Made by a program: the position numbers and the translations under genes | Shown: piece after piece, positions 1-64,000 of the stretch | Numbering within the stretch: the stretch's first letter is position 1 | Layout of the letters: the number at the start of each line of letters is the position of its first letter | Assembly: GCA_963693365.1 (NCBI GenBank) | Contig: CAVNZM010000021.1 | Span: forward strand, 1-64,000 | Reading direction: 5' to 3' | Source: Amoebidium appalachense | Lineage: Eukaryota; Protista; Ichthyosporea | DNA length: 64,000 nucleotides | Notes under the pieces: model-generated | What the model was told of the DNA's origin: nothing | Database searches by the model: none | The model's input: only the letters and a program-made list of their open reading frames with translations

Positions 1-310
1 CGGTGACGTCAAGGGTGCGCAGGGGTTGGTACTCGAGGGTGTGACCACGCACACCCAGTCCCCGTGCCTGCATGTCATCGACACGGGAACGCAGCCGCCA
101 GTTGCCCTCAGCGGGCATGGCGATGATCTGGGGGTCATCGGGGTGGTTGATGGGGGCGGGGGCCGGGGGGAGGCCGGGGAGGGGTGGGGGTGGGGGTGGT
201 GGGGCCAACATGGCCTGCAGAAACGGGTGGGCTTGCAGGACCTGCTGCGGGTCGGCATCCAGTGCCCGCAACAGGTCATCTTCAAACTCTTCCTGGCTCT
301 CTCTGAACAT
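1..310 (-). CDS. Hypothetical protein, partial (runs off the window start)
   Basis: Open frame from ATG 310 (MFRESQEEFEDDLLRAL...) to base 1, Pro-rich linker; weak resemblance to the N-terminus of the 2464 ORF. Confidence 0.5.
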   Translation of the reverse strand, partial: MFRESQEEFEDDLLRALDADPQQVLQAHPFLQAMLAPPPPPPPLPGLPPAPAPINHPDDPQIIAMPAEGNWRLRSRVDDMQARGLGVRGHTLEYQPLRTLDVT

Positions 311-549
311 CTTGAATGGTAACCTTAGATCTCAGGCTGTAATCTTATAAATCTCAAGTATCAATCTACTTAATAATTACTAGGCTAATCCTGGCTGTGC
401 CAGGGCAACGCCTCAATAAAGAACGGTATGCAAAATAACAAGCCTGTGCCTGTGCAATAAATCTCCAAAGCAAACATCTTGCAAAAAACAACGTCGGTAC
501 GTGTTTGTTTGTGTGTGTGTGTGTGGTCGCGGCGGCCGCCTGTGTACCT

Positions 550-759
550 AAGGCGTCCAATAAGAGACCCAGATAGACCGATCCGGGCGCTCATTGGACG
601 CCTTGGGGATGGAATGTGCTGTCCTTAATGCTCATTGGACGCCTTGTGCGGCAATTTGCTTTTTTGAGCCGAATTATCATTGGCCGCCCTGCGCATCCGT
701 AATACCATTGGACGCCTTGTACATGGAATTCAGAATTCGAATTCCCATTGGACGCCTTG
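550..759. repeat. Array of 14-bp CATTGGACGCCTTG repeats with unique spacers
   Basis: Direct copies at 592, 633, 678 (degenerate), 706, 746; inverted AAGGCGTCCAAT at 550. Confidence 0.85.
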
Positions 760-2325
760 CGCAAACCTTCGCATTCCTTTGATCCGCACTTGTGTACGCA
801 CCACATGTACGCGTACACGTACGCGTACACCGCAGACTTTTATTGGGGGGTTTGATCGAGCTCAAGCTCAATTTTCTGAAGAAGGCTTATATTTCTTTGA
901 GATTCATTCAAGGCTTTGAGGGGTATGTCAGAAATAGACTGCTATAAAGATGAAAGCAAAAACAAATATATATAAACTTTGGTATTTATTGTTGCATAAC
1001 TATGCACTAATACTCATACAGAGACTGCGATCGATAGTTTAATAACTCAATTTGCAAATATGGCTCACTATAGATAACATTTTTTGGAGTCTAGACAGCC
1101 ATTAAAGAGACCCAATCAAGCACCCGAATAATGGCTTGCCAACATTCCCCCCAGCAAACAAAATCGACAGTTCGTTTCGTGATTTGACGTGAGCAGCAAA
1201 AAGCAGAGGTTTCGCTCAAAGATTCCCTGTATAGAAAGCGTTTTCTCAGAAATTTCTTGGAAATATTCACATAAAATACTTAAGAAACGCTTTCAAAAAA
1301 CAACCCAAGACTCGTAGAGTCGAGGCTGGAACAAGCAGGCTTGGGCTGCAGCTTTTTCACCCGGAACATTCCAGATCTAGCAGCCCAATATTGCCAGTGC
1401 ACAGTTTCCTTTCGATTTTTCCATGATATATATACCAAGTTCACTTCCCATAAACTGTTTTTTTCAGGTTACTAAGTGCTTCGCCAAGGAAATCCAGGGT
1501 ATAAACAAACTGTATTTGTTATACACATGTTTACGAACTATATAAGTTTGATTGAGTACTTGTAACTACTTATACACATAGCTGAAGGACTCCCGTGCTG
1601 AATAAAATAAACGCCGGTTACACGCGATTTTGCAAGCACGTGGATATGCCGCTGCCGTTGATAGGAAACCCTGCACGGTAGCATATAGCGGGCCTCGATC
1701 GGCGCGGGGACATAGAGTCATAGACAACGGACACATATAGTACCCCCGGATTTTGGTGATTTTTTCTAGCTCGGAAATGATACATCCGGCTGTGTCAGAC
1801 CGATGCGAGATACGCCGAAAATGGCACGGGCCTGTGTAGTATAGGGAGAGCGCCCAAACGGCCGTTGGTAGCTAGGGTTGGCGGTGTATAAGGTTTGCAA
1901 GTGAAGGCCCATGTGTGCGGTTTTTTGTCAACCCGAAGATGCACGAAATAAAATGTAGGCTGCACACAGCGCTCCGAAAGGCGTTTTTATGTCTCAGGAC
2001 GTCTCCGTCTGTCTGTTGACGGTGCTGGATCTGCAGATCTGAGCTAGCGGCTTTCGTGCATGATCTATGCAGGAATTTTGCAGGGGCAGGTCGGCACGAT
2101 CTGATTGGAGGAGAGGATGGATAGGCTGCCGGGGCGCGAAAATGTGGACGCTCCGATGTGTATGCTGGTCTTTGGAAGAGCGTAGTTTGGGTCAGAGTGA
2201 AGTTTTTTCAGTCGGAAAAAAAGCAGGGGCATGCCCTCGGCGCGCTGTTTACGGCCATGTCAAGTTTGGTGCAGGCCGACGACCGGCAGGGCGCTCGTGG
2301 CTGGTGGCTTAGGGGGCTGGACAAC

Positions 2326-2377
2326 TACTGTCACTGTTACGACAGTAAACTTTTGATTGGCTGATCTGATTGGCTGA
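2326..2377. promoter_or_regulatory. CCAAT-palindrome cassette upstream of the 2464 ORF
   Basis: TACTGTC-N8-GACAGTA (centre 2336.5) followed by TGATTGGCTGA twice. Confidence 0.65.
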
Positions 2378-2463
2378 AATCGATTTGGACTCATTTTGCG
2401 GCTTTTGCTGGGGTCGCGCACATTTATTTTCTGGACCCTAATAACCCGACATTGGTCGAAACA

Positions 2464-3420
2464 ATGAACCCTCAGGAGATACAACTTGCATCCATCCCTG
2501 CCAGATGGGAGCCACGGTGTGCACTGACTGACCTTGGCATACACAGCCTGACTATTGGCCGTTCCATGGATGCCATACGTCTTGTACTGGCTGAGCAACC
2601 AAGCACAACACAAGACCTTGGGTTTACTGTGTTCAAATTTCGCATTGAGGATGGAGGCCAGGGTGTCGAACGTCCCAAACATATCAACCCTGAAGTCTTT
2701 GAAGAGTTCTTTGAGCACGTTGCCATACAGGTGGGGCGTGTCATTGGTGTGCAGAAGGGAGATCGCATTCAGATCTTCAGCGAACTTGTACGCCGCGATG
2801 TGATGGATGACCCAGTCAGAGGCAAAATTGTCATGCAGCCTATAGTGCGTCTGTCGGACGTGATCGATGTTGACCTGGTGCAGTGCCTCAGTGACTTCTA
2901 CAGTGAAATGGAAAATCGGTATGGCAGCGATACCTTTGGCTTTGAGTTCACACGCTGTCACATCATTGTGTATCTTCAGCGTCCTTCAAACATTGCCACA
3001 GCTACTCCCCTTCAAGACTCGGCTGACCCCCAGGTGCTACAGCACTGGACACTAGGCAGTTCGAACCTGCGTGTGGGTTGCCGATTGCCGCAAAATGCCA
3101 AAGATCGCGCTACTGAGGCAGTTCGCACTGTCGTGAAACTCACAAATGATGGTGCAATGGACGACTACAGTAGCAAGGGAAAATCTGACTGCTTCCCTAC
3201 CAACTTGGCTGCTGGCATTATCCTGGACAAGTTCAGGCGCCAGGAGCTTACGGGAGATAAACGCAATTTAGCAAGGAAGGCCCGCGATTATGGCAGAGAT
3301 ATTGTGAATGCAGCCAAACGTGTCCATGCCGCGGCCACCAAACCTACACTATTCGCCGATATAGAAACCAGAACATGGGAAGGTTGCTCAGGCGGGCACG
3401 GAGGTGCGGGTAGCCGTTGA
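2464..3420 (+). pseudogene. Truncated protein, possibly the N-terminal region of a Polinton-type protein-primed PolB
   Basis: GDRIQI...RTVVKLTND...DCFPTNLAAG...AKRVHAAA pattern; 3' end runs into antisense KilA-N sequence at ~3378. Confidence 0.35.
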
Positions 3421-4438
3421 GCGTGGACTTGTCCGCGTCGGTGGGGAGCACGCGCGGGTTGATGGTGTTGGGGTCGGAGTCAAACTGCTCCATCAGGGCC
3501 TGGTTGACACGGGAGCGCTCGGCGATGGTCTGGTTGGCCTGGGCAATGGTCTGGTTGGCCTGCGCCAGCATGAGGGACCTCTCGCGCAGCATGGTGTCCT
3601 TCTCGCGCATGGTGGCGTCGTAGACGGCGATCTGCTTTTCATACCCATCCTTCACAAGAGCAAGGGCCTGGGCCTGGCCTTCCTGCATCTCGGTGAAGGT
3701 GCGCTTGAGTTCGCGAATGGTGTTGTCCTTCTCCTCGATGATGGGCTTGACGGTGCTGTCGAAGAAGCTGCGCATGGCATCGAGGAAGCCGTTCGAAGGG
3801 CCCGCCCGGGCAGCACGCACCTCGTCCATGTCGATGGCCATCTTGCTGGTGGTGGCCCCAGTGTAGCTGTCGCAGATGTCGATGACGTCCGCCAGCACCG
3901 TGTAGTCACCCGTGAACATGCGCGAGAGCAGCGCGTCCGTGTGCACGGCAAAGTCGGTGGAGACGTAGCGGGCAAGCGCCGGGAAGAGCGCGATGTGAAC
4001 GAAGGTGCCGCGCAGCGCTGGGTCGCCGGACTTCTTCTTGGAATTCGAGGTATCAATGACGTCATTGACACCCAAAGGACCAATGGGAGGAATCCTGTCA
4101 AATGACAGGATTCCACTGATTGGTTCGTTGATCTTGGAGAGGACCTTGTTGATGAGCTCGTCATGGCGCGCCTTCCAGTACGCCACCTGCTTCTCAGAGC
4201 CATCCAACGATCCACCCTTCTCGGTGTTGTACTCGCGTCCCACGTTGCACAGCATGGTGCCGTTGAAGTAGACGTGCCCGTTGGGGTAGGTGGTGGTCAC
4301 GGTCAGCACCTTGTCGCCGAAGTCCATGGCGGGCGGGGCGCGCACCTCCTTGAACGCGGGGTAGGCAGGGGTTGCCGGCTCTGGGGCAGCAGCGACCACC
4401 GCGTCCTTGGGTGCAGCGACGTTCATGTCGATGTCCAT
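3344..4438 (-). CDS. KilA-N domain protein, C-terminally truncated
   Basis: VYFNGTMLC...RGTFVHIALFPALARYVSTDFA KilA-N motifs and coiled coil; loses similarity to its paralog after YPHLRARLSNL. Confidence 0.8.
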   Translation of the reverse strand: MDIDMNVAAPKDAVVAAAPEPATPAYPAFKEVRAPPAMDFGDKVLTVTTTYPNGHVYFNGTMLCNVGREYNTEKGGSLDGSEKQVAYWKARHDELINKVLSKINEPISGILSFDRIPPIGPLGVNDVIDTSNSKKKSGDPALRGTFVHIALFPALARYVSTDFAVHTDALLSRMFTGDYTVLADVIDICDSYTGATTSKMAIDMDEVRAARAGPSNGFLDAMRSFFDSTVKPIIEEKDNTIRELKRTFTEMQEGQAQALALVKDGYEKQIAVYDATMREKDTMLRERSLMLAQANQTIAQANQTIAERSRVNQALMEQFDSDPNTINPRVLPTDADKSTLNGYPHLRARLSNLPMFWFLYRRIV

Positions 4439-4439
4439 G

Positions 4440-4789
4440 CTTGCTGGGTTGTGTTCGTTCAGTACTTGAGAGCAGAATGAGGCAGAATGAAGCAGCCAGG
4501 GCGCGCATCGGCTTTATGTAGTAGCGGCGGGTGGCTCACACGGAATCAATCATGAATCAGGCATGCACTGAAAATCTTGGTCATGCGCCCCTCCATGCTT
4601 TCTGGAATTTTCCACATTCGGCCGGGGTAAAGCGGCGGTCCTTCTCTGACGTCTCGATGCAACTCCTTCGCGAACCGCCTGTATTCGAACAGCCTGAGGC
4701 TTGTCTTTCTGCACTTTATTCCAGTTTCATCCAAGTTCATATTTACAATTTTTCATTGAAATGACCAAGCGGCTAGTTGTAAGTAATGA
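4440..4789. repeat. Duplicated upstream region of the tandem KilA-N genes (partner ~6299-6612)
   Basis: Shared blocks such as TTCAGTACTTGAG, GGCTTTATGTAGTAGCGG, TTCCAGTTTCATCCAAGTT, TAGTTGTAAGTAATGAA. Confidence 0.85.
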
Positions 4790-4857
4790 ACAGAAATCAA
4801 CAATATTCCAATACCCCCCCCACACACGTACTCAACACTACCCCCCCACCCCCAACC

Positions 4858-6318
4858 CTACATGCTTTGTGTCTCTGCCTCTGCGCACTGCGCCCGCTTG
4901 CCCCATTGTTTAGCAACAAATCTGCGCCGCACGCGTTTGGTACGTGGCTTGGGAATGAGTTCCAGCTCATCCTCGATGTCTAGGGGCTTGATGCCCGGAA
5001 ACTCCTTTTCAAACAAAACTCTAGTGCGGTAGAAGCTACAAGTCTGGCTGATCTCGGGCATCTTCTCGGCAAACCATGCCTCCGTGTTGTACACCACCGT
5101 GTAGGCCATCTGTGCGGTGATCTCGGTGCAGTACTTCACCTTGCGGCCCCACGAGGCCCCCGCTCGCAGCTTGATGGCGCCCGCAAGCACCGACCTCGCC
5201 ATCACTGTGTTCACGCTATCCTCGACGACGTGTCCCAGCACCTGTACGTTGAGTATCCCCTCGACAAACTGCTGGTACAGAGTGGTCGGGCCCACGGTGC
5301 TGCCCTTGAACAGTGCCGCCACAATGCTGTTGCCGAGGTTGAGCAGGCGCACGCGCAGGTGGGGGTACCCGTCCAGGGTGCAGCCGTCGGGGCTGCTGGG
5401 TAACACGCGCTTGTTGAGGGTGTTGGGGTCGCTCTCGAACTGTTCCATGAGGGCCACGTTGATCTGCGTGGCCTGCTGCAGCATCAGCGTCTTCTGCTTG
5501 TCCAGCTCCTTGTGCTGCATCACCAGCTCCTTGCTCTCACGCACGGCCATGTTGAGCAGGTCGATGGTGAGGTTCTTATCCTTGATGGTCTCGTTCTTCT
5601 CCTTGAGCAGCGGCATGAACTTGCTGTCGAAGAACGACGTCAGCATGCCCAGCATCTGCTCACCCGTGTCCGCCCGGGCAGCACGCACCTCGTCCATGTC
5701 GATGGCCATCTTGCTGGTGGTGGCCCCAGTGTAGCTGTCGCAGATGTCGATGACGTCCGCCAGCACCGTGTAGTCGCCCGTGAACATGCGCGAGAGCAGC
5801 GCGTCCGTGTGCACGGCAAAGTCGGTGGAGACGTAGCGGGCAAGCGCCGGGAAGAGCGCGATGTGAACGAAGGTGCCGCGCAGTGCCAGGTCGCCGGTCT
5901 TCTTGTTGGCATTTGAGGTGTCGATGACGTCATCCATGGTCACGTGACGAGCGGTGCCCATGGGCACCGCTCCTTTTTGATTGGCTGACTGATCGACCTT
6001 CTCGATGATCTTGTTGATGACATCCATGTTCTTGCGGCTCCACAGCACCACCTTCTTCTCGGTGTCTTGACCTGTCTTATCCATGTTGTACTCGCGCCCC
6101 ACGTTGCACAGCATGGTGCCGTTGAAGTAGACGTGCCCGTTGGGGTAGGTGGTGGTCACGGTCAGCACCTTGTCGCCGAAGTCCATGGCGGGCGGGGCGC
6201 GCACCTCCTTGAACGCGGGGTAGGCAGGGGTTGCCGGCTGTGGGGCAGGAGCGACCATTTGTTCCTTGGGCGCAGCGACGTTGATGTCGAACTCCATGTT
6301 TGCTGGGTTGTTTGTCAT
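4858..6318 (-). CDS. KilA-N domain protein with uncharacterised C-terminal domain
   Basis: N-terminus nearly identical to 3344-4438; C-terminal domain shared with 41739-42641; alternative start 6297. Confidence 0.85.
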   Translation of the reverse strand: MTNNPANMEFDINVAAPKEQMVAPAPQPATPAYPAFKEVRAPPAMDFGDKVLTVTTTYPNGHVYFNGTMLCNVGREYNMDKTGQDTEKKVVLWSRKNMDVINKIIEKVDQSANQKGAVPMGTARHVTMDDVIDTSNANKKTGDLALRGTFVHIALFPALARYVSTDFAVHTDALLSRMFTGDYTVLADVIDICDSYTGATTSKMAIDMDEVRAARADTGEQMLGMLTSFFDSKFMPLLKEKNETIKDKNLTIDLLNMAVRESKELVMQHKELDKQKTLMLQQATQINVALMEQFESDPNTLNKRVLPSSPDGCTLDGYPHLRVRLLNLGNSIVAALFKGSTVGPTTLYQQFVEGILNVQVLGHVVEDSVNTVMARSVLAGAIKLRAGASWGRKVKYCTEITAQMAYTVVYNTEAWFAEKMPEISQTCSFYRTRVLFEKEFPGIKPLDIEDELELIPKPRTKRVRRRFVAKQWGKRAQCAEAETQSM

Positions 6319-6775
6319 TCAGTACTTGAGAGGAGAATGAAGCAGCCAGGCGCGCGTTGGCTTTATGTAGTAGCGGGTGGCTCACACGGAATCGAACACG
6401 AATCAGTCATGCACTGAATCTCCAATCGCACCCAGCCTACACTTTCTGGAATTTTCCATATTCGGCCGAACCTTCCAACTCCCTCTCCCAAAACGCACCT
6501 GTGCATCCCGCCGAACAGGCTTGTCTTTCTGCAGTTAATTCCAGTTTCATCCAAGTTTACAAATTTACAATCCTTTCATCGAGATGATCAAGTGGTTAGT
6601 TGTAAGTAATGAAGTGCCTGCCAGCGGTCGAGCCGTAGCGAGCAAGCGCCGATGTGAACTCGCTTACACATTTAGGGCATGCCCGAATCACGCCCGCGGA
6701 TGTCGCATCCGGAAAATGCCCCCGGCATAATGGCTAATCCGACCCGTGAAAACCACAAAATCCCGCTGTGCATGC

Positions 6776-6985
6776 ATGGAGTCTGGCAATACCCGGATAT
6801 GGACCTTGCTACTGCTTGCCTTTATTGCGTACTCGGTGTGGCGGGAACTGGGTGTTCCGGAAAATGATGACACGTTCTGGATCAACGATGTCGAAGCAAT
6901 GGCGCCTCGCGAGCCGATCGTCGATGATTCGAGCGGAAAGGAAGTCATCTTTCGCACCTACCGCTACCTACCGCCAGGTATATAA
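6776..6985 (+). CDS. Small membrane protein
   Basis: IWTLLLLAFIAYSVW hydrophobic helix. Confidence 0.5.
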   Translation: MESGNTRIWTLLLLAFIAYSVWRELGVPENDDTFWINDVEAMAPREPIVDDSSGKEVIFRTYRYLPPGI

Positions 6986-7078
6986 GGCGCCCTCCATACC
7001 CGAATTCAATCAGTCCACACATCCGATGAAACCTGCCAGATCAGCTGTAGAAGCCGCGCTCCGAACTGCAAGTTCAAC

Positions 7079-7438
7079 ATGGCCGCCTCGACTGACACCG
7101 CTGCCTCCGCGCCCGCTCCCGCGCTCAACACTCCCGGCTTCCCGCTCTTTGATTTCTCGACCCTACCTCCGCTCCCCGACCTTCCGGATCTCCCGAGCCT
7201 GGCCATGCCGCCCGCCCTTCCGCCCCTCCCCCTGAACCGGTTCGGCGAGGACCTCAAGCACGGGTCCTACCGCGACTACAAGGAGAGTCTGGAAGTCCTC
7301 TACCGCATAATGCAGCTGCAAGCAAGGCTGTCTTCGCCAGCCAAGTGCCAGTCCGAGAAGCGCGAGGCGGATGCTGCGCCCAGCAAGAAGCCGTCCAAGC
7401 GCGTCAAGCCCACGCTGGTGGACGCCGACGCCAGCTAG
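7079..7438 (+). CDS. Pro-rich hypothetical protein
   Basis: ATG ORF downstream of GGTATATAAGG (6977); basic C-terminus KKPSKRVK. Confidence 0.6.
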   Translation: MAASTDTAASAPAPALNTPGFPLFDFSTLPPLPDLPDLPSLAMPPALPPLPLNRFGEDLKHGSYRDYKESLEVLYRIMQLQARLSSPAKCQSEKREADAAPSKKPSKRVKPTLVDADAS

Positions 7439-7560
7439 AGTCTGTTTGGCCCGGCATCGAGTTTGTCAACTCGCGTCGGTGGACAGGACAGGATGCTCAC
7501 ATGCGCCAAATAAACTTCCCGCTTCTTGTTTACCCAATCCGCACCTTGCAAATAAAATCC

Positions 7561-7947
7561 ATGCAGACAGGGAACATGCGCACCACCCCTGCGCTCACCC
7601 TTGAGCAAATCCTGCGCGACCGTGCTGCTATGCGTGCCTTCCGTGCGTTTTTAGGTCGCGAGTATGCGGGGGAGAACGTCGACTTTTTGGACATGCTCTT
7701 GCGTTTCAAGGCTGAACCATGCGTCCCGCTTGCGCTTCTTATCCATGACTGGTACCTTGCACGGGATGCGCCCTACCCCCTCAACATCTCCGAGCAGGCC
7801 CGAAAGCGCAGCGGTGTGCCGCTGGGCCGGCTGTCTGCAGATCTCTTCAGCGACGCGGAGCGCGAGGTGCGGGCGCTTCTGCAGGGCGACAAAGTTCCAC
7901 GCTTTGCGCGCGAGTACGTGCCCGCGCACGCGTCGGAAGGGCAGTGA
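7561..7947 (+). CDS. Stand-alone RGS (regulator of G-protein signalling) domain protein
   Basis: TLEQILRD...AFRAFLGREYAGENVDF...YLARDAPYPLNIS...LFSDAEREVRALLQGDKVPRF matches the RGS-box consensus. Confidence 0.9.
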   Translation: MQTGNMRTTPALTLEQILRDRAAMRAFRAFLGREYAGENVDFLDMLLRFKAEPCVPLALLIHDWYLARDAPYPLNISEQARKRSGVPLGRLSADLFSDAEREVRALLQGDKVPRFAREYVPAHASEGQ

Positions 7948-8740
7948 AGGTGTGCAGCACAAGCCCGCCGAGCAGGATGAGAACAAGGCCCTGTGCGACA
8001 AACAGTGCGTAGGCTATGCAGCCGTGCCAGAAGAAATCGAGGTCGGTAGCCGACCATATGATCTGGTCAAGGGCAACAGCCAAGCCGCAGAACAGGGAGT
8101 AGACCGTTGCGCACATCAGCACTCCCCGCACGATACCTGACTCTGGGATGGCAGTGTGGCGTATGATACTTTCAACGTAAGTACAACCGGCCACCAGGAG
8201 AACCACGAGGATGTACTGTGTAGCCATGTGAAAGTCGGCATAGGTCTCATACGAGCACGTTTCGTTGCACGTACACAACCCCGTCAGACCCAGTACAAGG
8301 GCGGGGGCCATTACGACCGGTGGGGCCCAGGTGGTTGTCCAGGGTGGTTGTCGGACGCCGCAGAAGAGGGTACCGTTGGTTCCTGTCATGCCGCACACTA
8401 TGCGCACCAGCAGCCCCAAGGGGGAAAGAAGCATGAGCAACTTGGTTACCCAATATAGTACCCACAACCGACAGTCACAGGCATTGTGCGGGACCGTTGC
8501 ATAGATAACCCATTGGTACATGTGTGCTGCGATGCATAGTGCCGGTACATGAAACAGGTACCCCGAGTTTGCTGTCGCACTTAGATACCTTCCGCTGACT
8601 GTAGGGCCGAAGCGCTTGTGAATATACACACGTAGGGCTAGGGCTATCCCGATAACGACAGAGGCGTACACGAACAGCAGAAGCCTAAACACGGACGCAA
8701 CATGCCCCACTGTCTCGATGCTCAGGCTGGTTGAAGGCAT
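7847..8740 (-). CDS. Seven-transmembrane GPCR-like protein
   Basis: Seven hydrophobic segments; Cys before TM3 (ACDCRLW) and in the loop after TM4 (CTCNETC). Confidence 0.65.
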   Translation of the reverse strand: MPSTSLSIETVGHVASVFRLLLFVYASVVIGIALALRVYIHKRFGPTVSGRYLSATANSGYLFHVPALCIAAHMYQWVIYATVPHNACDCRLWVLYWVTKLLMLLSPLGLLVRIVCGMTGTNGTLFCGVRQPPWTTTWAPPVVMAPALVLGLTGLCTCNETCSYETYADFHMATQYILVVLLVAGCTYVESIIRHTAIPESGIVRGVLMCATVYSLFCGLAVALDQIIWSATDLDFFWHGCIAYALFVAQGLVLILLGGLVLHTFTALPTRARARTRAQSVELCRPAEAPAPRAPRR

Positions 8741-8778
8741 GTTCTACCACCACAACAATTAGTTTTGCGTTAAAGGCA

Positions 8779-9021
8779 ATGGGAAACCTCGTGGCACTCT
8801 ACTACCCCCCGACAAACACCACCCAATCACCCCCACCGACACCGGTAGCCCCGATCTCCCTTCCCAACGATCCGGAAAGCGTGACCGACAGGCTGCTTCA
8901 CGATGGTTACAAGGGAGGTGATCCCAACAGCAAGTGGAGGCGGTGGTACGAGACCTCGAAGCCACATCCGCTTCAAGCATACCACCTGCTGCAGGAGACG
9001 GGAAGCCGTGGCCCGAGATAA
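8779..9021 (+). CDS. Hypothetical protein, in frame with the downstream Fic-like ORF
   Basis: MGNLVALYYP start; a single TAA at 9019 separates it from 9058 in the same frame. Confidence 0.4.
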   Translation: MGNLVALYYPPTNTTQSPPPTPVAPISLPNDPESVTDRLLHDGYKGGDPNSKWRRWYETSKPHPLQAYHLLQETGSRGPR

Positions 9022-9057
9022 CAGAACCCCTGCCCAAATTATGTATGCCTTATTTGC

Positions 9058-9870
9058 ATGGACCGCGAAGACATCAGCTCATACGAAACCACTGGCGGGC
9101 TCTGCCTTGGCTGGTACCCGCCGCTGCCAACCTTCTGGCACGCCGCTTCCGACCAACCCCCCGAAGAGGAACTGGCCGAAGCAACCATGATGTTCAGGAA
9201 CAATCTCGAGGCGTTCGCCGGGATACCTCGCAACAGGCACATCATACGTAATTACGCCAAATTCAAGACGAGTCTGTTCCTGGACAGCCTCCCGGAGAAG
9301 TGCGAGTTTAGCAGGGGGAATTTCACCGGCAAGAAGCGGATGCGCTGCTATGAGAACGCGCTCAGCTATTCCTTGGCATCCATGGCACGTCCGCGTCACA
9401 TCGATGCAAACTTCATCAACATGGTGGCCGCCATGTGCGAGGGCCGCGAGGCATTCACCCCCCGCACACAGCACGTAGTCGGGCTGAGCGGACAGGCCAC
9501 CGTGGCGCCTGAGCTGATACCGGTAGCGGCTGCTGACCTCCTTGACACGCTTCAGTTTCGTGAGCAGGAGGCCAGCGCGTCACACCTGCTGCATCTGTGC
9601 CGCCAGGCCGCGCTGTGGATGGGGCGAATGAGCATCATCCATGCGCTTAAGGATGGTGTAGACAACATGGCGTTCATGGTGATCACCGTTTCTGCTATTC
9701 TAAGCCAGTACTCGTTCGGGCCGCTTCTGTTTGGGAACCTGTTCCGGCGCTGCATCGAACTGGGCGCGGCAGAGAACCCGCCCAGCTACGAACTCCTAGC
9801 TCGCTGGCTGCTGGAGGCCGTGTACTCCAACATGCGTAACGCGGCTGTTGTGCTAGATCTGATCTCGTGA
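9058..9870 (+). CDS. Degenerate Fic/Doc-like protein
   Basis: APELIPVAAADLL...IIHALKDGVDNM at the position expected for HPFxDGNGR. Confidence 0.5.
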   Translation: MDREDISSYETTGGLCLGWYPPLPTFWHAASDQPPEEELAEATMMFRNNLEAFAGIPRNRHIIRNYAKFKTSLFLDSLPEKCEFSRGNFTGKKRMRCYENALSYSLASMARPRHIDANFINMVAAMCEGREAFTPRTQHVVGLSGQATVAPELIPVAAADLLDTLQFREQEASASHLLHLCRQAALWMGRMSIIHALKDGVDNMAFMVITVSAILSQYSFGPLLFGNLFRRCIELGAAENPPSYELLARWLLEAVYSNMRNAAVVLDLIS

Positions 9871-9871
9871 A

Positions 9872-9902
<31 letters not shown>

Positions 9903-10417
9903 TACACACTTTTCATTGTTTTTTCGTATACTCTGATCTGATCTTAGGTGTACACTCCAGATGTGACACGATGACGACACACCCATGCCAAAGTCATCAT
10001 GTATCAAGATCGATCAGACATCAGATCCAGTTTATTGACAAGTCAGGTAGTGAGGAATCAATAGTGGCTCAGAATATATATTTGATGTTTGATATTTGAT
10101 ATTTGGATATCGAAAAGCATGACAATAAAGTACATGTATGCAAACCAAGCAGGGCACGAGCCTTGGGCAGAAAATTATACAACCCATTGTGGTGCTGACT
10201 GCTAGATAACGTGTCATGGTCCCATAACTTCGCAACATCACCAACCCTAATACCTGCGCATCACTACAAATTGCGGAACGTGCGTTTGTGTTGAAGCACG
10301 TACCCCGCGTGACTCAACTCCATTCGGAAAGCCAAATCGGTAGGCCAATCGGACCGGGGATTGGCTCATCGGGCTAACCAATCGGATCGCGCACATAATT
10401 TCGAGTCAATCGTGACG

Positions 10418-11281
10418 TCACGAATCGGTCAACCGGATGAGCGCCGATGCTGCCAGAACCTTCAGTGATGCTGAGCCGTTCCTCAGGGCACGCACGGCAA
10501 AATCGGCCGGGGCATCCTGCCAAAACGTATCCAACATCAGAGAGCGGAAGAGCCGTGTTTCTGCCCTCAGCACAAAATCCGCGAAGAACTCGTTGAAGGC
10601 AACTGGTGTGGTGTGAACGGCCTGCTCCAAGTACTTCAAGGATAGCTGCTGGTGCAGGCGGTCAATAGCCTCCGCGATGGCAGCGCCCCCCACGGGCCTG
10701 CACCCTACCCAGTCGCGCATGTTCCTAAGTATGTGGTACTCCGCGATCACGCGGGCAAGGGATGTGGAAGCCCCTTTTCCACCAAATCGGTGTATGACAT
10801 CCCCCCAAGACATGGATGTACTACCGACCGGAATACCCAGGGCAGTCAGTACGGTGATGCAGCAAGGCTCCTTGTTGATTTCAAGTATGAGCTGTGAGCA
10901 CACCTTCTGCCATGCTGGGATGTGGAAACGCCGTTCTGTAGCCTCGTGCTCCTCACTGCCATAGGGCGGACGCAGTAGTCGCTTCATCTCGCTGGTGCAG
11001 TCCAACAACACAGTTCCCGGGATGCCAAAATGGCTGCACAGCGACATCACCCGGGCAAACAACGCCAGTGTTTTACACATGGCGTGGTTTGTAGAACGTT
11101 CACAACGATGCTGGACATGTGCCCGTATTGAGTATTCGACAAAAGCCTCCAGGTATCCGATGAATGTCTCAAAATCACAAGCATTGGCCAAAGCGCTGGG
11201 TTTAGGAAGGTGGAGTGTCTTAGGGGCCGATTCGTACTGAAGCGGCGCAGCCAGAGGGTGCAGGGGGTCAAATACAGACAT
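10418..11281 (-). CDS. Hypothetical helical protein
   Basis: Long ORF from MSVFDPLH; CCAAT-rich upstream region. Confidence 0.6.
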   Translation of the reverse strand: MSVFDPLHPLAAPLQYESAPKTLHLPKPSALANACDFETFIGYLEAFVEYSIRAHVQHRCERSTNHAMCKTLALFARVMSLCSHFGIPGTVLLDCTSEMKRLLRPPYGSEEHEATERRFHIPAWQKVCSQLILEINKEPCCITVLTALGIPVGSTSMSWGDVIHRFGGKGASTSLARVIAEYHILRNMRDWVGCRPVGGAAIAEAIDRLHQQLSLKYLEQAVHTTPVAFNEFFADFVLRAETRLFRSLMLDTFWQDAPADFAVRALRNGSASLKVLAASALIRLTDS

Positions 11282-11566
11282 GTTGTTTTGACGTTTTGTC
11301 TTTACGCTTTCGAACTCAAAAAAAGAACACGCACACGGAGAATGCTCCACTACACAGGAATCGCTCGCTGGTGATGTACCATGATACAGGACGCCGCGAG
11401 CCAAAGAAAATTGGAATGTTATGGAGTTCTAATCCAACCAATCCGACCGGCCCTCGGCACAACCAATCAAACGCCCCCCTGGCACCGCGACCAAAAAACG
11501 ACTTCAAACGACAAAAAACGACCAAAAACGACCTCTTGGGGAGATTACTGCCACGTGGTACACCCG

Positions 11567-12178
11567 CTAGATGTGCACCCAAAAATCAATATACACAATC
11601 GGATGCTCGCTGGCCGCGGTTGTTAGTTCATGGACACTATAGAAAACGCCATCACTAGCACGAAAAACACCCGAACCATCAAAATCAGCATATCTAGTTG
11701 CCCCAATTTGAACGGTGTAGGACATTGCCTGATGTAGATGTACCCTGAGTGACCCTATGGTGCAGAGCCAGGAGCCATTGAGCGCTGGGCCTAGCCGTTC
11801 AGGTCCACAGCATGTAAAGACGTGCACATATGCGCTTCCTTGGGCATAAAATAATGGAAACACGGGTAGTATATCGCGTGGCCTAAGGTCGGTCATCAAG
11901 CGAAATCCACCTGTGGATTTAGTCTCCGTAATCTCCCAACCACCAGGCGCATTTGAAGAAGCCTTCACAACCAAAGTTAAATCTGGCAGGCCACCAAACA
12001 AAGATGTGTACTCCACCTGTAGGCAATCCAGAAACCCTAACAGGCCAAGAACTTCAACGGCCCGGTTGTGGGTCATGTGCATGGAGATTTCTGTCAGGTT
12101 CGCAAGCCTTTGTATCTCCATCACATCAGGCAACCAAAAAAGGAGATGCCACATCTGTGCACACAAATCGTGCCCCAA
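11567..12178 (-). CDS. Hypothetical protein
   Basis: ORF only; start uncertain. Confidence 0.4.
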   Translation of the reverse strand: MGHDLCAQMWHLLFWLPDVMEIQRLANLTEISMHMTHNRAVEVLGLLGFLDCLQVEYTSLFGGLPDLTLVVKASSNAPGGWEITETKSTGGFRLMTDLRPRDILPVFPLFYAQGSAYVHVFTCCGPERLGPALNGSWLCTIGSLRVHLHQAMSYTVQIGATRYADFDGSGVFRASDGVFYSVHELTTAASEHPIVYIDFWVHI

Positions 12179-12446
12179 TCACGCACCAGCCAATCGCGCG
12201 TCAACAGCCAGGGTTAACAATTCAAAGCTTTCCCCTTTCGCTAAATTCACCACAGGCAATCATAAGAATTGTAATCGGCCTTCAAAAGAGTCCGCGAATA
12301 TCAATTCGCAATAGATTCCCTATCAATTGTTCTAACCGCGAATCAAATCGCTCAAAATGTTTACACTTTTACACAGTATAAAAGGCTGCATTTCCTTATC
12401 TTTGGGTCATTCGTACACTGTTCCGGTGGGTGGTGGAAGTGTGACT

Positions 12447-13838
12447 ATGAGCGTACACTACACACAGTTGTTAGGGCCGAGGCTCCCTAAGCTCGCGCCC
12501 CGACCTCAAACTGTGGCGATTCCAGGCAGCTGTACAACTAAACATGGTCTTTTGCACAATATCACCAGCTCGGGCCGACGCGGACGTCATATGCGAAAAA
12601 AGGGACTCGAAAACCTACGACGGCAACAAACAAATGACACGCGACTTTCTGATTCGAAAAAGATTTATTTTAAAGCTCTACACACCCCTCGGAGCGATTT
12701 CGATGCTTTGGTACCCGGATTGGGCTCTTTTCCTCTGCAGCAAGCCGTCGATTCTGGCACCACCTCTCTCACTCCGGTTTCAGCAGCAACCGTCGACGGC
12801 ACCGGCTTTGAATTCGATTTGGGGTTGGGCTCTTTTCCTCTGCAGCAAGCCGTCGATTCTGGCACCACCTCTCTCACTCCGGTTTCAGCAGCAACCGTCG
12901 ACGGCACCGGCTTTGAATTCGATTTGGGGTTGGGCTCTTTTCCTCTGCAGCAAGCCGTCGATTCTGGCACCACCTCTCTCACTCCGGTTTCAGCAGCAAC
13001 CGTCGACGGCACCGGCTTTGAATTCGATTTGGGGTTGGGCTCTTTTCCTCTGCAGCAAGCCGTCGATTCTGGCACCACCTCTCTCACTCCGGTTTCAGCA
13101 GCAACCGTCGACGGCACCGGCTTTGAATTCGATTTGGGGTTGGGCTCTTTTCCTCTGCAGCAAGCCGTCGATTCTGGCACCACCTCTCTCACTCCGGTTT
13201 CAGCACCAACCGTCGACGGCACCGGCTTTGAATTCGATTTGGGGTTGGGCTCTTTTCCTCTGCAGCAAGCCGTCGATTCTGGCACCACCTCTCTCACTCC
13301 GGTTTCAGCAGCAACCGTCGAAGGCACCGGCTTTGAATTCGATTTGGTGTTGGGCTCTTTTTCTCTGCAGCAAGCCGTCGATTTCGGCACCACCTCTCTC
13401 ACTCCGGTTTCAGCAGCAACCGTCGACGGCACCGGCTTTGAATTCGATTTGGTGTTGGGCTCTTTTTCATTGCAGCAAGCCGTCGATTTCGGCACCACCT
13501 CTCTCACTCCGGTTTCAGCAGCAACCGTCGACGGCACCGGCTTTGAATTCGATTTGGTGTTGGGCTCTTTTTCTCTGCAGCAAGCCGTCGATTTCGGCAC
13601 CACCTCTCTCACTCCGGTTTCAGCAGCAACCGTCGACGGCACCGGCTTTGAATTCGATTTGGGGTTGGATATCACAGAAATCGAGAAAATACTCGGCAGT
13701 ACCATCACACCCTCCAACAAAATGTCACCGATCAACTTAACCGAAGTTGGGTTAAACACGTTTTTTTGTGAACCGATCGATGAATTCGAAGAGATATGTG
13801 TTTTCTTATTGAAAGACGAATTGAAAGGATCGGTCTAA
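12447..13838 (+). CDS. Protein with a basic N-terminus and nine 35-aa acidic repeats
   Basis: TATA-like GTATAAAAGG at 12376; repeat GLGSFPLQQAVDSGTTSLTPVSAATVDGTGFEFDL. Confidence 0.65.
   Translation: MSVHYTQLLGPRLPKLAPRPQTVAIPGSCTTKHGLLHNITSSGRRGRHMRKKGLENLRRQQTNDTRLSDSKKIYFKALHTPRSDFDALVPGLGSFPLQQAVDSGTTSLTPVSAATVDGTGFEFDLGLGSFPLQQAVDSGTTSLTPVSAATVDGTGFEFDLGLGSFPLQQAVDSGTTSLTPVSAATVDGTGFEFDLGLGSFPLQQAVDSGTTSLTPVSAATVDGTGFEFDLGLGSFPLQQAVDSGTTSLTPVSAPTVDGTGFEFDLGLGSFPLQQAVDSGTTSLTPVSAATVEGTGFEFDLVLGSFSLQQAVDFGTTSLTPVSAATVDGTGFEFDLVLGSFSLQQAVDFGTTSLTPVSAATVDGTGFEFDLVLGSFSLQQAVDFGTTSLTPVSAATVDGTGFEFDLGLDITEIEKILGSTITPSNKMSPINLTEVGLNTFFCEPIDEFEEICVFLLKDELKGSV
12720..13668 (+). repeat. 105-bp tandem repeat, nine copies
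   Basis: Units start at 12721, 12826 ... 13561; near identical, with variants clustered in the last units. Confidence 0.97.
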
Positions 13839-14029
13839 TTTTTGACTTGACTTAGTTACTGTGCTGAATTTAAGTACAAGCTCAGCCATACTTTAACATC
13901 CACACACTAGACTTACACGTGGTTAAATGGGTCTAATTTTTGACTTGACTTAGTTACTTACTTTGCTGAATTTAAGCACAAGCTCAGCCATACTTTAACA
14001 TCCACACACTAGACTTACACGTGGTTAAA
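13832..14029. repeat. ~98-bp direct duplication between two convergent gene ends
   Basis: GGTCTAATTTTTGACTTGACTTAG...ACACGTGGTTAAA at 13832 and 13930. Confidence 0.92.
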
Positions 14030-14918
14030 CGTGTTCGCTGTGACTCGAAGCCATCACTTGTCTCATGATATGTTCTGCTATAAGAGGTGGAACAGCATTC
14101 CCAATAAATCTATGCATGATCTCCTTTGTGAATGGCAATCTTGTTATATAGCCAGTGGGGAAAGTCTGGAATTTTTCTACCTCCTCCACGGTAAGCGAGC
14201 GTACAAAGTTCATGTCTTTGTCGTATATATAGAACGGCCGAGAAGTGATGGTGTAGCAAGCACGAAGCGTGACAGCTTTCTTTCTCTGGGTGTTAGAGTA
14301 TGCCGGATTCTTTAGACGACCAGGTGAAAAACTTGCATTGGAAACAAAGTACTCGTAGGATGGAAGGGCCAGACATTCTGCAATTGTTGGTGCGCTGCGC
14401 AGGGGCATGTAAAGCGGGTCCCATCCCTTGTGTACAATGAGCCGTCTACGTGACTGGCAGAGTCCATGTCGTTCCATATGAACAAGCCTGTATGTGCAAC
14501 CCCGTCGCTGCAAAACGGGTATTATGGCCTGATTGTAAACCTGCTCCAATGAATACGATTGGCAAGGCAGCATCTCCATAAGCGTTAGGACGTATTCTAG
14601 CATGGTGGTTGCGCTTTCCTGGTCCCCCTTGCCTGCTCGCATCACAGAAACCTCTTGGCAGGGGGGACTGGCATGAACATGCAAATGATCGGTGGGTTGA
14701 AGCGGTGGCAAGGCCTCTGTTATCACGTTGACGAGCTGTTCATGCCTTTGGTCCCCTATCTTGACTTGTAAGTGTTTCGCATCGGGGTGGTGGTGCTTGT
14801 GTGTCTGAAGGGCCTCTTGCCAACAGTCCACAGCAACAGCTACAACGGCACCAGCGCTTGCGGCGCCTTGAGAGAATCCGCCTGCTCCACAAAATAGATC
14901 AACCAGGTAAAACACCAT
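14025..14918 (-). CDS. C5 cytosine DNA methyltransferase
   Basis: Motif I DLFCGAGG, IV SPPCQ, VI variant LEQV, VIII QSRRR, X IGNAVPP. Confidence 0.92.
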   Translation of the reverse strand: MVFYLVDLFCGAGGFSQGAASAGAVVAVAVDCWQEALQTHKHHHPDAKHLQVKIGDQRHEQLVNVITEALPPLQPTDHLHVHASPPCQEVSVMRAGKGDQESATTMLEYVLTLMEMLPCQSYSLEQVYNQAIIPVLQRRGCTYRLVHMERHGLCQSRRRLIVHKGWDPLYMPLRSAPTIAECLALPSYEYFVSNASFSPGRLKNPAYSNTQRKKAVTLRACYTITSRPFYIYDKDMNFVRSLTVEEVEKFQTFPTGYITRLPFTKEIMHRFIGNAVPPLIAEHIMRQVMASSHSEHV

Positions 14919-14986
14919 GTCGAAAGGCGAAGAAAATAACCGCCCCGTCCACCCTCCTACATTCTCTAAACGTCTGGCCGTGCGCA

Positions 14987-15487
14987 TCATCGTCGTGTAT
15001 TCGTCCAGAGATGAAGTCCCGCCCCAAGATCACAAACCACCCGATCTATCAAATCGTGGTCGCGGCCGGTGTACAGCTCGGCCCCGTTAGGCCCGGGTTG
15101 ATGAAACGGAGGCTCCGTTCCGTGCCGGGCTCGATAGGCCATTGCCACCTCGCGAACAAGCGTGTTGCGCGCTGCACGGGTAGCGGTAACCCCTACGGCA
15201 TCCAGGTACTCCTCCACTGACATAAGTGACGGAAGACGCGAAGGTGGAATGTGCACCTCTCTTGTTGGGGCCGGTCCCATCACTGCAGCAAGGCGCTCCT
15301 TGTACTGCTCGAGCAGGCTACCGTGTGTAAGCCCGACCTCGTCCATCATTTGCTTCCACAAAATAAGGTTCTTTAGACGGGTGTATTGTGAGTCTGCCTG
15401 TTCCTTCGCGTTACGCTGGCTCCTGCTAGACCCATTAAGATAGGTTTCGGTGCGCACAAGCAGGGGGCGGGGTGCATCGTCAGCCAT
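14987..15487 (-). CDS. Hypothetical protein, possibly DNA-binding
   Basis: VAMAYRARHGTEPP...YTGRDHDLIDR C-terminal pattern; duplicated TATA upstream. Confidence 0.55.
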   Translation of the reverse strand: MADDAPRPLLVRTETYLNGSSRSQRNAKEQADSQYTRLKNLILWKQMMDEVGLTHGSLLEQYKERLAAVMGPAPTREVHIPPSRLPSLMSVEEYLDAVGVTATRAARNTLVREVAMAYRARHGTEPPFHQPGPNGAELYTGRDHDLIDRVVCDLGAGLHLWTNTRR

Positions 15488-15501
15488 ATTCAAACTGCGC
15501 T

Positions 15502-15573
15502 GCGCCAGCTGTGTGAGTGTGCCTATTTATAGGGAGCGCCAGCTGTGTGAGTGTGCCTATTTATAGGGAGCGC
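15502..15573 (-). promoter_or_regulatory. Duplicated 34-bp TATA-containing unit
   Basis: GCGCCAGCTGTGTGAGTGTGCCTATTTATAGGGA twice (CTATAAATAGG on the minus strand). Confidence 0.75.
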
Positions 15574-15861
15574 TGAGAGATTTTCTGTGTGAACACCAAT
15601 GGACGAACATGCGCCCTCTGTACACCCTCGTCTCCTGACCAGACAACGAATCTTGGCCCGAGGTTGTGCCTCCCAAGAGATATCGCAGAAAGAATGAAAG
15701 AGCCAGGGAGCTGTTGGGACCCGACGTGCCCCGTGTCGGCAATGGACACGTTATATGTCCTTTCCAATCCGGTCAGCCCGGTTGCTGACCTCATCAATTG
15801 GTGTGCACCCCATGTTCCGTTTTAAATCTTCCCATTCGCGAAAAATCTACCCCCACACTAA

Positions 15862-17859
15862 ATGAGTAGGGGGCAGCAGAACATTCAGCGCGAGCTGAAT
15901 GCCCTTTCACGACCTTCACCAACGGAACTGGACGAAGCGCGCTACGATAGCATCGCCCTGTGCAACGCTGGCACACCCGCGCCTCTACTAACACAGGACA
16001 CCAACCTGGGAATCCGGAAGTCCTGTTCACTGGAGCATATGACTGTTCACGACGTCTATACTGTAGCGCCTTCAACAAACACCATGCAGTTGCGCCTCGA
16101 GTTTGGTGGGGATGTCGTGACAAGAAAGATCAAACTGGACAATGGGGCATACACCACCACAGAGCTCGCCAAGCTACTGCAGCTTACTTTGAACCGTAAC
16201 AAACCGGAAATCAAGACGGGGAAAAAGTTGGGCTACTTTTCACCCACGGTTGTTGGGCACGGCCTTGCACTCAGCAGTAGCGCAGTAGCAGGGAACACAC
16301 CGTCGTATGTTCGTTATGACATTGACGGACCCATGGCACTCGTTTCCCAACTTCTCCGAATGCAGGCACAAGACCCGGGTTCCATACTTGTGGTCACTGG
16401 TCTTGCTGAGGTCACCACCTCAACGGGCGTGGCTGGCGTGCCGGAGAAAACTGCGTCTGCCGTGGTGTACCGGTTTACCCAAGAGACCATTCAGGACGTC
16501 GAGGTTGTTGACGCGCCGGGCCGCTCGATTCTGATCTTTCCAAACAAGACAACCTGTGGCACCAGAATGCCCTTCTATGAAGCCGACGCAGTTCTTGAGA
16601 AACAGAGTTTGGAGAGCGGTGTGATGCCAGGTAACAATGGTCCCTACATGTACGACTTCTTGTATGTGGTGAAAGAAAGTGACCCCGTCCCCGATAGAAT
16701 GTTTAAGTGGGCAGCCTGGCCGACAGGGGTGTGGCTGGCGCTGCAGATGGCTTTGGCGATCGCCGAGTCGGACAATCTGCTTGTCAGAGCGCTGTTCTAC
16801 AAGGTCGACTCAAAACGATTTATCCGTGTCGTTGTCAGCACGGCTAATTATCAAGATTCAGTGACCACGGTCAATTTTGGAGAGCCGGGGGCGGACCCTT
16901 TTATCCAGGAAAATTACGAGGTAGACACCGGAACGTTATTCAAGTTTCCTTTCCCTTCCCCTGGCGATTTCCGCCCCAATGTTTTTAAACCAGACAATTT
17001 AGCGCCAGTGTTTACAGAGGACCCCCTTAGTGACACCATAAACATGGTACCGTATTACTTCTCCGTGCGAACTGTCACACAGCTTGCGGATGCCATCAGC
17101 ACTATTGCCCCCCCGCCACCACCTCCTTTCGCCGCCGAAATATGGGAGCGGCTTGACAGCTTCGACCTCTTGATGATCGAGACCATAGAACTGGCCGCAG
17201 CATACCCACAGGTTTTCCCCCGTGAGGAACCTGCCGAGAACGACCGGTTTTCCTGGTTCAGGCTCCTGTTCAATATCCAGAAGGACCCCCATAACTACGC
17301 CTACACGTTGCGCGGACGCATCGTGATATCGTCAAGACCCTTTTTTGCGTATCTACAATGCCAGCATGCGGCTGTACTATTCGCTCCTCTGCAGCACCTG
17401 ACAGCATCACGTTCTGGTTCTCCGGCCCTGCAGCCCGTTCTCTGGGGCTTCAGAACAACGTGCCCAGTCAGAACCCATTTGCCGATCGCCCTGTGCTCTT
17501 GGTCCCTCGCCGGGGGGCAGCAGGGCGTGGTATCGCCCGGGCCGTATGGGCACGCAACAAGCATGCTGCAAGGCATCCCGTACACCCGCGACACACCGCC
17601 CAAGCGGCTGTTTGTGCACCTAGACATCAACAACACCCGGGTCAAGGGTAACGTGCAGGGGTTGCGCGCACTGGCCGTGGTGCCGACACAGAAGGCGGTT
17701 AACGACGTTTAAGAGCCGGTCATGCCGATCTACACGTCGTTGGTGGGCTGTGGTTCCATTAGCACCGTCGGAGTGTCGATCGAGGACGAGTACGGCACAC
17801 CCATAACAGGGGAGAGTCATGCTGCGGTTAAAATAAAGTCTGTGCCAACGATCACATGA
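15862..17859 (+). CDS. Penton-like minor capsid protein with an in-frame TAA at 17710-17712
   Basis: N-terminal YTVAPSTNT...LDNGAYTTTELAKLL; after the TAA the frame continues EPVMPIY...ISTVGVSIEDEYGTPI to TGA 17859. Confidence 0.65.
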
Positions 17860-18815
17860 TGCGTCTAGTGATATCGGCCATGCTGTGCGCGTCCACGGCG
17901 CAGTGCAAGAGGTCGCAGTGCCCGGCCGGGTCCGCGCTCCTGTTCTATCGCACGTTCAAAAACGTCGCGGACGGACCCTACGCCGTCGAGTTGTTGCGAA
18001 AGGACGTGCCCAACGTGACCATGGGGACCGGCGATGCCAGGAACATGATGGCACACCAGGGCAGCCTGCGCATGAAACTCCCGGCCGGCTGTGTCGGCAC
18101 CCAGGAGTGCTCGTTCCAGTGGAAGGTGGGCCTGGACCGGACTTTGGAGGCCATGTACGCATACAGCGTCAAGTTCGAAAGCACGTACGACTTTGCCAAG
18201 GGCGGCAAGCTGCCTGGGCTGTGCGGCAACACGTGCCCGACGGGCGGCCGCGACTCATCGATGGGCTTCAGCGCGCGCAACATGTGGCGCACGAACGGCG
18301 AGCTCGTGAGCTACCTGTACCTGCACGGCAGGAAGGAGAGAATGGGGCGGGATGTGGTGTGGATGAACGCCACGAGCGGCAAACCGCTGCGGCTGCCCAC
18401 GGACAGGTGGGTGTTCCTTTATTTCTGGGTGCGACTGAACACGATCGGCAAGAACGATGGGCGGCTGGTTGGCTTCTATAACGGCGAGGTCGCCGTCAAC
18501 ATCAAGATCGACTGGCGCAGGAGCGACGACGTGTTCATCGACACGTTCTACTTTTCCAACTTTTACGGGGGCGGGGACAGGAGCTGGGCGCCGGACAGGG
18601 ACATGTACATCCGGTTCAATGACCTCCAGGTGTGCACACGGGACGGATTTGGATGGCTGAAGCACTACCAGGCGCCCCCCAAAAGCAACACCACGGCGGC
18701 AGAGGAGGTCGGGAAGGACGTTGTGTCACAGACAGTGCCGGGCCTGCCAGGGCTCACGAAGCCAGCCCCCGCACGGCCATACGGGGCGTGCGTAATCCCC
18801 ACCCCCGAGCCCTAG
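17856..18815 (+). CDS. Polysaccharide lyase family 14 (vAL-1-like), with signal peptide
   Basis: YSVKFESTYDFAKGGKLPGL, GFSARNMWR, YLY, FSNFYGG...WAP. Confidence 0.92.
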   Translation: MMRLVISAMLCASTAQCKRSQCPAGSALLFYRTFKNVADGPYAVELLRKDVPNVTMGTGDARNMMAHQGSLRMKLPAGCVGTQECSFQWKVGLDRTLEAMYAYSVKFESTYDFAKGGKLPGLCGNTCPTGGRDSSMGFSARNMWRTNGELVSYLYLHGRKERMGRDVVWMNATSGKPLRLPTDRWVFLYFWVRLNTIGKNDGRLVGFYNGEVAVNIKIDWRRSDDVFIDTFYFSNFYGGGDRSWAPDRDMYIRFNDLQVCTRDGFGWLKHYQAPPKSNTTAAEEVGKDVVSQTVPGLPGLTKPAPARPYGACVIPTPEP

Positions 18816-18816
18816 T

Positions 18817-19357
18817 TTAGTCGACGCGAAAAGGTTTGTACTTCTTGAATGCCGTGCTGCGCCCATTGACGTAAAGGGAGTCCGGCTGCCGCAGCACGAC
18901 ACCCTCGCCCCCCGCGCCGGTGATGCGACGGAACATCCTGTAGAGCTCGGCGCTGTTCTTAACACGTGTATGCCGAACCGCGCGAATAGTCTTTGCTTTG
19001 AGTCGCGACAGCGCCCTTATGCGTTTAGCAAACGAAACCCCCTATTGCCGGGAGGTCAAAGACCATAAAGCGCACCTTCGGCCACCATTTGTTTTGCATG
19101 TTTCGAACTATGCCGACAATCCGCGGCCGCGTCCCGTAGCCCGCAAACAGCTCGCCGTCAAGGACGCGTTTGGGAAACCCCCTCGTAAACCAGGTAGGGG
19201 CGGGGATGCGTGTACCATGGCGAGTCCAAAGAGTGCGGCCGTCCCACACGCAGCGGAGGCCGTCGTACTTCTCCGACGCGTACCAACCTGCCATATCCTC
19301 CAACGGTCGGCTGTGGCTGTCTGTTCGCAGTCGGCGGCCCAGCATTGGCTTCATCAC
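18817..19357 (-). CDS. Minimal ATP-dependent DNA ligase (adenylation domain), frameshifted near 19040
   Basis: SEKYDG, LDGELF, FMVFDLP; a second frame continues GGEGVVLRQPDSLYVNGRS...KKYKPF to TAA at 18817. Confidence 0.85.
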
Positions 19358-19367
19358 TGACAGGGCG

Positions 19368-20084
19368 CTACAAAGCCGTGACTGTCCTGACCGAACGGCT
19401 GTGAATGTGCTGTTCCAGCATGCGGCAAGTCTCTGTGAGTGCGGGATAGAAGGCGTCCTGAAGGTGCTCGGTCATTACACGTTTGCGGTTGGACTTTCGG
19501 CACAATAGAAGAGCTTCGGTAAGCACACACTCCGTGAACGACTGGATTATGCAGGCGCACGCGATTCCGCTGATAACACTGACCCGCCACTTCACGGTAG
19601 GGTCAAGGGCCAGGAGGGTGTTCCGAAATCGTGAAGGGGGGAACACCAGCTTACATCTACGTGTGATGGTGGTACGCGTACCGACCGAAAGGTTGTTGTC
19701 CTCGTAGAGTGCGAGGCTCTCCTGGATGCGCGACAACATCCCCCGCACCACACTGTCCGACAGGAACACGCGTGCGGCACCGACTACATGCCGAAGCTTC
19801 ACGGTTACGTGGCGTGCGTCACCCAGCATGTGGACAATACACATTCCCAGTTTCTCCTGCAGGGCGGTCTGGAACATGTTGAGGTAGTCCAGCGCGTGCT
19901 TGTTTATCGCCAGGGTCGACATGCGTTTCAGCAGGCGGTACGTGTAGGCATTGTAGGATTTGCACTTCTCCCGGGGAGAAAACGACTCCGGGGACGGAAA
20001 CGCGGTGTCGGGGTAGTAGCACGGTAGCACCTCGGGCAGGCAGTTCAGCACGCCGTTGTTCTGGGCAGGGCATGGTATCTCCAT
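19368..20084 (-). CDS. Fused histone H2B-H2A doublet
   Basis: SYNAYTYRLLK...INKHALDYLNMF...TVKLRHVVGAARVFL (H2B-like), then TRRCKLVFPPSRF...RKSNRKRVMTEHLQDA (H2A-like). Confidence 0.85.
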   Translation of the reverse strand: MEIPCPAQNNGVLNCLPEVLPCYYPDTAFPSPESFSPREKCKSYNAYTYRLLKRMSTLAINKHALDYLNMFQTALQEKLGMCIVHMLGDARHVTVKLRHVVGAARVFLSDSVVRGMLSRIQESLALYEDNNLSVGTRTTITRRCKLVFPPSRFRNTLLALDPTVKWRVSVISGIACACIIQSFTECVLTEALLLCRKSNRKRVMTEHLQDAFYPALTETCRMLEQHIHSRSVRTVTAL

Positions 20085-20159
20085 GTTGGTGCGAGAGATT
20101 TATTTGTGGCCCACGTTCACGCCTCAGCCACGCAATCCGCCCGCTATGTAATGTTGTCA

Positions 20160-20603
20160 ATGAGACTCTACGCCGCAGAGAGGGAGGGCTACACGAGGGA
20201 CGTGCTTCGCACACGGACGTATGTGGACATCCCCGCCAACATTGTGGAAACACGGGACGATACATGCGCGAGGTACCCGCTGTGCACGCCCGAGACCATG
20301 GATGAGTGGCAGCAGTACAGATACTGTGGGGAGGGTGCTCATGAAACCGGCAGCCTTGCAATGGAGGTAGACATGTGGAGCGACATCCGCCGTCAGGAGG
20401 ACCTGGTGAACACGATGTCGGCAAGGCTCGGTGGCCCGTTCATCAGGTATCCCGTACAGGAAAGCATCTGCTCCTTCGGTAGCCCGTCACCCGACACCCC
20501 GCGCTGGTTTGCCGACCGTATGGACAGGTACATCAACCTGCCGTCCGAAGCTCCGGTTGGTCTTTATGTCTCACACCCCGAGATGCAATTGATCTTTCTT
20601 TAG
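20160..20603 (+). CDS. Hypothetical protein
   Basis: ORF followed by AATAAA at ~20632. Confidence 0.55.
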   Translation: MRLYAAEREGYTRDVLRTRTYVDIPANIVETRDDTCARYPLCTPETMDEWQQYRYCGEGAHETGSLAMEVDMWSDIRRQEDLVNTMSARLGGPFIRYPVQESICSFGSPSPDTPRWFADRMDRYINLPSEAPVGLYVSHPEMQLIFL

Positions 20604-20660
20604 CCTCCCCCGCCCGCAACCCAAAAACACGAATAAATATTTTCTATACCAAAAGGTAAA

Positions 20661-21077
20661 ATGGGTGAAACCAAGTCCAAGAAGAAGGTCGGTATCCGCA
20701 AGCAGTGGAAGCTCCTGTGCGAGTACGCCGTCGCCCACGACGGGGACATCGACAAGATGGGTCTTGACGACCCGCTCTTTGAAGGCGGACCCACAGTCGG
20801 ACAGTTCCTGTTGCGCCACTACCTGAACCGCTGCATCGCCCCGTTCATGAAGGCCCAGGCTAAGGCCCAGAAAGCCGAGGCCGAGTCTGCCTCTGCTGTC
20901 CCAGCAGCCCCCACCCCCCCAGCAACCGAGGAAGCGCCCCCTGCCCCCCCGACCAATGCGACACCCGACACCAGTGGGGAGAAGCGCCAGGCCCAGGCGG
21001 ACCCGCCCGGAGCACCTAAAAAAAAGGCCCGCAAGATAGCACCGAAACCACCAGCTGGCATAGTGGTTCATGCGTAA
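20661..21077 (+). CDS. Hypothetical protein with an Ala/Pro/Lys-rich tail
   Basis: ATG ORF, PKKKARK, AATAAA at ~21114. Confidence 0.65.
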   Translation: MGETKSKKKVGIRKQWKLLCEYAVAHDGDIDKMGLDDPLFEGGPTVGQFLLRHYLNRCIAPFMKAQAKAQKAEAESASAVPAAPTPPATEEAPPAPPTNATPDTSGEKRQAQADPPGAPKKKARKIAPKPPAGIVVHA

Positions 21078-21204
21078 TCGTGTGAGAAGCGCCCGGTGGG
21101 TGACCAAAACATCAATAAACAACCAAACCCAACATGCCGAATCCATACAAACACACCTTGCCCAAAGGGTATAAATAACCCTTTCGCACAGGGCAGTCCC
21201 CTCA

Positions 21205-21954
21205 ATGGCTCTCTACCCCGAGTACCCCAACCCAAGCCACATAGCCCCTCCTCTTCCCGACCAACGTGTATCACCGGGTACTGTGGTGTCCGTGAATCCC
21301 GTCAACCTGACTCAAAGCGTATGCCACTACTGCTGCCACCCTTTCACGGGGCCTCTGGTCGCAATACCAATACGATTCAAGGCGGAAAAGGAACTGTTTT
21401 ATTGTACACCCAACGTGTTTTGTTCTTTCGCGTGCGCCCGAGCGCATCTGAAGGTGATGCCTGGGTACGTCAAAGCCCGCGCCCCCTCTCTGCTGTCGAT
21501 GATGTATCGAAGAATGGGGGGCAGCTGGAAAACGTGGCCGAACCCCGCCCCTCCGCGGTCTGTGCTCAAGCTGTTTGGGGGCAACATGGACATCGAGGAG
21601 TTCCGTGCGGCGTCGCGGAAGGGGGCGCATGCCGTGCAGCTGTCGAGCTGCCCGTTCGTGCTGGAGGAGCTGTACGTCGTGTCCAGACACGCCATCAAGG
21701 AGGGGCCCAGGCGGCCCGCGCCGCTCCCCGCACCCCCCACGACAGACGGAGGCCAGCATCATGGGGTTCCTGACGGCACGGTGACGCAACTAAAAGGGGG
21801 ACACGTCAAGCATCCCAACGGGATTGACCTTGATGAGACCCCAGTTGTGGTCGGACGGCACACTGATGTACCGTGGGTCTCGCCAGAAGCTGCACTGTCT
21901 TGGAATCCACCTGTTTCTGGCTTTCACGCACGCCTTGTACCCACGCCTAGCTGA
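21205..21954 (+). CDS. Viral late transcription factor VLTF2 (A1L-like)
   Basis: CHYCCHPF...FCSFACARA...PAPPRSVLKLFGGNMDIEEFR; TATA at 21168. Confidence 0.9.
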   Translation: MALYPEYPNPSHIAPPLPDQRVSPGTVVSVNPVNLTQSVCHYCCHPFTGPLVAIPIRFKAEKELFYCTPNVFCSFACARAHLKVMPGYVKARAPSLLSMMYRRMGGSWKTWPNPAPPRSVLKLFGGNMDIEEFRAASRKGAHAVQLSSCPFVLEELYVVSRHAIKEGPRRPAPLPAPPTTDGGQHHGVPDGTVTQLKGGHVKHPNGIDLDETPVVVGRHTDVPWVSPEAALSWNPPVSGFHARLVPTPS

Positions 21955-23000
21955 ACGTCCCCATGGCTGTCTGCGTCTGGTCGCTCGAGGCATTTGTCTC
22001 TGGAACAAATAAACCCAGTGGATTGACGCTTGGGGTTTCATAATGTGGCAGAATCCACGGGACCAGCAACCCCAACCCCTCCAGCGGCACAAACCCCCTC
22101 TTGAGAACCAGCCCCGATCCCAGGATTACGTGCACGTGGTCGCCCCTCGCCAGCGTGTTTGCGATTTCGAGAAGCTTGACGGTATCGAGCTCAAAGGCGG
22201 TGCCCTCGAAACGTTCGCTGACCCGCCGCAGGGCCTGGAGCGCGCGCAGCAGCAGGTCGTCCCCGTTAAGGTGTAGGTGTATCACGGACGGGCTGTTGAT
22301 GAACCGGTGGGTCTCCCAGCGGTACACGGCACTGCGGGCCATCTCGACGTACATGCGGCCTTCTAGGTGCGCCGGCAGACGTGCGGCACATCCGTGACTC
22401 CGGTAGAAGGCGACGGCAGCCTGGTAGGCCAGCGAGGTCTCAGAAGAGCGGAGTGTCATCACTGAGCTTGGTCAGCAGCTCCTTGTACTTTATACGCGAC
22501 GGCGGCTGCGGCATGACCTTGGCGAGCTTGCTGTCGATGAGGGCCTCCAGCTGGCGGTCGCGCTCGCGCCTGCGCTGCTCGCGCTCCTCGCCCTGCTGGT
22601 CACGGGTGGCCTGCAGGGACGTGGTGTGCTTCTCGAGCATCTCGCGCTGCTGCTGCACCTGCTGCTCGAGGGCGGCGATGTGCTCGCGGGCCTTCTCGTA
22701 CTCCTCGAGGCGCTTGTCGAGCTTCTCGTAGTTGGTGCGTGCCTGCTCCCAGTACTCGGCCTTCATCTTCTCCATGCGGTCGGCAAGCTCGGTCTTGGAC
22801 ACGATCTGCTGCTCCAGCTTCTCCTGCGTCTCCTTGACCCAGCGCTCCAGCTCCTTGTTGCGGCGGTCGTACGCCTCGAGGTCGGTGTTCTTCTGCAGGA
22901 TGGCGCGGCGGTACTCCTCCTGGGCGGCCTTGAACTCCTCCTGTGCGGCCTCGAACTTCTTCTCCATCATCTTGGCATCCAGTATAGCCCCGATGTCCAT
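21947..23000 (-). CDS. Coiled-coil protein, probably one gene frameshifted near 22445
   Basis: ORFs 22440-23000 and 21947-22462 overlap in different frames. Confidence 0.55.
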
Positions 23001-23034
23001 TGGTAGGGGACACAGAAAATAAAAGTGCACGTTT

Positions 23035-23739
23035 TCAATCCTCGTTGCCGTACGACTGGAACTTCCTGTCGCCCGCCCGGAAGCGGATGGAGGGCTCGGC
23101 CCGCCAGTAGTAGAGCTTGTCCTCGGGACGATTTGACTTGTGGGTGCGGTCCAGGACCAGGATGCCGTAGTTCTGGGTGTACTCGTTCAGCAGCTCGTTG
23201 AACTCCTTGAAGGACTCGATGAAGCCGAAGAAGCTCTCCCAGAGCTTCCGGCGTTCCAGCTGGCTGTCCTCGGCGAACACGAAGAGACAGTTGATGTTGT
23301 TGCGGTACTCGGGCGGGATGCTCTTTGCGTACTGGATGCTCATGAGGTAGAACCAGTTGAAGTGGCGGCCGTTGAAGAAGATCTGGCGGATGGTGGGGTC
23401 GTTCTTGAGCTGCTTGTCGTAGATGACGTCCTCGGCAATGCAGAAGATGTTTGGGGAGGTGCGCTTGGTCCAGCCCTTGACCCTGTCCTTCTGGCGCTCA
23501 TAGAGCTGGCGCAGCTCGGTGGGGCGGAACTCGTTGTAGATGAACGCCTTGTTGAGGTAGCGGCCCCAGAACTGGTTGCCGTCCTCGGTGGCGCTCATGG
23601 CGATGCCGGCACTGAGGTACTTGCGCTTGTGGTAGAGGACGTTCGCCATGGCGATGCTCTTGCCGCTGCCGCGGGGCCCGACAAAGACGCACACGGCCTC
23701 GGGGGGGATGGTGTTCGGATAGAACGGCTGGAGCTTCAT
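23035..23739 (-). CDS. A32-like genome packaging ATPase
   Basis: Walker A GPRGSGKS, Walker B IAEDV, FFNGRHF, SIQY...IPPEYRNN. Confidence 0.96.
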   Translation of the reverse strand: MKLQPFYPNTIPPEAVCVFVGPRGSGKSIAMANVLYHKRKYLSAGIAMSATEDGNQFWGRYLNKAFIYNEFRPTELRQLYERQKDRVKGWTKRTSPNIFCIAEDVIYDKQLKNDPTIRQIFFNGRHFNWFYLMSIQYAKSIPPEYRNNINCLFVFAEDSQLERRKLWESFFGFIESFKEFNELLNEYTQNYGILVLDRTHKSNRPEDKLYYWRAEPSIRFRAGDRKFQSYGNED

Positions 23740-23908
23740 GTCTGCAGTAGGGCGAGAAATCATCTGGGCGGGGCACCGGCAAGCAAACTGGCCCAATGCA
23801 TATCAAACTGGCCATATGCATGACGAAGAACAATAAGCTCAACAACAACCCCCCCCCCCCCCCCCCCCCCCCCCAATTCCCCTACTCCCCACCAGCCGCC
23901 CGATTCCC

Positions 23909-24418
23909 CTACTCCCCACCAGCCGCCCGCTGGGAGAGGTACTCGACAGGCACAAACTCGAGAAGTGCCGTCGTTGTGTACACGCTACGTCTACTCACAT
24001 GCATGCCGCAAACACGGGCACGGTTCTTGAAGCGTATGTACGAGGCATTGTGGCTGTTGTCGTGTGGTCCCCATGTTATGTTCATCCCGAACCGGTCCTC
24101 CTCCTCCTCATCGCCATAAAGCACGAGGTACAGCACAAGCGGCACGCCCTGGAGGTTCACGTTCATTTTCCACGCGTACATGCCCCGCCCCGCCTCATTC
24201 TGCGTGGACCACTCGGCCACATGCTCAATCAGCAGCAAGAATTCGTCCTCCCCATCCTCGGTGTCCTCGCACGGCAATGTCAGTTTCAAATACGTGCTGG
24301 CGGGGCGTATGAGGCTCAGCAGCTCGGCGAGATCCGAGCCGTTGTCTATAAAAGACGCTGCGGTTGGCGAGGGGTAGCCGTCGGCCTGGTTGGCAAGCAG
24401 CGAGTCAATGTTTCCCAT
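23909..24418 (-). CDS. Hypothetical protein
   Basis: MGNIDSLL start; 27-bp duplication at the stop. Confidence 0.6.
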   Translation of the reverse strand: MGNIDSLLANQADGYPSPTAASFIDNGSDLAELLSLIRPASTYLKLTLPCEDTEDGEDEFLLLIEHVAEWSTQNEAGRGMYAWKMNVNLQGVPLVLYLVLYGDEEEEDRFGMNITWGPHDNSHNASYIRFKNRARVCGMHVSRRSVYTTTALLEFVPVEYLSQRAAGGE

Positions 24419-24589
24419 ACGACAGGGCAACATTATTCTGACCTCGAGCAGTGTTTCACGTCCGTGGCGCCGCGACGAGCAAACTGCCCATCTATAAAAG
24501 GCACCGCATACTCCCCCTAACCCCATCCCATCCACCTCCCTCGCCCGCCCCCCCCCCGCCCCCCCCCCCACCCCCCGCTGGCCTACCAT

Positions 24590-24809
24590 TCGTCACGTGA
24601 CTTACATAGAACAGGATGCACTGTGAGCTGCAAGCTGGTAGCTCAGGCTACCGCTCGTCACGTGACCTGTAAGGGACATCAGCCAATCATAGAGGAGTGG
24701 TGGCTGTAGCCACCGGTCGTCACGTGACCTGTATGGGACATCAGCCAATCATAGAGGAGTGGTGGCTGCGCCATGGCGATGCTCTTGCCACTGCCACGGG
24801 GGCCGACAA
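24590..24809. repeat. Tandem CCAAT/palindrome/GTCACGTGAC cassettes ending in an A32 fragment
   Basis: TCGTCACGTGAC at 24590, 24655, 24717; 62-bp period; 24769-24809 matches 23644-23684 at 38/41 nt. Confidence 0.88.
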
Positions 24810-25162
24810 GCCAAGCAGTTGACTACAGCCGGTTAAAATACCAAGGTGTCGCTTCCAGATGCCTGCAGTCTCGTGATCGGAATACCGTGTGTGTGTGTGT
24901 GGAGATGAAGGAGGGGCGGCTCGGGGTTACGTTTTCTTTCTCTTGTGCTTCCTGTGCTTTTTGGGCTTTGGTTTATTCTGTGACTAACTCTCTTAGTACT
25001 CCACGCAAACCACTTCTTCATCCGTGCCATACCCGTGGCCAATAAGAAGCTTCTAATAGCACGGACCACGCTGAAACAGTTTCCGGGGCCCCCCTGCCCC
25101 CCTTCCCTTTCTATCTTTCTTTTTTTCTTTTCTCCCCCTCCCCCCCCCCCCTCCCACCCCCC

Positions 25163-25729
25163 TCAGCTACACTGCACGCGCTTCTCCCTGATGGCCGCCG
25201 TGATGCCGTCCAGGTCGATATCATCGGACAGCTCAATCGGCCTGTTCGGATGCAGCAGCGCGTTGGCCAGCAGCACCACAAACGCCCGGTGCCCCACGCT
25301 GTACGGCCTCGACCGGTCGAGCGCCACAATAAACACGGCCTCGTCCGACTCCTTCTTGACCACGAACGACATGAGCGACCCCTCGTTCTCCACAAACGCA
25401 ATAACCACGGCTCCGGCCTCGACCTTGCTCACGAGCCTCTGCAGCTCCATGAGCTCGCCGGGGCTGTCGGAGATCAGCAGCTTGGAGAACAGGCTGAACT
25501 GGATGCCCGTGAAGCTGTTGAGCGCGCGCAGCAGGAACTTGCCCAGCGAGTAGCTGTTCTCCACCAGCAGGCTCTTGAGCGAGATCATGGTCTCCTCGCG
25601 GTCCGGCCGCGGCATGCTCTCGAGCGCGGCGGCGGCGTCGACCGAGTCATACACGCACTCGTACCAGCTCTTGTATCCGGTCACGGGGAGGGCATACTGG
25701 TGCCATTCGACATAGAAGCGCATCGGCAT
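25163..25729 (-). CDS. Hypothetical protein
   Basis: ORF with GC-rich third codon positions. Confidence 0.65.
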   Translation of the reverse strand: MPMRFYVEWHQYALPVTGYKSWYECVYDSVDAAAALESMPRPDREETMISLKSLLVENSYSLGKFLLRALNSFTGIQFSLFSKLLISDSPGELMELQRLVSKVEAGAVVIAFVENEGSLMSFVVKKESDEAVFIVALDRSRPYSVGHRAFVVLLANALLHPNRPIELSDDIDLDGITAAIREKRVQCS

Positions 25730-25769
25730 TGAGTAGGGGGCAGATAATTGTGGGGGGTGGAGCAAAAGG

Positions 25770-27188
25770 TTATGGGAAGCGGATGGTCGGCCAATTTTCC
25801 TGTCGTGCTAGGTCGTTCCATGCCTCCATGACCACTCTGAATCCTGTGTAGTTGTTGGCAAGCTGTTCCTGGTTACCCGACTTCCCCCCAATCCTGATAT
25901 GTTGCACGTGTCTACGCACCAGGCACTTAAACTCAAACTCAAAATTCCGAGCCTCGATCTTGTCTTTTGCTGGAATGGCAAGGAGCACGTTATCCAAAAT
26001 CTTGTCACGGCATTTCTCCTTTTTGTAGCGCTTGGCAATGCCATCTTGTCCGGTCATTCCAAACATCAGCGTGCCATCGCAGTTGTCGACAAAGTACATG
26101 CATGGTCCGGTCTTTGCTTTGTCTGTTACCTCCTTATTGAGCTCGCCGAGGACGTAAAACCGCGAGTCGAGGCGCGACAGCAGGGCCTGTGACTCTTTAT
26201 TCTGTTCGTGTGCTAGGGCCATTGTTCTCCTCTTGGCCTCCTCCTTCCGTTCACACTCCTCAGCCCGGGCCCTTGCTTCTTCCACCCTGGCCCTGGCAAT
26301 GCGCTCCTCCTCGTCTGCTCTAACCTGAGCTGCTAGTGCCTCTGGGTTGAGGTTAACTGCAGCCTGTTTCTGAAGCATCACCACCTTCTCCGCAAGCTCG
26401 ATTGCCCTCTCTGGTAGATATCCACCATTCTTCTTCATCATCCAATATTTGATGTCTGTTTCAACCACCACCATTCGCGGCCGCTTAACAACTATCGTGT
26501 CTGGTGTAGACGGTCTCTTTCCGATTGCCTCGGTCATGTCGATGTGCACTGACTGTGTGTGAGATCCGTCGCCGCGTCCGTGGTCTGCAATACGGACAAG
26601 ATCCTTCAAAAAATCCATATTGCCGAGGTGTGACTTCAGCATCACGTCGTCCCAGAAGGTAAGGAGCGACGGAAAGCAGTAACGCAGGAATGCGGGTGCC
26701 AGTTCAAAGGCCATCCACGCCCCTCGATACATTTCCAGCTCTGGTTCCATCTCATGAGTAACATAGCAATTGTTCGGTAGTTTTTTGATTCTTGTATACT
26801 GCCCGCGAACCAGCCAATCCGGGGAACTTCCTTCCGGTAAGAAGTTCCTTTTGCATAGTGTAAATGTTTTATCTACGACCGACTTGTTGTTGATGACCCA
26901 TTGAGCAGCACCCTTTCTTGTTTGCTCCTCCTTCGATGCACTCATGGCCGAGTACCCCGCGTTGAAGAAGACATGCCCGGCGAACTTTGTCAGGTACGTG
27001 AGCACGCTCCCCCCATCTGGCGCAAAAAATGGGCGAACGCCGGGCCACTCGGGCACAGAGCTCGTGTCCACGCGTGTTTCGATTTCCGGGTGCCATTCTG
27101 GGCCCAGAGGGGTGTGGGTTGCTGCAGAATTCTTTTGGACACGGTCGTATGCAGGCGGTGGGGCACTGGGGACGTGTGCTGTGGCCAT
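25770..27188 (-). CDS. Divergent KilA-N plus T5orf172/GIY-YIG-like protein
   Basis: HVFFNAGY...RGAWMAFELAPAFLRY; C-terminal CMYFVD...MFGMT...KRY. Confidence 0.75.
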   Translation of the reverse strand: MATAHVPSAPPPAYDRVQKNSAATHTPLGPEWHPEIETRVDTSSVPEWPGVRPFFAPDGGSVLTYLTKFAGHVFFNAGYSAMSASKEEQTRKGAAQWVINNKSVVDKTFTLCKRNFLPEGSSPDWLVRGQYTRIKKLPNNCYVTHEMEPELEMYRGAWMAFELAPAFLRYCFPSLLTFWDDVMLKSHLGNMDFLKDLVRIADHGRGDGSHTQSVHIDMTEAIGKRPSTPDTIVVKRPRMVVVETDIKYWMMKKNGGYLPERAIELAEKVVMLQKQAAVNLNPEALAAQVRADEEERIARARVEEARARAEECERKEEAKRRTMALAHEQNKESQALLSRLDSRFYVLGELNKEVTDKAKTGPCMYFVDNCDGTLMFGMTGQDGIAKRYKKEKCRDKILDNVLLAIPAKDKIEARNFEFEFKCLVRRHVQHIRIGGKSGNQEQLANNYTGFRVVMEAWNDLARQENWPTIRFP

Positions 27189-27341
27189 TGCTAATGGCAC
27201 AGAAAAAAAACAATAATGAAAAAAAAGAATGGGAGAAAAGGGAGAAGACCGCGAACCCACCACAACCCCAAACCGCCCAAGGTACCCCATCCATACGCAG
27301 CAAACCACACCCACAGACCGGAGAACACGTTTGCCCATCCC

Positions 27342-28178
27342 TCACAGCTTGCTGGCAGCTCGCTCCAATTGTTCGGCCTGCAGCTGCTGCTGCCACAAGC
27401 TGAACAGCAGCGAGTCCGTCTTGCGTGTGCATGCCAGGAGCCCATTGACCCGACACGACACGTTGGTCCCGCCCACGCCCACGCAGCCATTGCTGAAGCA
27501 CAGCGTCTTGCCGTTGCTGCCCTTGTGGGCGTTGATGAGGTTGCCGGCCAGCGTTGCCTCGGCCGTGTTGCCGGACGCCTTGTCGCTGTGGAACAGCTTC
27601 ATGAAACGCGTTGCCTCCCTCTTGGCAGCATCACGGTCGATGGGTATGGGGGGGAGTAGATGATCCTTCTTGAGCCCGTCAAAGTAGAATGAGCCAAACA
27701 GGGAGTGGAGCCAATCCTTGCAAAACTTTGCCTTGTCGGCCGCAAAGGCCAGTCGATGGAGACAGTTCTCACCCCATTGAACCTTCCCGCTTAAAAGCTC
27801 CACCAGGACCCCATCCAAATTTTTCCGGAGTGAAACCGCCAGGTCGACAACTTCCTTCTTCCGACCCTTCCGGGTCATGGTTTTCTTGTAACGATTCTTG
27901 GCGGCCTGTGCGTTAGCCCGAGTCTTGGCTTTAATGTTGGGTCGGTCAAGGATGCAGCGCTCGTCCTTGCACTTGGCAGCATGGGTGGCGTGGGCGGTCC
28001 AGGTTCCCGCAACGTACCCACACGCCGACCTTGTGAGACCCAGCGCCGACAACCATGAATCCGTGGGGACGCACTCTGGGTGTGTCTTACGGCGCTTGTT
28101 GATGTGTCGCACCAGCTGGTAGCGATGGCTCTCAAAGCCACACGCACAGGCGGCCTGGTTCCATGACTGGAGTGGCAT
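27342..28178 (-). CDS. Cys/His-rich protein with a J-domain-like segment
   Basis: CACG...RH...H cluster; REATRFMKLFHSDK. Confidence 0.5.
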   Translation of the reverse strand: MPLQSWNQAACACGFESHRYQLVRHINKRRKTHPECVPTDSWLSALGLTRSACGYVAGTWTAHATHAAKCKDERCILDRPNIKAKTRANAQAAKNRYKKTMTRKGRKKEVVDLAVSLRKNLDGVLVELLSGKVQWGENCLHRLAFAADKAKFCKDWLHSLFGSFYFDGLKKDHLLPPIPIDRDAAKREATRFMKLFHSDKASGNTAEATLAGNLINAHKGSNGKTLCFSNGCVGVGGTNVSCRVNGLLACTRKTDSLLFSLWQQQLQAEQLERAASKL

Positions 28179-28558
28179 GATGTAAAGCTGCGACAATAAA
28201 AGGAGAATAGGGTTGACGTGTCGCCCCGTTCTGTTGCGATTGGGGAGAAAAAGATGAATTGGGGTATGGTTTTCTGATTGATTTTAGGAGAAGGAGTGGA
28301 ATCGATTAACCTGTTCTCTATGAAAACGTGGACCAGATGGTGACAGAATTCGGCGACTTCTCTCTGGTTTGGTAAGAAAAGGGTTGTGTTGATCAGAAGT
28401 GTTGATCTGGAGAATATGTTACGCTTATATACCTGCACCCCCCCAATCCTTTGTTCTGGTGGAAGAACTGTCCTCGGAACTGTCCTTGGTATCTTCTTTA
28501 TGCTGGCGTAACCAGTACACAGGCGCTCATTAGCGCTAGCCTCTGACCAAGGAGTGTC

Positions 28559-28675
28559 CTAGGCAAGCGCCAAGGTCGACCAGCCCTCCTCAATAGCGCA
28601 GCTGTTCCATTTCTCCATCACAGATCTGAACAGCTCATAGTCGTTACCGATGTTTTCAGACCCATCAATTTTCAT
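28559..28675 (-). pseudogene. C-terminal remnant of another KilA-N/T5orf172 paralog
   Basis: ENIGNDYELFRSVMEKWN...EEGWSTL resembles EQLANNYTGFRVVMEAWN...QENWPTI of 25770-27188; upstream sequence is garbled. Confidence 0.6.
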
Positions 28676-28881
28676 GGAATTTTCATTTTTTTTTCAACGT
28701 TTTTTTTCTCTTTTTCGTGCAGCGTTTGTTGTTCTGGGGGGATGGAGCATCTGGGCCTTTGTTAACCGTTGGGCCCAGAAGGGGGTTTTTTTTTTCCCGG
28801 CCCTCCCCCGTGACAAAAAATTTTTTTTTGGGGGGTATTTTTAAAAAAAAAAAAAATTTTTCGGGGTTTTGTTTTTTTTTT

Positions 28882-28912
<31 letters not shown>

Positions 28913-28989
28913 GGCCCCCGCCCGCCCCGGGTTTTTTTCTTTTTTCCCCCCCCTAAAAAAAAAAAAAAAAAAAATTTTTTCCAACCAGA

Positions 28990-30324
28990 TCACACCAGCC
29001 GAATATCATCCTCTCCGTAAACTTCCTTGAACGCATTTGAGACGCGTACATAGTCCGCGGCAAACATCTCCCGCTTGTTCCCAACTGCACACCTCACCGG
29101 CTTCAGTTGGTTCTGCACCAGTTTCTCGAACTGCTCGGCCTCCTTCTTGTTGCGGTGGGGCATGCACAGGATGATAAGCTCCTTCATGTCATGGGACCAG
29201 AGGTCATACTTGTAGCGTTCGAATAGAGAGTTCCCTGTGTGCCCAATCTTGATGTAGCCGTCGATGTGCAGTGCGTACACACATGCCCCTGCCGCCGCCT
29301 TGAGAGACCACTCGAAGTTTAGCTGCCGCCAGGCCACAAAGTGCACGTCCAGTCCCTTGAGCTCGGCCTTCATCTCGCGCACAGCCTTGACCATGGCAAG
29401 CGTGGAGTCGATGCCCCGCTGTATTGTGTCCTGTTTGGCTTTCTCGGTACGCTCAGCCTCCTCGGCGCGCTTGACAGCGGCGAGCGCTTCGGGGTTGTCA
29501 TTGGTACAGAAATCGCGATGTACAGTAACCACAAAGTGGTGCAGCTGCTTCATGGCCGTGTCAAAATCAACCCCGGGTTTGAACCAGCGATCCGGATCGA
29601 GCATGGCATCCAGTGTGCTTCGTTTGACCACTGCCGACTCGGCGTCCTCTTCTCGCTCACGCTTCCGGGACCCCTCGTTCATGTCGATGGTCACGGACCG
29701 AGTCCTGCATCCATCACCTCGTCCCTGGTCGGCAATGCGAATCAACTCGGGGAAGAAGTCCATCTGGCCCAGGTGCGACTTGACCATCACCCCGTCCCAG
29801 AACTGGCGCAGGTCGGGAAAGCAGTAGCGCAGAAAGGGGGCCGTCAGCTCGAAAGCCATCCAGGTGCCACGAAACATCTCGAGGGTGGGTGTCAGGCCAT
29901 GAGTTGCAAATGCACATACAACAGAGTTATCGGGTTGAGAAACTGTAGGGAGCTTCTTGATGTTGGCATAACCCGACCGTATCAGCCAATCAGAGGAGAG
30001 GCGCTCGTGAGCGCTTGTCCTCTGAATCAGCCTCAGTACATCTTCCACTAAAGCAGAATTGTTCCTCTTCCAATCCATGGGTTTCTTTTTTACCCCCGCC
30101 TCCTCAGCCCCCTTGCCCGCCGAGTACCCCGCGTTGAAAAACACGTGCCCGTCGTACTTGCTGAGCCACGTGAGCACCCTCCCCCCGTCGGGCGCGTAGA
30201 ACGGGCGCACCCCGGGCCAGTCGGGCACGGACGAGGTGTCGACACGCGCCTCATTGCCAGGAGCGGGCTTCCAGGTGGGCCCGATGACGGGAGTGGAATA
30301 GGGCGGGGGGTTGTACCGTGCCAT
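28990..30324 (-). CDS. Divergent KilA-N plus T5orf172/GIY-YIG-like protein
   Basis: Paralog of 25770-27188; CVYAL...YIKIGHT...ERY...REMF; TATA at 30356-30366. Confidence 0.82.
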   Translation of the reverse strand: MARYNPPPYSTPVIGPTWKPAPGNEARVDTSSVPDWPGVRPFYAPDGGRVLTWLSKYDGHVFFNAGYSAGKGAEEAGVKKKPMDWKRNNSALVEDVLRLIQRTSAHERLSSDWLIRSGYANIKKLPTVSQPDNSVVCAFATHGLTPTLEMFRGTWMAFELTAPFLRYCFPDLRQFWDGVMVKSHLGQMDFFPELIRIADQGRGDGCRTRSVTIDMNEGSRKREREEDAESAVVKRSTLDAMLDPDRWFKPGVDFDTAMKQLHHFVVTVHRDFCTNDNPEALAAVKRAEEAERTEKAKQDTIQRGIDSTLAMVKAVREMKAELKGLDVHFVAWRQLNFEWSLKAAAGACVYALHIDGYIKIGHTGNSLFERYKYDLWSHDMKELIILCMPHRNKKEAEQFEKLVQNQLKPVRCAVGNKREMFAADYVRVSNAFKEVYGEDDIRLV

Positions 30325-30336
30325 GGCGCAGGTGGT

Positions 30337-30651
30337 TTAGACTGGCGTTTGTCGCCCTTTTATACCTTCTGACCCCACGAAACCCCCCAACGTCATTAGA
30401 AACGTACCTAGAAACGTACGCAGGTAGTTGGTTTCATCGTCATACCAGAGATTGTATCTGTTGTAAACGTGTGTATTGATGGCATGGAACTGACTGTCCA
30501 TTATGGAATCGCTGGCAATATCAAGTACCGACATACACCCCGCATTATACAAAGCCACACACAAAAGGTCCTGCAACCTAACGGTAGACAAGGGGAGTGG
30601 TTGTACAAATAAAACATCGGCGCAAACTGCAACGCACAAGTTGTATTGCAT
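30337..30651 (-). CDS. Hypothetical protein
   Basis: ORF only; overlaps the TATA of the next gene. Confidence 0.3.
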   Translation of the reverse strand: MQYNLCVAVCADVLFVQPLPLSTVRLQDLLCVALYNAGCMSVLDIASDSIMDSQFHAINTHVYNRYNLWYDDETNYLRTFLGTFLMTLGGFVGSEGIKGRQTPV

Positions 30652-30692
30652 TTTATTCGTAACCCCCCCCCCCCCCCCCAAAACCCCAGACT

Positions 30693-31289
30693 CTACTTCA
30701 CGTCCAGCGTGGTTGGCTTGGAGAACTTGATGTAGAGATGGAAGCCGTTGACGGTCAGATCAACATTCGCGAGGTCGGTTTCGTCGACCGTGCAGCGATA
30801 TGATTCGCCAATGCCCAGCGAGAAGTTGCTGAGGAGGCGCACCCTTGTAGGACGGTTCTCGTCACTCTCGCTGCAAAACTCCATGCGGGCAATTTCGTAG
30901 TGCGGAATTTGAGCGTCTCCTCTGAAACACGAAATCAGCAGATTCTCACCTTCAAGAATGCATCGACCCTTTGGGGTGGAGCGTATCCTCATAGGCACCC
31001 AGGGCTGAGAACGACGCCACGAGCGGTCATAGCCGTCTGTGGTGACACATGAAACTGAAATAAAATACTTGACAAGAATCTGGTCGTGGCCAGTAGGTCG
31101 CTCGTAAACTGCCTTGCACAGTGCCGGAATTGCATATAGACAATCGCTCACAGTCGAGCGCCCCTCATACCAGGGAGTTCCCAGTCTCATGACCGCGGCC
31201 ACCTCAGTGTCGTTGTCTCTACTGAAGGGCGCGCGCTCTCTTGGCCGAATACCCATCCATGCCACGAAATCTGCCTTCTCGGGTGTCAT
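30693..31289 (-). CDS. Hypothetical protein
   Basis: ATG ORF with a CCAAT cluster upstream and AATAAA downstream. Confidence 0.6.
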   Translation of the reverse strand: MTPEKADFVAWMGIRPRERAPFSRDNDTEVAAVMRLGTPWYEGRSTVSDCLYAIPALCKAVYERPTGHDQILVKYFISVSCVTTDGYDRSWRRSQPWVPMRIRSTPKGRCILEGENLLISCFRGDAQIPHYEIARMEFCSESDENRPTRVRLLSNFSLGIGESYRCTVDETDLANVDLTVNGFHLYIKFSKPTTLDVK

Positions 31290-31505
31290 TTTTCAAAAAC
31301 GAGTTCAAATGCACTATGGAACAGAGTAAATGGCACGCTACAAGTTTTTCTCCACCTTGGAAGGGTGGGCCGCGATATCCGATTGGCTGTGATTTAATTG
31401 GATCTTCGATTGATTACGCGAGCCAATCACCGATCACGAATTTAACGAATCTGCATTCCAGGCATTCCGCTGAAGATCTGTACAGCCATCATCGCGCTGG
31501 GGCTT

Positions 31506-31763
31506 CTACAAACCCCCCTTTGTGATTTCCAGCGCCAGGATCAGCAGCAGCAGCAGCACGATGAAGTCAAGGCGCCTGAGCACGGGGTCACGCGAGAACC
31601 AGCGCCCCCCGGGCTGGGTAGCCCCACGTAGGTAGCCTATGCCTGAACCACCGTGTGTGCGCGCCACGCGGCCCGGGTGCCGCTGCACGTCGGTGGTGAT
31701 GGGCGGGAACAGGGCGTCCAGTGGGTTGTCGACATTGAAGTTGACCGAGTTGTACAGACTCAT
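31506..31763 (-). CDS. Small tail-anchored membrane protein
   Basis: DFIVLLLLLILALEI. Confidence 0.6.
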   Translation of the reverse strand: MSLYNSVNFNVDNPLDALFPPITTDVQRHPGRVARTHGGSGIGYLRGATQPGGRWFSRDPVLRRLDFIVLLLLLILALEITKGGL

Positions 31764-31765
31764 TG

Positions 31766-32653
31766 CTACAGGCGCCGTGCAAAATCTGCGAGAGTGCCCG
31801 GAGCCACGTGGACAATGACCTCGTTTTGCCGGCCCTGGATCCACACGCCCTCCGCGACCTGCTGCGGGGGTGGCATACCGCGGTCCACCAGCTGGCCCTG
31901 CACGCGCACGGTCTCGCTGCGCAGCCAGGTCACGGTGGGGGACGGGTGCGTGGCGCCGGTCTCGTCTAGCATCTCCTGCAGCCGGCGCAGGTTGGCCTGC
32001 ACCTCAAGCTGGTAGCGGCTGCCCTGGTTGCAGATGCTGCAGAACTCGTCGAACAGCCGCGAAAGCGCGATGTGCGCCTCCACGGACACGTTTGAGTAGG
32101 GGTCGGCGGCGTGCAGGCGCTGCAGCTGCTCAGAAATGCGATTGACCAGGTCCGCCAGCATTCGGTCAACGAGCACCATGGCGTCGTGCTCGATGACGGC
32201 GGCCATCTTGGTACGCGCCAGGTTCTCGGTGCGCAGACGCACACACAGCGCAAACGCAAACCCGGTGCACTGGTCCAGGCGCGCGAGCTCGGCCGCGCTG
32301 AAGGGGGTGTTGGCAAACGGGTCACGGAGGTTGCCGGTCTTGCTGATGTAGTCGGCCAGGGTGGCCGCATCGCATCCGTACACGTGGCCAGCGCGTGTGT
32401 ACTTGAAGCAGTCGCGGGGTAGCGGCTCCAGAGAGAAGGGGTCGGTGTCGTTGGTAAGGTTTGGGGGGCGTCTACGCAGGAAGTCAAAGACACGGAAAAC
32501 ACGCAGGAAAAGCAAATGCAGCGCGGGCACGGCCTGCACAATAGCCACGAGTTCGGCATGCCGCTTGTGTGTGGGCAGGGCAAAGCCACCGTAGCGCCTG
32601 GCGATATAGCAGATCATCTCCTTCTGCATGTTTCCAAGCCTCTCCTCCGCCAT
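31766..32653 (-). CDS. Protein with a U-box/RING-like segment
   Basis: NDTDPFSLEP...LADYISKTGNLRDPFANTPF. Confidence 0.55.
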   Translation of the reverse strand: MAEERLGNMQKEMICYIARRYGGFALPTHKRHAELVAIVQAVPALHLLFLRVFRVFDFLRRRPPNLTNDTDPFSLEPLPRDCFKYTRAGHVYGCDAATLADYISKTGNLRDPFANTPFSAAELARLDQCTGFAFALCVRLRTENLARTKMAAVIEHDAMVLVDRMLADLVNRISEQLQRLHAADPYSNVSVEAHIALSRLFDEFCSICNQGSRYQLEVQANLRRLQEMLDETGATHPSPTVTWLRSETVRVQGQLVDRGMPPPQQVAEGVWIQGRQNEVIVHVAPGTLADFARRL

Positions 32654-32675
32654 ACCAGCACGCGCCAATAATCGA

Positions 32676-32897
32676 TCAGAGCCTGGAGCCTACAAACACG
32701 TCGATGTCGTGACGGGAGAACGGCCTGTTTCTGTAGCGGCGTGTCAGCTCGGCCTCCAGTCTGCGAGTGGTGGTGACATCAACCCTGCTGCGGCTTTTAT
32801 ACTTACGCATTACGGCGTTGAAAATACGCTGGAGGTTGCGGTTGCCAGTCAGGTGCAGGAGCCCGAACCGTCTGAGTTTGCGTTTAGCCAGGGGCAT
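32676..32897 (-). CDS. Small basic protein
   Basis: 73 aa, Arg/Lys-rich. Confidence 0.45.
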   Translation of the reverse strand: MPLAKRKLRRFGLLHLTGNRNLQRIFNAVMRKYKSRSRVDVTTTRRLEAELTRRYRNRPFSRHDIDVFVGSRL

Positions 32898-35800
32898 AGT
32901 GCCAGCCCCAATTATTTACTGGCGAGGACATCTGCGGTTGAGGGTTTGGGAACGGCAGCTCGGGCGTCCGTGCCTGGTAGGCATACCACGGCTGTGCCTG
33001 GTAGGCAGTAGCCCAGGCGGACCTTGCGGCTGCCTGAGGGGAAAATTCCCGATCCTGCCCGGTAAAGCCAATGGCCTCAGACGGGACCTGTGGGTATTGG
33101 TTGGTGGGCGGGACCCCGGCTTGTTCCGAAGGGACGTAGGTCATCTGCTGAAGCGGGAATCCGGGACTGGGAAGCTGCGGCTTTGGCAAAATCCTACGCA
33201 GGTTCGACGGTGCAGGGAAGGCAACACCCATTGGGGCCTTTGGTAAAACCCTACGCAGGTTCGAGGGTGCAGCGTAGGCAGCACCCATTGGGGCCTTTGG
33301 TAAAACCCTACGCAGATCCGAGGGTGCAGCGTAGGCAGCACCCAACACGCTGGAACTATGATTCTGCTCCGTGTGTTGCCGCTTGCGCTTCTTTGATTTG
33401 GGTGGCGGCGGGGCTGGCTCCCCCACCATGCTCGCTGGGGTAGGGGGGCTGAACTGGTCAAACCAATTATGTGTCAGACTGGAGGGCTGTATAGGCCTAC
33501 GAACGTCCACTACTTCCGCAGAGTCCATGATCCGCTTGCGCTTCACTGATTGGCGTGGCGGCGGGGCTGGCTCCCCCACCATGCTCGCTGGGGTAGGGGG
33601 GCTGAACTGGTCAAACCCATTATGCACTGGGTTGGAAGTCTGGTGCAAGCTCATCGGGCTTGAGTCCACGTCCATGCTCGCTTGGCTGGCGGTGGAAAAC
33701 TGGTCAAATCCATTACGCATTAGACTGGAATTCTGGTCTAAGCTCATCGGGTCTGGGGTCGGAGGGTTGAACTGGTCAACGTCCATGGGGGTTGTGGGGG
33801 GTTGAACAGTAGCAGCAGGGATGTCGGTTCCCGCTTGAAGTGGAACTTCTTCGTTGGGTGCCTGTGCTGGATGGGAGGGATCGGGTATGTCGGTGCCCCC
33901 CTTCTTAGCGGCGTCCTTTTTTCGTTTGGCGCGCTTTTCGTAGATTGATGCGAACAGACCATCGACCTCGGCAGGGTTCTGGGTCTGCACACGGGCTCTG
34001 CGCAGATCGTTGAGCTGATCGCGGGTGGTGAAGCTCTCTTGAAGCTCGGCCTTCAGCTCCTTGTTCAGGGCGCCCAGCACAGCCCTTGCACGTACGCTAG
34101 CAGCCGCAAGGACGTCCGCGTTTTGCGAGAGCGACTCCGGAAGCACGGGTGTGGCAGGAGCTTCGGGCTTGGCCGGCTTGTGCTTTGCGGGTCGTTGTGT
34201 GGCCACCAGCTCCTTGCGCTGCCAGGCCTTGGGGTCGTTGCTGAAGAGCTCCCACCGTTGGTCGCCGACTGAAGGGGCAACGCGCGCATATGCACGCACC
34301 AAATCGTCTGTGCTGCGGCCCCTGGACAAGGTGTCCGTCACGGACGCGCGGCCTGCAGGCGTGAGCCGCCACAGCGCGCCTGCGTGGCTGATGAAGCATG
34401 CGGGGTTCTGCAGTATGCTGTCGCGCAGGCGGCGTAGCTGGAAGAGGGGCCAGTTGGGGTTGTTGGGCCACTTGAGGGGCTTGTCCTGTGGGTTCGTAAC
34501 CTTAAGTACGCGCGTGTAGATGGTCCCCTCGGGGGCGAAGAAGCCCATGCGGTCCTTGCGGATGTTTGCATTGCGGGTGATGTTGACTGGCAGGCCGTAC
34601 CCGCACTTTTTCAACCAGTTGACGACATAGTCCGGGTTTTTCTCGATCAGGGCGCAGCCGTCCTGGATCAGCTTGCGCAGGTGGTAGTAGGTTTTGGGAT
34701 AGTGGGCGCGCACATGCTGCTTGACGAACCCGATAGCCAACTCGGCAATGTTGTATTTGGAGTTGTAAGGTGGCAGCCACTGGAAGCGCCAGCGCTTGCG
34801 CACGGCCAGCTGCTTGGTTTTGTCTTTGTTTTCCTCGGTGTTGTGCACGGGGGCGTTGTCCATGCACAGAATGGCGCGGTCGGTGCGAGGATCGACGGCC
34901 AACACATGCTCAAGAAACACACTGAAGGTACGCCCGTCGAGCTCGTCCGCAACAAGCTCCTTCTTCGAGAGCGGGGCCTCCCGCTCGCGGCCGTTTGGCG
35001 CAAGATGCCGGTAGTTGAACAGGGGGTCGTCCGACGGCCGTGGGCTGAGGATCAGGTACTTGACAACGGCACGCATGGATCCGTCACTTTGCTGCTTGGG
35101 AAATCCCACGGCTATCAACAGCTTGGTGCCTATGCCGCGAAGCTTGGGCTTGGGCGTCTTGTGGTGCGAACCGCGGTGGCCCCACACACGCCCTGGCGTC
35201 TCGTCAAGGTACACCGAGGCCTCGTCAATGAACACAAGGTTCTGGCGGTTGTCCTGTAGGTACGGCAGACGCTCAACCTCAAAGTACTGCGTGGCGGCGG
35301 CCACGGACCGCACAAACGTGTTGGTGGGGTCGCCCTCGCCGCGGCGGAACGTCAGCCCGAGGCGCCTTCGCCACTTGTTGAGCGTGGACACCGCCACGGC
35401 CATGCGCTCGGCCTCGGGCAGCCCCGGGATGGCGTTGTAGGTGGCGATGAGCTTCTCGCTGGTCAGGCTGGGCACCTTCGTGGTGAGCTCGTACAGCACG
35501 ACCTTCTGAACGTCCGTCAGCTTAGTCGCCTTCTCGTTTGCCTTCCCAAGGTTGAAGCCCTGGCGGCTGCCAAGCTCGCCGTGCTTAATTGCACGCGAAA
35601 TGACCCGGCGCACTGTCTGTGGGCTTATCTTCAGCCGCCGCGCAATGACGGTGGCCTTCTCGTCCCGAAGGTGCCCGAGCAGGATGGCGTCGCGAATGTC
35701 CTGCGCGTACGCCTTTCCGCGCCCTAGGCGCCCGACAGGCTGCTCGGCCGTTGTCAGTGTGTGCACTTCGATTTCAACAGGCGGGGCGTTTGTCAGCGGC

Positions 35801-37644
35801 TTCTCCGCGTACCAATGTCCCCCCGGCACCAGCAGCAGCCGGGCTCCATCGGGGCCCTCTACCCAGATGGCCCCCTCTGTTGAGTCTGGCCCGCCATGGG
35901 CGACCTTGTTGTCGGGGAGAAGGCCTAGGGTGAAGGGGTCTTGCTTCACGTGGCTGCGGGTCGGCAGGGTTTCGTAGACCACTGAGCGGACAGGCGATGG
36001 GCTGCCTGGCGCCTCGACATTGAGCAGGTCACCCGTGGACTCCAGGGGCATCATCCTCTGGCGCTCCAGCTGGTACAGCGCAAGAGGGGACCGCCCGTCG
36101 GGCGGCTGCGGGTAGAACCCAACAAAGGTGGCATTGGACTTGTAGACAACAGGCCTGCCCGTGTGCTCCACAACGTGCATGGCCACAAACATGGTGCGGG
36201 GCACGTAACGGTCAAGCCGCAACACGAGGTACGTGAGGGGTCGGAAGTGGTTTGATATGTTCGGATCCACAAACACAATCCCGCACACCGAATCTGTGAT
36301 GTCGGTGGTTGTGTTGACGGCGGCAGTCGGCTGGCGAGGCTTCCCGGCGGTGTACAGTCCTGAAAGCTGCTCCCGCTTTCGCGCAGCCCAGGCGGCGACG
36401 GCCGTGCGTGCGTTTTCTGCTGACACGCCCAGCGCATGCGCAACTGTAGCGAGCTCCTGGGCTGTCGAGTCCGCGGTGGTAGGCGCGGGCGCCTCTGCCC
36501 TTCGTCTAGTTGCAACCGCACCGATGATTCGTTTGCGTACATCGTCGTAGCCCTGCCGGACCATGCTCTCCCCTCCGCTGGTGCTCTTTTTCACCTCGTC
36601 AAAGAAACGATTGTGCATCTCGAACTCCTGCTCGCTTGCGCGGGTTTCACCTGCCCGGGGCCGCCCCCTAGCGAGCTGAAAACCCCTGGCATTTTCCAGC
36701 GGCAGATCGGTATCTTTAGCAAGTGCTTCGAGGATGGGCTTCGCCCGCTCATAGAACTCCTGCTGTGAAAGGTCGCTTGCGACCCTCATTGTCAGGTCCT
36801 TGAGGGCCTGCCGCATGGTGTCGCGGTCGGCACCGGATGCACGCAGCTCACGGGCCAACTTTGCGCGCTCGGCTATCAGGGTCTGAAGCGCGTGTTTGTA
36901 GGGGTAGGCCCGCTCGTCGTCCGGCCGGTCGACCCCTTCCACGAATTCAGGTCGGGGAAGCCCGGGCACCATCAGGGCCAGGGCCTCGAGCATGTTGGCG
37001 TCCCCGGCATCTTCTGACTGCTCGACTCTGTCTTCTTTCTTTCGCATGGCGTCATTCGTTTTCCGTATGCTTTGCCCCTCCAGTCGCTGAGCCTCAGCAA
37101 GCGCGGCGTACGCCATTCGCATGCGCTCCGGATGGTCCGGACGGGCAGGCTGACGGCCAGGGTGGTTTTGCCATGCCTTGGTAAACAGGGAGTGACCAGT
37201 CGAATCAGTTACACCCTCAAGCTTGACTAGGCGCGGTGTGGTTGTGCGCACATACACCTTGTCCAGGACTCCCTGGACAACTTCGGCGGTTTTGCGCGCC
37301 TCGTCTTGAGGGTCGTTGGGTGCGGCAAGATCTTTCCCCGCAAGCTCCTCCCACCAGGTTGCGGATTGGGGAAGCGGTGCCGGGGCTGACGACGCTGGTG
37401 CGTACATGGGGTCGCGGATGCGGAACCGTGGATTCAGGCCGCTGTCCCTTGCCTGTTTGTCAGTGCCTGTGTTGTAGGACGGGTGCTGCCGATCCTGCAC
37501 GAGCTGTGCGAGGGGAAAGGGAAAGTCGGCCAGGGGTTCAAGATAGAAACGGCCGGGATTCTCGGCACTTGGCCAGGCTTCGGCCACGACTTTATTGGAC
37601 TGGGTGTCCACTACAATATATCCAGGCGTACGTTTGCGGTCCAT
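32884..37644 (-). CDS. ~1590-aa protein with an embedded HTH and IS630/Tc1-mariner DDE domain
   Basis: IARRLKISPQTVRRVI; VFIDEA; CMDNAPVH; LPPYNSKYNIAE (D-D38-E); low-complexity C-terminal repeats. Confidence 0.85.
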   Translation of the reverse strand: MDRKRTPGYIVVDTQSNKVVAEAWPSAENPGRFYLEPLADFPFPLAQLVQDRQHPSYNTGTDKQARDSGLNPRFRIRDPMYAPASSAPAPLPQSATWWEELAGKDLAAPNDPQDEARKTAEVVQGVLDKVYVRTTTPRLVKLEGVTDSTGHSLFTKAWQNHPGRQPARPDHPERMRMAYAALAEAQRLEGQSIRKTNDAMRKKEDRVEQSEDAGDANMLEALALMVPGLPRPEFVEGVDRPDDERAYPYKHALQTLIAERAKLARELRASGADRDTMRQALKDLTMRVASDLSQQEFYERAKPILEALAKDTDLPLENARGFQLARGRPRAGETRASEQEFEMHNRFFDEVKKSTSGGESMVRQGYDDVRKRIIGAVATRRRAEAPAPTTADSTAQELATVAHALGVSAENARTAVAAWAARKREQLSGLYTAGKPRQPTAAVNTTTDITDSVCGIVFVDPNISNHFRPLTYLVLRLDRYVPRTMFVAMHVVEHTGRPVVYKSNATFVGFYPQPPDGRSPLALYQLERQRMMPLESTGDLLNVEAPGSPSPVRSVVYETLPTRSHVKQDPFTLGLLPDNKVAHGGPDSTEGAIWVEGPDGARLLLVPGGHWYAEKPLTNAPPVEIEVHTLTTAEQPVGRLGRGKAYAQDIRDAILLGHLRDEKATVIARRLKISPQTVRRVISRAIKHGELGSRQGFNLGKANEKATKLTDVQKVVLYELTTKVPSLTSEKLIATYNAIPGLPEAERMAVAVSTLNKWRRRLGLTFRRGEGDPTNTFVRSVAAATQYFEVERLPYLQDNRQNLVFIDEASVYLDETPGRVWGHRGSHHKTPKPKLRGIGTKLLIAVGFPKQQSDGSMRAVVKYLILSPRPSDDPLFNYRHLAPNGREREAPLSKKELVADELDGRTFSVFLEHVLAVDPRTDRAILCMDNAPVHNTEENKDKTKQLAVRKRWRFQWLPPYNSKYNIAELAIGFVKQHVRAHYPKTYYHLRKLIQDGCALIEKNPDYVVNWLKKCGYGLPVNITRNANIRKDRMGFFAPEGTIYTRVLKVTNPQDKPLKWPNNPNWPLFQLRRLRDSILQNPACFISHAGALWRLTPAGRASVTDTLSRGRSTDDLVRAYARVAPSVGDQRWELFSNDPKAWQRKELVATQRPAKHKPAKPEAPATPVLPESLSQNADVLAAASVRARAVLGALNKELKAELQESFTTRDQLNDLRRARVQTQNPAEVDGLFASIYEKRAKRKKDAAKKGGTDIPDPSHPAQAPNEEVPLQAGTDIPAATVQPPTTPMDVDQFNPPTPDPMSLDQNSSLMRNGFDQFSTASQASMDVDSSPMSLHQTSNPVHNGFDQFSPPTPASMVGEPAPPPRQSVKRKRIMDSAEVVDVRRPIQPSSLTHNWFDQFSPPTPASMVGEPAPPPPKSKKRKRQHTEQNHSSSVLGAAYAAPSDLRRVLPKAPMGAAYAAPSNLRRVLPKAPMGVAFPAPSNLRRILPKPQLPSPGFPLQQMTYVPSEQAGVPPTNQYPQVPSEAIGFTGQDREFSPQAAARSAWATAYQAQPWYAYQARTPELPFPNPQPQMSSPVNNWGWHYAPG
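33180..33620. repeat. Coding repeats (~60 bp x3; ~165-bp spacing x2)
   Basis: AAPSxLRRVLPKAPMG repeats and FDQFSPPTPASMVGEPAPPP twice. Confidence 0.85.
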
Positions 37645-37663
37645 GCACCAGGCACGGAAAAAT

Positions 37664-38449
37664 TCACATAGGGCAGAGATGGAAGGCGAGGACGCCCATG
37701 TCGCTGACGGTGTACTCGAAGCGTATGAGCTTATCGCTGGACATGTGTATCCTGACGTCGCTGCTGACACACGCCCCCTTGCAGAACGCGCTTAGGTACT
37801 TGACCATGAACTGGGCCTTGACCTTCTCTGCCGGCACCTTCTTGAAATCCACACCCGTCGCCTTCCCCCTCCTAATCTTGAGCGCGTCCTCTCCCTTTTC
37901 GGGGATGTCGATCCTGCACTTGCCCAGCGCCCCCAGCGCGCGCAGGCGCAGCGTGCGATCAGCGACAGTAATCTTTACAACGTTGGAGACAGCCTGGATG
38001 TCGCGCAGGTAGCGTGCCAGCTCCTGTGCGTCGATAATAAAAACGCAGTCGTAGTCGAGCAAGGGGGCGTCGAGAATCGGGCGGACCTCCTTGACCAGGG
38101 TCATGTTGTACACAATGCAGCTGCTGTCGTCCGTGGTCTCCATTTTGACCTGCAGCGTGTCGTCGGTGACGGTGAAGGCGATGCTGTTGAACCGGTGGGC
38201 GGCGGCGTTCTTGACAATCTTGTACAGGTTCTGGATCTCAAAGGTGGCGGTAACATCTTCGGAAACGTCAAAGATCTCGAACTTGTCGGGATTCAACTTC
38301 ATGTAGACGTACGCCTTTTTGGCGTTGTCGACGGCGGGCAGCACGAAGCCCTCCTTTGCGCTAAAAAGCACGGTGACCTCTCCCAGTATGTCCTTGACGC
38401 TGTCGATGGCGCATTTGAACATGTTGACTTGTACCGTTTTGACGAGCAT
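37664..38449 (-). CDS. pcna: PCNA sliding clamp
   Basis: KTVQVNMFKCAIDSVKDIL...FMVKYLSAFCKG...EYTVSDMGVLAFHLCP; TATA at 38487-38496. Confidence 0.92.
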   Translation of the reverse strand: MLVKTVQVNMFKCAIDSVKDILGEVTVLFSAKEGFVLPAVDNAKKAYVYMKLNPDKFEIFDVSEDVTATFEIQNLYKIVKNAAAHRFNSIAFTVTDDTLQVKMETTDDSSCIVYNMTLVKEVRPILDAPLLDYDCVFIIDAQELARYLRDIQAVSNVVKITVADRTLRLRALGALGKCRIDIPEKGEDALKIRRGKATGVDFKKVPAEKVKAQFMVKYLSAFCKGACVSSDVRIHMSSDKLIRFEYTVSDMGVLAFHLCPM

Positions 38450-38538
38450 GATGGGGCGACTGGCGCCTGACGAGCCAGCAACGCGGTTTTTATACCCTTG
38501 GGGGCCGGGGGGTTGGGGCTTTTTTCTATACACCCGGT

Positions 38539-39366
38539 ATGAGTTCTGGATCGCTGGACCGCACGCTGCTGTATATGGGCATCATCGCAGCAGGCTTCTA
38601 CTACTACAACAAGAGGGCATCGGCTTGGCCAAGTGCATCGTACCAGCCCGACAACCGCGAGCCAGACCAGCCCCCCGCGGGCACCAACGACCCCGGCACG
38701 TGGTGGGGGCTGCAGCCTTCGGACAGCCCATTTGATCGGGACGTTGCGCTCGCATACAGGGAAAGTGCGAGGGCGTTTGACGACGACAACGTTGCCATGG
38801 GCAACCAGGAGTACTTTGGGGACGAGGAAGACGAGTATGTGCTCGGGTACGATGAGTACGCCACGGCCGACGGTGGGGGCACGGTTGTAAACACGGGCAA
38901 CGGGCCGGTCATGGTGCCGCAGGCGCCTCCGCCTACGCGGGCCGTGCAACAGGCATCAGTGGTGCCCTCAGGTACACCGTCAGCGCTCATTGGTGCGCCT
39001 GCACGTCCGGCTGTGCACCCCAACCTTGTGGAGACCGTGCATCGGGCAGGGCCGAACGTCAGCAACTCCACGATGGACGCGATCTCGCAGATCCGGGGCA
39101 CGGGCCTCTTCACGGGCAGCGAGATGCGGCCGCGTGAGAGGCTGAGTGTGGCGAAGCTGACGCCGCAGGAGGTGCTTGCGGCGACGACACGTCCCCGCAA
39201 CGTGGCGGCACCCGCCGTGTACAAGAAAAACGGCAACCTGCAGCTACGACCCGACCCAACGATCCACAGCGCTGGGCTGGACAACCTCCCCTCCATCAGC
39301 ACACAGCGCGACCTCAGGCAGCGCGAGTCGTTCTCAAACGAGCTGGCGTCGACACTGCTTTTTTGA
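38539..39366 (+). CDS. P11-like minor capsid protein
   Basis: N-terminal TM helix and C-terminal KNGNLQLRPDP motif. Confidence 0.6.
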   Translation: MSSGSLDRTLLYMGIIAAGFYYYNKRASAWPSASYQPDNREPDQPPAGTNDPGTWWGLQPSDSPFDRDVALAYRESARAFDDDNVAMGNQEYFGDEEDEYVLGYDEYATADGGGTVVNTGNGPVMVPQAPPPTRAVQQASVVPSGTPSALIGAPARPAVHPNLVETVHRAGPNVSNSTMDAISQIRGTGLFTGSEMRPRERLSVAKLTPQEVLAATTRPRNVAAPAVYKKNGNLQLRPDPTIHSAGLDNLPSISTQRDLRQRESFSNELASTLLF

Positions 39367-39440
39367 ATAAAAGGGGGTGTGGGGAGGGGGGGCCCCCCCC
39401 CCCCCCATTTTGATCCCACCCCCCTCTCTGCTCTCTGGAT

Positions 39441-40880
39441 CTACGCCCCCATAATCTTTGCATGCTCAAACACGTATGCGTGCACGTACTCCTCCGGATC
39501 CATCCCTTCCCCGCCGCCCACAGCTAAGGTGCCCCGCTGCCGCTTGACGCGCCCTCCCAGCACCTTGCCAAGCACACCGCCCAGTTTCTTGACGCTGACC
39601 GCCGCCGGGTCCTTGCCGTTGCGAGCCGCCCATGTGCGCATGCGCTCGACCAGCCCACTCGTGGTCACGTGAGCGCCGTCGGCAACAACGAGGTCCTCGC
39701 ACCCATCGGCCCCGGTCGCGATGTCCCTCAGGAAGACCAAGTTGTCGTCGAGCGTGGCGATGCGCAGCTCGTTCTTGAGGTCGGTCACGGGCGGCGGCGG
39801 CAGCACGGGCGGCACGTCGGGCACGCACACGAGCAGGTCGTGGATGGCCTGCAGCACCTCGGGGTCGGTGTGGTGGCGGTGGAACTTGGCAAAGTAGGCC
39901 GTGTCGCCGACGCGCGCGTTGCTGACGGCCATGCACGCGTAGCGGCGGTCGCTGGGCTCGACAAGCACGGGGTTGCTCTCGTTGGTCAGCAGCACGTAGC
40001 GCTCGCACGCACGCACGGCCACGGCATCCTGACCCTTCTTCTCGAGGATGTTGGACGACTCGGTGATGAGCGACTTCATGATGTTGTTGACCTCACGCGA
40101 GTTGCTGAACAGCACCTCGTCGACCACCACCAGCAGCTTGTTCTGCAGGTGCGCGTTGAAGTGGTTCTGGATGCGGTCGCGCCGGTTGACGTACACCGAG
40201 TGCTCGGCGCCCATGGCGTCGATGAGCGCCTGGAAGAAGATGTTCTTGCCCGCGCCCTGCTTCGACACGAGCAGCAGCGCGCTGCCGGGCTTGGATGCGG
40301 GGTACTGAAACAGGTGGCCCATCCACAGCATCAGGTAGTTGTAAAGCACGAGATCGCCCCCGCACAGCACGTCGCGCGCGTGCGAGAGGAACGGCGCCAC
40401 CAGCTCGTCGCGGCGCGCCACGGGCATGTCGCTCAATTTGAAACGGAAACCGGTGAACAGGTTGAACGTGCGATACGGCCCGCACGTCTTCCTGCGCACG
40501 CCGGTGCGGGGGTCCGGGCTGGCGGGATCGAACACCAGGCGGTCGTACATGAGGATGTACGGGCTGTTGAGGTAGTCGCGGCCGCGGTAGGGGGCGGCGG
40601 GCTGCTGGTTGGGGCGGTCGGCCAGCAGCGGGAAGTGGAACTTGGCGAGCGTGTCCTGCATGTCGCGCTTGCCCAGGATGCGGTGCTCGTACTTCAGCCT
40701 GTCCTGGCACCACTGCTTGAGGATGTACGTCGAGCAGCCCTTGACGTGGGCGACATTGCTGCGCAGGTAGGCGACGGCGAGCTCCGGGGTCCACTCGTGG
40801 TCCAGGCAGGCGTCGGGGACGAAGGGGATGCCGAAGTGCGGGCCGGCGGCGGTGTCTTCGAAGGCGAGGTAGTCGTCCAT
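39441..40880 (-). CDS. D5-like/DUF5906 SF3 helicase without an evident primase domain
   Basis: SKQGAGKN, FNAHLQNKLLVVVDE, LTNE...SDRRY; TATA at 40922. Confidence 0.88.
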   Translation of the reverse strand: MDDYLAFEDTAAGPHFGIPFVPDACLDHEWTPELAVAYLRSNVAHVKGCSTYILKQWCQDRLKYEHRILGKRDMQDTLAKFHFPLLADRPNQQPAAPYRGRDYLNSPYILMYDRLVFDPASPDPRTGVRRKTCGPYRTFNLFTGFRFKLSDMPVARRDELVAPFLSHARDVLCGGDLVLYNYLMLWMGHLFQYPASKPGSALLLVSKQGAGKNIFFQALIDAMGAEHSVYVNRRDRIQNHFNAHLQNKLLVVVDEVLFSNSREVNNIMKSLITESSNILEKKGQDAVAVRACERYVLLTNESNPVLVEPSDRRYACMAVSNARVGDTAYFAKFHRHHTDPEVLQAIHDLLVCVPDVPPVLPPPPVTDLKNELRIATLDDNLVFLRDIATGADGCEDLVVADGAHVTTSGLVERMRTWAARNGKDPAAVSVKKLGGVLGKVLGGRVKRQRGTLAVGGGEGMDPEEYVHAYVFEHAKIMGA

Positions 40881-40973
40881 GTTACCAGGGGGCGGAATGA
40901 AAGGACGGGAGCGGGGAGGGGCTTATATACCTGGGACGCACAAGGGATTTGAATTCGTTGTAGACGGCATCTG

Positions 40974-41228
40974 ATGTTTCTACGAAGCCTTCCACAGTTC
41001 TATGTAAAGCCCTACCGAGTGGACTTTTTTTTCCCACATGTAAATCTGGTGGTGGAGTGTGATGAGCACAACCACGATGACCGCGACCCGATCTACGAGG
41101 AAGAGCGCCAGAACCACATCACCAAGCAATTGGGATGCAGGTGGCTACGATACAACCCACACGCAGAAGACTTTATTGTGTACCGGGTTGTCAGTGATAT
41201 TTTTGAGTTGGCGATGCTCGTGTTGTAA
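40974..41228 (+). CDS. DUF559/Vsr-like endonuclease domain, possibly a fragment
   Basis: QFYVKPYRVDFF...LVVECDEHNH...WLRYNP. Confidence 0.78.
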   Translation: MFLRSLPQFYVKPYRVDFFFPHVNLVVECDEHNHDDRDPIYEEERQNHITKQLGCRWLRYNPHAEDFIVYRVVSDIFELAMLVL

Positions 41229-41506
41229 CCTTGAAAAATTGACCACACCAAAACTGGTGACTCTCAGTAAGGTCGATTTGATTGGTGGAAACGGTGGGTG
41301 ATGTATGACGTCATCGAGATGAATTCGGCCAATCACATCAACCTTACTGCCAGTAGGATTGAGAATCGCAAAGCGGTTTGCTGCTCATGAAATTCGTCAC
41401 GACTTGCCCGTTCGGCAATTTGGCGAAGGTATAAAAGGAGTCGTGCGCGTCTGAATCATTCAGTCCACCCAAGGAGCCCTTCCAGCAACACGGATCCCGC
41501 ATCAAC

Positions 41507-42641
41507 ATGGACAACCCTACCCCAGCCAGCATCAACATGGACAGCCTCGCCAAGCAGTTCCCCATGTTCAAGAACGCCGGTATGCGAGTCGACCAGGCTA
41601 CCAACAAGGCCAGCGTTCTGGACGCCATCGCGCTGGTGCTGGGGAATCGCAATGCCGCACACAAGGCTTGGCATGACATGAAAATGACCAGTCAGAGCGC
41701 CCCAATCGTCAAACCTACCGGCAGTAAGGTTGACTTGATTGGGCAGAACTTACTTGAGTGACATCATCGACATTCGCCTGCCAGGCATGAGCAAGCCCAC
41801 CCCGATGGCCCCCTTCAAGACCCTGCTCGAGATCATCTACCTGCTGCCCGGCAAGCGTGCGCACGAGGTGCGCCGCACCAGCGCGGCGTACATGTCGCGC
41901 CTGCTCGCCGGCGACCTGTCGCTCATCGACGACATCGAGGCCCGCTACGCCAACAGCACGCCCGAGGAGCGCGAGTTCTTCCGTAACGGCGTCGAGGAGA
42001 CCCCCGAGCGCGCGGCCAAGCGCACGGCCCGCGAGGCGCAGCTGGAGGAGCTGGTGGCCGAGAAGACCAAGCTGCTGAAGGTTGCCATGGAGCTGATGGA
42101 CGAGCAGCGGCTGACCATTGCGCTGCGCAACGGGGCCATCCGCCAGATGCGCGAGCAGATCAACTCGGACCCCCACACGCTCAACGAGCGCGTGCTGCCC
42201 GATGACGTAGGCAAGTGTGCACTGGACGTCGGGTGCGAGGTGCTGCGCGCACGCCTGCTCAACTTTGCCAACAGCGTGGTGAGTGCGCTGTTCGCAGACC
42301 AGACATCAGGCGAGGCGTGGCTGATCCGCAAGTTCGTCAAGGACACCGTCGGTGTGAGCATCTGGGACGAGAAGGAGGGGCGCGTGAGCGTGGTGCTTGC
42401 CCGCACGGCCTTGCAGGGAGCCATCAAGCGCCGGATCATCGAGGGGTGGAAGCGCAACGTCACCTACTGCACGGAGATGACGGTGCTCGAGGCGTACACG
42501 GTGCTGAGTAGGGCACGGGACTGGCTGTGCCTGCACATGCCCAAGACGCAGCACACGCACAACTTCAGCGATGTGGTGGACCTCCTGGAGTCCAAGTACA
42601 CGGGGGTCCAGCCGCTTGCCATGGAGCCGGCACTCGCTTGA
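41507..42641 (+). CDS. Bro-N-like DNA-binding protein split at a 43-bp hairpin
   Basis: ASVLDAI (frame A), then LPG..KPTPMA...LLPGKRA...LAGDLSLIDDI (frame B); TATA at 41428. Confidence 0.72.
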
Positions 42642-42784
42642 CCTGGGTAGTTTTGGTAGACAAATCTAGATTAAAGGTCGTTGCCTGTTCCCTGTTGTGT
42701 CTGGGTATTTGCAAGCTGTGCCAATGCAAACCCTCTATGAGTTATTGATAATTATTATATAAGGGTAAATCAGAAACAGGCACC

Positions 42785-43819
42785 ATGGCCTCGAATAAGG
42801 AAGGACACAGTATACCAATGCATGTTCAGGTAATCGTAGATAAAGTGCAGAGTATATTAAAGGACCTCGAAGCCCGGGTCAAACGAGAAGCCTCTGGCAC
42901 CACACAAGCCATCATCGAAACCTTGTCAAATATGCTACCCCTATTAATAAAGATCGTGGAACCTAGTTCTATAGAGCTGCTCAAACCTCAAATCGACAAT
43001 CTTGCAACAGAGTCAACAAACCTCGAGACCGCTCGTAAAGCCCTCGACAGCTTCAGCGATTTGGTCAGAGAAACCCGAAACGTTGCTCTCGCCAGATTGA
43101 GTACCGAAGGGATTACAGACACAGTGAAGAAGGAAACAGCAGCCATTGAAAAGACACTGGGGGATCTCATGAGTGGTTTTGATAACAACCAGTCCCTCAT
43201 CGAAGCAATTGGTTTATCAGAAAGTAACAACGTACAGTTGAAGCGAAAATTGGATGAGGTAATACTCAGCAACAACCCAGGGCCGACACGGACGTCCGCA
43301 GCAGACTATCGATACAAACCTAGGGATTCAGATACCTGGATGGCGACATTTGTTGACATCTACAACGGAAAGGTGTTCGTCCAAGGGCACTCACCCTGGG
43401 TTTTGTGCGATGGGATTATCAGGAGGGCTATTTTTTCTGGCCTGATGGTGTTCCAAGGGGAGACCGGCACCAACTGCTGGGTACTGAAAATCCCTGGATC
43501 AACCAGGTATATAGTCATTCCCCTTCAGCGCTGCAACGCAAAAAAGATCGAGATTTTCGAGGGTGCGACCTTCTCGGAGACATCAGTAGACGTGCTTCTG
43601 TTTGCAGGAGATCCCGACTTTGCTTATGCGTGCATCCTGGCCTACCAACATGCTCTTGCCGGGCTATGGACGATAGCACAAGTTACAACAAATTGTTTTG
43701 CACAGGCGTATGGTCAAGGAAAGGTGGACGATGTCAAAGTCGCTGACGAAAAGGGAGACGAATTGTTTGATGATACACAGGCTGTCCATGGCTACATACA
43801 GGCATTGCACTCATCCTAA
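42785..43819 (+). CDS. Hypothetical coiled-coil protein
   Basis: ATG ORF; TATA at 42756. Confidence 0.7.
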   Translation: MASNKEGHSIPMHVQVIVDKVQSILKDLEARVKREASGTTQAIIETLSNMLPLLIKIVEPSSIELLKPQIDNLATESTNLETARKALDSFSDLVRETRNVALARLSTEGITDTVKKETAAIEKTLGDLMSGFDNNQSLIEAIGLSESNNVQLKRKLDEVILSNNPGPTRTSAADYRYKPRDSDTWMATFVDIYNGKVFVQGHSPWVLCDGIIRRAIFSGLMVFQGETGTNCWVLKIPGSTRYIVIPLQRCNAKKIEIFEGATFSETSVDVLLFAGDPDFAYACILAYQHALAGLWTIAQVTTNCFAQAYGQGKVDDVKVADEKGDELFDDTQAVHGYIQALHSS

Positions 43820-43884
43820 AGGGTCGGCAGGTATATAAGGTCGACGTGTTACATCCAACCTTCACATTTCAACGATCCTTTGGA

Positions 43885-45186
43885 ATGAACCAGTGGACGA
43901 CTGTCGAATCAGCATCCGTGGCCCATGTGCTGACATGCGAACGCATAACATATGCAAACCTGGATCGCAGCATCACAGGGCTGGGGGTGGTGGATGGTAT
44001 ACTGTACATGGCTGTGGAACACCTTGTCTTCCAAGTCAACGACATCGGGCGTATAACAAACAGAAGTGCAGATCTCAATCCAGGTAAACGAATCAAAGCG
44101 ATACGGACTATTGTCCCTTCGGACAGGACACTCGTACATCCCGTCTTGGTAGGCAGGTCTGGGAACCCTACCGAGTACATGGTCCTCGACAACTCCTCCC
44201 CAGGCACCATTCACGCGCATCAAGTGGGATATGTCGACGATATTCAACAGCTTTACCTTGAGGGCGGGGTACCGGTATATTCTCCTCGCCCTCCTATGCC
44301 CATCCGCGACCTGTCGCCAATGATAGGCGGTGCGTGGTGCTGCAACCACATGTCCACGCGCGGCTATCACAAATACAACAGGGAGGAAACCACGAGCTGG
44401 ATATTCGATACGACCACACAGTGTGTCTTTGAGGTATCGGTACACGGGGTCGGTTATGTAGCGGGGCCGTTCACCACGGTCCTTGGTGAATCCCAGGCAG
44501 CCGTACACATTGCAGTGTCTGGTCCAGTTGTTTTCCTGGCTTCGGGAACCAGCTTGTACCGAATAACTCGGCAAACGCTGTTCGGCTATGCCTCTCAACC
44601 ATCACACCACAGGCGTGTTCTTGTCGAGTTTCCCGGTGGAAGGCACATAAAACTGTTGGATGGCAGCGTACGTGTGTGCGGGGAACTCCTCTCCCATACA
44701 AACGATTTCTTCAGGGTGCTCCTTGGCGCAGCCTACCTCGAGCACACCAAAGGGCCCCGATTGGCAGTCACCCATCTGGCATTTTACTGTATTCTGCAAT
44801 ATCTTCACCTGGGGAATATCGAACTGCCGCTCGAGGACAAGTTCACGCTCTCCAACCTTCTCCAGCTCGCCGAATTCGCATGGTTCATTGGGGAGGAGAA
44901 CCTTAGCCGAGCCACCCTCTATCGTCTTCTGTCCCACAGAAACGGCCCCAACAGGCGCGTCTCGTTACACGATGCAGAACCCCCAGACTGGTACGGAGTT
45001 TTGGCGCGCATCAACCACGCGAGCCTTCCGGCAGAAGAACTGGCACTGCCGTTTTTCAAGCACATCTTTGCGCTCCTGCTGCTCCTGAACACGCGTGCGT
45101 GCGTGCCCGACAGCGCCCTGCCGGATGAGGTGACGCGCGCGGACCTGTTGTATCTCCACAACACGCCCTACCGACACATGTATTGA
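43885..45186 (+). CDS. BTB/POZ domain protein with a beta-rich N-terminus
   Basis: LLSHTNDFFRVLL...AFYCILQYLHLG...LLQLAEFA; TATA at 43830. Confidence 0.7.
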   Translation: MNQWTTVESASVAHVLTCERITYANLDRSITGLGVVDGILYMAVEHLVFQVNDIGRITNRSADLNPGKRIKAIRTIVPSDRTLVHPVLVGRSGNPTEYMVLDNSSPGTIHAHQVGYVDDIQQLYLEGGVPVYSPRPPMPIRDLSPMIGGAWCCNHMSTRGYHKYNREETTSWIFDTTTQCVFEVSVHGVGYVAGPFTTVLGESQAAVHIAVSGPVVFLASGTSLYRITRQTLFGYASQPSHHRRVLVEFPGGRHIKLLDGSVRVCGELLSHTNDFFRVLLGAAYLEHTKGPRLAVTHLAFYCILQYLHLGNIELPLEDKFTLSNLLQLAEFAWFIGEENLSRATLYRLLSHRNGPNRRVSLHDAEPPDWYGVLARINHASLPAEELALPFFKHIFALLLLLNTRACVPDSALPDEVTRADLLYLHNTPYRHMY

Positions 45187-45266
45187 CCATGCGATGCGGT
45201 ATACCCATGTGCAGCTTTATGGGCTGTGATTTATTTTCTGTTCCACTGGTAATGGGACGTCCTGGC

Positions 45267-45668
45267 ATGGAAATATCCTCTATTGACGGCCTGAAAGGTG
45301 TGCTCCGGGATTACACGACGCTCCACGCCCAGCTCAAGGAGCAGAGCGCACAAACCAAACCCATCAGCCGAAAACTGAACACGATAAAGAAGGCCATTCT
45401 CAAGTACATGTCCACCGAGAACGTGCGGTCACTGGAACTGCCCACCAAGGACCTGTTGATTCTCCACGAGGCCGTCAAGAAGCCCTCGCTGAGCGAGAAC
45501 TATCTGCGAAAGCAGTTCGAGGTGTACTTCAAGGACACCAAGCAGGCCAACGACCTCCTGGCATTTCTCTCCGCCGTCCCCGAGGAGGAGGTGGCCACCA
45601 AGCAGTCTCTAAAGCACATCGACAAGGACAACTACATCGAAACCGAGTCCGTTGTAGACGAAGAGTAG
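45267..45668 (+). CDS. Conserved NCLDV coiled-coil protein (DUF5760-like)
   Basis: ILKYMSTENV...KKPSLSENYL pattern. Confidence 0.65.
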   Translation: MEISSIDGLKGVLRDYTTLHAQLKEQSAQTKPISRKLNTIKKAILKYMSTENVRSLELPTKDLLILHEAVKKPSLSENYLRKQFEVYFKDTKQANDLLAFLSAVPEEEVATKQSLKHIDKDNYIETESVVDEE

Positions 45669-45721
45669 GGGTGGATTTCTCTTCCCTCTGGCAGGGCAGT
45701 TTTATTCAAATAAACACAGGA

Positions 45722-45955
45722 TCACACCATTCCGACCAATCTCAAAGGATATGTCGTAGTCACTGTCTCCCCCCCAGCCGTAGCCGTCCTGAATGGCAAA
45801 CCCCACGTGTAGTCCCGCAGGTGGTATTCGGGCTCCCACAGCCCCCTTACTCTTTTTGCTTTTCGCGTTCTCTTTGCTCGGGCTCGTTTTGCCCGTCGCC
45901 GCGCGGCGGCTCGGGTGTTTCTGCAGCACTGCCTCGCCCCGGCCTTCCGTGACAT
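45722..45955 (-). CDS. Small Arg-rich protamine-like protein
   Basis: RAAARRRAKRARAKRTRKAKRVR. Confidence 0.5.
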   Translation of the reverse strand: MSRKAGARQCCRNTRAAARRRAKRARAKRTRKAKRVRGLWEPEYHLRDYTWGLPFRTATAGGETVTTTYPLRLVGMV

Positions 45956-45982
45956 TGTATATGCCCTACACCAAACGCCGCC

Positions 45983-46183
45983 ATGCACTCCTCCGACCCG
46001 TTTTCGCCAGCACTACAACAGCGCAAACCACAACACGTTCACACCGACCACAAGGGGAACCCGCACTGGCTGAGCAGGTGGCTTCTGCTTGTCTACCTTG
46101 CCGTCCACCCCTATGTCCTTGTCTTCGTGCCGCTGCCCGTCCTGCAGTTCTTCCTGAACAGGATGATCAAGAAGATCCCGTGA
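45983..46183 (+). CDS. Small membrane protein
   Basis: Two hydrophobic stretches. Confidence 0.4.
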   Translation: MHSSDPFSPALQQRKPQHVHTDHKGNPHWLSRWLLLVYLAVHPYVLVFVPLPVLQFFLNRMIKKIP

Positions 46184-46844
46184 GCGTGGTCGTGGTTGGT
46201 ACCATGCACCTGCCCGGCTCATGCGGCTCCTCCTCCTCCCACGCCTGCAGCTCGTGGTCGGCGCGCACGTCGAGCACCTTCCCCTGGAACGCCATCAGGC
46301 TGGGTCCGTTGTCCCTCCACCAGTTAGGATCTCGCACCACCTCGTCCACCCTCAGCGACCCGTCGCGTGGATCGTACTGCACAAAGTCCGCGACGTCCAG
46401 GTCCAGCACAAACAGCTGCGTCTGCACCTGCGCCAGGTAGTGTGCCGGGATCTCCTGGCCCTCCGTGAACCTGCGCCTGTAGGGCACCTTGATCTCCACC
46501 ACGCGCCCGCAGAACGTCACCCTGTCGGGGCTTGCGCCCAGCCACCGGTGCACGGGATGCCGGACCAGCCCGAGGGGGAAACACGACCGACCTGTGCTCC
46601 GGGCGTACGCGTCGGCGGCCTCGTCCTCGTACCTGTGACCGAAACCCACAAAGACAGGGTCCACGCAGCGCCTCTCCAGGCCCGCCTTGTGCCGTATGAG
46701 GTCCTGGCGGGTCTCGTACGGGTTGACCCCCAGAGCCGCACCCACATCGGACGCAGTGAGCATGCATGAGCGTTCCCTGAGCCAGTCCTGCGAGCCCTGC
46801 GGATACGGCAGCTCGTGTTGCTTCAGTCGAGCAATGAGATCCAT
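46167..46844 (-). CDS. YqaJ-like (lambda-type) exonuclease
   Basis: QGSQDWLRER, LTASD, GHRYE, LGASPD, VEIK.P, YLAQVQTQL. Confidence 0.95.
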   Translation of the reverse strand: MDLIARLKQHELPYPQGSQDWLRERSCMLTASDVGAALGVNPYETRQDLIRHKAGLERRCVDPVFVGFGHRYEDEAADAYARSTGRSCFPLGLVRHPVHRWLGASPDRVTFCGRVVEIKVPYRRRFTEGQEIPAHYLAQVQTQLFVLDLDVADFVQYDPRDGSLRVDEVVRDPNWWRDNGPSLMAFQGKVLDVRADHELQAWEEEEPHEPGRCMVPTTTTLTGSS

Positions 46845-46872
46845 TGTGACGGGCACTGCCCATCCAGCTTCT

Positions 46873-47583
46873 TTAATACCCGCGCGCATCCGCCTCCAGG
46901 GCGGCCGCAATAGACACGGCTATCCCAATAAACACCTCCCTGCCATTCATGCGGTACCTGCGCCTCGTGACTATGCCTATCAGACACCCACGCAGGTCCA
47001 CAAGGGGCCCTCCCGAATTCCCGCGGTCAACGGCCCCGCTGAACACAAGTTCCTGGGTGGAACCCTGCACATCCAAGAGCGTCCCCACACTGAACTGCAC
47101 ACCCCTGTACCCCGAAGGGAGACCGATGGCCAGGACGGACATGCCAGGGGCAGCGGGGGTTGCATAGTAGCGACAAAAGCGGTCGTCGTGCATCCCATGT
47201 GCGTACACCGAATGGAGGATGGCAAAGTCGTGCTCGGCGCTCCTGTATCGGACAGTGGCGTTGGATACGGTGCCGTCCGGGAACACGACGGCCAGCTGGT
47301 CTGGGTGCCTGGTGGGGGGGCCGTGCGCACACGTAAGCACAAACACCCCGTGGCCTGTCCCGTCCGGTATGTATGTCCCCGATGTCCAACCGACGCCCGT
47401 AACCGCATGCGTCACCCTCACAATGTGGCTGTGTGCGAGATGTGCAACATCGGGGTAGCGGTCTATGTTGGCCACTCCTTCATAGGCAAACAGCACGCTG
47501 CCATCTCCAGAACCGTAGCGGGACAACGTCTGGGCACGTATCTTACACCCAAGAAGAAGCAAGAACAGACAAAAGACACGCAT
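46873..47583 (-). CDS. Secreted trypsin-like serine protease
   Basis: Signal peptide; triad motifs LTCAH, DFAIL, GNSGGPL. Confidence 0.9.
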   Translation of the reverse strand: MRVFCLFLLLLGCKIRAQTLSRYGSGDGSVLFAYEGVANIDRYPDVAHLAHSHIVRVTHAVTGVGWTSGTYIPDGTGHGVFVLTCAHGPPTRHPDQLAVVFPDGTVSNATVRYRSAEHDFAILHSVYAHGMHDDRFCRYYATPAAPGMSVLAIGLPSGYRGVQFSVGTLLDVQGSTQELVFSGAVDRGNSGGPLVDLRGCLIGIVTRRRYRMNGREVFIGIAVSIAAALEADARGY

Positions 47584-47733
47584 GTTCGCGATCCGCACTT
47601 CAGGCCGGACTGGCCGTGCCGGCGCGATCCGGATCGAAGTAAGGAACCCCGCATTTATGCCAGCCAATCAGATCGGTCGACCCATGCCGACCAATCGGAT
47701 CGCGCGCACCGATTCAATTTGATTAGATCCAGA

Positions 47734-48099
47734 TCAAAACTCCGGTTCGGCTACGTCATGGATGTTTTGGCATGGCCTCCCGGTTTCGCCGGGGCCCACA
47801 TTGTATCCACACCCTGAAGCCCTCGAGGTGGTGCGCATGGGTGGGTCATACTTGGTGGAGGGGGCGCTTGGAGATGTGCGCTGCCTGTCATCATAAAAGC
47901 GGGAAGGCAGCACGAGGTACTTGGTGCGCCACTGCGCCCTGTACCGATGGCGCCTGCGCTCTCTGTCGCCGCGCGAGCTACGCCGCTTGGCCGGCCGTCT
48001 GTGGGTGTGCCTGCCTGAGCAACGCTTCTTTCCCTTCCGTTTCTTGCAGGTTTTAGCCGTGGAGGAGTGACGGCGGCGGGTCATGGTTCTTGCATGCAT
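47734..48099 (-). CDS. Arg/Lys-rich basic protein
   Basis: KKRKGKKRCSGRHTHRRPAKRRSSR. Confidence 0.5.
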   Translation of the reverse strand: MHARTMTRRRHSSTAKTCKKRKGKKRCSGRHTHRRPAKRRSSRGDRERRRHRYRAQWRTKYLVLPSRFYDDRQRTSPSAPSTKYDPPMRTTSRASGCGYNVGPGETGRPCQNIHDVAEPEF

Positions 48100-48270
48100 T
48101 TTCGGCGCCGGCGCCCATTTTGCTGCCGAATACGAGCCAATAAAGGCCGTGTGGTTATGGTGAATGGACGTGGTGGTGCTAGAGGAAAAAAGACTGTGTT
48201 TTTTCTTCTGTGTATTACGTGATGTCAAGGAAGCGCGCAACACTGCAATAAACAGCTGTTTTTTGGTTGC

Positions 48271-49341
48271 TCACTTCGCGCCCGAATACGGGAAGGTCAC
48301 GCCCTCCCGCATGGTCATGTTGTCGCGGTACGTGTCGGGGTTGATCATGCTGGCCTTCTGCTGGTCCTCGGCCATGCGCATGCGCTTGAGGCTGTCGTCA
48401 AAATCGTCCAGATCCAGCTCGCGCTTGCGGGAGAGCATCGCCGCAAAGTCCGCCGTCGGACGAGCGTTGATGGCGGCCCCCGACGCCGCAAGCAGCGCGT
48501 TGTTCTGCGCCTGCAGGCTGCTGTTGAACGCCTGCACCGACACCTGCTGCTGGAAGTTGCGCATGCGCGAGTACTCGTCGCGCTCGGCCGCCTCGAACAT
48601 GGCCATGCGCTGCGAGACGTCCTCCTGCGCCTTGAACCATGGCAGCAGGAAGTTCTTCTCCAACGCGGCCTCCTGCTCCTTCAGGTGCTCGTTCTCGGCC
48701 TGCAGCCGGAAGTACTCGAGCTCGAGCTCCAGCAGGCACTGCTGCAGCAGCTTGATCTCGCGGTCGCGCTTGAGCACCTCCACCGAGTCCTTGGGGGTGC
48801 TCGCCCGCACCAGGTCGGCGAACTGGGCGGCCACCTTGTCGAAGGCGGGGTCCACGCGCGTGACGGCCTCGGCCATGGTGGCCGGCGGCACGGGGTGCCG
48901 TGCGTGCGTGCGGGGCCGGGCCAGCATCATGCTCCGGATGCCCGGGATCATGGCAGAAATGAAACTCCTCATTTCCATGGCGCTGACATTGGGCATTAGT
49001 AAATCGATTTTGCCCTCCGCGTATCTGGCAAAGGCTGGAGTAGCAACCGATGTAGGGCGCACGAACACGTGAGCGAAGAGCGGAAGGTTGAGCACGCGCC
49101 AATCCAGGCCAAGCACCACAACTCCCTTGCCCCCTTCATGTCCGATGTCAAGGGGTGTTTTTGGATCGTTGGCCAGCCAATGTTGCATGGCAACCAACAA
49201 GCATGAGACTGACACTTTGTTCGACTTCTCGATCTCATCCGCCTCCTTTTGGTTGACCTTTTTAGGGAGCCTTCCAGGGGTTTTATTGGATAGGCGGTTC
49301 TTGTATTGTTCGAGATTCAGGGCTGTGACATTGCTTGACAT
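48271..49341 (-). CDS. Hypothetical coiled-coil protein
   Basis: Long ORF with a heptad-like C-terminal half. Confidence 0.65.
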   Translation of the reverse strand: MSSNVTALNLEQYKNRLSNKTPGRLPKKVNQKEADEIEKSNKVSVSCLLVAMQHWLANDPKTPLDIGHEGGKGVVVLGLDWRVLNLPLFAHVFVRPTSVATPAFARYAEGKIDLLMPNVSAMEMRSFISAMIPGIRSMMLARPRTHARHPVPPATMAEAVTRVDPAFDKVAAQFADLVRASTPKDSVEVLKRDREIKLLQQCLLELELEYFRLQAENEHLKEQEAALEKNFLLPWFKAQEDVSQRMAMFEAAERDEYSRMRNFQQQVSVQAFNSSLQAQNNALLAASGAAINARPTADFAAMLSRKRELDLDDFDDSLKRMRMAEDQQKASMINPDTYRDNMTMREGVTFPYSGAK

Positions 49342-49342
49342 T

Positions 49343-50323
49343 CTACCTGTAACACGAAAAATCAGTGGCATCGACCGGCGACAGCAGCATGCCCTGAATC
49401 CATGCCAACATCAGGATATTGGGATACACGGATGCCTTATCCGCTTCTAAACAGCCCGAATCAGTGATATTTCTAACTATGATGTTGCCGCCATCCGTTG
49501 GATCGCTTGCGGGGTGAGATCTCGTGTCGATGTAGAAACGAGATCCACTCTTTCCCACTGAGCACTGCGACATCTGCTCATCGATCGTGCGTGCGGCAAC
49601 CTGAAGGGCTGCAACCAATGCGCCAACCGTCAGGTCTTCAGCCGCAATGAGAAGAATCGCAAACTCCTCCCAATCGTCCGAATCAAGACAGTCTTGGTAG
49701 AAAAGCTCCTTGCAGAGCTCCGTCTCGGCCCCACGCATGGCCGGCCAGTGCACCGTCGCATCGAAGTACTTCCGGGTCACACACGACGCTTCCGACGCCG
49801 TGCTGGCAAGCCCGATGATGGGAATGGTGTACCCAAGCCCAAGCACCAGCACGGAGATGCTCTGCTCCGTGAGGTTGTGTGCGTCTCGCACCACCAGCAC
49901 GCCCCCCTTGTCATGCTGCGCAAACCAGTTGAGCGCCGGCAAGTTGTCGCTGTTCAGTAGTTCTCCCACCGTCAGTACCCAGGGAAACCTTCCTACCCGC
50001 CGACACACCGAGAAAACGCAGTGCAGCTTGCCACCACCGGCGGGCCCGTATAGCAGCACCTTCTGAGCAGCGGCCACATGCGCGTGGGTCGCCGTGACCT
50101 CCTCACGGTTCACTAACAGGATCTCCCTAAGGGCTGTATCGGCGCGCCCGAGCCACCCTAGAAGCCTCTTGCGGTCCTCGGGCGCCAGGACCGGGGGGTT
50201 GTCCGCGCCGAGCACCTCGGCGTAGTCCAGGGCCTCGTCGGGCGTGTCGCGGTTTACCACCTTGGTGCGAAGGTCACGGTTTGCCGCTAAATAGCCCTTG
50301 AGTGTGGAAAGGTCGTACGACAT
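49343..50323 (-). CDS. AAA+-like ATPase with a degenerate Walker A
   Basis: VLLYGPAGGGKL; LVVRDAH. Confidence 0.6.
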   Translation of the reverse strand: MSYDLSTLKGYLAANRDLRTKVVNRDTPDEALDYAEVLGADNPPVLAPEDRKRLLGWLGRADTALREILLVNREEVTATHAHVAAAQKVLLYGPAGGGKLHCVFSVCRRVGRFPWVLTVGELLNSDNLPALNWFAQHDKGGVLVVRDAHNLTEQSISVLVLGLGYTIPIIGLASTASEASCVTRKYFDATVHWPAMRGAETELCKELFYQDCLDSDDWEEFAILLIAAEDLTVGALVAALQVAARTIDEQMSQCSVGKSGSRFYIDTRSHPASDPTDGGNIIVRNITDSGCLEADKASVYPNILMLAWIQGMLLSPVDATDFSCYR

Positions 50324-50345
50324 ACCGGTTGCCAGGAAAATACCG

Positions 50346-50735
50346 CTAGCGGGGCGCGTTCCACTGCCACCGTGGCGAAGGGGGCTCCACGGGTGGCTGC
50401 TGCTGCATGCGGCGCAGCTCGTCGCCCATGTGCATGACGGCCCAGCGCAGGCGCACGATCTCCCGCACAAAGTCGTTGTGGTCGTGCTGCATGTCGGCGA
50501 GGCCGTCAATGAGCTCACCCACCTTATCGTACACGGCGTGCAGGTCCTTGCGCATGGCGTCGATCTCGCGCACGTGCAACTCGACCAGGGACGCCTTGCG
50601 ATCGTTCTCGTACTCCAGGCGCGCCACGTCCTCCTTCAGCGACCGCACACGCGCGTACACGTCGTTCCGCATGAACCGGCCTAGCCCGAGGCCCTCGGAG
50701 AGAACCGACTGCCGCCGCATACAGGGGGCGGACAT
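50346..50735 (-). CDS. Short coiled-coil protein
   Basis: VRSLKEDVARLEYEN. Confidence 0.55.
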   Translation of the reverse strand: MSAPCMRRQSVLSEGLGLGRFMRNDVYARVRSLKEDVARLEYENDRKASLVELHVREIDAMRKDLHAVYDKVGELIDGLADMQHDHNDFVREIVRLRWAVMHMGDELRRMQQQPPVEPPSPRWQWNAPR

Positions 50736-50771
50736 TTTGTCTTTAATTCGAATTCGTCCATGACCCATCGC

Positions 50772-53153
50772 TCACAAGATGGAATTCGTCCATGACCCAT
50801 CGCTCACAAGCAGCACGGCGCCATTGTCCCTGCGCACCACAGCAATCAGCACTCCCGCGGTTTTTGCTGTTGTGCCGTTATTGGCCACGAAACTAACGAC
50901 GTTTCCAAAGGGCTGTAGGGTAGCATTGATCTTGGGGTAGGAGGTGGTCGTCCAGCCACCGACTACCACTCCGAGCACAATGCCGTTCACACTCACTTCC
51001 ATCGTCTTGTCGCACAGCGCATGAATCACAACATCAAGGGGGGAGCTCCCGTTGTCGTAGGTTTTGTAGCCGTACGTCCAGCTGGGGATACAACCCAGAT
51101 GCGCGTTAGGCACGGACCAGATCCACTTTGCGACAGTGGTCACAAACCCCGATGCTGAGCCCCAGGGCGGCATGGGGTACGTGCCAAGTTCAACAGCCCA
51201 TGTCCGAATGGAATTGCCGTTCCATTCGCACAGGACTCCTTGGTTCCGGTAGGCCTCTGGAACATCAGGCTCCATGATATATGTTTGCTGCGTACTGTAA
51301 GTCCAGGCGGAAATACCGGGTGGATTTGTCCAGGCCTGCAACGGCCACGCTGCCACCGCCTTGCGCATATAGCAGTAGCCATAGACACCGCCTACATTGA
51401 CGACGGACGCAAAGCCAAATTGCCGACACCCCGAGGTGGCCTCTGCACGTGCCATGCATTGCTGCGGGCTTGCGTGTCCGAAATTGCTGGCATCTGTCCA
51501 GTCGTTGAATGTGTTGCTGGCGCTGTGGTCGGCCAGCTGGTCAAACACGTACCAGCGCGAGCGTGCATACGGCATGTAGACGTACCACCCCGACCAGTTG
51601 TTCCAGCGCCATGGCACACACGAGTTGACAAGTGTGGTAGACACGTAGCTCGAGGTGTTTGTCGCTGCACCCGGCATGGTCTTGGCCAAAAGATCCGCCC
51701 TCACCACCACAGATTCTGCCGACCGCACCCCATTGGGGACCATGACATCGTTTGTGTTGATGTCACCAGACACACAGTTAAGATTGGGCGCACTGCTGGT
51801 GGTTTCGTAGCAAACCTTTGTATAACCGTTTGTGTCTGCGTACGCGACTATTGCCGCCCAATGGTTTGTTCCAGCTGGGTTGGATACCGAGGCACCCGCC
51901 GAAAACGTTCTCCTTGCCAGCTGTACCCAGGGGGCTCGGGTGGTCTGCGGCACAATGCACACGTAGTCCCAACTCCCGCAGTCAAGCATGCGTGTCCACC
52001 TGTCCTGCGACGACTGCACCTCGGCAAACGTTCTGGGGTCGTACCGTCCGAACGCGTTGTGGTACTCGCAGTAGATCAGGTACAGCGGCGTGCGGCTCCC
52101 TGACATGCTTGCACACGTCACGGCCACGGCCCCGGCAGCCACACTTCCGATCTGCGGCCGCCGGCACGCCACGAAGCCCGGCTTTGGGACCAGGTAGAAG
52201 AATACGGACGCCGTTATCTGATGGGACTCGCCTTCGGGTTTAACTACGGACTTGGACATGTCTAAGGTTCCGACCCCGTAGACAGCCACCGGCTCGGTGT
52301 TGTTCTTGCTCACTATCTTGCATGGTATCAGCCCATGCTCCTTAGTCACACAGAAGCCCCCCCAAACCGGTCCATACGCGTCGCACTGGAACATCACGGC
52401 ATTGCGCGGTGGCACCGCCCGGCGCACCAGCGTGTAGGTCCCAAACTCCACCTCGTTGCACGCCAGCCGCCGCACGTCCCGCCCGATGGCTTCGGGATCC
52501 ATGCAGTGCAGCGCCACGTTGCGCACGCCCACCTCGCTGTAGCTGCTGCCCGTCTGTGCGCCGATGCACACGTAGCTGCTGCTGGGCGACACGGACGTGG
52601 TCACAGCCGTGCTTGTGACGGTCTTTGTGGCTGCCCCGTGCACGTACGTCACCCGCTGGTCCCGGACCACGTCGATCACAACTGGCGTCCAGGCCCCCGT
52701 CGACGTGTACGTGGAGTCGAGATCCACGGACTGCGTGAGCGTCTCGGTGCTCAGCGTACCGGCCTGGCCGTCCATAGTCAGCCGAAGGTCCACGTTGGTG
52801 CTTCCACTGCTCGATGCGTGCCCCAGAACGGGACTCCACACGGCCGCCCATATCTTGGTTCCCGGCAGCGCCGTGACGCGCTTGACCCGCACCTCGAAGC
52901 TGAGCGTAAACCGGCGGCCCGCATGCAGGGGCCAGAACACGTAGCCCAGCTGGCTGGCCGTGCCCGGGGTCAGCCGGATCTCCCCCCCTGTCTTGTCCAA
53001 GTACGCACATCCTCCCAGGTGGCCTGTGGCCGGGGCCTGCCAGCCCGTGGCGGCCCACACGTCCGGGGTCTCCCAGACGAGGCACCGCGAGCCCTGCTGG
53101 CTGGTGGGCAGCCACGCAATGCGAGCTGTCAGGGCACTCACACGGTCGCCCAT
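50772..53153 (-). CDS. Multidomain L-lectin-like/DM9-like adhesin
   Basis: EIRLTP...QLGYVFW; VPPRNAV...HGLIPCKI; C-terminal AKWIWS. Confidence 0.65.
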   Translation of the reverse strand: MGDRVSALTARIAWLPTSQQGSRCLVWETPDVWAATGWQAPATGHLGGCAYLDKTGGEIRLTPGTASQLGYVFWPLHAGRRFTLSFEVRVKRVTALPGTKIWAAVWSPVLGHASSSGSTNVDLRLTMDGQAGTLSTETLTQSVDLDSTYTSTGAWTPVVIDVVRDQRVTYVHGAATKTVTSTAVTTSVSPSSSYVCIGAQTGSSYSEVGVRNVALHCMDPEAIGRDVRRLACNEVEFGTYTLVRRAVPPRNAVMFQCDAYGPVWGGFCVTKEHGLIPCKIVSKNNTEPVAVYGVGTLDMSKSVVKPEGESHQITASVFFYLVPKPGFVACRRPQIGSVAAGAVAVTCASMSGSRTPLYLIYCEYHNAFGRYDPRTFAEVQSSQDRWTRMLDCGSWDYVCIVPQTTRAPWVQLARRTFSAGASVSNPAGTNHWAAIVAYADTNGYTKVCYETTSSAPNLNCVSGDINTNDVMVPNGVRSAESVVVRADLLAKTMPGAATNTSSYVSTTLVNSCVPWRWNNWSGWYVYMPYARSRWYVFDQLADHSASNTFNDWTDASNFGHASPQQCMARAEATSGCRQFGFASVVNVGGVYGYCYMRKAVAAWPLQAWTNPPGISAWTYSTQQTYIMEPDVPEAYRNQGVLCEWNGNSIRTWAVELGTYPMPPWGSASGFVTTVAKWIWSVPNAHLGCIPSWTYGYKTYDNGSSPLDVVIHALCDKTMEVSVNGIVLGVVVGGWTTTSYPKINATLQPFGNVVSFVANNGTTAKTAGVLIAVVRRDNGAVLLVSDGSWTNSIL

Positions 53154-53176
53154 AATGCAGTCCCCCACAAAATGTG

Positions 53177-54778
53177 CTAGGCGAGCATGGCCATGTTCAG
53201 GTACCAGCCACAGGCAGCGTGCCAGCGCCACACCAGCTGGTTGGTGTCCGTGTAGTCGGCGTTGGTGTACGCCGTTGGCGATACACGCGGCTTGGCGTTC
53301 TCGAACACGTCGGTGCGGATGATGGACGCCCCGTCCCGCCACGTGGTCTTGGCCGGCCACGACAGGGCCGGCTTGAAGATGTACCCCCGCCCCAGTGCCG
53401 GCTTGTACGAGTAATCCACGGCCATCAGCGTGACCCCTTTTGCGGCCGCCATGCGCTCGCCCTCCGCCACGATCTCGTCCACGTCCAGGCCCGTGAAGGT
53501 TGTCGCCGGCGACCACTCACCACTTACCCAACTTGTGCAGACGCCTCGTGGGAGCGTCACGTACCGCCCCTTGGTGGTCTGCGGGACGACGCACACGTAC
53601 TCCCACGACCCGTCGTCTGTAAGCGTGATAGGGCCCATGTATTCACACAGGATCGAACCCCCGGGCTCGTACAAGCCGTACGTGAATGTGTCCGTGCGTT
53701 CCAGAGAGATGAGGTACAGGGTGCCACGCTCTTGCGCTGCCCGTGGTTTGCCGATGTACAGCGCGTTATTGGGCGGTCCCCCGATCTGCCGCCTGCGCGT
53801 TGCAACAAACCCGGCCCTGGGCACCACATAGAAGAACGTTGTGCTTGAGTAGGACGCCCCACCCAGGGCGTAGTACGCCGTCATCGGGCTTCCGGTCGCC
53901 GAAATCTTGCACGGCACCATGCCGTGTGCGGATGCGCAGAACCCCGCATAGATCGGCCCCAGATTAACATGTGCCCCAAACGTCACGGCCCCCGGCGGCG
54001 GCCGGGTCGCACGCACGAGCGTGTGCGTGGGAAACTCGAGCTCGTTGATGGCCGTCAGCGCGGCGTCGCACCCCGGCGGCGGGGCGTTTGTTGTCAGCGT
54101 GATGTTACGCACGGCGTGCTCGCACGAGTAGCCGCCCGTGCGTGCGCACAGGGAGAGGATGGTGGGGCGCGTGGGGGCCGGCTGTGCGGGCGTCTGGGTG
54201 TGCAGCTGCGTCCACCCGGCCCCCTTGTCCAGCAGCACCTGCAGCCCGTTGGTCTTGGTGGCAAACCGCACCATGCATGTCCACCACGCCCCCCCGGTGC
54301 CAGCTCGGGGGTACGTCACTGTGCCCAGCACCGTGGCGCCAAGGTACAGCCGCGACTTGGACTCGTACTCGTCAAATGTCAGCCGGTACGCCTCGGGCTG
54401 CAGCAGCTCGTCCTCCCCCTGGTATCGCGCGCCGGAGTACCGCTGCCCCAAACAAAACCAGTTGGCCCACAAGGCATCGGCAACGCTGTTCGTGCCGTCG
54501 CCGGCCCTGAACTGGAAAATCAGCTGCAAGTTGTCGACGGGTGGCATAACCCACACCACATAGCCATGCTGGCTGCTCTGTTTGTCCGTCAGCCGGATCT
54601 CCCCGCCCGCCCTGTTCATGTACGCAGTCCCCCCCAGTACGCCCGCAGCCGGCGCTACCCACGCCGTGCCCTGCTGCGAGGCGCTCCACGTTTCGGCGTT
54701 CTCGAGAACCAGCGTCGTCGTGTGCCGTGCCGCAATGCTGTTGATCCGCGCGTCCAGCGTCGCCAGCCGTTCCGCCAT
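53177..54778 (-). CDS. L-lectin-like/DM9-like adhesin paralog
   Basis: MAERLATL...EIRLT...PPPGAV...HGMVPCKI. Confidence 0.68.
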   Translation of the reverse strand: MAERLATLDARINSIAARHTTTLVLENAETWSASQQGTAWVAPAAGVLGGTAYMNRAGGEIRLTDKQSSQHGYVVWVMPPVDNLQLIFQFRAGDGTNSVADALWANWFCLGQRYSGARYQGEDELLQPEAYRLTFDEYESKSRLYLGATVLGTVTYPRAGTGGAWWTCMVRFATKTNGLQVLLDKGAGWTQLHTQTPAQPAPTRPTILSLCARTGGYSCEHAVRNITLTTNAPPPGCDAALTAINELEFPTHTLVRATRPPPGAVTFGAHVNLGPIYAGFCASAHGMVPCKISATGSPMTAYYALGGASYSSTTFFYVVPRAGFVATRRRQIGGPPNNALYIGKPRAAQERGTLYLISLERTDTFTYGLYEPGGSILCEYMGPITLTDDGSWEYVCVVPQTTKGRYVTLPRGVCTSWVSGEWSPATTFTGLDVDEIVAEGERMAAAKGVTLMAVDYSYKPALGRGYIFKPALSWPAKTTWRDGASIIRTDVFENAKPRVSPTAYTNADYTDTNQLVWRWHAACGWYLNMAMLA

Positions 54779-54811
54779 TGCCCACTGCGCACATTTGTTT
54801 TGCCCTACTCA

Positions 54812-56077
54812 ATGGCGGACCGCCTCGCCCGCCTCACACAGCGCATCCTCAACCTCGAGGGCTCGCCCCCCCGATGTGTGCTCCAGGAGACCCCCGAGAC
54901 CTGGGCCCGCAACAACTGGGCGTGCCCGGCCACCGGCACGCTCGGCGGCAGCGCCTACATGGACAAGGCCAATGCCGAGATCCGGCTCACCGCCCGCGCC
55001 GCCAACCAGACCGGCTACGTGTACTGGCCCGTGTGCCCCGGGCAGCGCTTCGTGCTGTCCTTCAAGTTCAGGACCGGCGCAGGGTCCACCCCGCAGAAGG
55101 AGGGCCTGTACGTGTCGTGGAACCAGGCCAACTCGTTCCCAAACGGAGCCGTCGCCGGCAAGGAGTTCCGCCTGCAGTTCAATCCGGGGTCCGGCAAGGT
55201 CGTGTCCTACCAGCCCAACGGCTCGTTCAACTTCCCCGGATGGCCGGCCAACGGCACCAACGGCGCCTGGCAGACGTGCGTCGTCAGCGTCGCCCCGGAC
55301 GCCGGCTACGTGTTCTGTTCGCTCGGCCGGCTGCGCCTGACATACACACTGGCCGACCTGACCCCCTCATCCACCGCAAGTACCTTTCTCTCGCTGTGCG
55401 CCTACACATCCACGGCCGACTACACCGAGCACGCCGTCAAGGACATCGAGCTGTGGACGTACGACCTGGGCGTGCCCGGCCGCGACGCCCGCTCGCTCGT
55501 GCTCAACGAGATCGACGGGCCCGGCTACCGCTGGGTCCGCAGCCCGCGCGTGCCGCCCGGGGCCGTGACGTTTGGGATAATCTAGAAGGAGGGTCCTACC
55601 TTCGCAGCTTTGTGCTTCACGTGGGCGCACGGCTCGGTATTTGGAACGGTCACGATGTGTGGACACTGTTACAACCGGGTCCCTTGCAGGCACGTATGCA
55701 GCTCGTCGATCGTCGTACAGGGATGCCCATCTCCGGCTCCCCCGACATGTTCCAAACGGACAACTTCTTCTACCTTGTCCCCAAGCCGGGCTTTGTCGCC
55801 GTTGCGAAGAAGGTACACCAGTTTCGGATCGGATAGCTGGACCGCCCCACCAGGCGCCCTCTGCATAGAGTCCCTCAGTGGCATCTCCGGTACTGGAGAC
55901 CCGTTCCCGCCTATCTTGTCAGCGACGGAAGAAGCTACTTTACGGACTACTATTTTCGGAGGGGCCATCAACAACGAAAACATACTATTGGCCCTCGGCA
56001 TGGATGAGTTAAGCGTATCGTACGGCCACAAATGGAGTTGGCTTTGTCTGTGTTGTCCCTCAGACCACAAAGCGTAG
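54812..56077 (+). pseudogene. Third lectin/DM9 paralog, disrupted
   Basis: MADRLARL...; in-frame TAG at 55583-55585, then homology continues (GPTFAALC..AHG; FFYLVPKPGFVA in another frame). Confidence 0.65.
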
Positions 56078-56514
56078 ATACGTGGGTCTTCCTTTTAATG
56101 TGAGCAATCAATGTCCAGCAGGCCTACTCTGAGATCTTGCAGGGATGTACGGAGCCGTTCTGGGACACAAACGACAAGGGGCACACTGATGGAACAACAG
56201 GACGACAACCGAGCCTGGCTTTTCGTGTGCGAAATTGATTCTACCATCGACAAGTTCCTCTGGTCCCCTCGCGCATGAGGCTATTCAAGGGCTCCCCGTG
56301 GCCCGCATAATCACTGACTGTCAACTATTATGACGGACACGTTCGTGCGCCTGGACGACTTCGAGGGTGCAAAACCAGATGGCACGGTTGACGCGCAGCA
56401 GTACAAGGACGTGGAGTACTTTGAGGCCACACGGCGCGAACCTGACGTGGCGCTGGTGCGACTGGGCCGGCTGGTATCTCAACATAAATGCGTGAACTTG
56501 GTGCAGATTCAACT

Positions 56515-57655
56515 TTACTCAAGCCGGGCGACCAGCGCCTCGAGCGCCGACGTCAGCCGGTCCACATGGTCGTTGATGGCCAGCACGGCCTCGGCGATCG
56601 TCGCCTTGCCCGCGGCGGGCCCCACGGTCGGCGCGGCCCACGTGCCCACGTTGGCCGGCGGGGCGCTCGCGTTCAGCGCGAGCACGGCGGCTGCGATGGT
56701 GGTCTTGGTGGCGGCGGGGCCCGTGGTGGGGGTGGTGTAGGTGCCCACCACACTGGTGTTTGCTTTGGTGTTCAACTGCGTATCGCAGTAACTTTTGTCG
56801 GCCTTCGCAGCCAACGTGTTCCCGCGTGGTCACGGTGGTCTGGAGTGCCTGAACTGTGGACGAGTCTGCTTTTCCGGCCAGCGTAGTGCCTTGAGTCTGG
56901 ACGGTTGTTTGGAGTGCCTGCACAGTGCTTGAGTCTGCTTTCGCCGCTAGGGTTGTGCCCTGTGTCTGCACGGTGCTCTGCAAAGCATCCACAATGGTAG
57001 CTTCCGCTTTTTTGGCTAGAAGGCCGTCTACGTAGATGGTTCTGTTAGTGAAATCGGTTCTTAATGTTGCAACCACGGCCTTGGTCTCCCTGTTCGACAA
57101 TTCGCTGTCTACATAGACAGTCCGTTCGGTGACGTCACTGCGGAGCTGTGCCACCACACTCTTCTCTTCTTTTAGGAGGACTTGCTGTTCGATGTTTGTG
57201 CACCGGTCACCAAACTCCTGCGTGATGCCATCGAGAGTTGTGTCGATCGTGATCTTATCTGCTTTCTGGTCTAGGCGCTCCGCCACACTAACTTCATCTG
57301 CTTTTGTATTAACCACCTCGGCAAGCGCTGCCAGTGCAGTCTTCTCAGCCTTGAGAGCCAGACTAGCTTGATGGCTTCTCAATGTTGCGTTGATTTCCTC
57401 CACCGTGGACAACACGTTATCGTCCTTGACCGTGAGCGCGCTGTTCAGGATGCCCACCGCCGCGCCCAGTGTCAGCCCCGCGCATGGCCCCTCGGCCGGG
57501 ACTGAGTAGGGGAGGACCTGGGCCACGCAGGCGGCGGCGTCATCGAGGTTTAGGCTGCCACTGTCGAACGTGATGGAGTCGGGCAGGAGTGCCTGCTCGT
57601 TGCACACAAGTTCTTTGCAACGCAACATTTGCTTACGAGCGCCGATGATAATCAT
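56515..57655 (-). CDS. Fibre-like coiled-coil protein, frameshifted near 56820
   Basis: KADSSTVQALQTTV repeats; second frame AAKADKSYCDTQLNTKAN...ALVARLE. Confidence 0.65.
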
Positions 57656-57694
57656 GCAAGCCACTGATCGAATATTTTGCTTGCCTATATTGAT

Positions 57695-57964
57695 ATGTCA
57701 CCTGTTGGATCTACCATCACAACAGTTGCGGAAGAGAGGCCCGTCAATGGCCGCCGTAAATGTGAGCATGGTAAGCAAAGAACGCGCTGCAAAGCCTGTG
57801 GTGGGGCGATTTGCCTGCATGGCAGAAACAAACGGCACTGTAGGCACAGGAAACAGCAGATCTGGGCGTGCAGTATAGCAGGCTGGTGTCAATCGAAGAC
57901 ACGGACAAGCTACTGGCCCCGTTTCAAGTCAAGACGAGTCCGGTGGAGGAGGCTTAAGCTGTAG
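57695..57964 (+). pseudogene. Short Cys/His zinc-ribbon repeat fragment
   Basis: CEHGKQRTRCKACGGAICLHGR. Confidence 0.55.
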
Positions 57965-58034
57965 GCCGACCGGGAGGGGCTCCTTTTATTCAATAAAAGC
58001 GGTCCTGCACAGGGCGAAAAGGGTCAACCCCACG

Positions 58035-58234
58035 ACCCTGTTCTCTAGAAATTTCGGAGACATTGTAACCGTGTGCCACGGTGTTCTCTTGGCTTTCGGG
58101 AGACATGGTGGGTACCGGCGAGGCTATTCTCTATGAAATGACGGGCCAGTCGTTCACAGAAGCCGCCGCGTTCTCTCTGGTTTGTGAAGAAATCGTTGGA
58201 CTGAGTAGCGTGGTGGTGGGGGGGAGAACAGGGT
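58035..58234. repeat. ~200-bp element with 11-bp terminal inverted repeats and four ~43-bp subunits (copy 1)
   Basis: ACCCTGTTCTC...GAGAACAGGGT; TGTTCTC-like motifs at 58039, 58082, 58125, 58169. Confidence 0.75.
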
Positions 58235-58294
58235 GCACGCCCCCCCCCCCCCCCTCCTCCCGTAACACGAGCGCACATTTTTAAGGCTTCACGC

Positions 58295-60028
58295 ATGAAC
58301 ATACAGGGTGACAACCCCAACGCAGGCTCACAGGGGTTCAAGCGCCCCCGAGAGCCCGAGCGCGACCTACCCTCGCATGCGGATATTGCCGTCAGGAACG
58401 TGCATCTGATCTCCGACATGGGTGCCGTTGAAGGTGAAGAGGCCGCCGAGGGCGACAATGCCAACAACCCCTTCGACCTGGTCGCCAACTACGGCGTGAC
58501 GCTTCTTAGACCTCACACGCTGCTTGCCAGCCCTTATGCCACACGGTACCTGTCCGAAATCCTGGCCTATTCCCTGGTTCTTGTTCCGGGCGAGCTGGGG
58601 CGGCGCGAGTTCGACTGCGGCGACAAGGAGGCGTCCTTGACCGGGCCCATGTACAAGAACAATCCCTTCTGGCGATCCCATGGCACCACCGTCCCCCTCG
58701 ACCCGCCGGGCGGCCAGCTGTATGACCAGATCGCCCGTATGGTCTCCAACAGCTCGCGCAACCCGTCCCTTCGGCCTCCGGTTACACGCCCGGGGGAGCC
58801 CGCCTACACCGGCATCACCCTTGCCATCGCGGCGACCGGGTCCGACGCAAACACCCTCTGCGAAACGGTGGCCATCCAGGCCGCGCGGGTGCGCAACTCC
58901 CACTGGGACTGGATGGCGTGCCCGTGTGACGCATCCGCATGCAACTGCAACGACGCCGCCGTCCTTCTGTACGACACCTACGGCGCCGGCCGGGGCACCT
59001 TTGCCGGTGCGTCGCGGTACGGGTTTTCGCAGAACTGCAACTGGAGGAGGGCCCACGTCGTGCATCGCAAGGCGAACGAGTCGGCCGTGGACGCGCTCGC
59101 ACGTGCCCAGGATGAGCTGGCGGAGCAGGGTATCCCTGTCGGGGCCGTGTTCGTCGAGTTCCTGAACGGCCACCACGTGGTCATGATGTCCAAGGACGAC
59201 GCCTGCGCCATCCGGCAGTGGTGCAGCGACCAGAGGGTGTATCTCATCGCAGACGAGATTCTGAGCGCGTTTCGCTGCGGCGCGCTCTTCTCGTTCCAGT
59301 TGTACGACGGCGCCGTAGTGCCGGACCTGGTCACGCTGGGCAAGGGTTTGCAGTTGGGCCTCGTCGTCAAGATCGTCGACCCCGACACCCGACTGAGCGA
59401 GGTGGAGACACTGTTGCGAAACACAAGCCCAGGGTACAACCTGCACATCCCGCAGGTTCCTAGCATGGAGCTCTGCAACACCGGGATATTGACCGCGCTC
59501 CATGTCCTGCGCGTCATCGAGGTAGGCGACCTCATCCACGGAGCCGCGGAAAGGTGTCGTGAGCTCTGCTACGGCCTCAACCGATACCACAGCGTCGTCA
59601 CCATACGCGTGGGTGCCATGGCATGCCTCTACACCCCCGACTTTCTTCCAGACGACTTCCCCCCAACGACCCCGGGCTCCACGGACCCGTTCTCGCGCCT
59701 GCTCGATTTCCTGCTGGGACCCGACGACCACGTCGGGAAACACAGGGGCTATGCGCGCCAGCAGTACCGCGCCGACGACCACTCCCAAGTCCCTCCCGGC
59801 ATGGCAGGGTTTCACTTCACCTGCACCGACTGGGAGCGCGACAACCGCGTGCTCTACAGCAGCACCCAGTCCAACAGGATCTGCCCGCCCCTCGACCTCA
59901 CCACCGCCGAGGTGCATGCGATCGTGAACTGTGGCCGACTGCGCCTGTTCCCCCACAATCCGACCACATACGGGCCCATCGAGTCGGTGAACGCGCAGGT
60001 GGACATGGGCCTGGTTGTCCCGGTCTGA
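58295..60028 (+). CDS. Class-III PLP-dependent aminotransferase
   Basis: GAVFVE, LIADEI..AFRCG, PDLVTLGKGL. Confidence 0.88.
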   Translation: MNIQGDNPNAGSQGFKRPREPERDLPSHADIAVRNVHLISDMGAVEGEEAAEGDNANNPFDLVANYGVTLLRPHTLLASPYATRYLSEILAYSLVLVPGELGRREFDCGDKEASLTGPMYKNNPFWRSHGTTVPLDPPGGQLYDQIARMVSNSSRNPSLRPPVTRPGEPAYTGITLAIAATGSDANTLCETVAIQAARVRNSHWDWMACPCDASACNCNDAAVLLYDTYGAGRGTFAGASRYGFSQNCNWRRAHVVHRKANESAVDALARAQDELAEQGIPVGAVFVEFLNGHHVVMMSKDDACAIRQWCSDQRVYLIADEILSAFRCGALFSFQLYDGAVVPDLVTLGKGLQLGLVVKIVDPDTRLSEVETLLRNTSPGYNLHIPQVPSMELCNTGILTALHVLRVIEVGDLIHGAAERCRELCYGLNRYHSVVTIRVGAMACLYTPDFLPDDFPPTTPGSTDPFSRLLDFLLGPDDHVGKHRGYARQQYRADDHSQVPPGMAGFHFTCTDWERDNRVLYSSTQSNRICPPLDLTTAEVHAIVNCGRLRLFPHNPTTYGPIESVNAQVDMGLVVPV

Positions 60029-60311
60029 AACAGATGCGCAGTCAGCCAGTCAGCCCAAGCACTCCCGATTCTGCGGTGGGGCCTGGGGGGCTGGGGGGGC
60101 TGGGAGGGCCCCCTGTGGACACAGACCCGTGAGCCCGCTGTGTCTCCCGCCCTTGCATGCCTCACATGCCCCTCCCGAGCCCCCCACGCCCGCGCCAGTT
60201 GGGTCGGGCTTTCGGGCTCCGTGGTCCTGGAGCCCGGCCTCGCGCCCCTCCCAGCCCCCCAGGCCCCGCTCCTAGGAAAAAGCAATCGGCGAACAGGGTC
60301 CACCCCCGGCA

Positions 60312-60505
60312 CCTGTTCTCCAAGGATCCGGGAGACATGGTTGGGGATGCCATGGTGTTCTCTTGGGTTCCGGGAGACATGGGGGGGACCGGCGATGCTG
60401 TTCTCCAGAAAATTGCGGGCCAAACGTTCATGGGCACTGCCGTGTTCTCTCTGGTTTGTGGAGAAAACGTTGGACTGGGCAGGGGCCGGTGGGCAGGAGA
60501 ACAGG
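60312..60505. repeat. ~200-bp element, copy 2
   Basis: CCTGTTCTCC...GGAGAACAGG; TGTTCTC at 60314, 60356, 60399, 60443. Confidence 0.75.
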
Positions 60506-60605
60506 GTGGTGAACGCGCAGGTGGATATGGGCCGGGTTGTTGCCGTGTGACGTAAAGGTCGATTTTGACAGTTTGTGGTACTTTATCTGTCGGTTCAACA
60601 CCGTG

Positions 60606-61403
60606 ATGTCTCGACTCAGCGAAGGGGCTGTTGTGCGCTGCCTCCACCTGGTGCGCACGTTTTTGGATAACGATAAGAGCAGCGCTTTGTTCATGCAGGG
60701 ATACACAACGCACCACCTAGTGTTATACATCAAGCACCTGATGGAAATGGAAACAAACGAAAAGGTCCCAGTCGAACACATTGAGAGGCTGATTTCCTGC
60801 CCCGATGAAATGTCCGAACACACGCGCTCATCGAAGAAACTGAAAAACGTCGTTACAGCAGTTCGCGAGCTGTTCCCCACACCGTGGGTTTGGAAGGGGA
60901 TTGATCCAGGCACGTTTACGGTGGAGCTCGCTAGGGAGGTCCATCGCAAGGTCATGGACGGGCTGCTCGATAGCGCTGGACGGTATCGGGTGCGCTTTGC
61001 GCTTCCCGCAGGCTGCAGTCATCAGTACCTTGCACCGTTCAAGATCGAAGAGGCTCTCAAGCGCCTGTTCGAAAGGACACGCACCGAACTCCAAGGCTGC
61101 AATGACGTTCTCGGTGCCATACAGGTCGCCGCCCGTTTCCTCGGGGAGTTCCTCTACATCCACCCGTTCAGCAACGGCAACGGGCGCGTCGCCCGTCTGT
61201 TGGTCAGCGTGCTGCTCTCGCCCTATATTGCCGTTCCCCTCTCGTTGTACACAGACCGCAGCTCCCGCGAGCGCTACCACTCGCTGCTGCTGGCCGCGCA
61301 GAGCCAGCCGCCGCCCCACGACTACTCCGCGCTGGCCGCCTTCGTGCTGGACTGCGCAAGGGCGAACCTGGTCTCGGTGTGCAACGCCCTGGATTTGGAA
61401 TGA
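60606..61403 (+). CDS. Fic/Doc family protein
   Basis: IHPFSNGNGRVARL; AGRYR; start uncertain (frame open from 60537). Confidence 0.92.
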   Translation: MSRLSEGAVVRCLHLVRTFLDNDKSSALFMQGYTTHHLVLYIKHLMEMETNEKVPVEHIERLISCPDEMSEHTRSSKKLKNVVTAVRELFPTPWVWKGIDPGTFTVELAREVHRKVMDGLLDSAGRYRVRFALPAGCSHQYLAPFKIEEALKRLFERTRTELQGCNDVLGAIQVAARFLGEFLYIHPFSNGNGRVARLLVSVLLSPYIAVPLSLYTDRSSRERYHSLLLAAQSQPPPHDYSALAAFVLDCARANLVSVCNALDLE

Positions 61404-62311
61404 AGCCGTCAACTCTTATCGCGCCCTACATCAACATGGACACACCCTCCCAAGCCAGGACACGTGTGCGGATCCTGCTGCCCGGGGGCGGCGTCAAGGG
61501 CTGCTTCCAAGTCGGGTTCATGCAGGGGATGCTCGCGTCGGGGCTGTACCAGGTCGACAGGGTGTACGGCACGTCCGTCGGCGCGCTGGTGGCGCCGTTC
61601 GTGGTTGCCGACCGCCTGGACGACCTGGCGCGCGAGCTGGGGAAGCTGAAGTGCGTGGAGGACATTGTGGAACCGTGGGGCGGCGCAATGGCGCTGCTTC
61701 CGAAAAGCTGGAGGACGGTTGTGGGGTCAATGCTGTACGGGGCGGCGTACAGCCGCTTCACCCTGCAGGAGCGTGCGGCGGCGCTTCTGGAGGGCATCGA
61801 CGCGGACATCTACACGCGCTGCCACTGCGTCGCCTGGGACTTCCTCAACAAGAAGGAGCGGTGGTTCACGGGGCCCGAGTACCAGGTCGGCATGCGTGCG
61901 TCTTCGGCCCTTCCACTCGCGGTCCCCCCCGTCGAGTACGGCGGCACCGTGTTTCTGGACGGCGGGGTCTCCGAGCTGGTGCCCCTCACCAAGGCACTCG
62001 AGGATGCCGCAGACGGGTTCGACGGCATCTACGTCACGGTGCTGTGCGACTCGCTGGCGCACTGCCCCGCCGAATCCGTGCCAAAAACGGGCATGGAGCT
62101 CTGCTATGCCCTGCAGCGTGACGCGGGCACCGAGCTAGCGGCCACCGAGTTCGCCAACCTCCGCACCCGCCTCGGAGACCGCCTCGTGGTGGTCGCTCCG
62201 GAGCGGAGGCTGTTTGCGTCGCCCATGGACGTCGACCCCGGGAAGGTCGCGCGGGCGCTTGCGGATGGCCGCACGGCGTTTGCTACCTGGGCCGCCGCCG
62301 CACGTCAATAA
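61400..62311 (+). CDS. Patatin-like phospholipase
   Basis: GGGVKG, GTSVG, ASSALP, DGG. Confidence 0.93.
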   Translation: MKPSTLIAPYINMDTPSQARTRVRILLPGGGVKGCFQVGFMQGMLASGLYQVDRVYGTSVGALVAPFVVADRLDDLARELGKLKCVEDIVEPWGGAMALLPKSWRTVVGSMLYGAAYSRFTLQERAAALLEGIDADIYTRCHCVAWDFLNKKERWFTGPEYQVGMRASSALPLAVPPVEYGGTVFLDGGVSELVPLTKALEDAADGFDGIYVTVLCDSLAHCPAESVPKTGMELCYALQRDAGTELAATEFANLRTRLGDRLVVVAPERRLFASPMDVDPGKVARALADGRTAFATWAAAARQ

Positions 62312-62451
62312 ACCCACCCCGAGTCGAGTCCATATCTGTCGTCCTCGGTCACCCACCCGGGCCGGGCTGGGGGCCTGGGGGCCTGGGGGGGCTTGAGGGG
62401 CATGCGTGGCTCGCCCGCCACGCGTGCCTCCTGTGCCTCGCGTGCCCTGCG

Positions 62452-63231
62452 CTAGGTTTGGGTCGGGCTTTCTGGTTCTGTGTTGTGGCGCTGCATACGG
62501 GTGTATCGGAGTTTGTAGCAATTCATAATCGATGAACGATCGGATTTCCGGGGTGGGTGTCCCGGCCATGTAGTAATTCGCTTCATGCGCACCGATTTCT
62601 GCTTTCCGAGGACAGAACTGGCATACACGCCAAAAGTTCGAATCGAGAGCGAGGCGTTCTGATTGCAGTGGCTTGGCAGCCACAAACTATGTAGGTTGAA
62701 AAGGCCAGCTGAAGATATGTAGCACCCGGATGTGATGTGACAGCCCTTGGGGGGCAACCATTCAGGATTTTTGCTCAGCTCATCCAGGAATTCTGAGACG
62801 CACTTCCGGGTGCACACGTGTTCGCCATTGACATCGTCCCAGCTGACAACCTCGTCCTCGCTCACATCTTGGGATTCTTGCTCCGGTGGCCTCTTGGGCT
62901 CTGTTTGGGGGAGAGGGGCCCACACCGTTTGCAGCATGTCCGATTCGACTGTGGCCCTAATTCCCAAAATTGTCATCGTTTCGATCGCCACTTTCAAGCA
63001 ATCTAGAGACGCAACATCGAACAGATGTACCCGAGGTCGATGGTTCGGACAGTAGGCTTGATAGCACAGGACCTGCCCAACGGCGGATTTCCATTTAGAA
63101 GCGCGCTTGACTTCGATGACTTCCGTGGCCGTCAGCAGGTCGATCCGTCCTGCGGGCGTGCGTACCTCAATGGTTCCACCTTCGAGCTTGGCCAGCCTAT
63201 CCCTGACATATGACTCGTCGTAGGTAGCCAT
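62452..63231 (-). CDS. PD-(D/E)XK nuclease-domain protein
   Basis: EVRTPAGRIDLLT..EVIEVK...WKSAVGQVLCY. Confidence 0.8.
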   Translation of the reverse strand: MATYDESYVRDRLAKLEGGTIEVRTPAGRIDLLTATEVIEVKRASKWKSAVGQVLCYQAYCPNHRPRVHLFDVASLDCLKVAIETMTILGIRATVESDMLQTVWAPLPQTEPKRPPEQESQDVSEDEVVSWDDVNGEHVCTRKCVSEFLDELSKNPEWLPPKGCHITSGCYISSAGLFNLHSLWLPSHCNQNASLSIRTFGVYASSVLGKQKSVRMKRITTWPGHPPRKSDRSSIMNCYKLRYTRMQRHNTEPESPTQT

Positions 63232-63412
63232 CACTTACAACACAAGAAAATAAAAATCACCCCCAGTCGATTGTTGGTTGCCAGTGAGGGGCTTGAGGGG
63301 CATGCGTGGCTCGCCTGCCCCATGCCGCCGGCGAGCCCGCCGTGCCTTCCGCGCCTCACGCGCCCCTCCCAGCCACCCAGGCCCCTCAAGCCCCCCGCGC
63401 ACTACTTCTAGC

Positions 63413-64000
63413 TCAGGCGTCGACCATGGTCACATCCGGTGTCTCGTGCATACCCTCTGTGCTTTGAAGCGTGTAGCAGTGGATTATCTGATTTGATGTG
63501 TACACCCGGGGATACCCGCTCCAAATTGTAGCTCGCGAGACACGTGTATTCGTTGTTTTCCCAAGCATCTTGGTCATTAGCATTCCAAAGTGTCGCATTG
63601 AAATGTTGGGTTCGTTTTTACGGTGTAATGGCCACAGGTTGAAGAGGGAAAACAATCCCACGGTGGAGACCTTGCACCCGGGCGCGAGTTTACAGTCATT
63701 AGGCAACCATGTAGCTTCGCCAGAACATAACTCATCCAAGAAATCCAGGGCACACTGGTGGCCGCACACATGCCCGCTAGTCGGTGGGACCAGGAGTCCT
63801 GCGTTTTTTACTGCCGTGTTTCTGTGGCTGCGCGTAACACGTATGCCATGTGCCTGAAGGATCTCCAGGGCATATTGTAAATATTTTGGCCTTGCGTACC
63901 CGTACAAGTGAACTCGCATACAGTGGTTGGGGAAAAAGTATTGGTATGCCTGAACCTGACCCATAGCGGCCTTCCAACTTGAAACTTTCTTGACCTCGAT
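63413..64000 (-). CDS. Tandem paralog of the PD-(D/E)XK protein, 5' part beyond the window
   Basis: IEVKKVSSWKAAMGQVQAY; shared HVC...FLDEL...WLP C-terminal domain. Confidence 0.78.
   Translation of the reverse strand: MEVKKVSSWKAAMGQVQAYQYFFPNHCMRVHLYGYARPKYLQYALEILQAHGIRVTRSHRNTAVKNAGLLVPPTSGHVCGHQCALDFLDELCSGEATWLPNDCKLAPGCKVSTVGLFSLFNLWPLHRKNEPNISMRHFGMLMTKMLGKTTNTRVSRATIWSGYPRVYTSNQIIHCYTLQSTEGMHETPDVTMVDA

What the first reader, a model, noticed from the sequence alone, without database searches (positions are those of the whole stretch)
4079..41743. Fixed-geometry CCAAT + variable-palindrome cassette inside every KilA-N/Bro-like gene and in intergenic copies
Seen: all five DNA-binding genes carry a different palindrome inside the DNA-binding-domain coding region, next to a CCAAT box. 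They are GGAATCCTGTCA-aa-TGACAGGATTCC (4089-4114), GAGCGGTGCCCATGGGCACCGCTC (5949-5972), GGAACTTC-N10-GAAGTTCC (26823-26848), TCAGAGGA..GCGCTC-gt-GAGCGC..TCCTCTGA (29990-30025) and GTCAA..TAC-N5-GTA..TTGAC (41708-41734). The distance from the T of CCAAT to the palindrome centre is 17.5, 19.5, 17.5, 17.5 and 17 nt. Intergenic copies show the same spacing: 19.5 (centre 2336.5), 19.5 (centre 24706.5) and 17 (centre 41350). Where GTCACGTGAC is present it is always 12.5 nt from the centre (5948, 24657, 24719). In both KilA-N paralog pairs the palindrome lies in the variable peptide between conserved blocks. Inference: a structure-conserved, sequence-variable module. It could be an operator encoded inside its own regulator, an hr-like origin/enhancer, or an exchangeable cassette that diversifies the protein and its site together. 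I know of no description of this arrangement but could not search.
Basis: partly seen in the sequence, partly recalled or inferred. Interest (0 to 1): 0.92.

Follow-up and report, generated by a model that had tools for sequence, protein, structure and literature searches.

The report
Viral genes encoding their own operator
Five DNA-binding genes of a giant-virus-like region each carry a different mirror-symmetric DNA site inside their own coding sequence, beside a host-type CCAAT promoter box, and in related virus and phage genes the site's letters change in step with the protein's DNA-reading helix, so each protein likely recognises its own gene.

Summary
All five KilA-N/Bro-like genes carry a palindrome 17-19.5 nt from a CCAAT box: 8 of 114 CCAAT sites, 0.7 expected.

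The palindrome is a KilA-N family feature. 64 of 103 non-redundant domains from viral and metagenome contigs have one at the same place; controls give 3 and about 9.

Its bases track the predicted recognition helix. Asp..Arg goes with G and His..Glu with C at base 5, even at a synonymous Pro codon (38/38 versus 14/15). Intervening residues show no such link.

Two paralogues here are near-identical except in a 180-nt block holding helix plus palindrome. Intergenic copies match the 41507-gene and 4858-gene sites.

The CCAAT coupling is specific to this lineage: none of 64 relatives has it at this spacing.

Best reading: a self-encoded, swappable operator, here joined to a host-type promoter box. 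Binding is untested. Ten literature searches found no description. Unchecked notes of this scan report the palindrome in prokaryotic genes.

The parts
3344..4438 (-). KilA-N gene 1
   Evidence: Pfam PF04383 E 3.6e-6, above cut-off
4080..4123 (.). In-gene cassette: 12-bp-arm palindrome 4089-4114 with a CCAAT box 17.5 nt from the centre on each side; read as E-P-I-S-G-I-L-S-F-D-R-I-P-P-I-G
4052..4231 (-). Variable specificity block of gene 1 (predicted recognition helix through palindrome); about 50% identical to gene 2 between flanks that are 90-100% identical
4858..6318 (-). KilA-N gene 2
   Evidence: Pfam PF04383 E 2.2e-6; model: cassette lies in the low-confidence loop 115-123 after helix 98-114
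5925..5986 (-). In-gene cassette: consensus CCAAT box 5978-5986, perfect 24-bp palindrome 5949-5972, GTCACGTGAC 5939-5948, TGACGTCA 5925-5932; read as S-A-N-Q-K-G-A-V-P-M-G-T-A-R-H-V-T
25770..27338 (-). Divergent KilA-N gene 3
   Evidence: no Pfam hit; profile-profile match of its family to the KilA-N alignment, probability 97.7%
26814..26848 (+). In-gene cassette, CCAAT on the non-coding strand, palindrome 26823-26848
28990..30324 (-). Divergent KilA-N gene 4 with C-terminal T5orf172 domain
   Evidence: PF10544 E 4.6e-4
29984..30025 (+). In-gene cassette, consensus CCAAT box on the non-coding strand, palindrome 29990-30025
41507..42641 (+). Bro-N-like gene in two reading frames (41507-41761, 41787-42641); shares its C-terminal domain with KilA-N gene 2
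   Evidence: Atlas lead only, best score 0.89; second piece 38% identical to full-length P0009; first piece gives no significant BLAST match to P0009; C-terminal profile hits gene 2 at E 1e-43
41702..41742 (.). In-gene cassette, imperfect palindrome 41708-41734 with CCAAT on both sides
41264..41362 (.). One and a half copies of the gene-5 site in that gene's own upstream region (CCAAT plus left arm: 20/22 at 41329, 19/22 at 41285); TATA-like box at about 41430
   Evidence: (I11)
24580..24790 (+). Intergenic array of 3-4 units of about 62 nt resembling the gene-2 cassette (19/25 and 18/25), with paired changes in the inner arms
   Evidence: (I3)
2325..2375 (-). Intergenic copy upstream of ORF 2464-3420: two CCAAT boxes and a palindrome sharing CTGTC with gene 1 at the same distance from CCAAT
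   Evidence: the overall match to gene 1 (15/23) does not stand out from background

Best explanation
Each KilA-N/Bro-like gene carries, inside the DNA that codes for its DNA-binding domain, a two-fold symmetric site that its own protein likely binds as a dimer, and in this lineage the site lies at fixed spacing from a CCAAT box that is predicted to bind the host factor NF-Y. Shown: the palindromes; their fixed place in the domain (loop between the helix after the recognition helix and the wing); family-wide conservation of symmetry with changing letters; and covariation of helix residues -1/+2/+3 with base 5 and -4/-2 with base 6. Inferred: helix and site lie in one block of about 180 nt, so exchange of that block between otherwise near-identical paralogues would give a new protein together with its matching site. 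Bound protein would limit transcription of its own gene (negative autoregulation) and act on promoter copies of the same site (41.3 kb, 24.6-24.8 kb), next to or against the host CCAAT factor.
For: Palindrome score >=8 at the homologous place in 64 of 103 domains; 3 in a downstream control window; 8.8 expected after synonymous recoding; centre in one codon frame in 54 of 64. KilA genes 1 and 2 here share that frame (offsets 92.5 and 83.5). His/Asp at -1 agrees with C/G at base 5 in 54 of 56 rows and Glu/Arg at +2 in 57 of 57, with 13-14 changes on a tree built without those columns. In 6 independent pairs on supported branches, 5.6 went the same way and 0 the opposite way, p about 0.03. The link holds at synonymous bases: Pro codon 38/38 versus 14/15, Fisher p 6e-12; left-arm four-fold codons 20/20 versus 9/9. 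Residues +4 to +15, nearer the palindrome on the DNA, and the third codon bases of -1 and +2 show no link to base 5, which argues against mere linkage. In the group with another reading frame, the one Asp..Arg row has G and both His..Glu rows have C; gene 4 here (Asp..Arg) has G in both arms. Mismatches are not enriched for G-U type (20 of 113) and pairing runs through the centre, which fits double-stranded DNA. The element is read in three frame/strand combinations in the window. Upstream copies of the gene-5 site lie in its own promoter region.
Against: No binding or expression data. The code was derived from canonical family members; window genes fit it only in part (gene 3 has Ala at -2 but C at base 6; genes 1 and 2 lack Asp at -1 yet have G). 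Only one of five tree tests reached p<0.05; the others had too few supported pairs, and the tree has 89 columns for 69 rows. 0 of 69 relatives has a second copy within about 1.5 kb on either side, so promoter copies are not general. Genes 3 and 4 have no clear intergenic copy. In the fungal homologue PCG2 the wing, not the helix, reads the DNA (PMC4862756, passage seen). No relative of this lineage was found as DNA, so CCAAT conservation outside the window rests on peptides and one laying of contigs.
Confidence: 0.62

Rival explanations
1. Self/non-self marking rather than expression control: the protein would inhibit replication or expression of co-infecting genomes or host DNA, and the cognate in-gene site would protect the genome that carries it, as aba does for BstA. 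Block exchange would create new compatibility types.
For: BstA has a KilA-N-like domain and a cognate DNA element overlapping its own gene (PMC8585504, passages). Gene 4 carries a T5orf172 domain. Many versions of the block appear to coexist: 1187, 647, 148 and 82 contigs were laid in four runs, and cover falls about ten-fold across the block in X1. Relatives lack promoter copies (0 of 69). This reading shares the self-recognition step with the best explanation.
Against: aba overlaps the start of the gene and has direct repeats; the paper never uses 'palindrome' or 'inverted repeat'. Association with CCAAT, E-box-like and TATA-like motifs points to transcription.
Confidence: 0.2
2. The palindrome is a recombination or gene-conversion signal (cruciform or single-strand hairpin) that drives block swapping and domain shuffling. 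Symmetry would be kept by template switching and the protein would not read it.
For: Sharp boundaries of the variable block. Tandem duplication of the cassette peptide in P0001/P0015 and repeated inserts in P0002. The reading-frame break of gene 5 lies just after its cassette. Joints near cassette edges in laid contigs.
Against: It does not explain why only residues on one helix face track particular bases, while closer residues and synonymous sites do not. The block boundary is about 100 nt from the palindrome on the helix side.
Confidence: 0.1
3. An hr-like replication origin or enhancer, or an internal promoter, that happens to sit in these genes and is read by host factors only.
For: The CCAAT consensus is enriched (16 versus 4.8). 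The gene-2 cassette carries CCAAT, E-box-like and CRE-like motifs together. A small tandem array exists at 24.6-24.8 kb.
Against: Cores differ between copies. The palindrome exists without CCAAT in phage and other viral genes. Baculovirus hrs are arrays of one 28-30 bp core (PMC4758234, passage).
Confidence: 0.05
4. An mRNA hairpin (pause, processing or translational control), or a by-product of the peptide sequence.
For: The strands can fold (about -6 to -14 kcal/mol with DNA parameters).
Against: No G-U enrichment and pairing through a zero-length loop; no Rfam match; synonymous recoding loses the symmetry; three reading frames are used.
Confidence: 0.03

Closest known systems
BstA-aba (prophage KilA-N-like protein with cognate DNA self-immunity element; PMC8585504, passages read)
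   Same: KilA-N-type domain; a short DNA element overlapping the protein's own gene; variant proteins paired with variant elements.
   Different: aba is 63 bp across the start codon with terminal direct repeats. Here the element is a dyad in the middle of the DNA-binding domain's coding sequence, with a residue-base correspondence, in a eukaryotic virus-like region. No defence activity is shown.
Autoregulated HTH families with a residue-base code, e.g. LacI (PMC2978694, abstract and section list read)
   Same: Palindromic site; two or three helix residues track particular bases; repeated independent switches on the tree.
   Different: The LacI sites were sought in intergenic regions near the gene. 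Here the site is itself protein-coding, inside the domain, and lies in one exchangeable block with the helix.
KilA-N/APSES domains (Pfam PF04383; Mbp1 structures; PMC4862756, passages read)
   Same: Domain family and fold assignment.
   Different: That paper says little is known of the recognition sequence outside fungi, and that fungal PCG2 reads DNA with the wing. No in-gene palindrome was found described.
Baculovirus hrs and bro genes (PMC4758234, passages read)
   Same: Palindromes in large DNA viruses; multicopy, shuffled Bro-N/T5orf172 genes.
   Different: hrs are intergenic arrays of one core. The passages seen do not place palindromes inside bro genes.
Composite CCAAT elements with fixed spacing (ERSE with ATF6/NF-Y; HapX with the CCAAT-binding complex) - recalled, not checked here
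   Same: A CCAAT box at fixed distance from a second factor's site.
   Different: The partner site here is a variable viral palindrome, partly inside coding sequence.
Rickettsia palindromic elements (protein-coding palindromes) - recalled, not checked here
   Same: Palindromic DNA read in frame in a tolerant loop.
   Different: Those are homologous repeats inserted in unrelated genes. Here the letters differ between copies, the position is fixed, and only KilA/Bro genes carry it.

Membership tests
KilA-N domain (PF04383) | Profile match above the curated cut-off (genes 1, 2) | tested here: met
   27.2 and 27.9 bits versus 23.8
KilA-N domain (PF04383) | Homology of genes 3 and 4 to the family | tested here: met
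   No direct Pfam hit, but profile-profile probability 97.7%, E 2.5e-12, over 174 columns
Bro-N domain (PF02498) | Profile match for gene 5 | tested here: inconclusive
   No Pfam or PHROG hit; Atlas best 0.89, a cluster with 10% Bro-N members, a lead only
BstA-aba system | Element spans the start codon and has terminal direct repeats | tested here: not met
   The element is a mid-domain inverted repeat versus the description
BstA-aba system | Abortive infection with cognate self-immunity | not testable with these tools
   needs infection assays
Autoregulatory operator | Site sequence tracks the recognition residues of the encoded protein | tested here: met
   In canonical KilA-N relatives; only partly checkable for the four window genes
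Autoregulatory operator | Direct binding and repression of own transcription | not testable with these tools
   no binding or RNA data
Baculovirus-type hr | Intergenic arrays of one shared palindromic core at many loci | tested here: not met
   Five different cores, five of them in coding sequence, one small array
NF-Y-type CCAAT box (consensus recalled) | RRCCAATCR enriched and mostly upstream of genes | tested here: met
   16 versus 4.8 expected, 0 of 100 shuffles; 13 intergenic, the other 3 all in KilA cassettes
Structured RNA element | G-U tolerant stem with a loop; Rfam family | tested here: not met
   20 of 113 mismatches are G-U type, about the 1 in 6 expected by chance; 0 Rfam matches

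The most novel reading that the evidence does not exclude
KilA-N and Bro-like genes are self-addressed specificity modules. A block of about 180 nt encodes both a recognition helix and, in overlapping code, the site it reads. Viruses from phages to giant viruses and poxvirus-like genomes reprogramme these proteins by swapping the block. This lineage has wired the module to the host CCAAT factor, giving a programmable viral-host composite promoter element and possibly a self/non-self system among co-resident viruses.
Probability: 0.4. Interest if true: 0.93.

Novelty: categorically new. Interest (0 to 1): 0.8.

Why it matters
KilA-N is among the most widespread viral DNA-binding domains and the source of fungal APSES/SBF factors, yet its binding sites outside fungi are essentially unknown (PMC4862756, passage). 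If each gene spells out its own site, the target of a family member can be read from its coding sequence and tested directly, with a residue-base code already in hand. It would also explain why these genes are multicopy, with one hypervariable block between homogeneous flanks. The CCAAT coupling would show how a virus using host-type promoters fitted a phage-age operator into eukaryotic transcription.

Tried and rejected
No whole genome is held for the window. No DNA relative of this lineage was found: viral contigs with gene 2, A2 and A9; metagenome contigs with A1; phage records (only E about 1 tail-fibre noise). The pattern CCAAT-box..GTCACGTGAC gave 0 matches in viral contigs. A double-CCAAT pattern gave 2 matches without a convincing inner palindrome, treated as chance.

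Foldseek with the full-length model gave no match at E<=0.001 (model mean pLDDT 60), so the fold assignment rests on sequence profiles. The Atlas gave no usable hit for gene 4. No RNA holder was listed. Read-level swaps could not be examined: all laid runs were contigs.

Peptide-only test of palindrome compatibility: full 11/11 compatibility (0.1% of centres overall) in the variable loop of all 4 window genes and of 7 of 13 relatives (P0002, P0003, P0005, P0006, P0010, P0011, P0013), but not P0001, P0004, P0007, P0009, P0012, P0015. Equally good scores occur elsewhere in some proteins, so this is weak support only.

An intron reading of the cassettes was considered and dropped: four of five genes are open across it and relatives keep the peptide. 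The host was not identified; the A32 ATPase search returned no named organism. The 2002 domain-shuffling paper is not held and was not read. No supplements were read.
Full report
CONTEXT. The window has the gene set of a nucleocytoplasmic large DNA virus: A32 ATPase, D5-like helicase, PCNA, a histone-fold protein and a C5 methylase. No whole genome is held. The closest named relatives of the KilA genes are three proteins on one 183-kb contig of a Daphnia sinensis assembly. The true host is not known; the A32 search gave no named organism. In four coded runs, 1187, 647, 148 and 82 contigs were laid on 2000-6700, almost all on the two KilA genes. This suggests a multicopy family, but the tool warns that summed contig depth is no copy number. 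Protists with hundreds of integrated giant-virus regions are described (PMC11244446, passages; it never mentions KilA or palindromes). I did not establish that this window is one of them.

OBSERVATION. The palindromes, coordinates and spacings are as reported. 8 of 114 CCAAT sites have a palindrome score >=7 at 17-19.5 nt, against 0.7 expected (window chosen after the fact, and two sites flank one palindrome). Synonymous recoding matches the real score in 0, 11, 8, 0 and 4 of 1000 trials. The five genes are all the KilA/Bro-type genes that profile searches found in the window. Genes 1 and 2 are Pfam KilA-N. Genes 3 and 4 are divergent homologues. Gene 5 is Bro-like on weak evidence and lies in two frames. 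The element is read as S-A-N-Q in gene 2, as E-P-I-S in gene 1 and from the opposite strand (D-W) in genes 3 and 4, so it is kept as DNA, not as peptide. In a model of gene 2 it falls in a low-confidence loop.

THE PALINDROME IS FAMILY-WIDE. Scans with canonical KilA-N alignments returned 19, 80 (of 298), 80 (of 302) and 80 (of 556) loci, overlapping and ranked by likeness to the query. From 256 loci, 263 anchored domains reduced to 137 unique and 103 below 80% identity. 64 of 103 have a palindrome score >=8 at 30-100 nt before the wing glycine; 3 do in an equal window downstream, and 8.8 are expected after recoding. At score >=10 the counts are 38, 0 and 0.9. 54 of the 64 centres fall in one codon frame, the frame of window genes 1 and 2. 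The set includes contigs named as giant-virus MAGs, phage-sized contigs and poxvirus-like contigs. A loose end in run X3 at the gene-1 cassette shows a different palindrome beside the same CCAAT box, with the core commonest in the canonical family, and X16 has a shorter loose end of the same kind. This ties the window's element to the family one.

THE SITE TRACKS THE HELIX. 74 of the 103 domains had at least 8 of 12 pairs in the canonical frame and a callable helix; I dropped 5 as mis-anchored, leaving 69. This selection inflates pairing counts but not the helix test. Counting from the conserved aromatic residue, positions -1 and +2 covary with base 5 from the centre (z 16 and 21) and -4 and -2 with base 6 (z 7 and 10), in the 67 rows without indels. 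His/Asp agrees with C/G in 54 of 56 rows and Glu/Arg in 57 of 57, with 14 and 13 changes on a tree built without helix or palindrome columns. In 6 independent pairs on supported branches, 5.6 agree and none oppose (p about 0.03). The other four tests had no opposing pair but too few pairs for significance, and the tree is poorly resolved. The tracked base is often synonymous: Pro codon CCC in 38 of 38 Asp..Arg rows, CCG in 14 of 15 His rows, p 6e-12. So protein epistasis cannot explain it. Residues +4 to +15 and the third codon bases of -1 and +2 show no link to base 5, so simple linkage is unlikely. In the ten domains of the other reading frame, the Asp..Arg row has G and both His..Glu rows have C; rows with Arg at +2 but no Asp mostly have C. 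Window gene 4 (Asp..Arg) has G in both arms; gene 3 does not fit the base-6 rule. G-U type mismatches are 20 of 113 and pairing runs through the centre, as for a double-stranded dyad. The lead to test this covariation came from an unchecked note on ORF6N genes; the KilA-N test is my own.

A SWAPPABLE BLOCK. Genes 1 and 2 match at 27-30 of 30 bases in every window from 4381 to 4232 and from 4021 to 3812, but only 9-20 of 30 from 4231 to 4052. That block runs from just before the predicted recognition helix to just after the palindrome. Cover in run X1 falls about ten-fold over the block in both genes, as expected if many versions share the flanks. Relatives show tandem duplication of the cassette peptide. 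Exchange itself was not observed.

WHAT IS SPECIAL HERE. CCAAT lies 10-25 nt from the centre in 3 of 64 relatives, none at 17-19.5. In the window the consensus RRCCAATCR (recalled NF-Y consensus) occurs 16 times against 4.8 expected. 13 are outside called genes and the 3 inside are the cassettes of genes 1, 2 and 4; 21 of 23 TATA-like boxes are also outside (the gene set there is a rough one). Peptides compatible with the box occur at the same place in 5 of 8 lineage relatives (P0001, P0015, P0006, P0002, P0004; not P0003, P0005, P0007). The best non-self matches of the gene-5 cassette lie 180-230 nt upstream of its own start, before a TATA-like box (20/22, 19/22). Those of the gene-2 cassette are the array at 24.7 kb (19/25, 18/25). 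Genes 1, 3 and 4 have no match clearly above background. None of 69 relatives has a second copy in its 3-kb locus, so such copies are not a family rule.

MECHANISM. Most likely (0.62) each protein binds its own in-gene dyad and restrains its own transcription, and here also acts at promoter copies beside a host CCAAT factor. Self/non-self marking in the manner of BstA-aba (0.2) shares the self-recognition step, so self-recognition overall stands at about 0.8. A pure recombination signal (0.1), a host-read origin or enhancer (0.05) and an RNA hairpin (0.03) fit less well. Binding, dimer formation, regulation and NF-Y involvement are all untested. One caution: the fungal homologue PCG2 reads DNA with its wing.

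LITERATURE. Ten full-text searches, including KilA-N + palindrom (7 papers), Bro-N + palindrom (15), p28 + N1R + poxvirus + palindrom (0) and palindrome + coding sequence + autoregulation + recognition helix + covariation (3), showed no description in their listings. Passages were read in PMC11244446, PMC8585504, PMC4862756, PMC8557863, PMC4758234 and PMC13712841; for PMC2978694 I read the abstract and section list. Subscription papers and supplements were not seen. Unchecked notes of this scan report coding palindromes in prokaryotic KilA-N, Bro-N, ORF6N and RhuM genes; none came up for giant viruses with CCAAT or for look-alikes of this window.

VERDICT. A real feature. A probable self-encoded operator shared by the KilA-N family, seen here in a eukaryotic virus-like region with a lineage-specific CCAAT partner and promoter copies. 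Not found in print. Interest 0.8.

Noticed in passing
L009, L011 (also L010, L017, L019): KilA-N paralogues on large poxvirus-like contigs carry perfect 38-bp palindromes (19-bp arms) at the homologous place, with paired changes between paralogues. Contig lengths equal those I recall for canarypox, fowlpox and an entomopoxvirus (recalled, not checked).
   Followed up: partly
P0001, P0015, P0002: The cassette peptide is duplicated in tandem in P0001/P0015. Between these two close relatives a Gly-Val and a Pro-Thr change fall at mirror positions, as a paired base change would give. P0002 has a longer repeated insert at the same site.
   Followed up: partly
window 551-757: About five spaced copies of a CATTGGACGCC-like motif in non-coding DNA; another CCAAT-containing repeat.
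   Followed up: no
window 28518-28543: Partial match (18/26) to the gene-4 palindrome in the gap between genes at 28178 and 28990; a similar 18/26 match at 11767. Both are near background.
   Followed up: partly
window 28800-28975: Nested homopolymer tracts (T20, G23, C and A runs) forming long inverted repeats just after the end of gene 4.
   Followed up: no
window 28311-28379, 58124-58192, 60398-60466: A dispersed 69-nt non-coding repeat family (65-75% identity).
   Followed up: no
window 32884-37644: 1586-aa ORF with HTH and DDE_3 transposase-like domains and internal repeats.
   Followed up: no
window 12357-13838: ORF made of nine near-identical 105-nt repeats.
   Followed up: no
window 14025-62311: Giant-virus-type gene set: A32 ATPase, D5-like helicase, PCNA, C5 methylase, histone-fold protein, polysaccharide lyase 14, Fic, patatin. 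Three KilA relatives lie on one 183-kb contig of a Daphnia sinensis assembly. A protist epibiont or parasite as true host is my inference only.
   Followed up: partly

What the first reader, a model, noticed from the sequence alone, without database searches (positions are those of the whole stretch)
24741..24815. 41-nt A32 Walker-A fragment with only synonymous changes, inserted at the exact centre of a cassette palindrome
Seen: the preceding unit reads CAGCCAATC...GGTGGCTG|TAGCCACC. The next unit is nearly identical up to GGTGGCTG|, then continues CGCCATGGCGATGCTCTTGCCACTGCCACGGGGGCCGACAA (24769-24809) and an AGCCA remnant. The insert matches the resident A32 gene (23644-23684, VGPRGSGKSIAMA) at 38/41 nt. 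All three mismatches are synonymous third positions (GGG>GGC, CGC>CGT, AGC>AGT). Inference: it came from a functional A32 of a related virus or paralog rather than a decaying local copy, and was captured at a break in the palindrome centre. That resembles spacer acquisition. If transcribed on the + strand it would be antisense to A32 mRNA, a candidate anti-competitor RNA. It is a single event, so accidental break repair is equally possible.
Basis: partly seen in the sequence, partly recalled or inferred. Interest (0 to 1): 0.85.

Follow-up and report, generated by a model that had tools for sequence, protein, structure and literature searches.

The report
Repair patch in giant-virus palindrome repeat
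A 41-base copy of a giant-virus DNA-packaging gene sits at the broken end of a short palindromic repeat beside that gene; it matches a sibling version of the same gene and is likely an ordinary DNA-repair scar, not an immune-like spacer.

Summary
The 41-mer is real: 24769-24809 matches the A32 gene (23644-23684) at 38/41, all three changes synonymous, and it starts exactly at the centre of the cassette palindrome. It is not a clean insertion: the right arm and the CACGTG box do not resume, 'AGCCA' also fits the start of the CCAAT motif, and 44 nt of unknown origin follow. The donor question is largely answered: contigs from public runs carry A32 haplotypes that match the insert at 40/41 (one run) or 39/40 (two runs) and continue as A32; 12 of 14 listed A32 variants are synonymous. 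So the donor is a sibling allele of this same Nucleocytoviricota lineage, and an antisense RNA would pair with the resident gene too. In sibling copies the repeat lies about 165 nt from this very segment, the range of templated repair insertions. The repeats have no unique spacers, no second capture was found, and no Cas-like integrase was seen in the window. The junction is unconfirmed by independent data. Verdict: most likely (0.7) a one-off template-switch repair scar in a probably endogenous giant virus. A more interesting side observation: the same CCAAT-hairpin cassette sits inside one loop of several KilA-N genes.

The parts
23035..23739 (-). A32-like packaging ATPase gene (234 aa)
   Evidence: fold matches to Pandoravirus and Medusavirus A32 proteins, TM 0.87-0.91
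23644..23684 (-). Template segment of A32 (Walker A region), 55-95 nt from the start codon, at the end of the gene nearest the repeat
23781..24669 (.). 889-nt segment (with an ORF of no known family) that sibling copies lack; there the repeat follows A32's upstream DNA after 32 other letters
   Evidence: tables 5 and 5c (joint in 3 of 4 runs); for the ORF
24650..24768 (+). Tandem 62-nt cassette: CCAAT motif, palindrome, CACGTG box; 1.9 copies, with a diverged partial unit upstream (24590-24649)
   Evidence: go-back joints in run X8
24699..24714 (.). Intact palindrome, 7-bp arms around a 2-nt centre (24706|24707)
24761..24768 (+). Left half of the next palindrome, ending at its centre: left junction
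24769..24809 (+). 41-nt A32 patch, same orientation as the resident gene; 38/41 to the resident gene, 40/41 to a sibling haplotype
24810..24853 (.). 44 nt of unknown origin; its first letters fit either the palindrome's right arm or a CCAAT motif; 24854 onward has a different left neighbour in other copies
   Evidence: loose ends at 24854 in X1 and X8
5931..5988 (-). Second copy of the cassette, in frame inside a KilA-N gene, with a different (perfect 12-bp) palindrome and the same 37-nt CCAATC-to-TCACGTGA spacing; no central insert

Best explanation
The 41-mer is a copy of part of the neighbouring A32 gene and likely a one-off templated repair insertion, made when the tandem CCAAT-palindrome repeat probably broke at a palindrome centre and the free end was likely extended on a sibling allele of A32 before rejoining downstream DNA. 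Shown: the patch, its junction at the centre, loss of the right arm, an A32 haplotype that matches it at 40/41, and sibling copies in which the repeat lies about 165 nt from the template. Inferred: a break or stalled fork at the short palindrome; pairing of the broken repeat with the same repeat in a sibling viral copy (or use of the resident gene when it still had those letters); a short backward template switch into the 5' end of A32, perhaps helped by the shared GCCA; a second switch to the 44-nt piece; rejoining. Inferred: no function. Inferred: the virus is a multi-copy endogenous element in a eukaryote.
For: Donor: A32 variants 23665 G>A and 23671 G>A, the insert's letters, occur in contigs of 4 of 4 runs (table 3); X16 has a 136-nt contig over 23615-23749 with 3 differences from the resident gene, all synonymous, that matches the insert at 40/41 and runs on as A32 at both ends (record 10; tables 7, 8); X1 record 5 and X6 record 17 match at 39/40. 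12 of the 14 A32 variants listed are synonymous (38 further variants over the whole stretch were not shown). Proximity: template 1,125 nt away here, 165 nt in the layout with the 23780-24670 joint (3 of 4 runs); only 3.75% of the window lies within 1.2 kb, and Walker A is simply at the near end of the gene. Delins anatomy with a second unmapped piece. The array end is unstable: another copy ends inside the same palindrome at 24765 followed by unrelated DNA (X6, X8), and X8 has the intact arm. Literature: templated inserts copied from nearby DNA, with multiple switches and errors (passages of PMC7407515, PMC8421209, PMC5068794); breaks at palindrome centres (PMC4940405 passages).
Against: Exact microhomology is weak: 0 nt at the left junction (GCCA is shared but offset), 1 nt at the right. 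The palindrome has only 7-11-bp arms, far shorter than the several-hundred-bp palindromes known to break at the centre. At 41 nt and 165-1,125 nt distance it is longer and farther than most published POLQ inserts (mostly under 25 bp and within 20 bp; within 100 bp). The resident gene lacks the two donor letters, so an extra step (use of another copy, or later change of the resident gene) is needed. The third difference (24802) was not among the listed alleles. The 23780-24670 joint rests on a 30-letter side at likeness 80.
Confidence: 0.7

Rival explanations
1. Assembly or consensus artefact: a chimeric read or a mis-joined repeat placed 41 nt of a sibling A32 copy at the end of the array.
For: The region is repetitive and has several A32 haplotypes per run (table 8); 24854 onward has another left neighbour in X1 and X8; the third difference sits on a G4/C3 run boundary, a place where long-read consensus often errs (own knowledge).
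Against: The patch reproduces a real phased haplotype (X16 record 10) and ends exactly at a palindrome centre; no listed run holds more than 0.53 of the stretch's words and the resident A32 carries letters that X1's contigs lack (23719), so the source is probably another strain, in which a private junction is unsurprising.
Confidence: 0.12
2. Old local duplication from the resident gene that later drifted, the two transitions being methyl-CpG deaminations (or the resident gene having since been converted by another copy).
For: Both transitions are C>T at CG in a GCG context on the coding strand; methylation of CGC/GCG is described in a host of such elements (PMC11244446 passages).
Against: The same two letters are carried together by A32 contigs in independent samples, so they need not have arisen in the insert; the window shows little CpG loss (CG o/e 0.95); none of the 41 positions shows a non-synonymous change. 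The 'resident gene later converted' version is compatible with the best explanation and differs only in which copy was the template.
Confidence: 0.1
3. Programmed, spacer-like capture: the palindromes are cut at the centre and pieces of related viral genomes are stored there, giving RNA antisense to a competitor's A32.
For: Junction exactly at the centre (1 of 62 positions in the unit); patch covers the conserved Walker A motif (2.7% for a random 41-mer of the gene); allele differs from the resident gene; + strand RNA would be antisense to A32; the repeat carries motifs that look like host promoter elements (CCAAT, CACGTG; labels recalled).
Against: Single event: 1 short gene-derived patch in the window self-comparison, none at the centres of the other cassettes examined; units are near-identical, no unique spacers; right arm lost; donor is a sibling allele of the next-door gene; such an RNA would pair with the resident message too; no Cas1, Cas2 or Cas4 family among 41 + 17 ORFs in Pfam or 39 in PADLOC; no Rfam family at threshold.
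Confidence: 0.05

Closest known systems
Templated insertions of alternative end joining (SD-MMEJ / polymerase theta) and MMBIR
   Same: Short insert copied from nearby DNA, loss of adjacent sequence, a second piece of unmapped origin, an occasional mismatch, little or imperfect microhomology (passages of PMC7407515, PMC8421209, PMC5068794).
   Different: Template is somewhat farther and the insert longer than typical; template is a sibling allele in a multi-copy viral family; the enzymes involved are untested.
Palindrome-centre breakage (human PATRR translocations)
   Same: Junction exactly at the palindrome centre (PMC4940405 passages).
   Different: PATRRs are hundreds of bp and over 90% AT; this palindrome is 16-24 bp and GC-rich.
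CRISPR spacer acquisition
   Same: A 30-45-nt piece of viral gene next to a partly palindromic repeat.
   Different: No repeat duplication around the piece, no unique spacers, capture at the palindrome centre rather than at a repeat edge (recalled), self-like donor, no Cas genes seen in the window.
MIMIVIRE of lineage A mimiviruses
   Same: A giant-virus locus holding a short sequence homologous to another viral gene (abstract of PMC6538805).
   Different: MIMIVIRE has four 15-bp copies of virophage sequence inside an ORF beside a helicase and nuclease; here one 41-nt copy of the virus's own gene type lies in non-coding DNA.
Medusavirus-related giant endogenous viral elements such as those described in Amoebidium
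   Same: A32, D5-like primase, PCNA, intron-poor gene-dense DNA, many related copies, isolate-specific content (PMC11244446 sections 7 and 10); A32 fold closest to Pandoravirus and Medusavirus entries.
   Different: The host of this window was not established; integration was not shown; the passages read do not describe this repeat.

Membership tests
CRISPR-type spacer array | Identical repeats separated by unique spacers | tested here: not met
   62-nt units 96% identical head to tail; in the KilA-N copy the flanks are constant and the palindrome varies
CRISPR-type spacer array | Acquired piece flanked by a full repeat on both sides | tested here: not met
   Right arm and CACGTG box do not resume after 24813
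CRISPR-type spacer array | Cas1/Cas2-like integrase linked to the array | tested here: not met
   None among 41 + 17 ORFs (Pfam) and 39 ORFs (PADLOC); window only, not every ORF; a YqaJ nuclease lies 21 kb away
CRISPR-type spacer array | Piece derives from a foreign genome | tested here: not met
   40/41 match to a haplotype that differs from the resident gene at 3 of 135 nt; best match in 81 other viral loci 24/41
CRISPR-type spacer array | Transcribed and processed into guide RNAs | not testable with these tools
   Only contigs were available for laying
MIMIVIRE | Several short copies of virophage sequence in an ORF beside a helicase and nuclease | tested here: not met
   Single copy, non-coding (only short stop-to-stop frames), donor is A32 of the same lineage
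Templated repair insertion (SD-MMEJ / MMBIR) | Insert copies DNA close to the junction | tested here: met
   1,125 nt in the window; about 165 nt in the sibling layout
Templated repair insertion (SD-MMEJ / MMBIR) | Accompanied by loss of flanking sequence or further template switches | tested here: met
   Right arm lost; 44-nt piece follows; other copies have another neighbour at 24854
Templated repair insertion (SD-MMEJ / MMBIR) | Microhomology at the junctions | tested here: inconclusive
   0 nt exact on the left (offset GCCA), 1 nt on the right
Templated repair insertion (SD-MMEJ / MMBIR) | Dependence on polymerase theta or BIR factors | not testable with these tools
   No genetics available
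PATRR-type palindrome breakage | Breakpoint at palindrome centre | tested here: met
   24768|24769 corresponds to 24706|24707
PATRR-type palindrome breakage | Long (hundreds of bp) AT-rich palindrome able to extrude a cruciform | tested here: not met
   7 perfect pairs, up to 11 with mismatches
Nucleocytoviricota | Core genes (A32 ATPase, D5-like primase-helicase, PCNA, YqaJ) | tested here: met
   no major capsid protein was identified in the ORFs scanned
Giant endogenous viral element | Joined to host chromosome DNA | not tested
   No whole genome held; several A32 haplotypes per run, an RGS-domain gene and a DDE transposase in the window are only suggestive

The most novel reading that the evidence does not exclude
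The CCAAT-palindrome-CACGTG cassette is a programmed cut-and-capture site of this giant-virus lineage: it is opened at its centre, takes up pieces of co-resident related viruses, and, being promoter-like, yields antisense RNA against a core packaging gene; the same cassette moving in and out of KilA-N genes would be its mobile form.
Probability: 0.05. Interest if true: 0.85.

Novelty: new member of a known kind. Interest (0 to 1): 0.17.

Why it matters
As a repair scar it matters little: it shows that sibling copies of a giant virus can template each other's repair and that this short palindromic repeat is a fragile spot. If the capture reading were true it would be the first spacer-like memory in a nucleus-associated giant virus or its host. 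The cassette family itself, sitting in the same loop of several KilA-N genes in either orientation, is the better lead for follow-up.

Tried and rejected
Junction check: five runs of four samples were laid. None of the 28 listed rows (64 not shown) bridges either junction, and 24812-24853 has no cover in 4 of 4 runs; contigs drop rare variants and no run looks like the source strain, so this is neither support nor refutation. Expression: no RNA holder listed; no evidence either way. Perfect-donor searches: exact insert pattern 0 hits in viral contigs and genome contigs; cassette pattern 0 hits in viral contigs; 44-nt piece 0 hits; single-protein A32 and KilA-N searches in viral contigs found no relative; metagenome contigs gave 1 weak locus; the alignment search kept 80 of 594 loci, all 36-42% identical, none with the cassette. 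Three loose-end or joint motifs from the runs do not occur in the window. No whole genome is held, so cassettes outside the window could not be scanned. Hairpins are not clearly enriched after CCAATC in general (4 of 44 sites in the top 5% by energy; 13 of 44 with stems of 6 or more against 8.6% background, a threshold chosen after seeing the sites). Covariation of the palindrome over 3 complete copies: 3 pairs changed on both sides, but 73 of 500 shuffles do as well, inconclusive. Rfam: 2 chance-level matches only. Single-sequence A32 fold failed (pLDDT 37); the alignment-based model worked. ESM Atlas gave no usable hit for the ORF at 23912-24418. The sigma-70 promoter scan is not meaningful for a eukaryotic virus. 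Earlier-finding look-ups returned nothing.

Full report
Setting. The window is gene-dense, intron-poor DNA of a Nucleocytoviricota-type virus: A32 ATPase at 23035-23739 (relatives at 71-79% and 37-43% identity; predicted fold closest to Pandoravirus and Medusavirus A32 entries), PCNA, YqaJ, patatin, Fic and RGS domains, KilA-N, C5 methylase, D5-like helicase and a DDE transposase. No whole genome is held. Twenty of 24 listed public runs hold part of 23000-25200, none more than 0.53 of its words. Several distinct A32 haplotypes occur within single runs (table 8), which suggests a multi-copy endogenous family like those described in PMC11244446 (I read part 1 of 9 of the text, sections 7 and 10, and keyword passages). 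Host and integration are inferred, not shown.

Observation. 24769-24809 is a direct repeat of 23644-23684 at 38/41 (blastn E 3e-9; 0 of 100 shuffles give such matches). The three differences are synonymous; 29 of 117 possible single changes are, giving p about 0.015. The patch starts immediately after the left half of the palindrome in the last unit of a 62-nt tandem repeat. It is not a clean insertion: the right arm and CACGTG box do not resume, the 'AGCCA' overlaps the patch by one letter and is also the start of a 9-of-10 match to the CCAAT motif, and 44 nt follow whose best match elsewhere in the window is 11 nt.

Donor. Laying contigs of four runs on 23400-25100 showed that G>A at 23665 and 23671, exactly the insert's two transitions, occur in A32 contigs of all four. 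In X16 one 136-nt contig covers 23615-23749 with three differences from the resident gene, all synonymous; laid on the insert it matches 40 of 41 letters and continues as A32 on both sides (record 10 and loose ends). X1 and X6 have contigs matching 39 of 40. The remaining difference is, by subtraction, 24802, which lies on a G4/C3 boundary and may be a private change, a repair error or a consensus error. Of the 14 A32 variants listed, 12 are synonymous; 38 further variants of the whole stretch were not shown. So the synonymous pattern reflects ordinary allelic variation of a constrained gene in the same viral lineage. Whether that haplotype is a whole, intact gene was not shown. No better donor was found in viral, metagenome or prokaryote collections.

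Geometry. In three of four runs a contig joins 23780 to 24670 with 32 other letters between, so sibling copies lack the 889-nt segment and have the repeat directly upstream of A32; there the template ends 165 nt from the first palindrome centre. A second joint (23760 to 24716) points the same way. The joint rests on a 30-letter side at likeness 80, so it is good but not ironclad. The Walker A codons are 55-95 nt from the start codon, at the end of the gene nearest the repeat, which explains why this motif was copied without invoking selection. Other copies end the array inside the same palindrome at 24765 with unrelated DNA behind (X6, X8), X8 also has the intact arm and go-back joints, and 24854 onward has another left neighbour in X1 and X8: the array end is a rearrangement-prone spot.

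Mechanism. Most likely (0.7) a break or stalled fork at the palindrome centre, extension of the free end on the adjacent 5' part of a sibling A32 allele, a further switch to the 44-nt piece, and rejoining. These steps are inferred. Published templated insertions have this anatomy (keyword passages only of PMC7407515, PMC8421209 and PMC5068794), and breaks at palindrome centres are known (passages of PMC4940405). Against it: microhomology is 0-1 nt, the palindrome is short, the insert is longer and farther from its template than most published cases, and the resident gene lacks the donor letters.

Spacer reading. It fails four tested features: no unique spacers, no repeat on the far side, self-like donor, no Cas-like integrase among the ORFs scanned (window only, not all ORFs). 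The self-comparison of the window shows no second short gene-derived patch at a cassette, and the other cassettes' palindromes have no source elsewhere in the window. An RNA from the + strand would pair with the resident A32 message at -85 kcal/mol against -100 for a perfect duplex, so it could not discriminate a competitor well. MIMIVIRE differs in every respect but the idea (abstract of PMC6538805). What remains in its favour is the exact-centre junction and the promoter-like motifs (CCAAT and CACGTG as host factor sites: recalled). Probability about 0.05. An assembly artefact (0.12) and an old local copy (0.1) remain open; the junction has no independent confirmation.

Side lead. The cassette also lies in frame inside KilA-N gene 4858-6318 (5931-5988, minus strand), with a different perfect palindrome and the same 37-nt spacing. 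CCAATC with an adjacent hairpin sits in the same loop of four KilA-N-like genes, twice sense and twice antisense, and in a fifth, frame-broken gene near 41700. The one homologue found (P0020, named by NCBI as a Daphnia sinensis hypothetical protein) appears to have two such units in tandem at the protein level. Covariation on three copies is inconclusive. Two literature searches (listings only, 0 and 2 papers) showed no title or abstract start describing this; that is a thin search.

Verdict. Real sequence feature, partly mis-described; donor is a sibling allele; most likely a functionless repair scar. Interest 0.17.

Noticed in passing
window 4089-4127 (-), 5931-5988 (-), 26811-26850 (+), 29983-30030 (+), 41702-41745: A CCAATC motif with an adjacent hairpin lies inside the same variable loop of four KilA-N-like genes, twice sense and twice antisense, always in frame, and in a fifth gene whose frame is broken near the cassette. 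Homologue P0020 seems to carry two units in tandem. Could be a binding site of the protein in its own gene, or a small mobile or recombinogenic element.
   Followed up: partly
window 41329-41362 and 41709-41742: Two 34-nt cassette copies (88% complementary) form an inverted pair 346 nt apart, one upstream of and one inside the gene starting near 41507.
   Followed up: partly
window 23781-24669: 889-nt segment with an ORF of no known family, present here and absent from sibling copies in which the repeat directly follows A32's upstream DNA; both layouts occur in the same runs.
   Followed up: partly
window 540-760: About five dispersed copies of a CATTGGACGCCTT motif (a CCAAT box on the minus strand) in non-coding DNA near the window start, possibly another promoter-like array or an element boundary.
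   Followed up: no
window 32884-37644 (-): 1,586-aa ORF with a central helix-turn-helix plus DDE_3 (IS630/Tc1-like) nuclease and long flanking regions with repeats: an unusually large transposase-like or Fanzor-unrelated DDE gene inside the viral DNA.
   Followed up: no
window 7501-8740: Convergent pair of an RGS-domain ORF and an ORF with several hydrophobic stretches that looks like a seven-helix receptor: a host-like signalling module inside viral DNA.
   Followed up: no
window 19368-20084 (-): 238-aa ORF with a weak histone-fold match, possibly a histone doublet as in medusa- and marseilleviruses (comparison recalled).
   Followed up: no
window 12612-13751: Nine 105-nt tandem units, 98% alike, open in three frames across both strands.
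   Followed up: no
window 28869-28974: T20-G-run and C-run-A20 form a 29-nt inverted repeat around 45 nt in an intergenic region.
   Followed up: no
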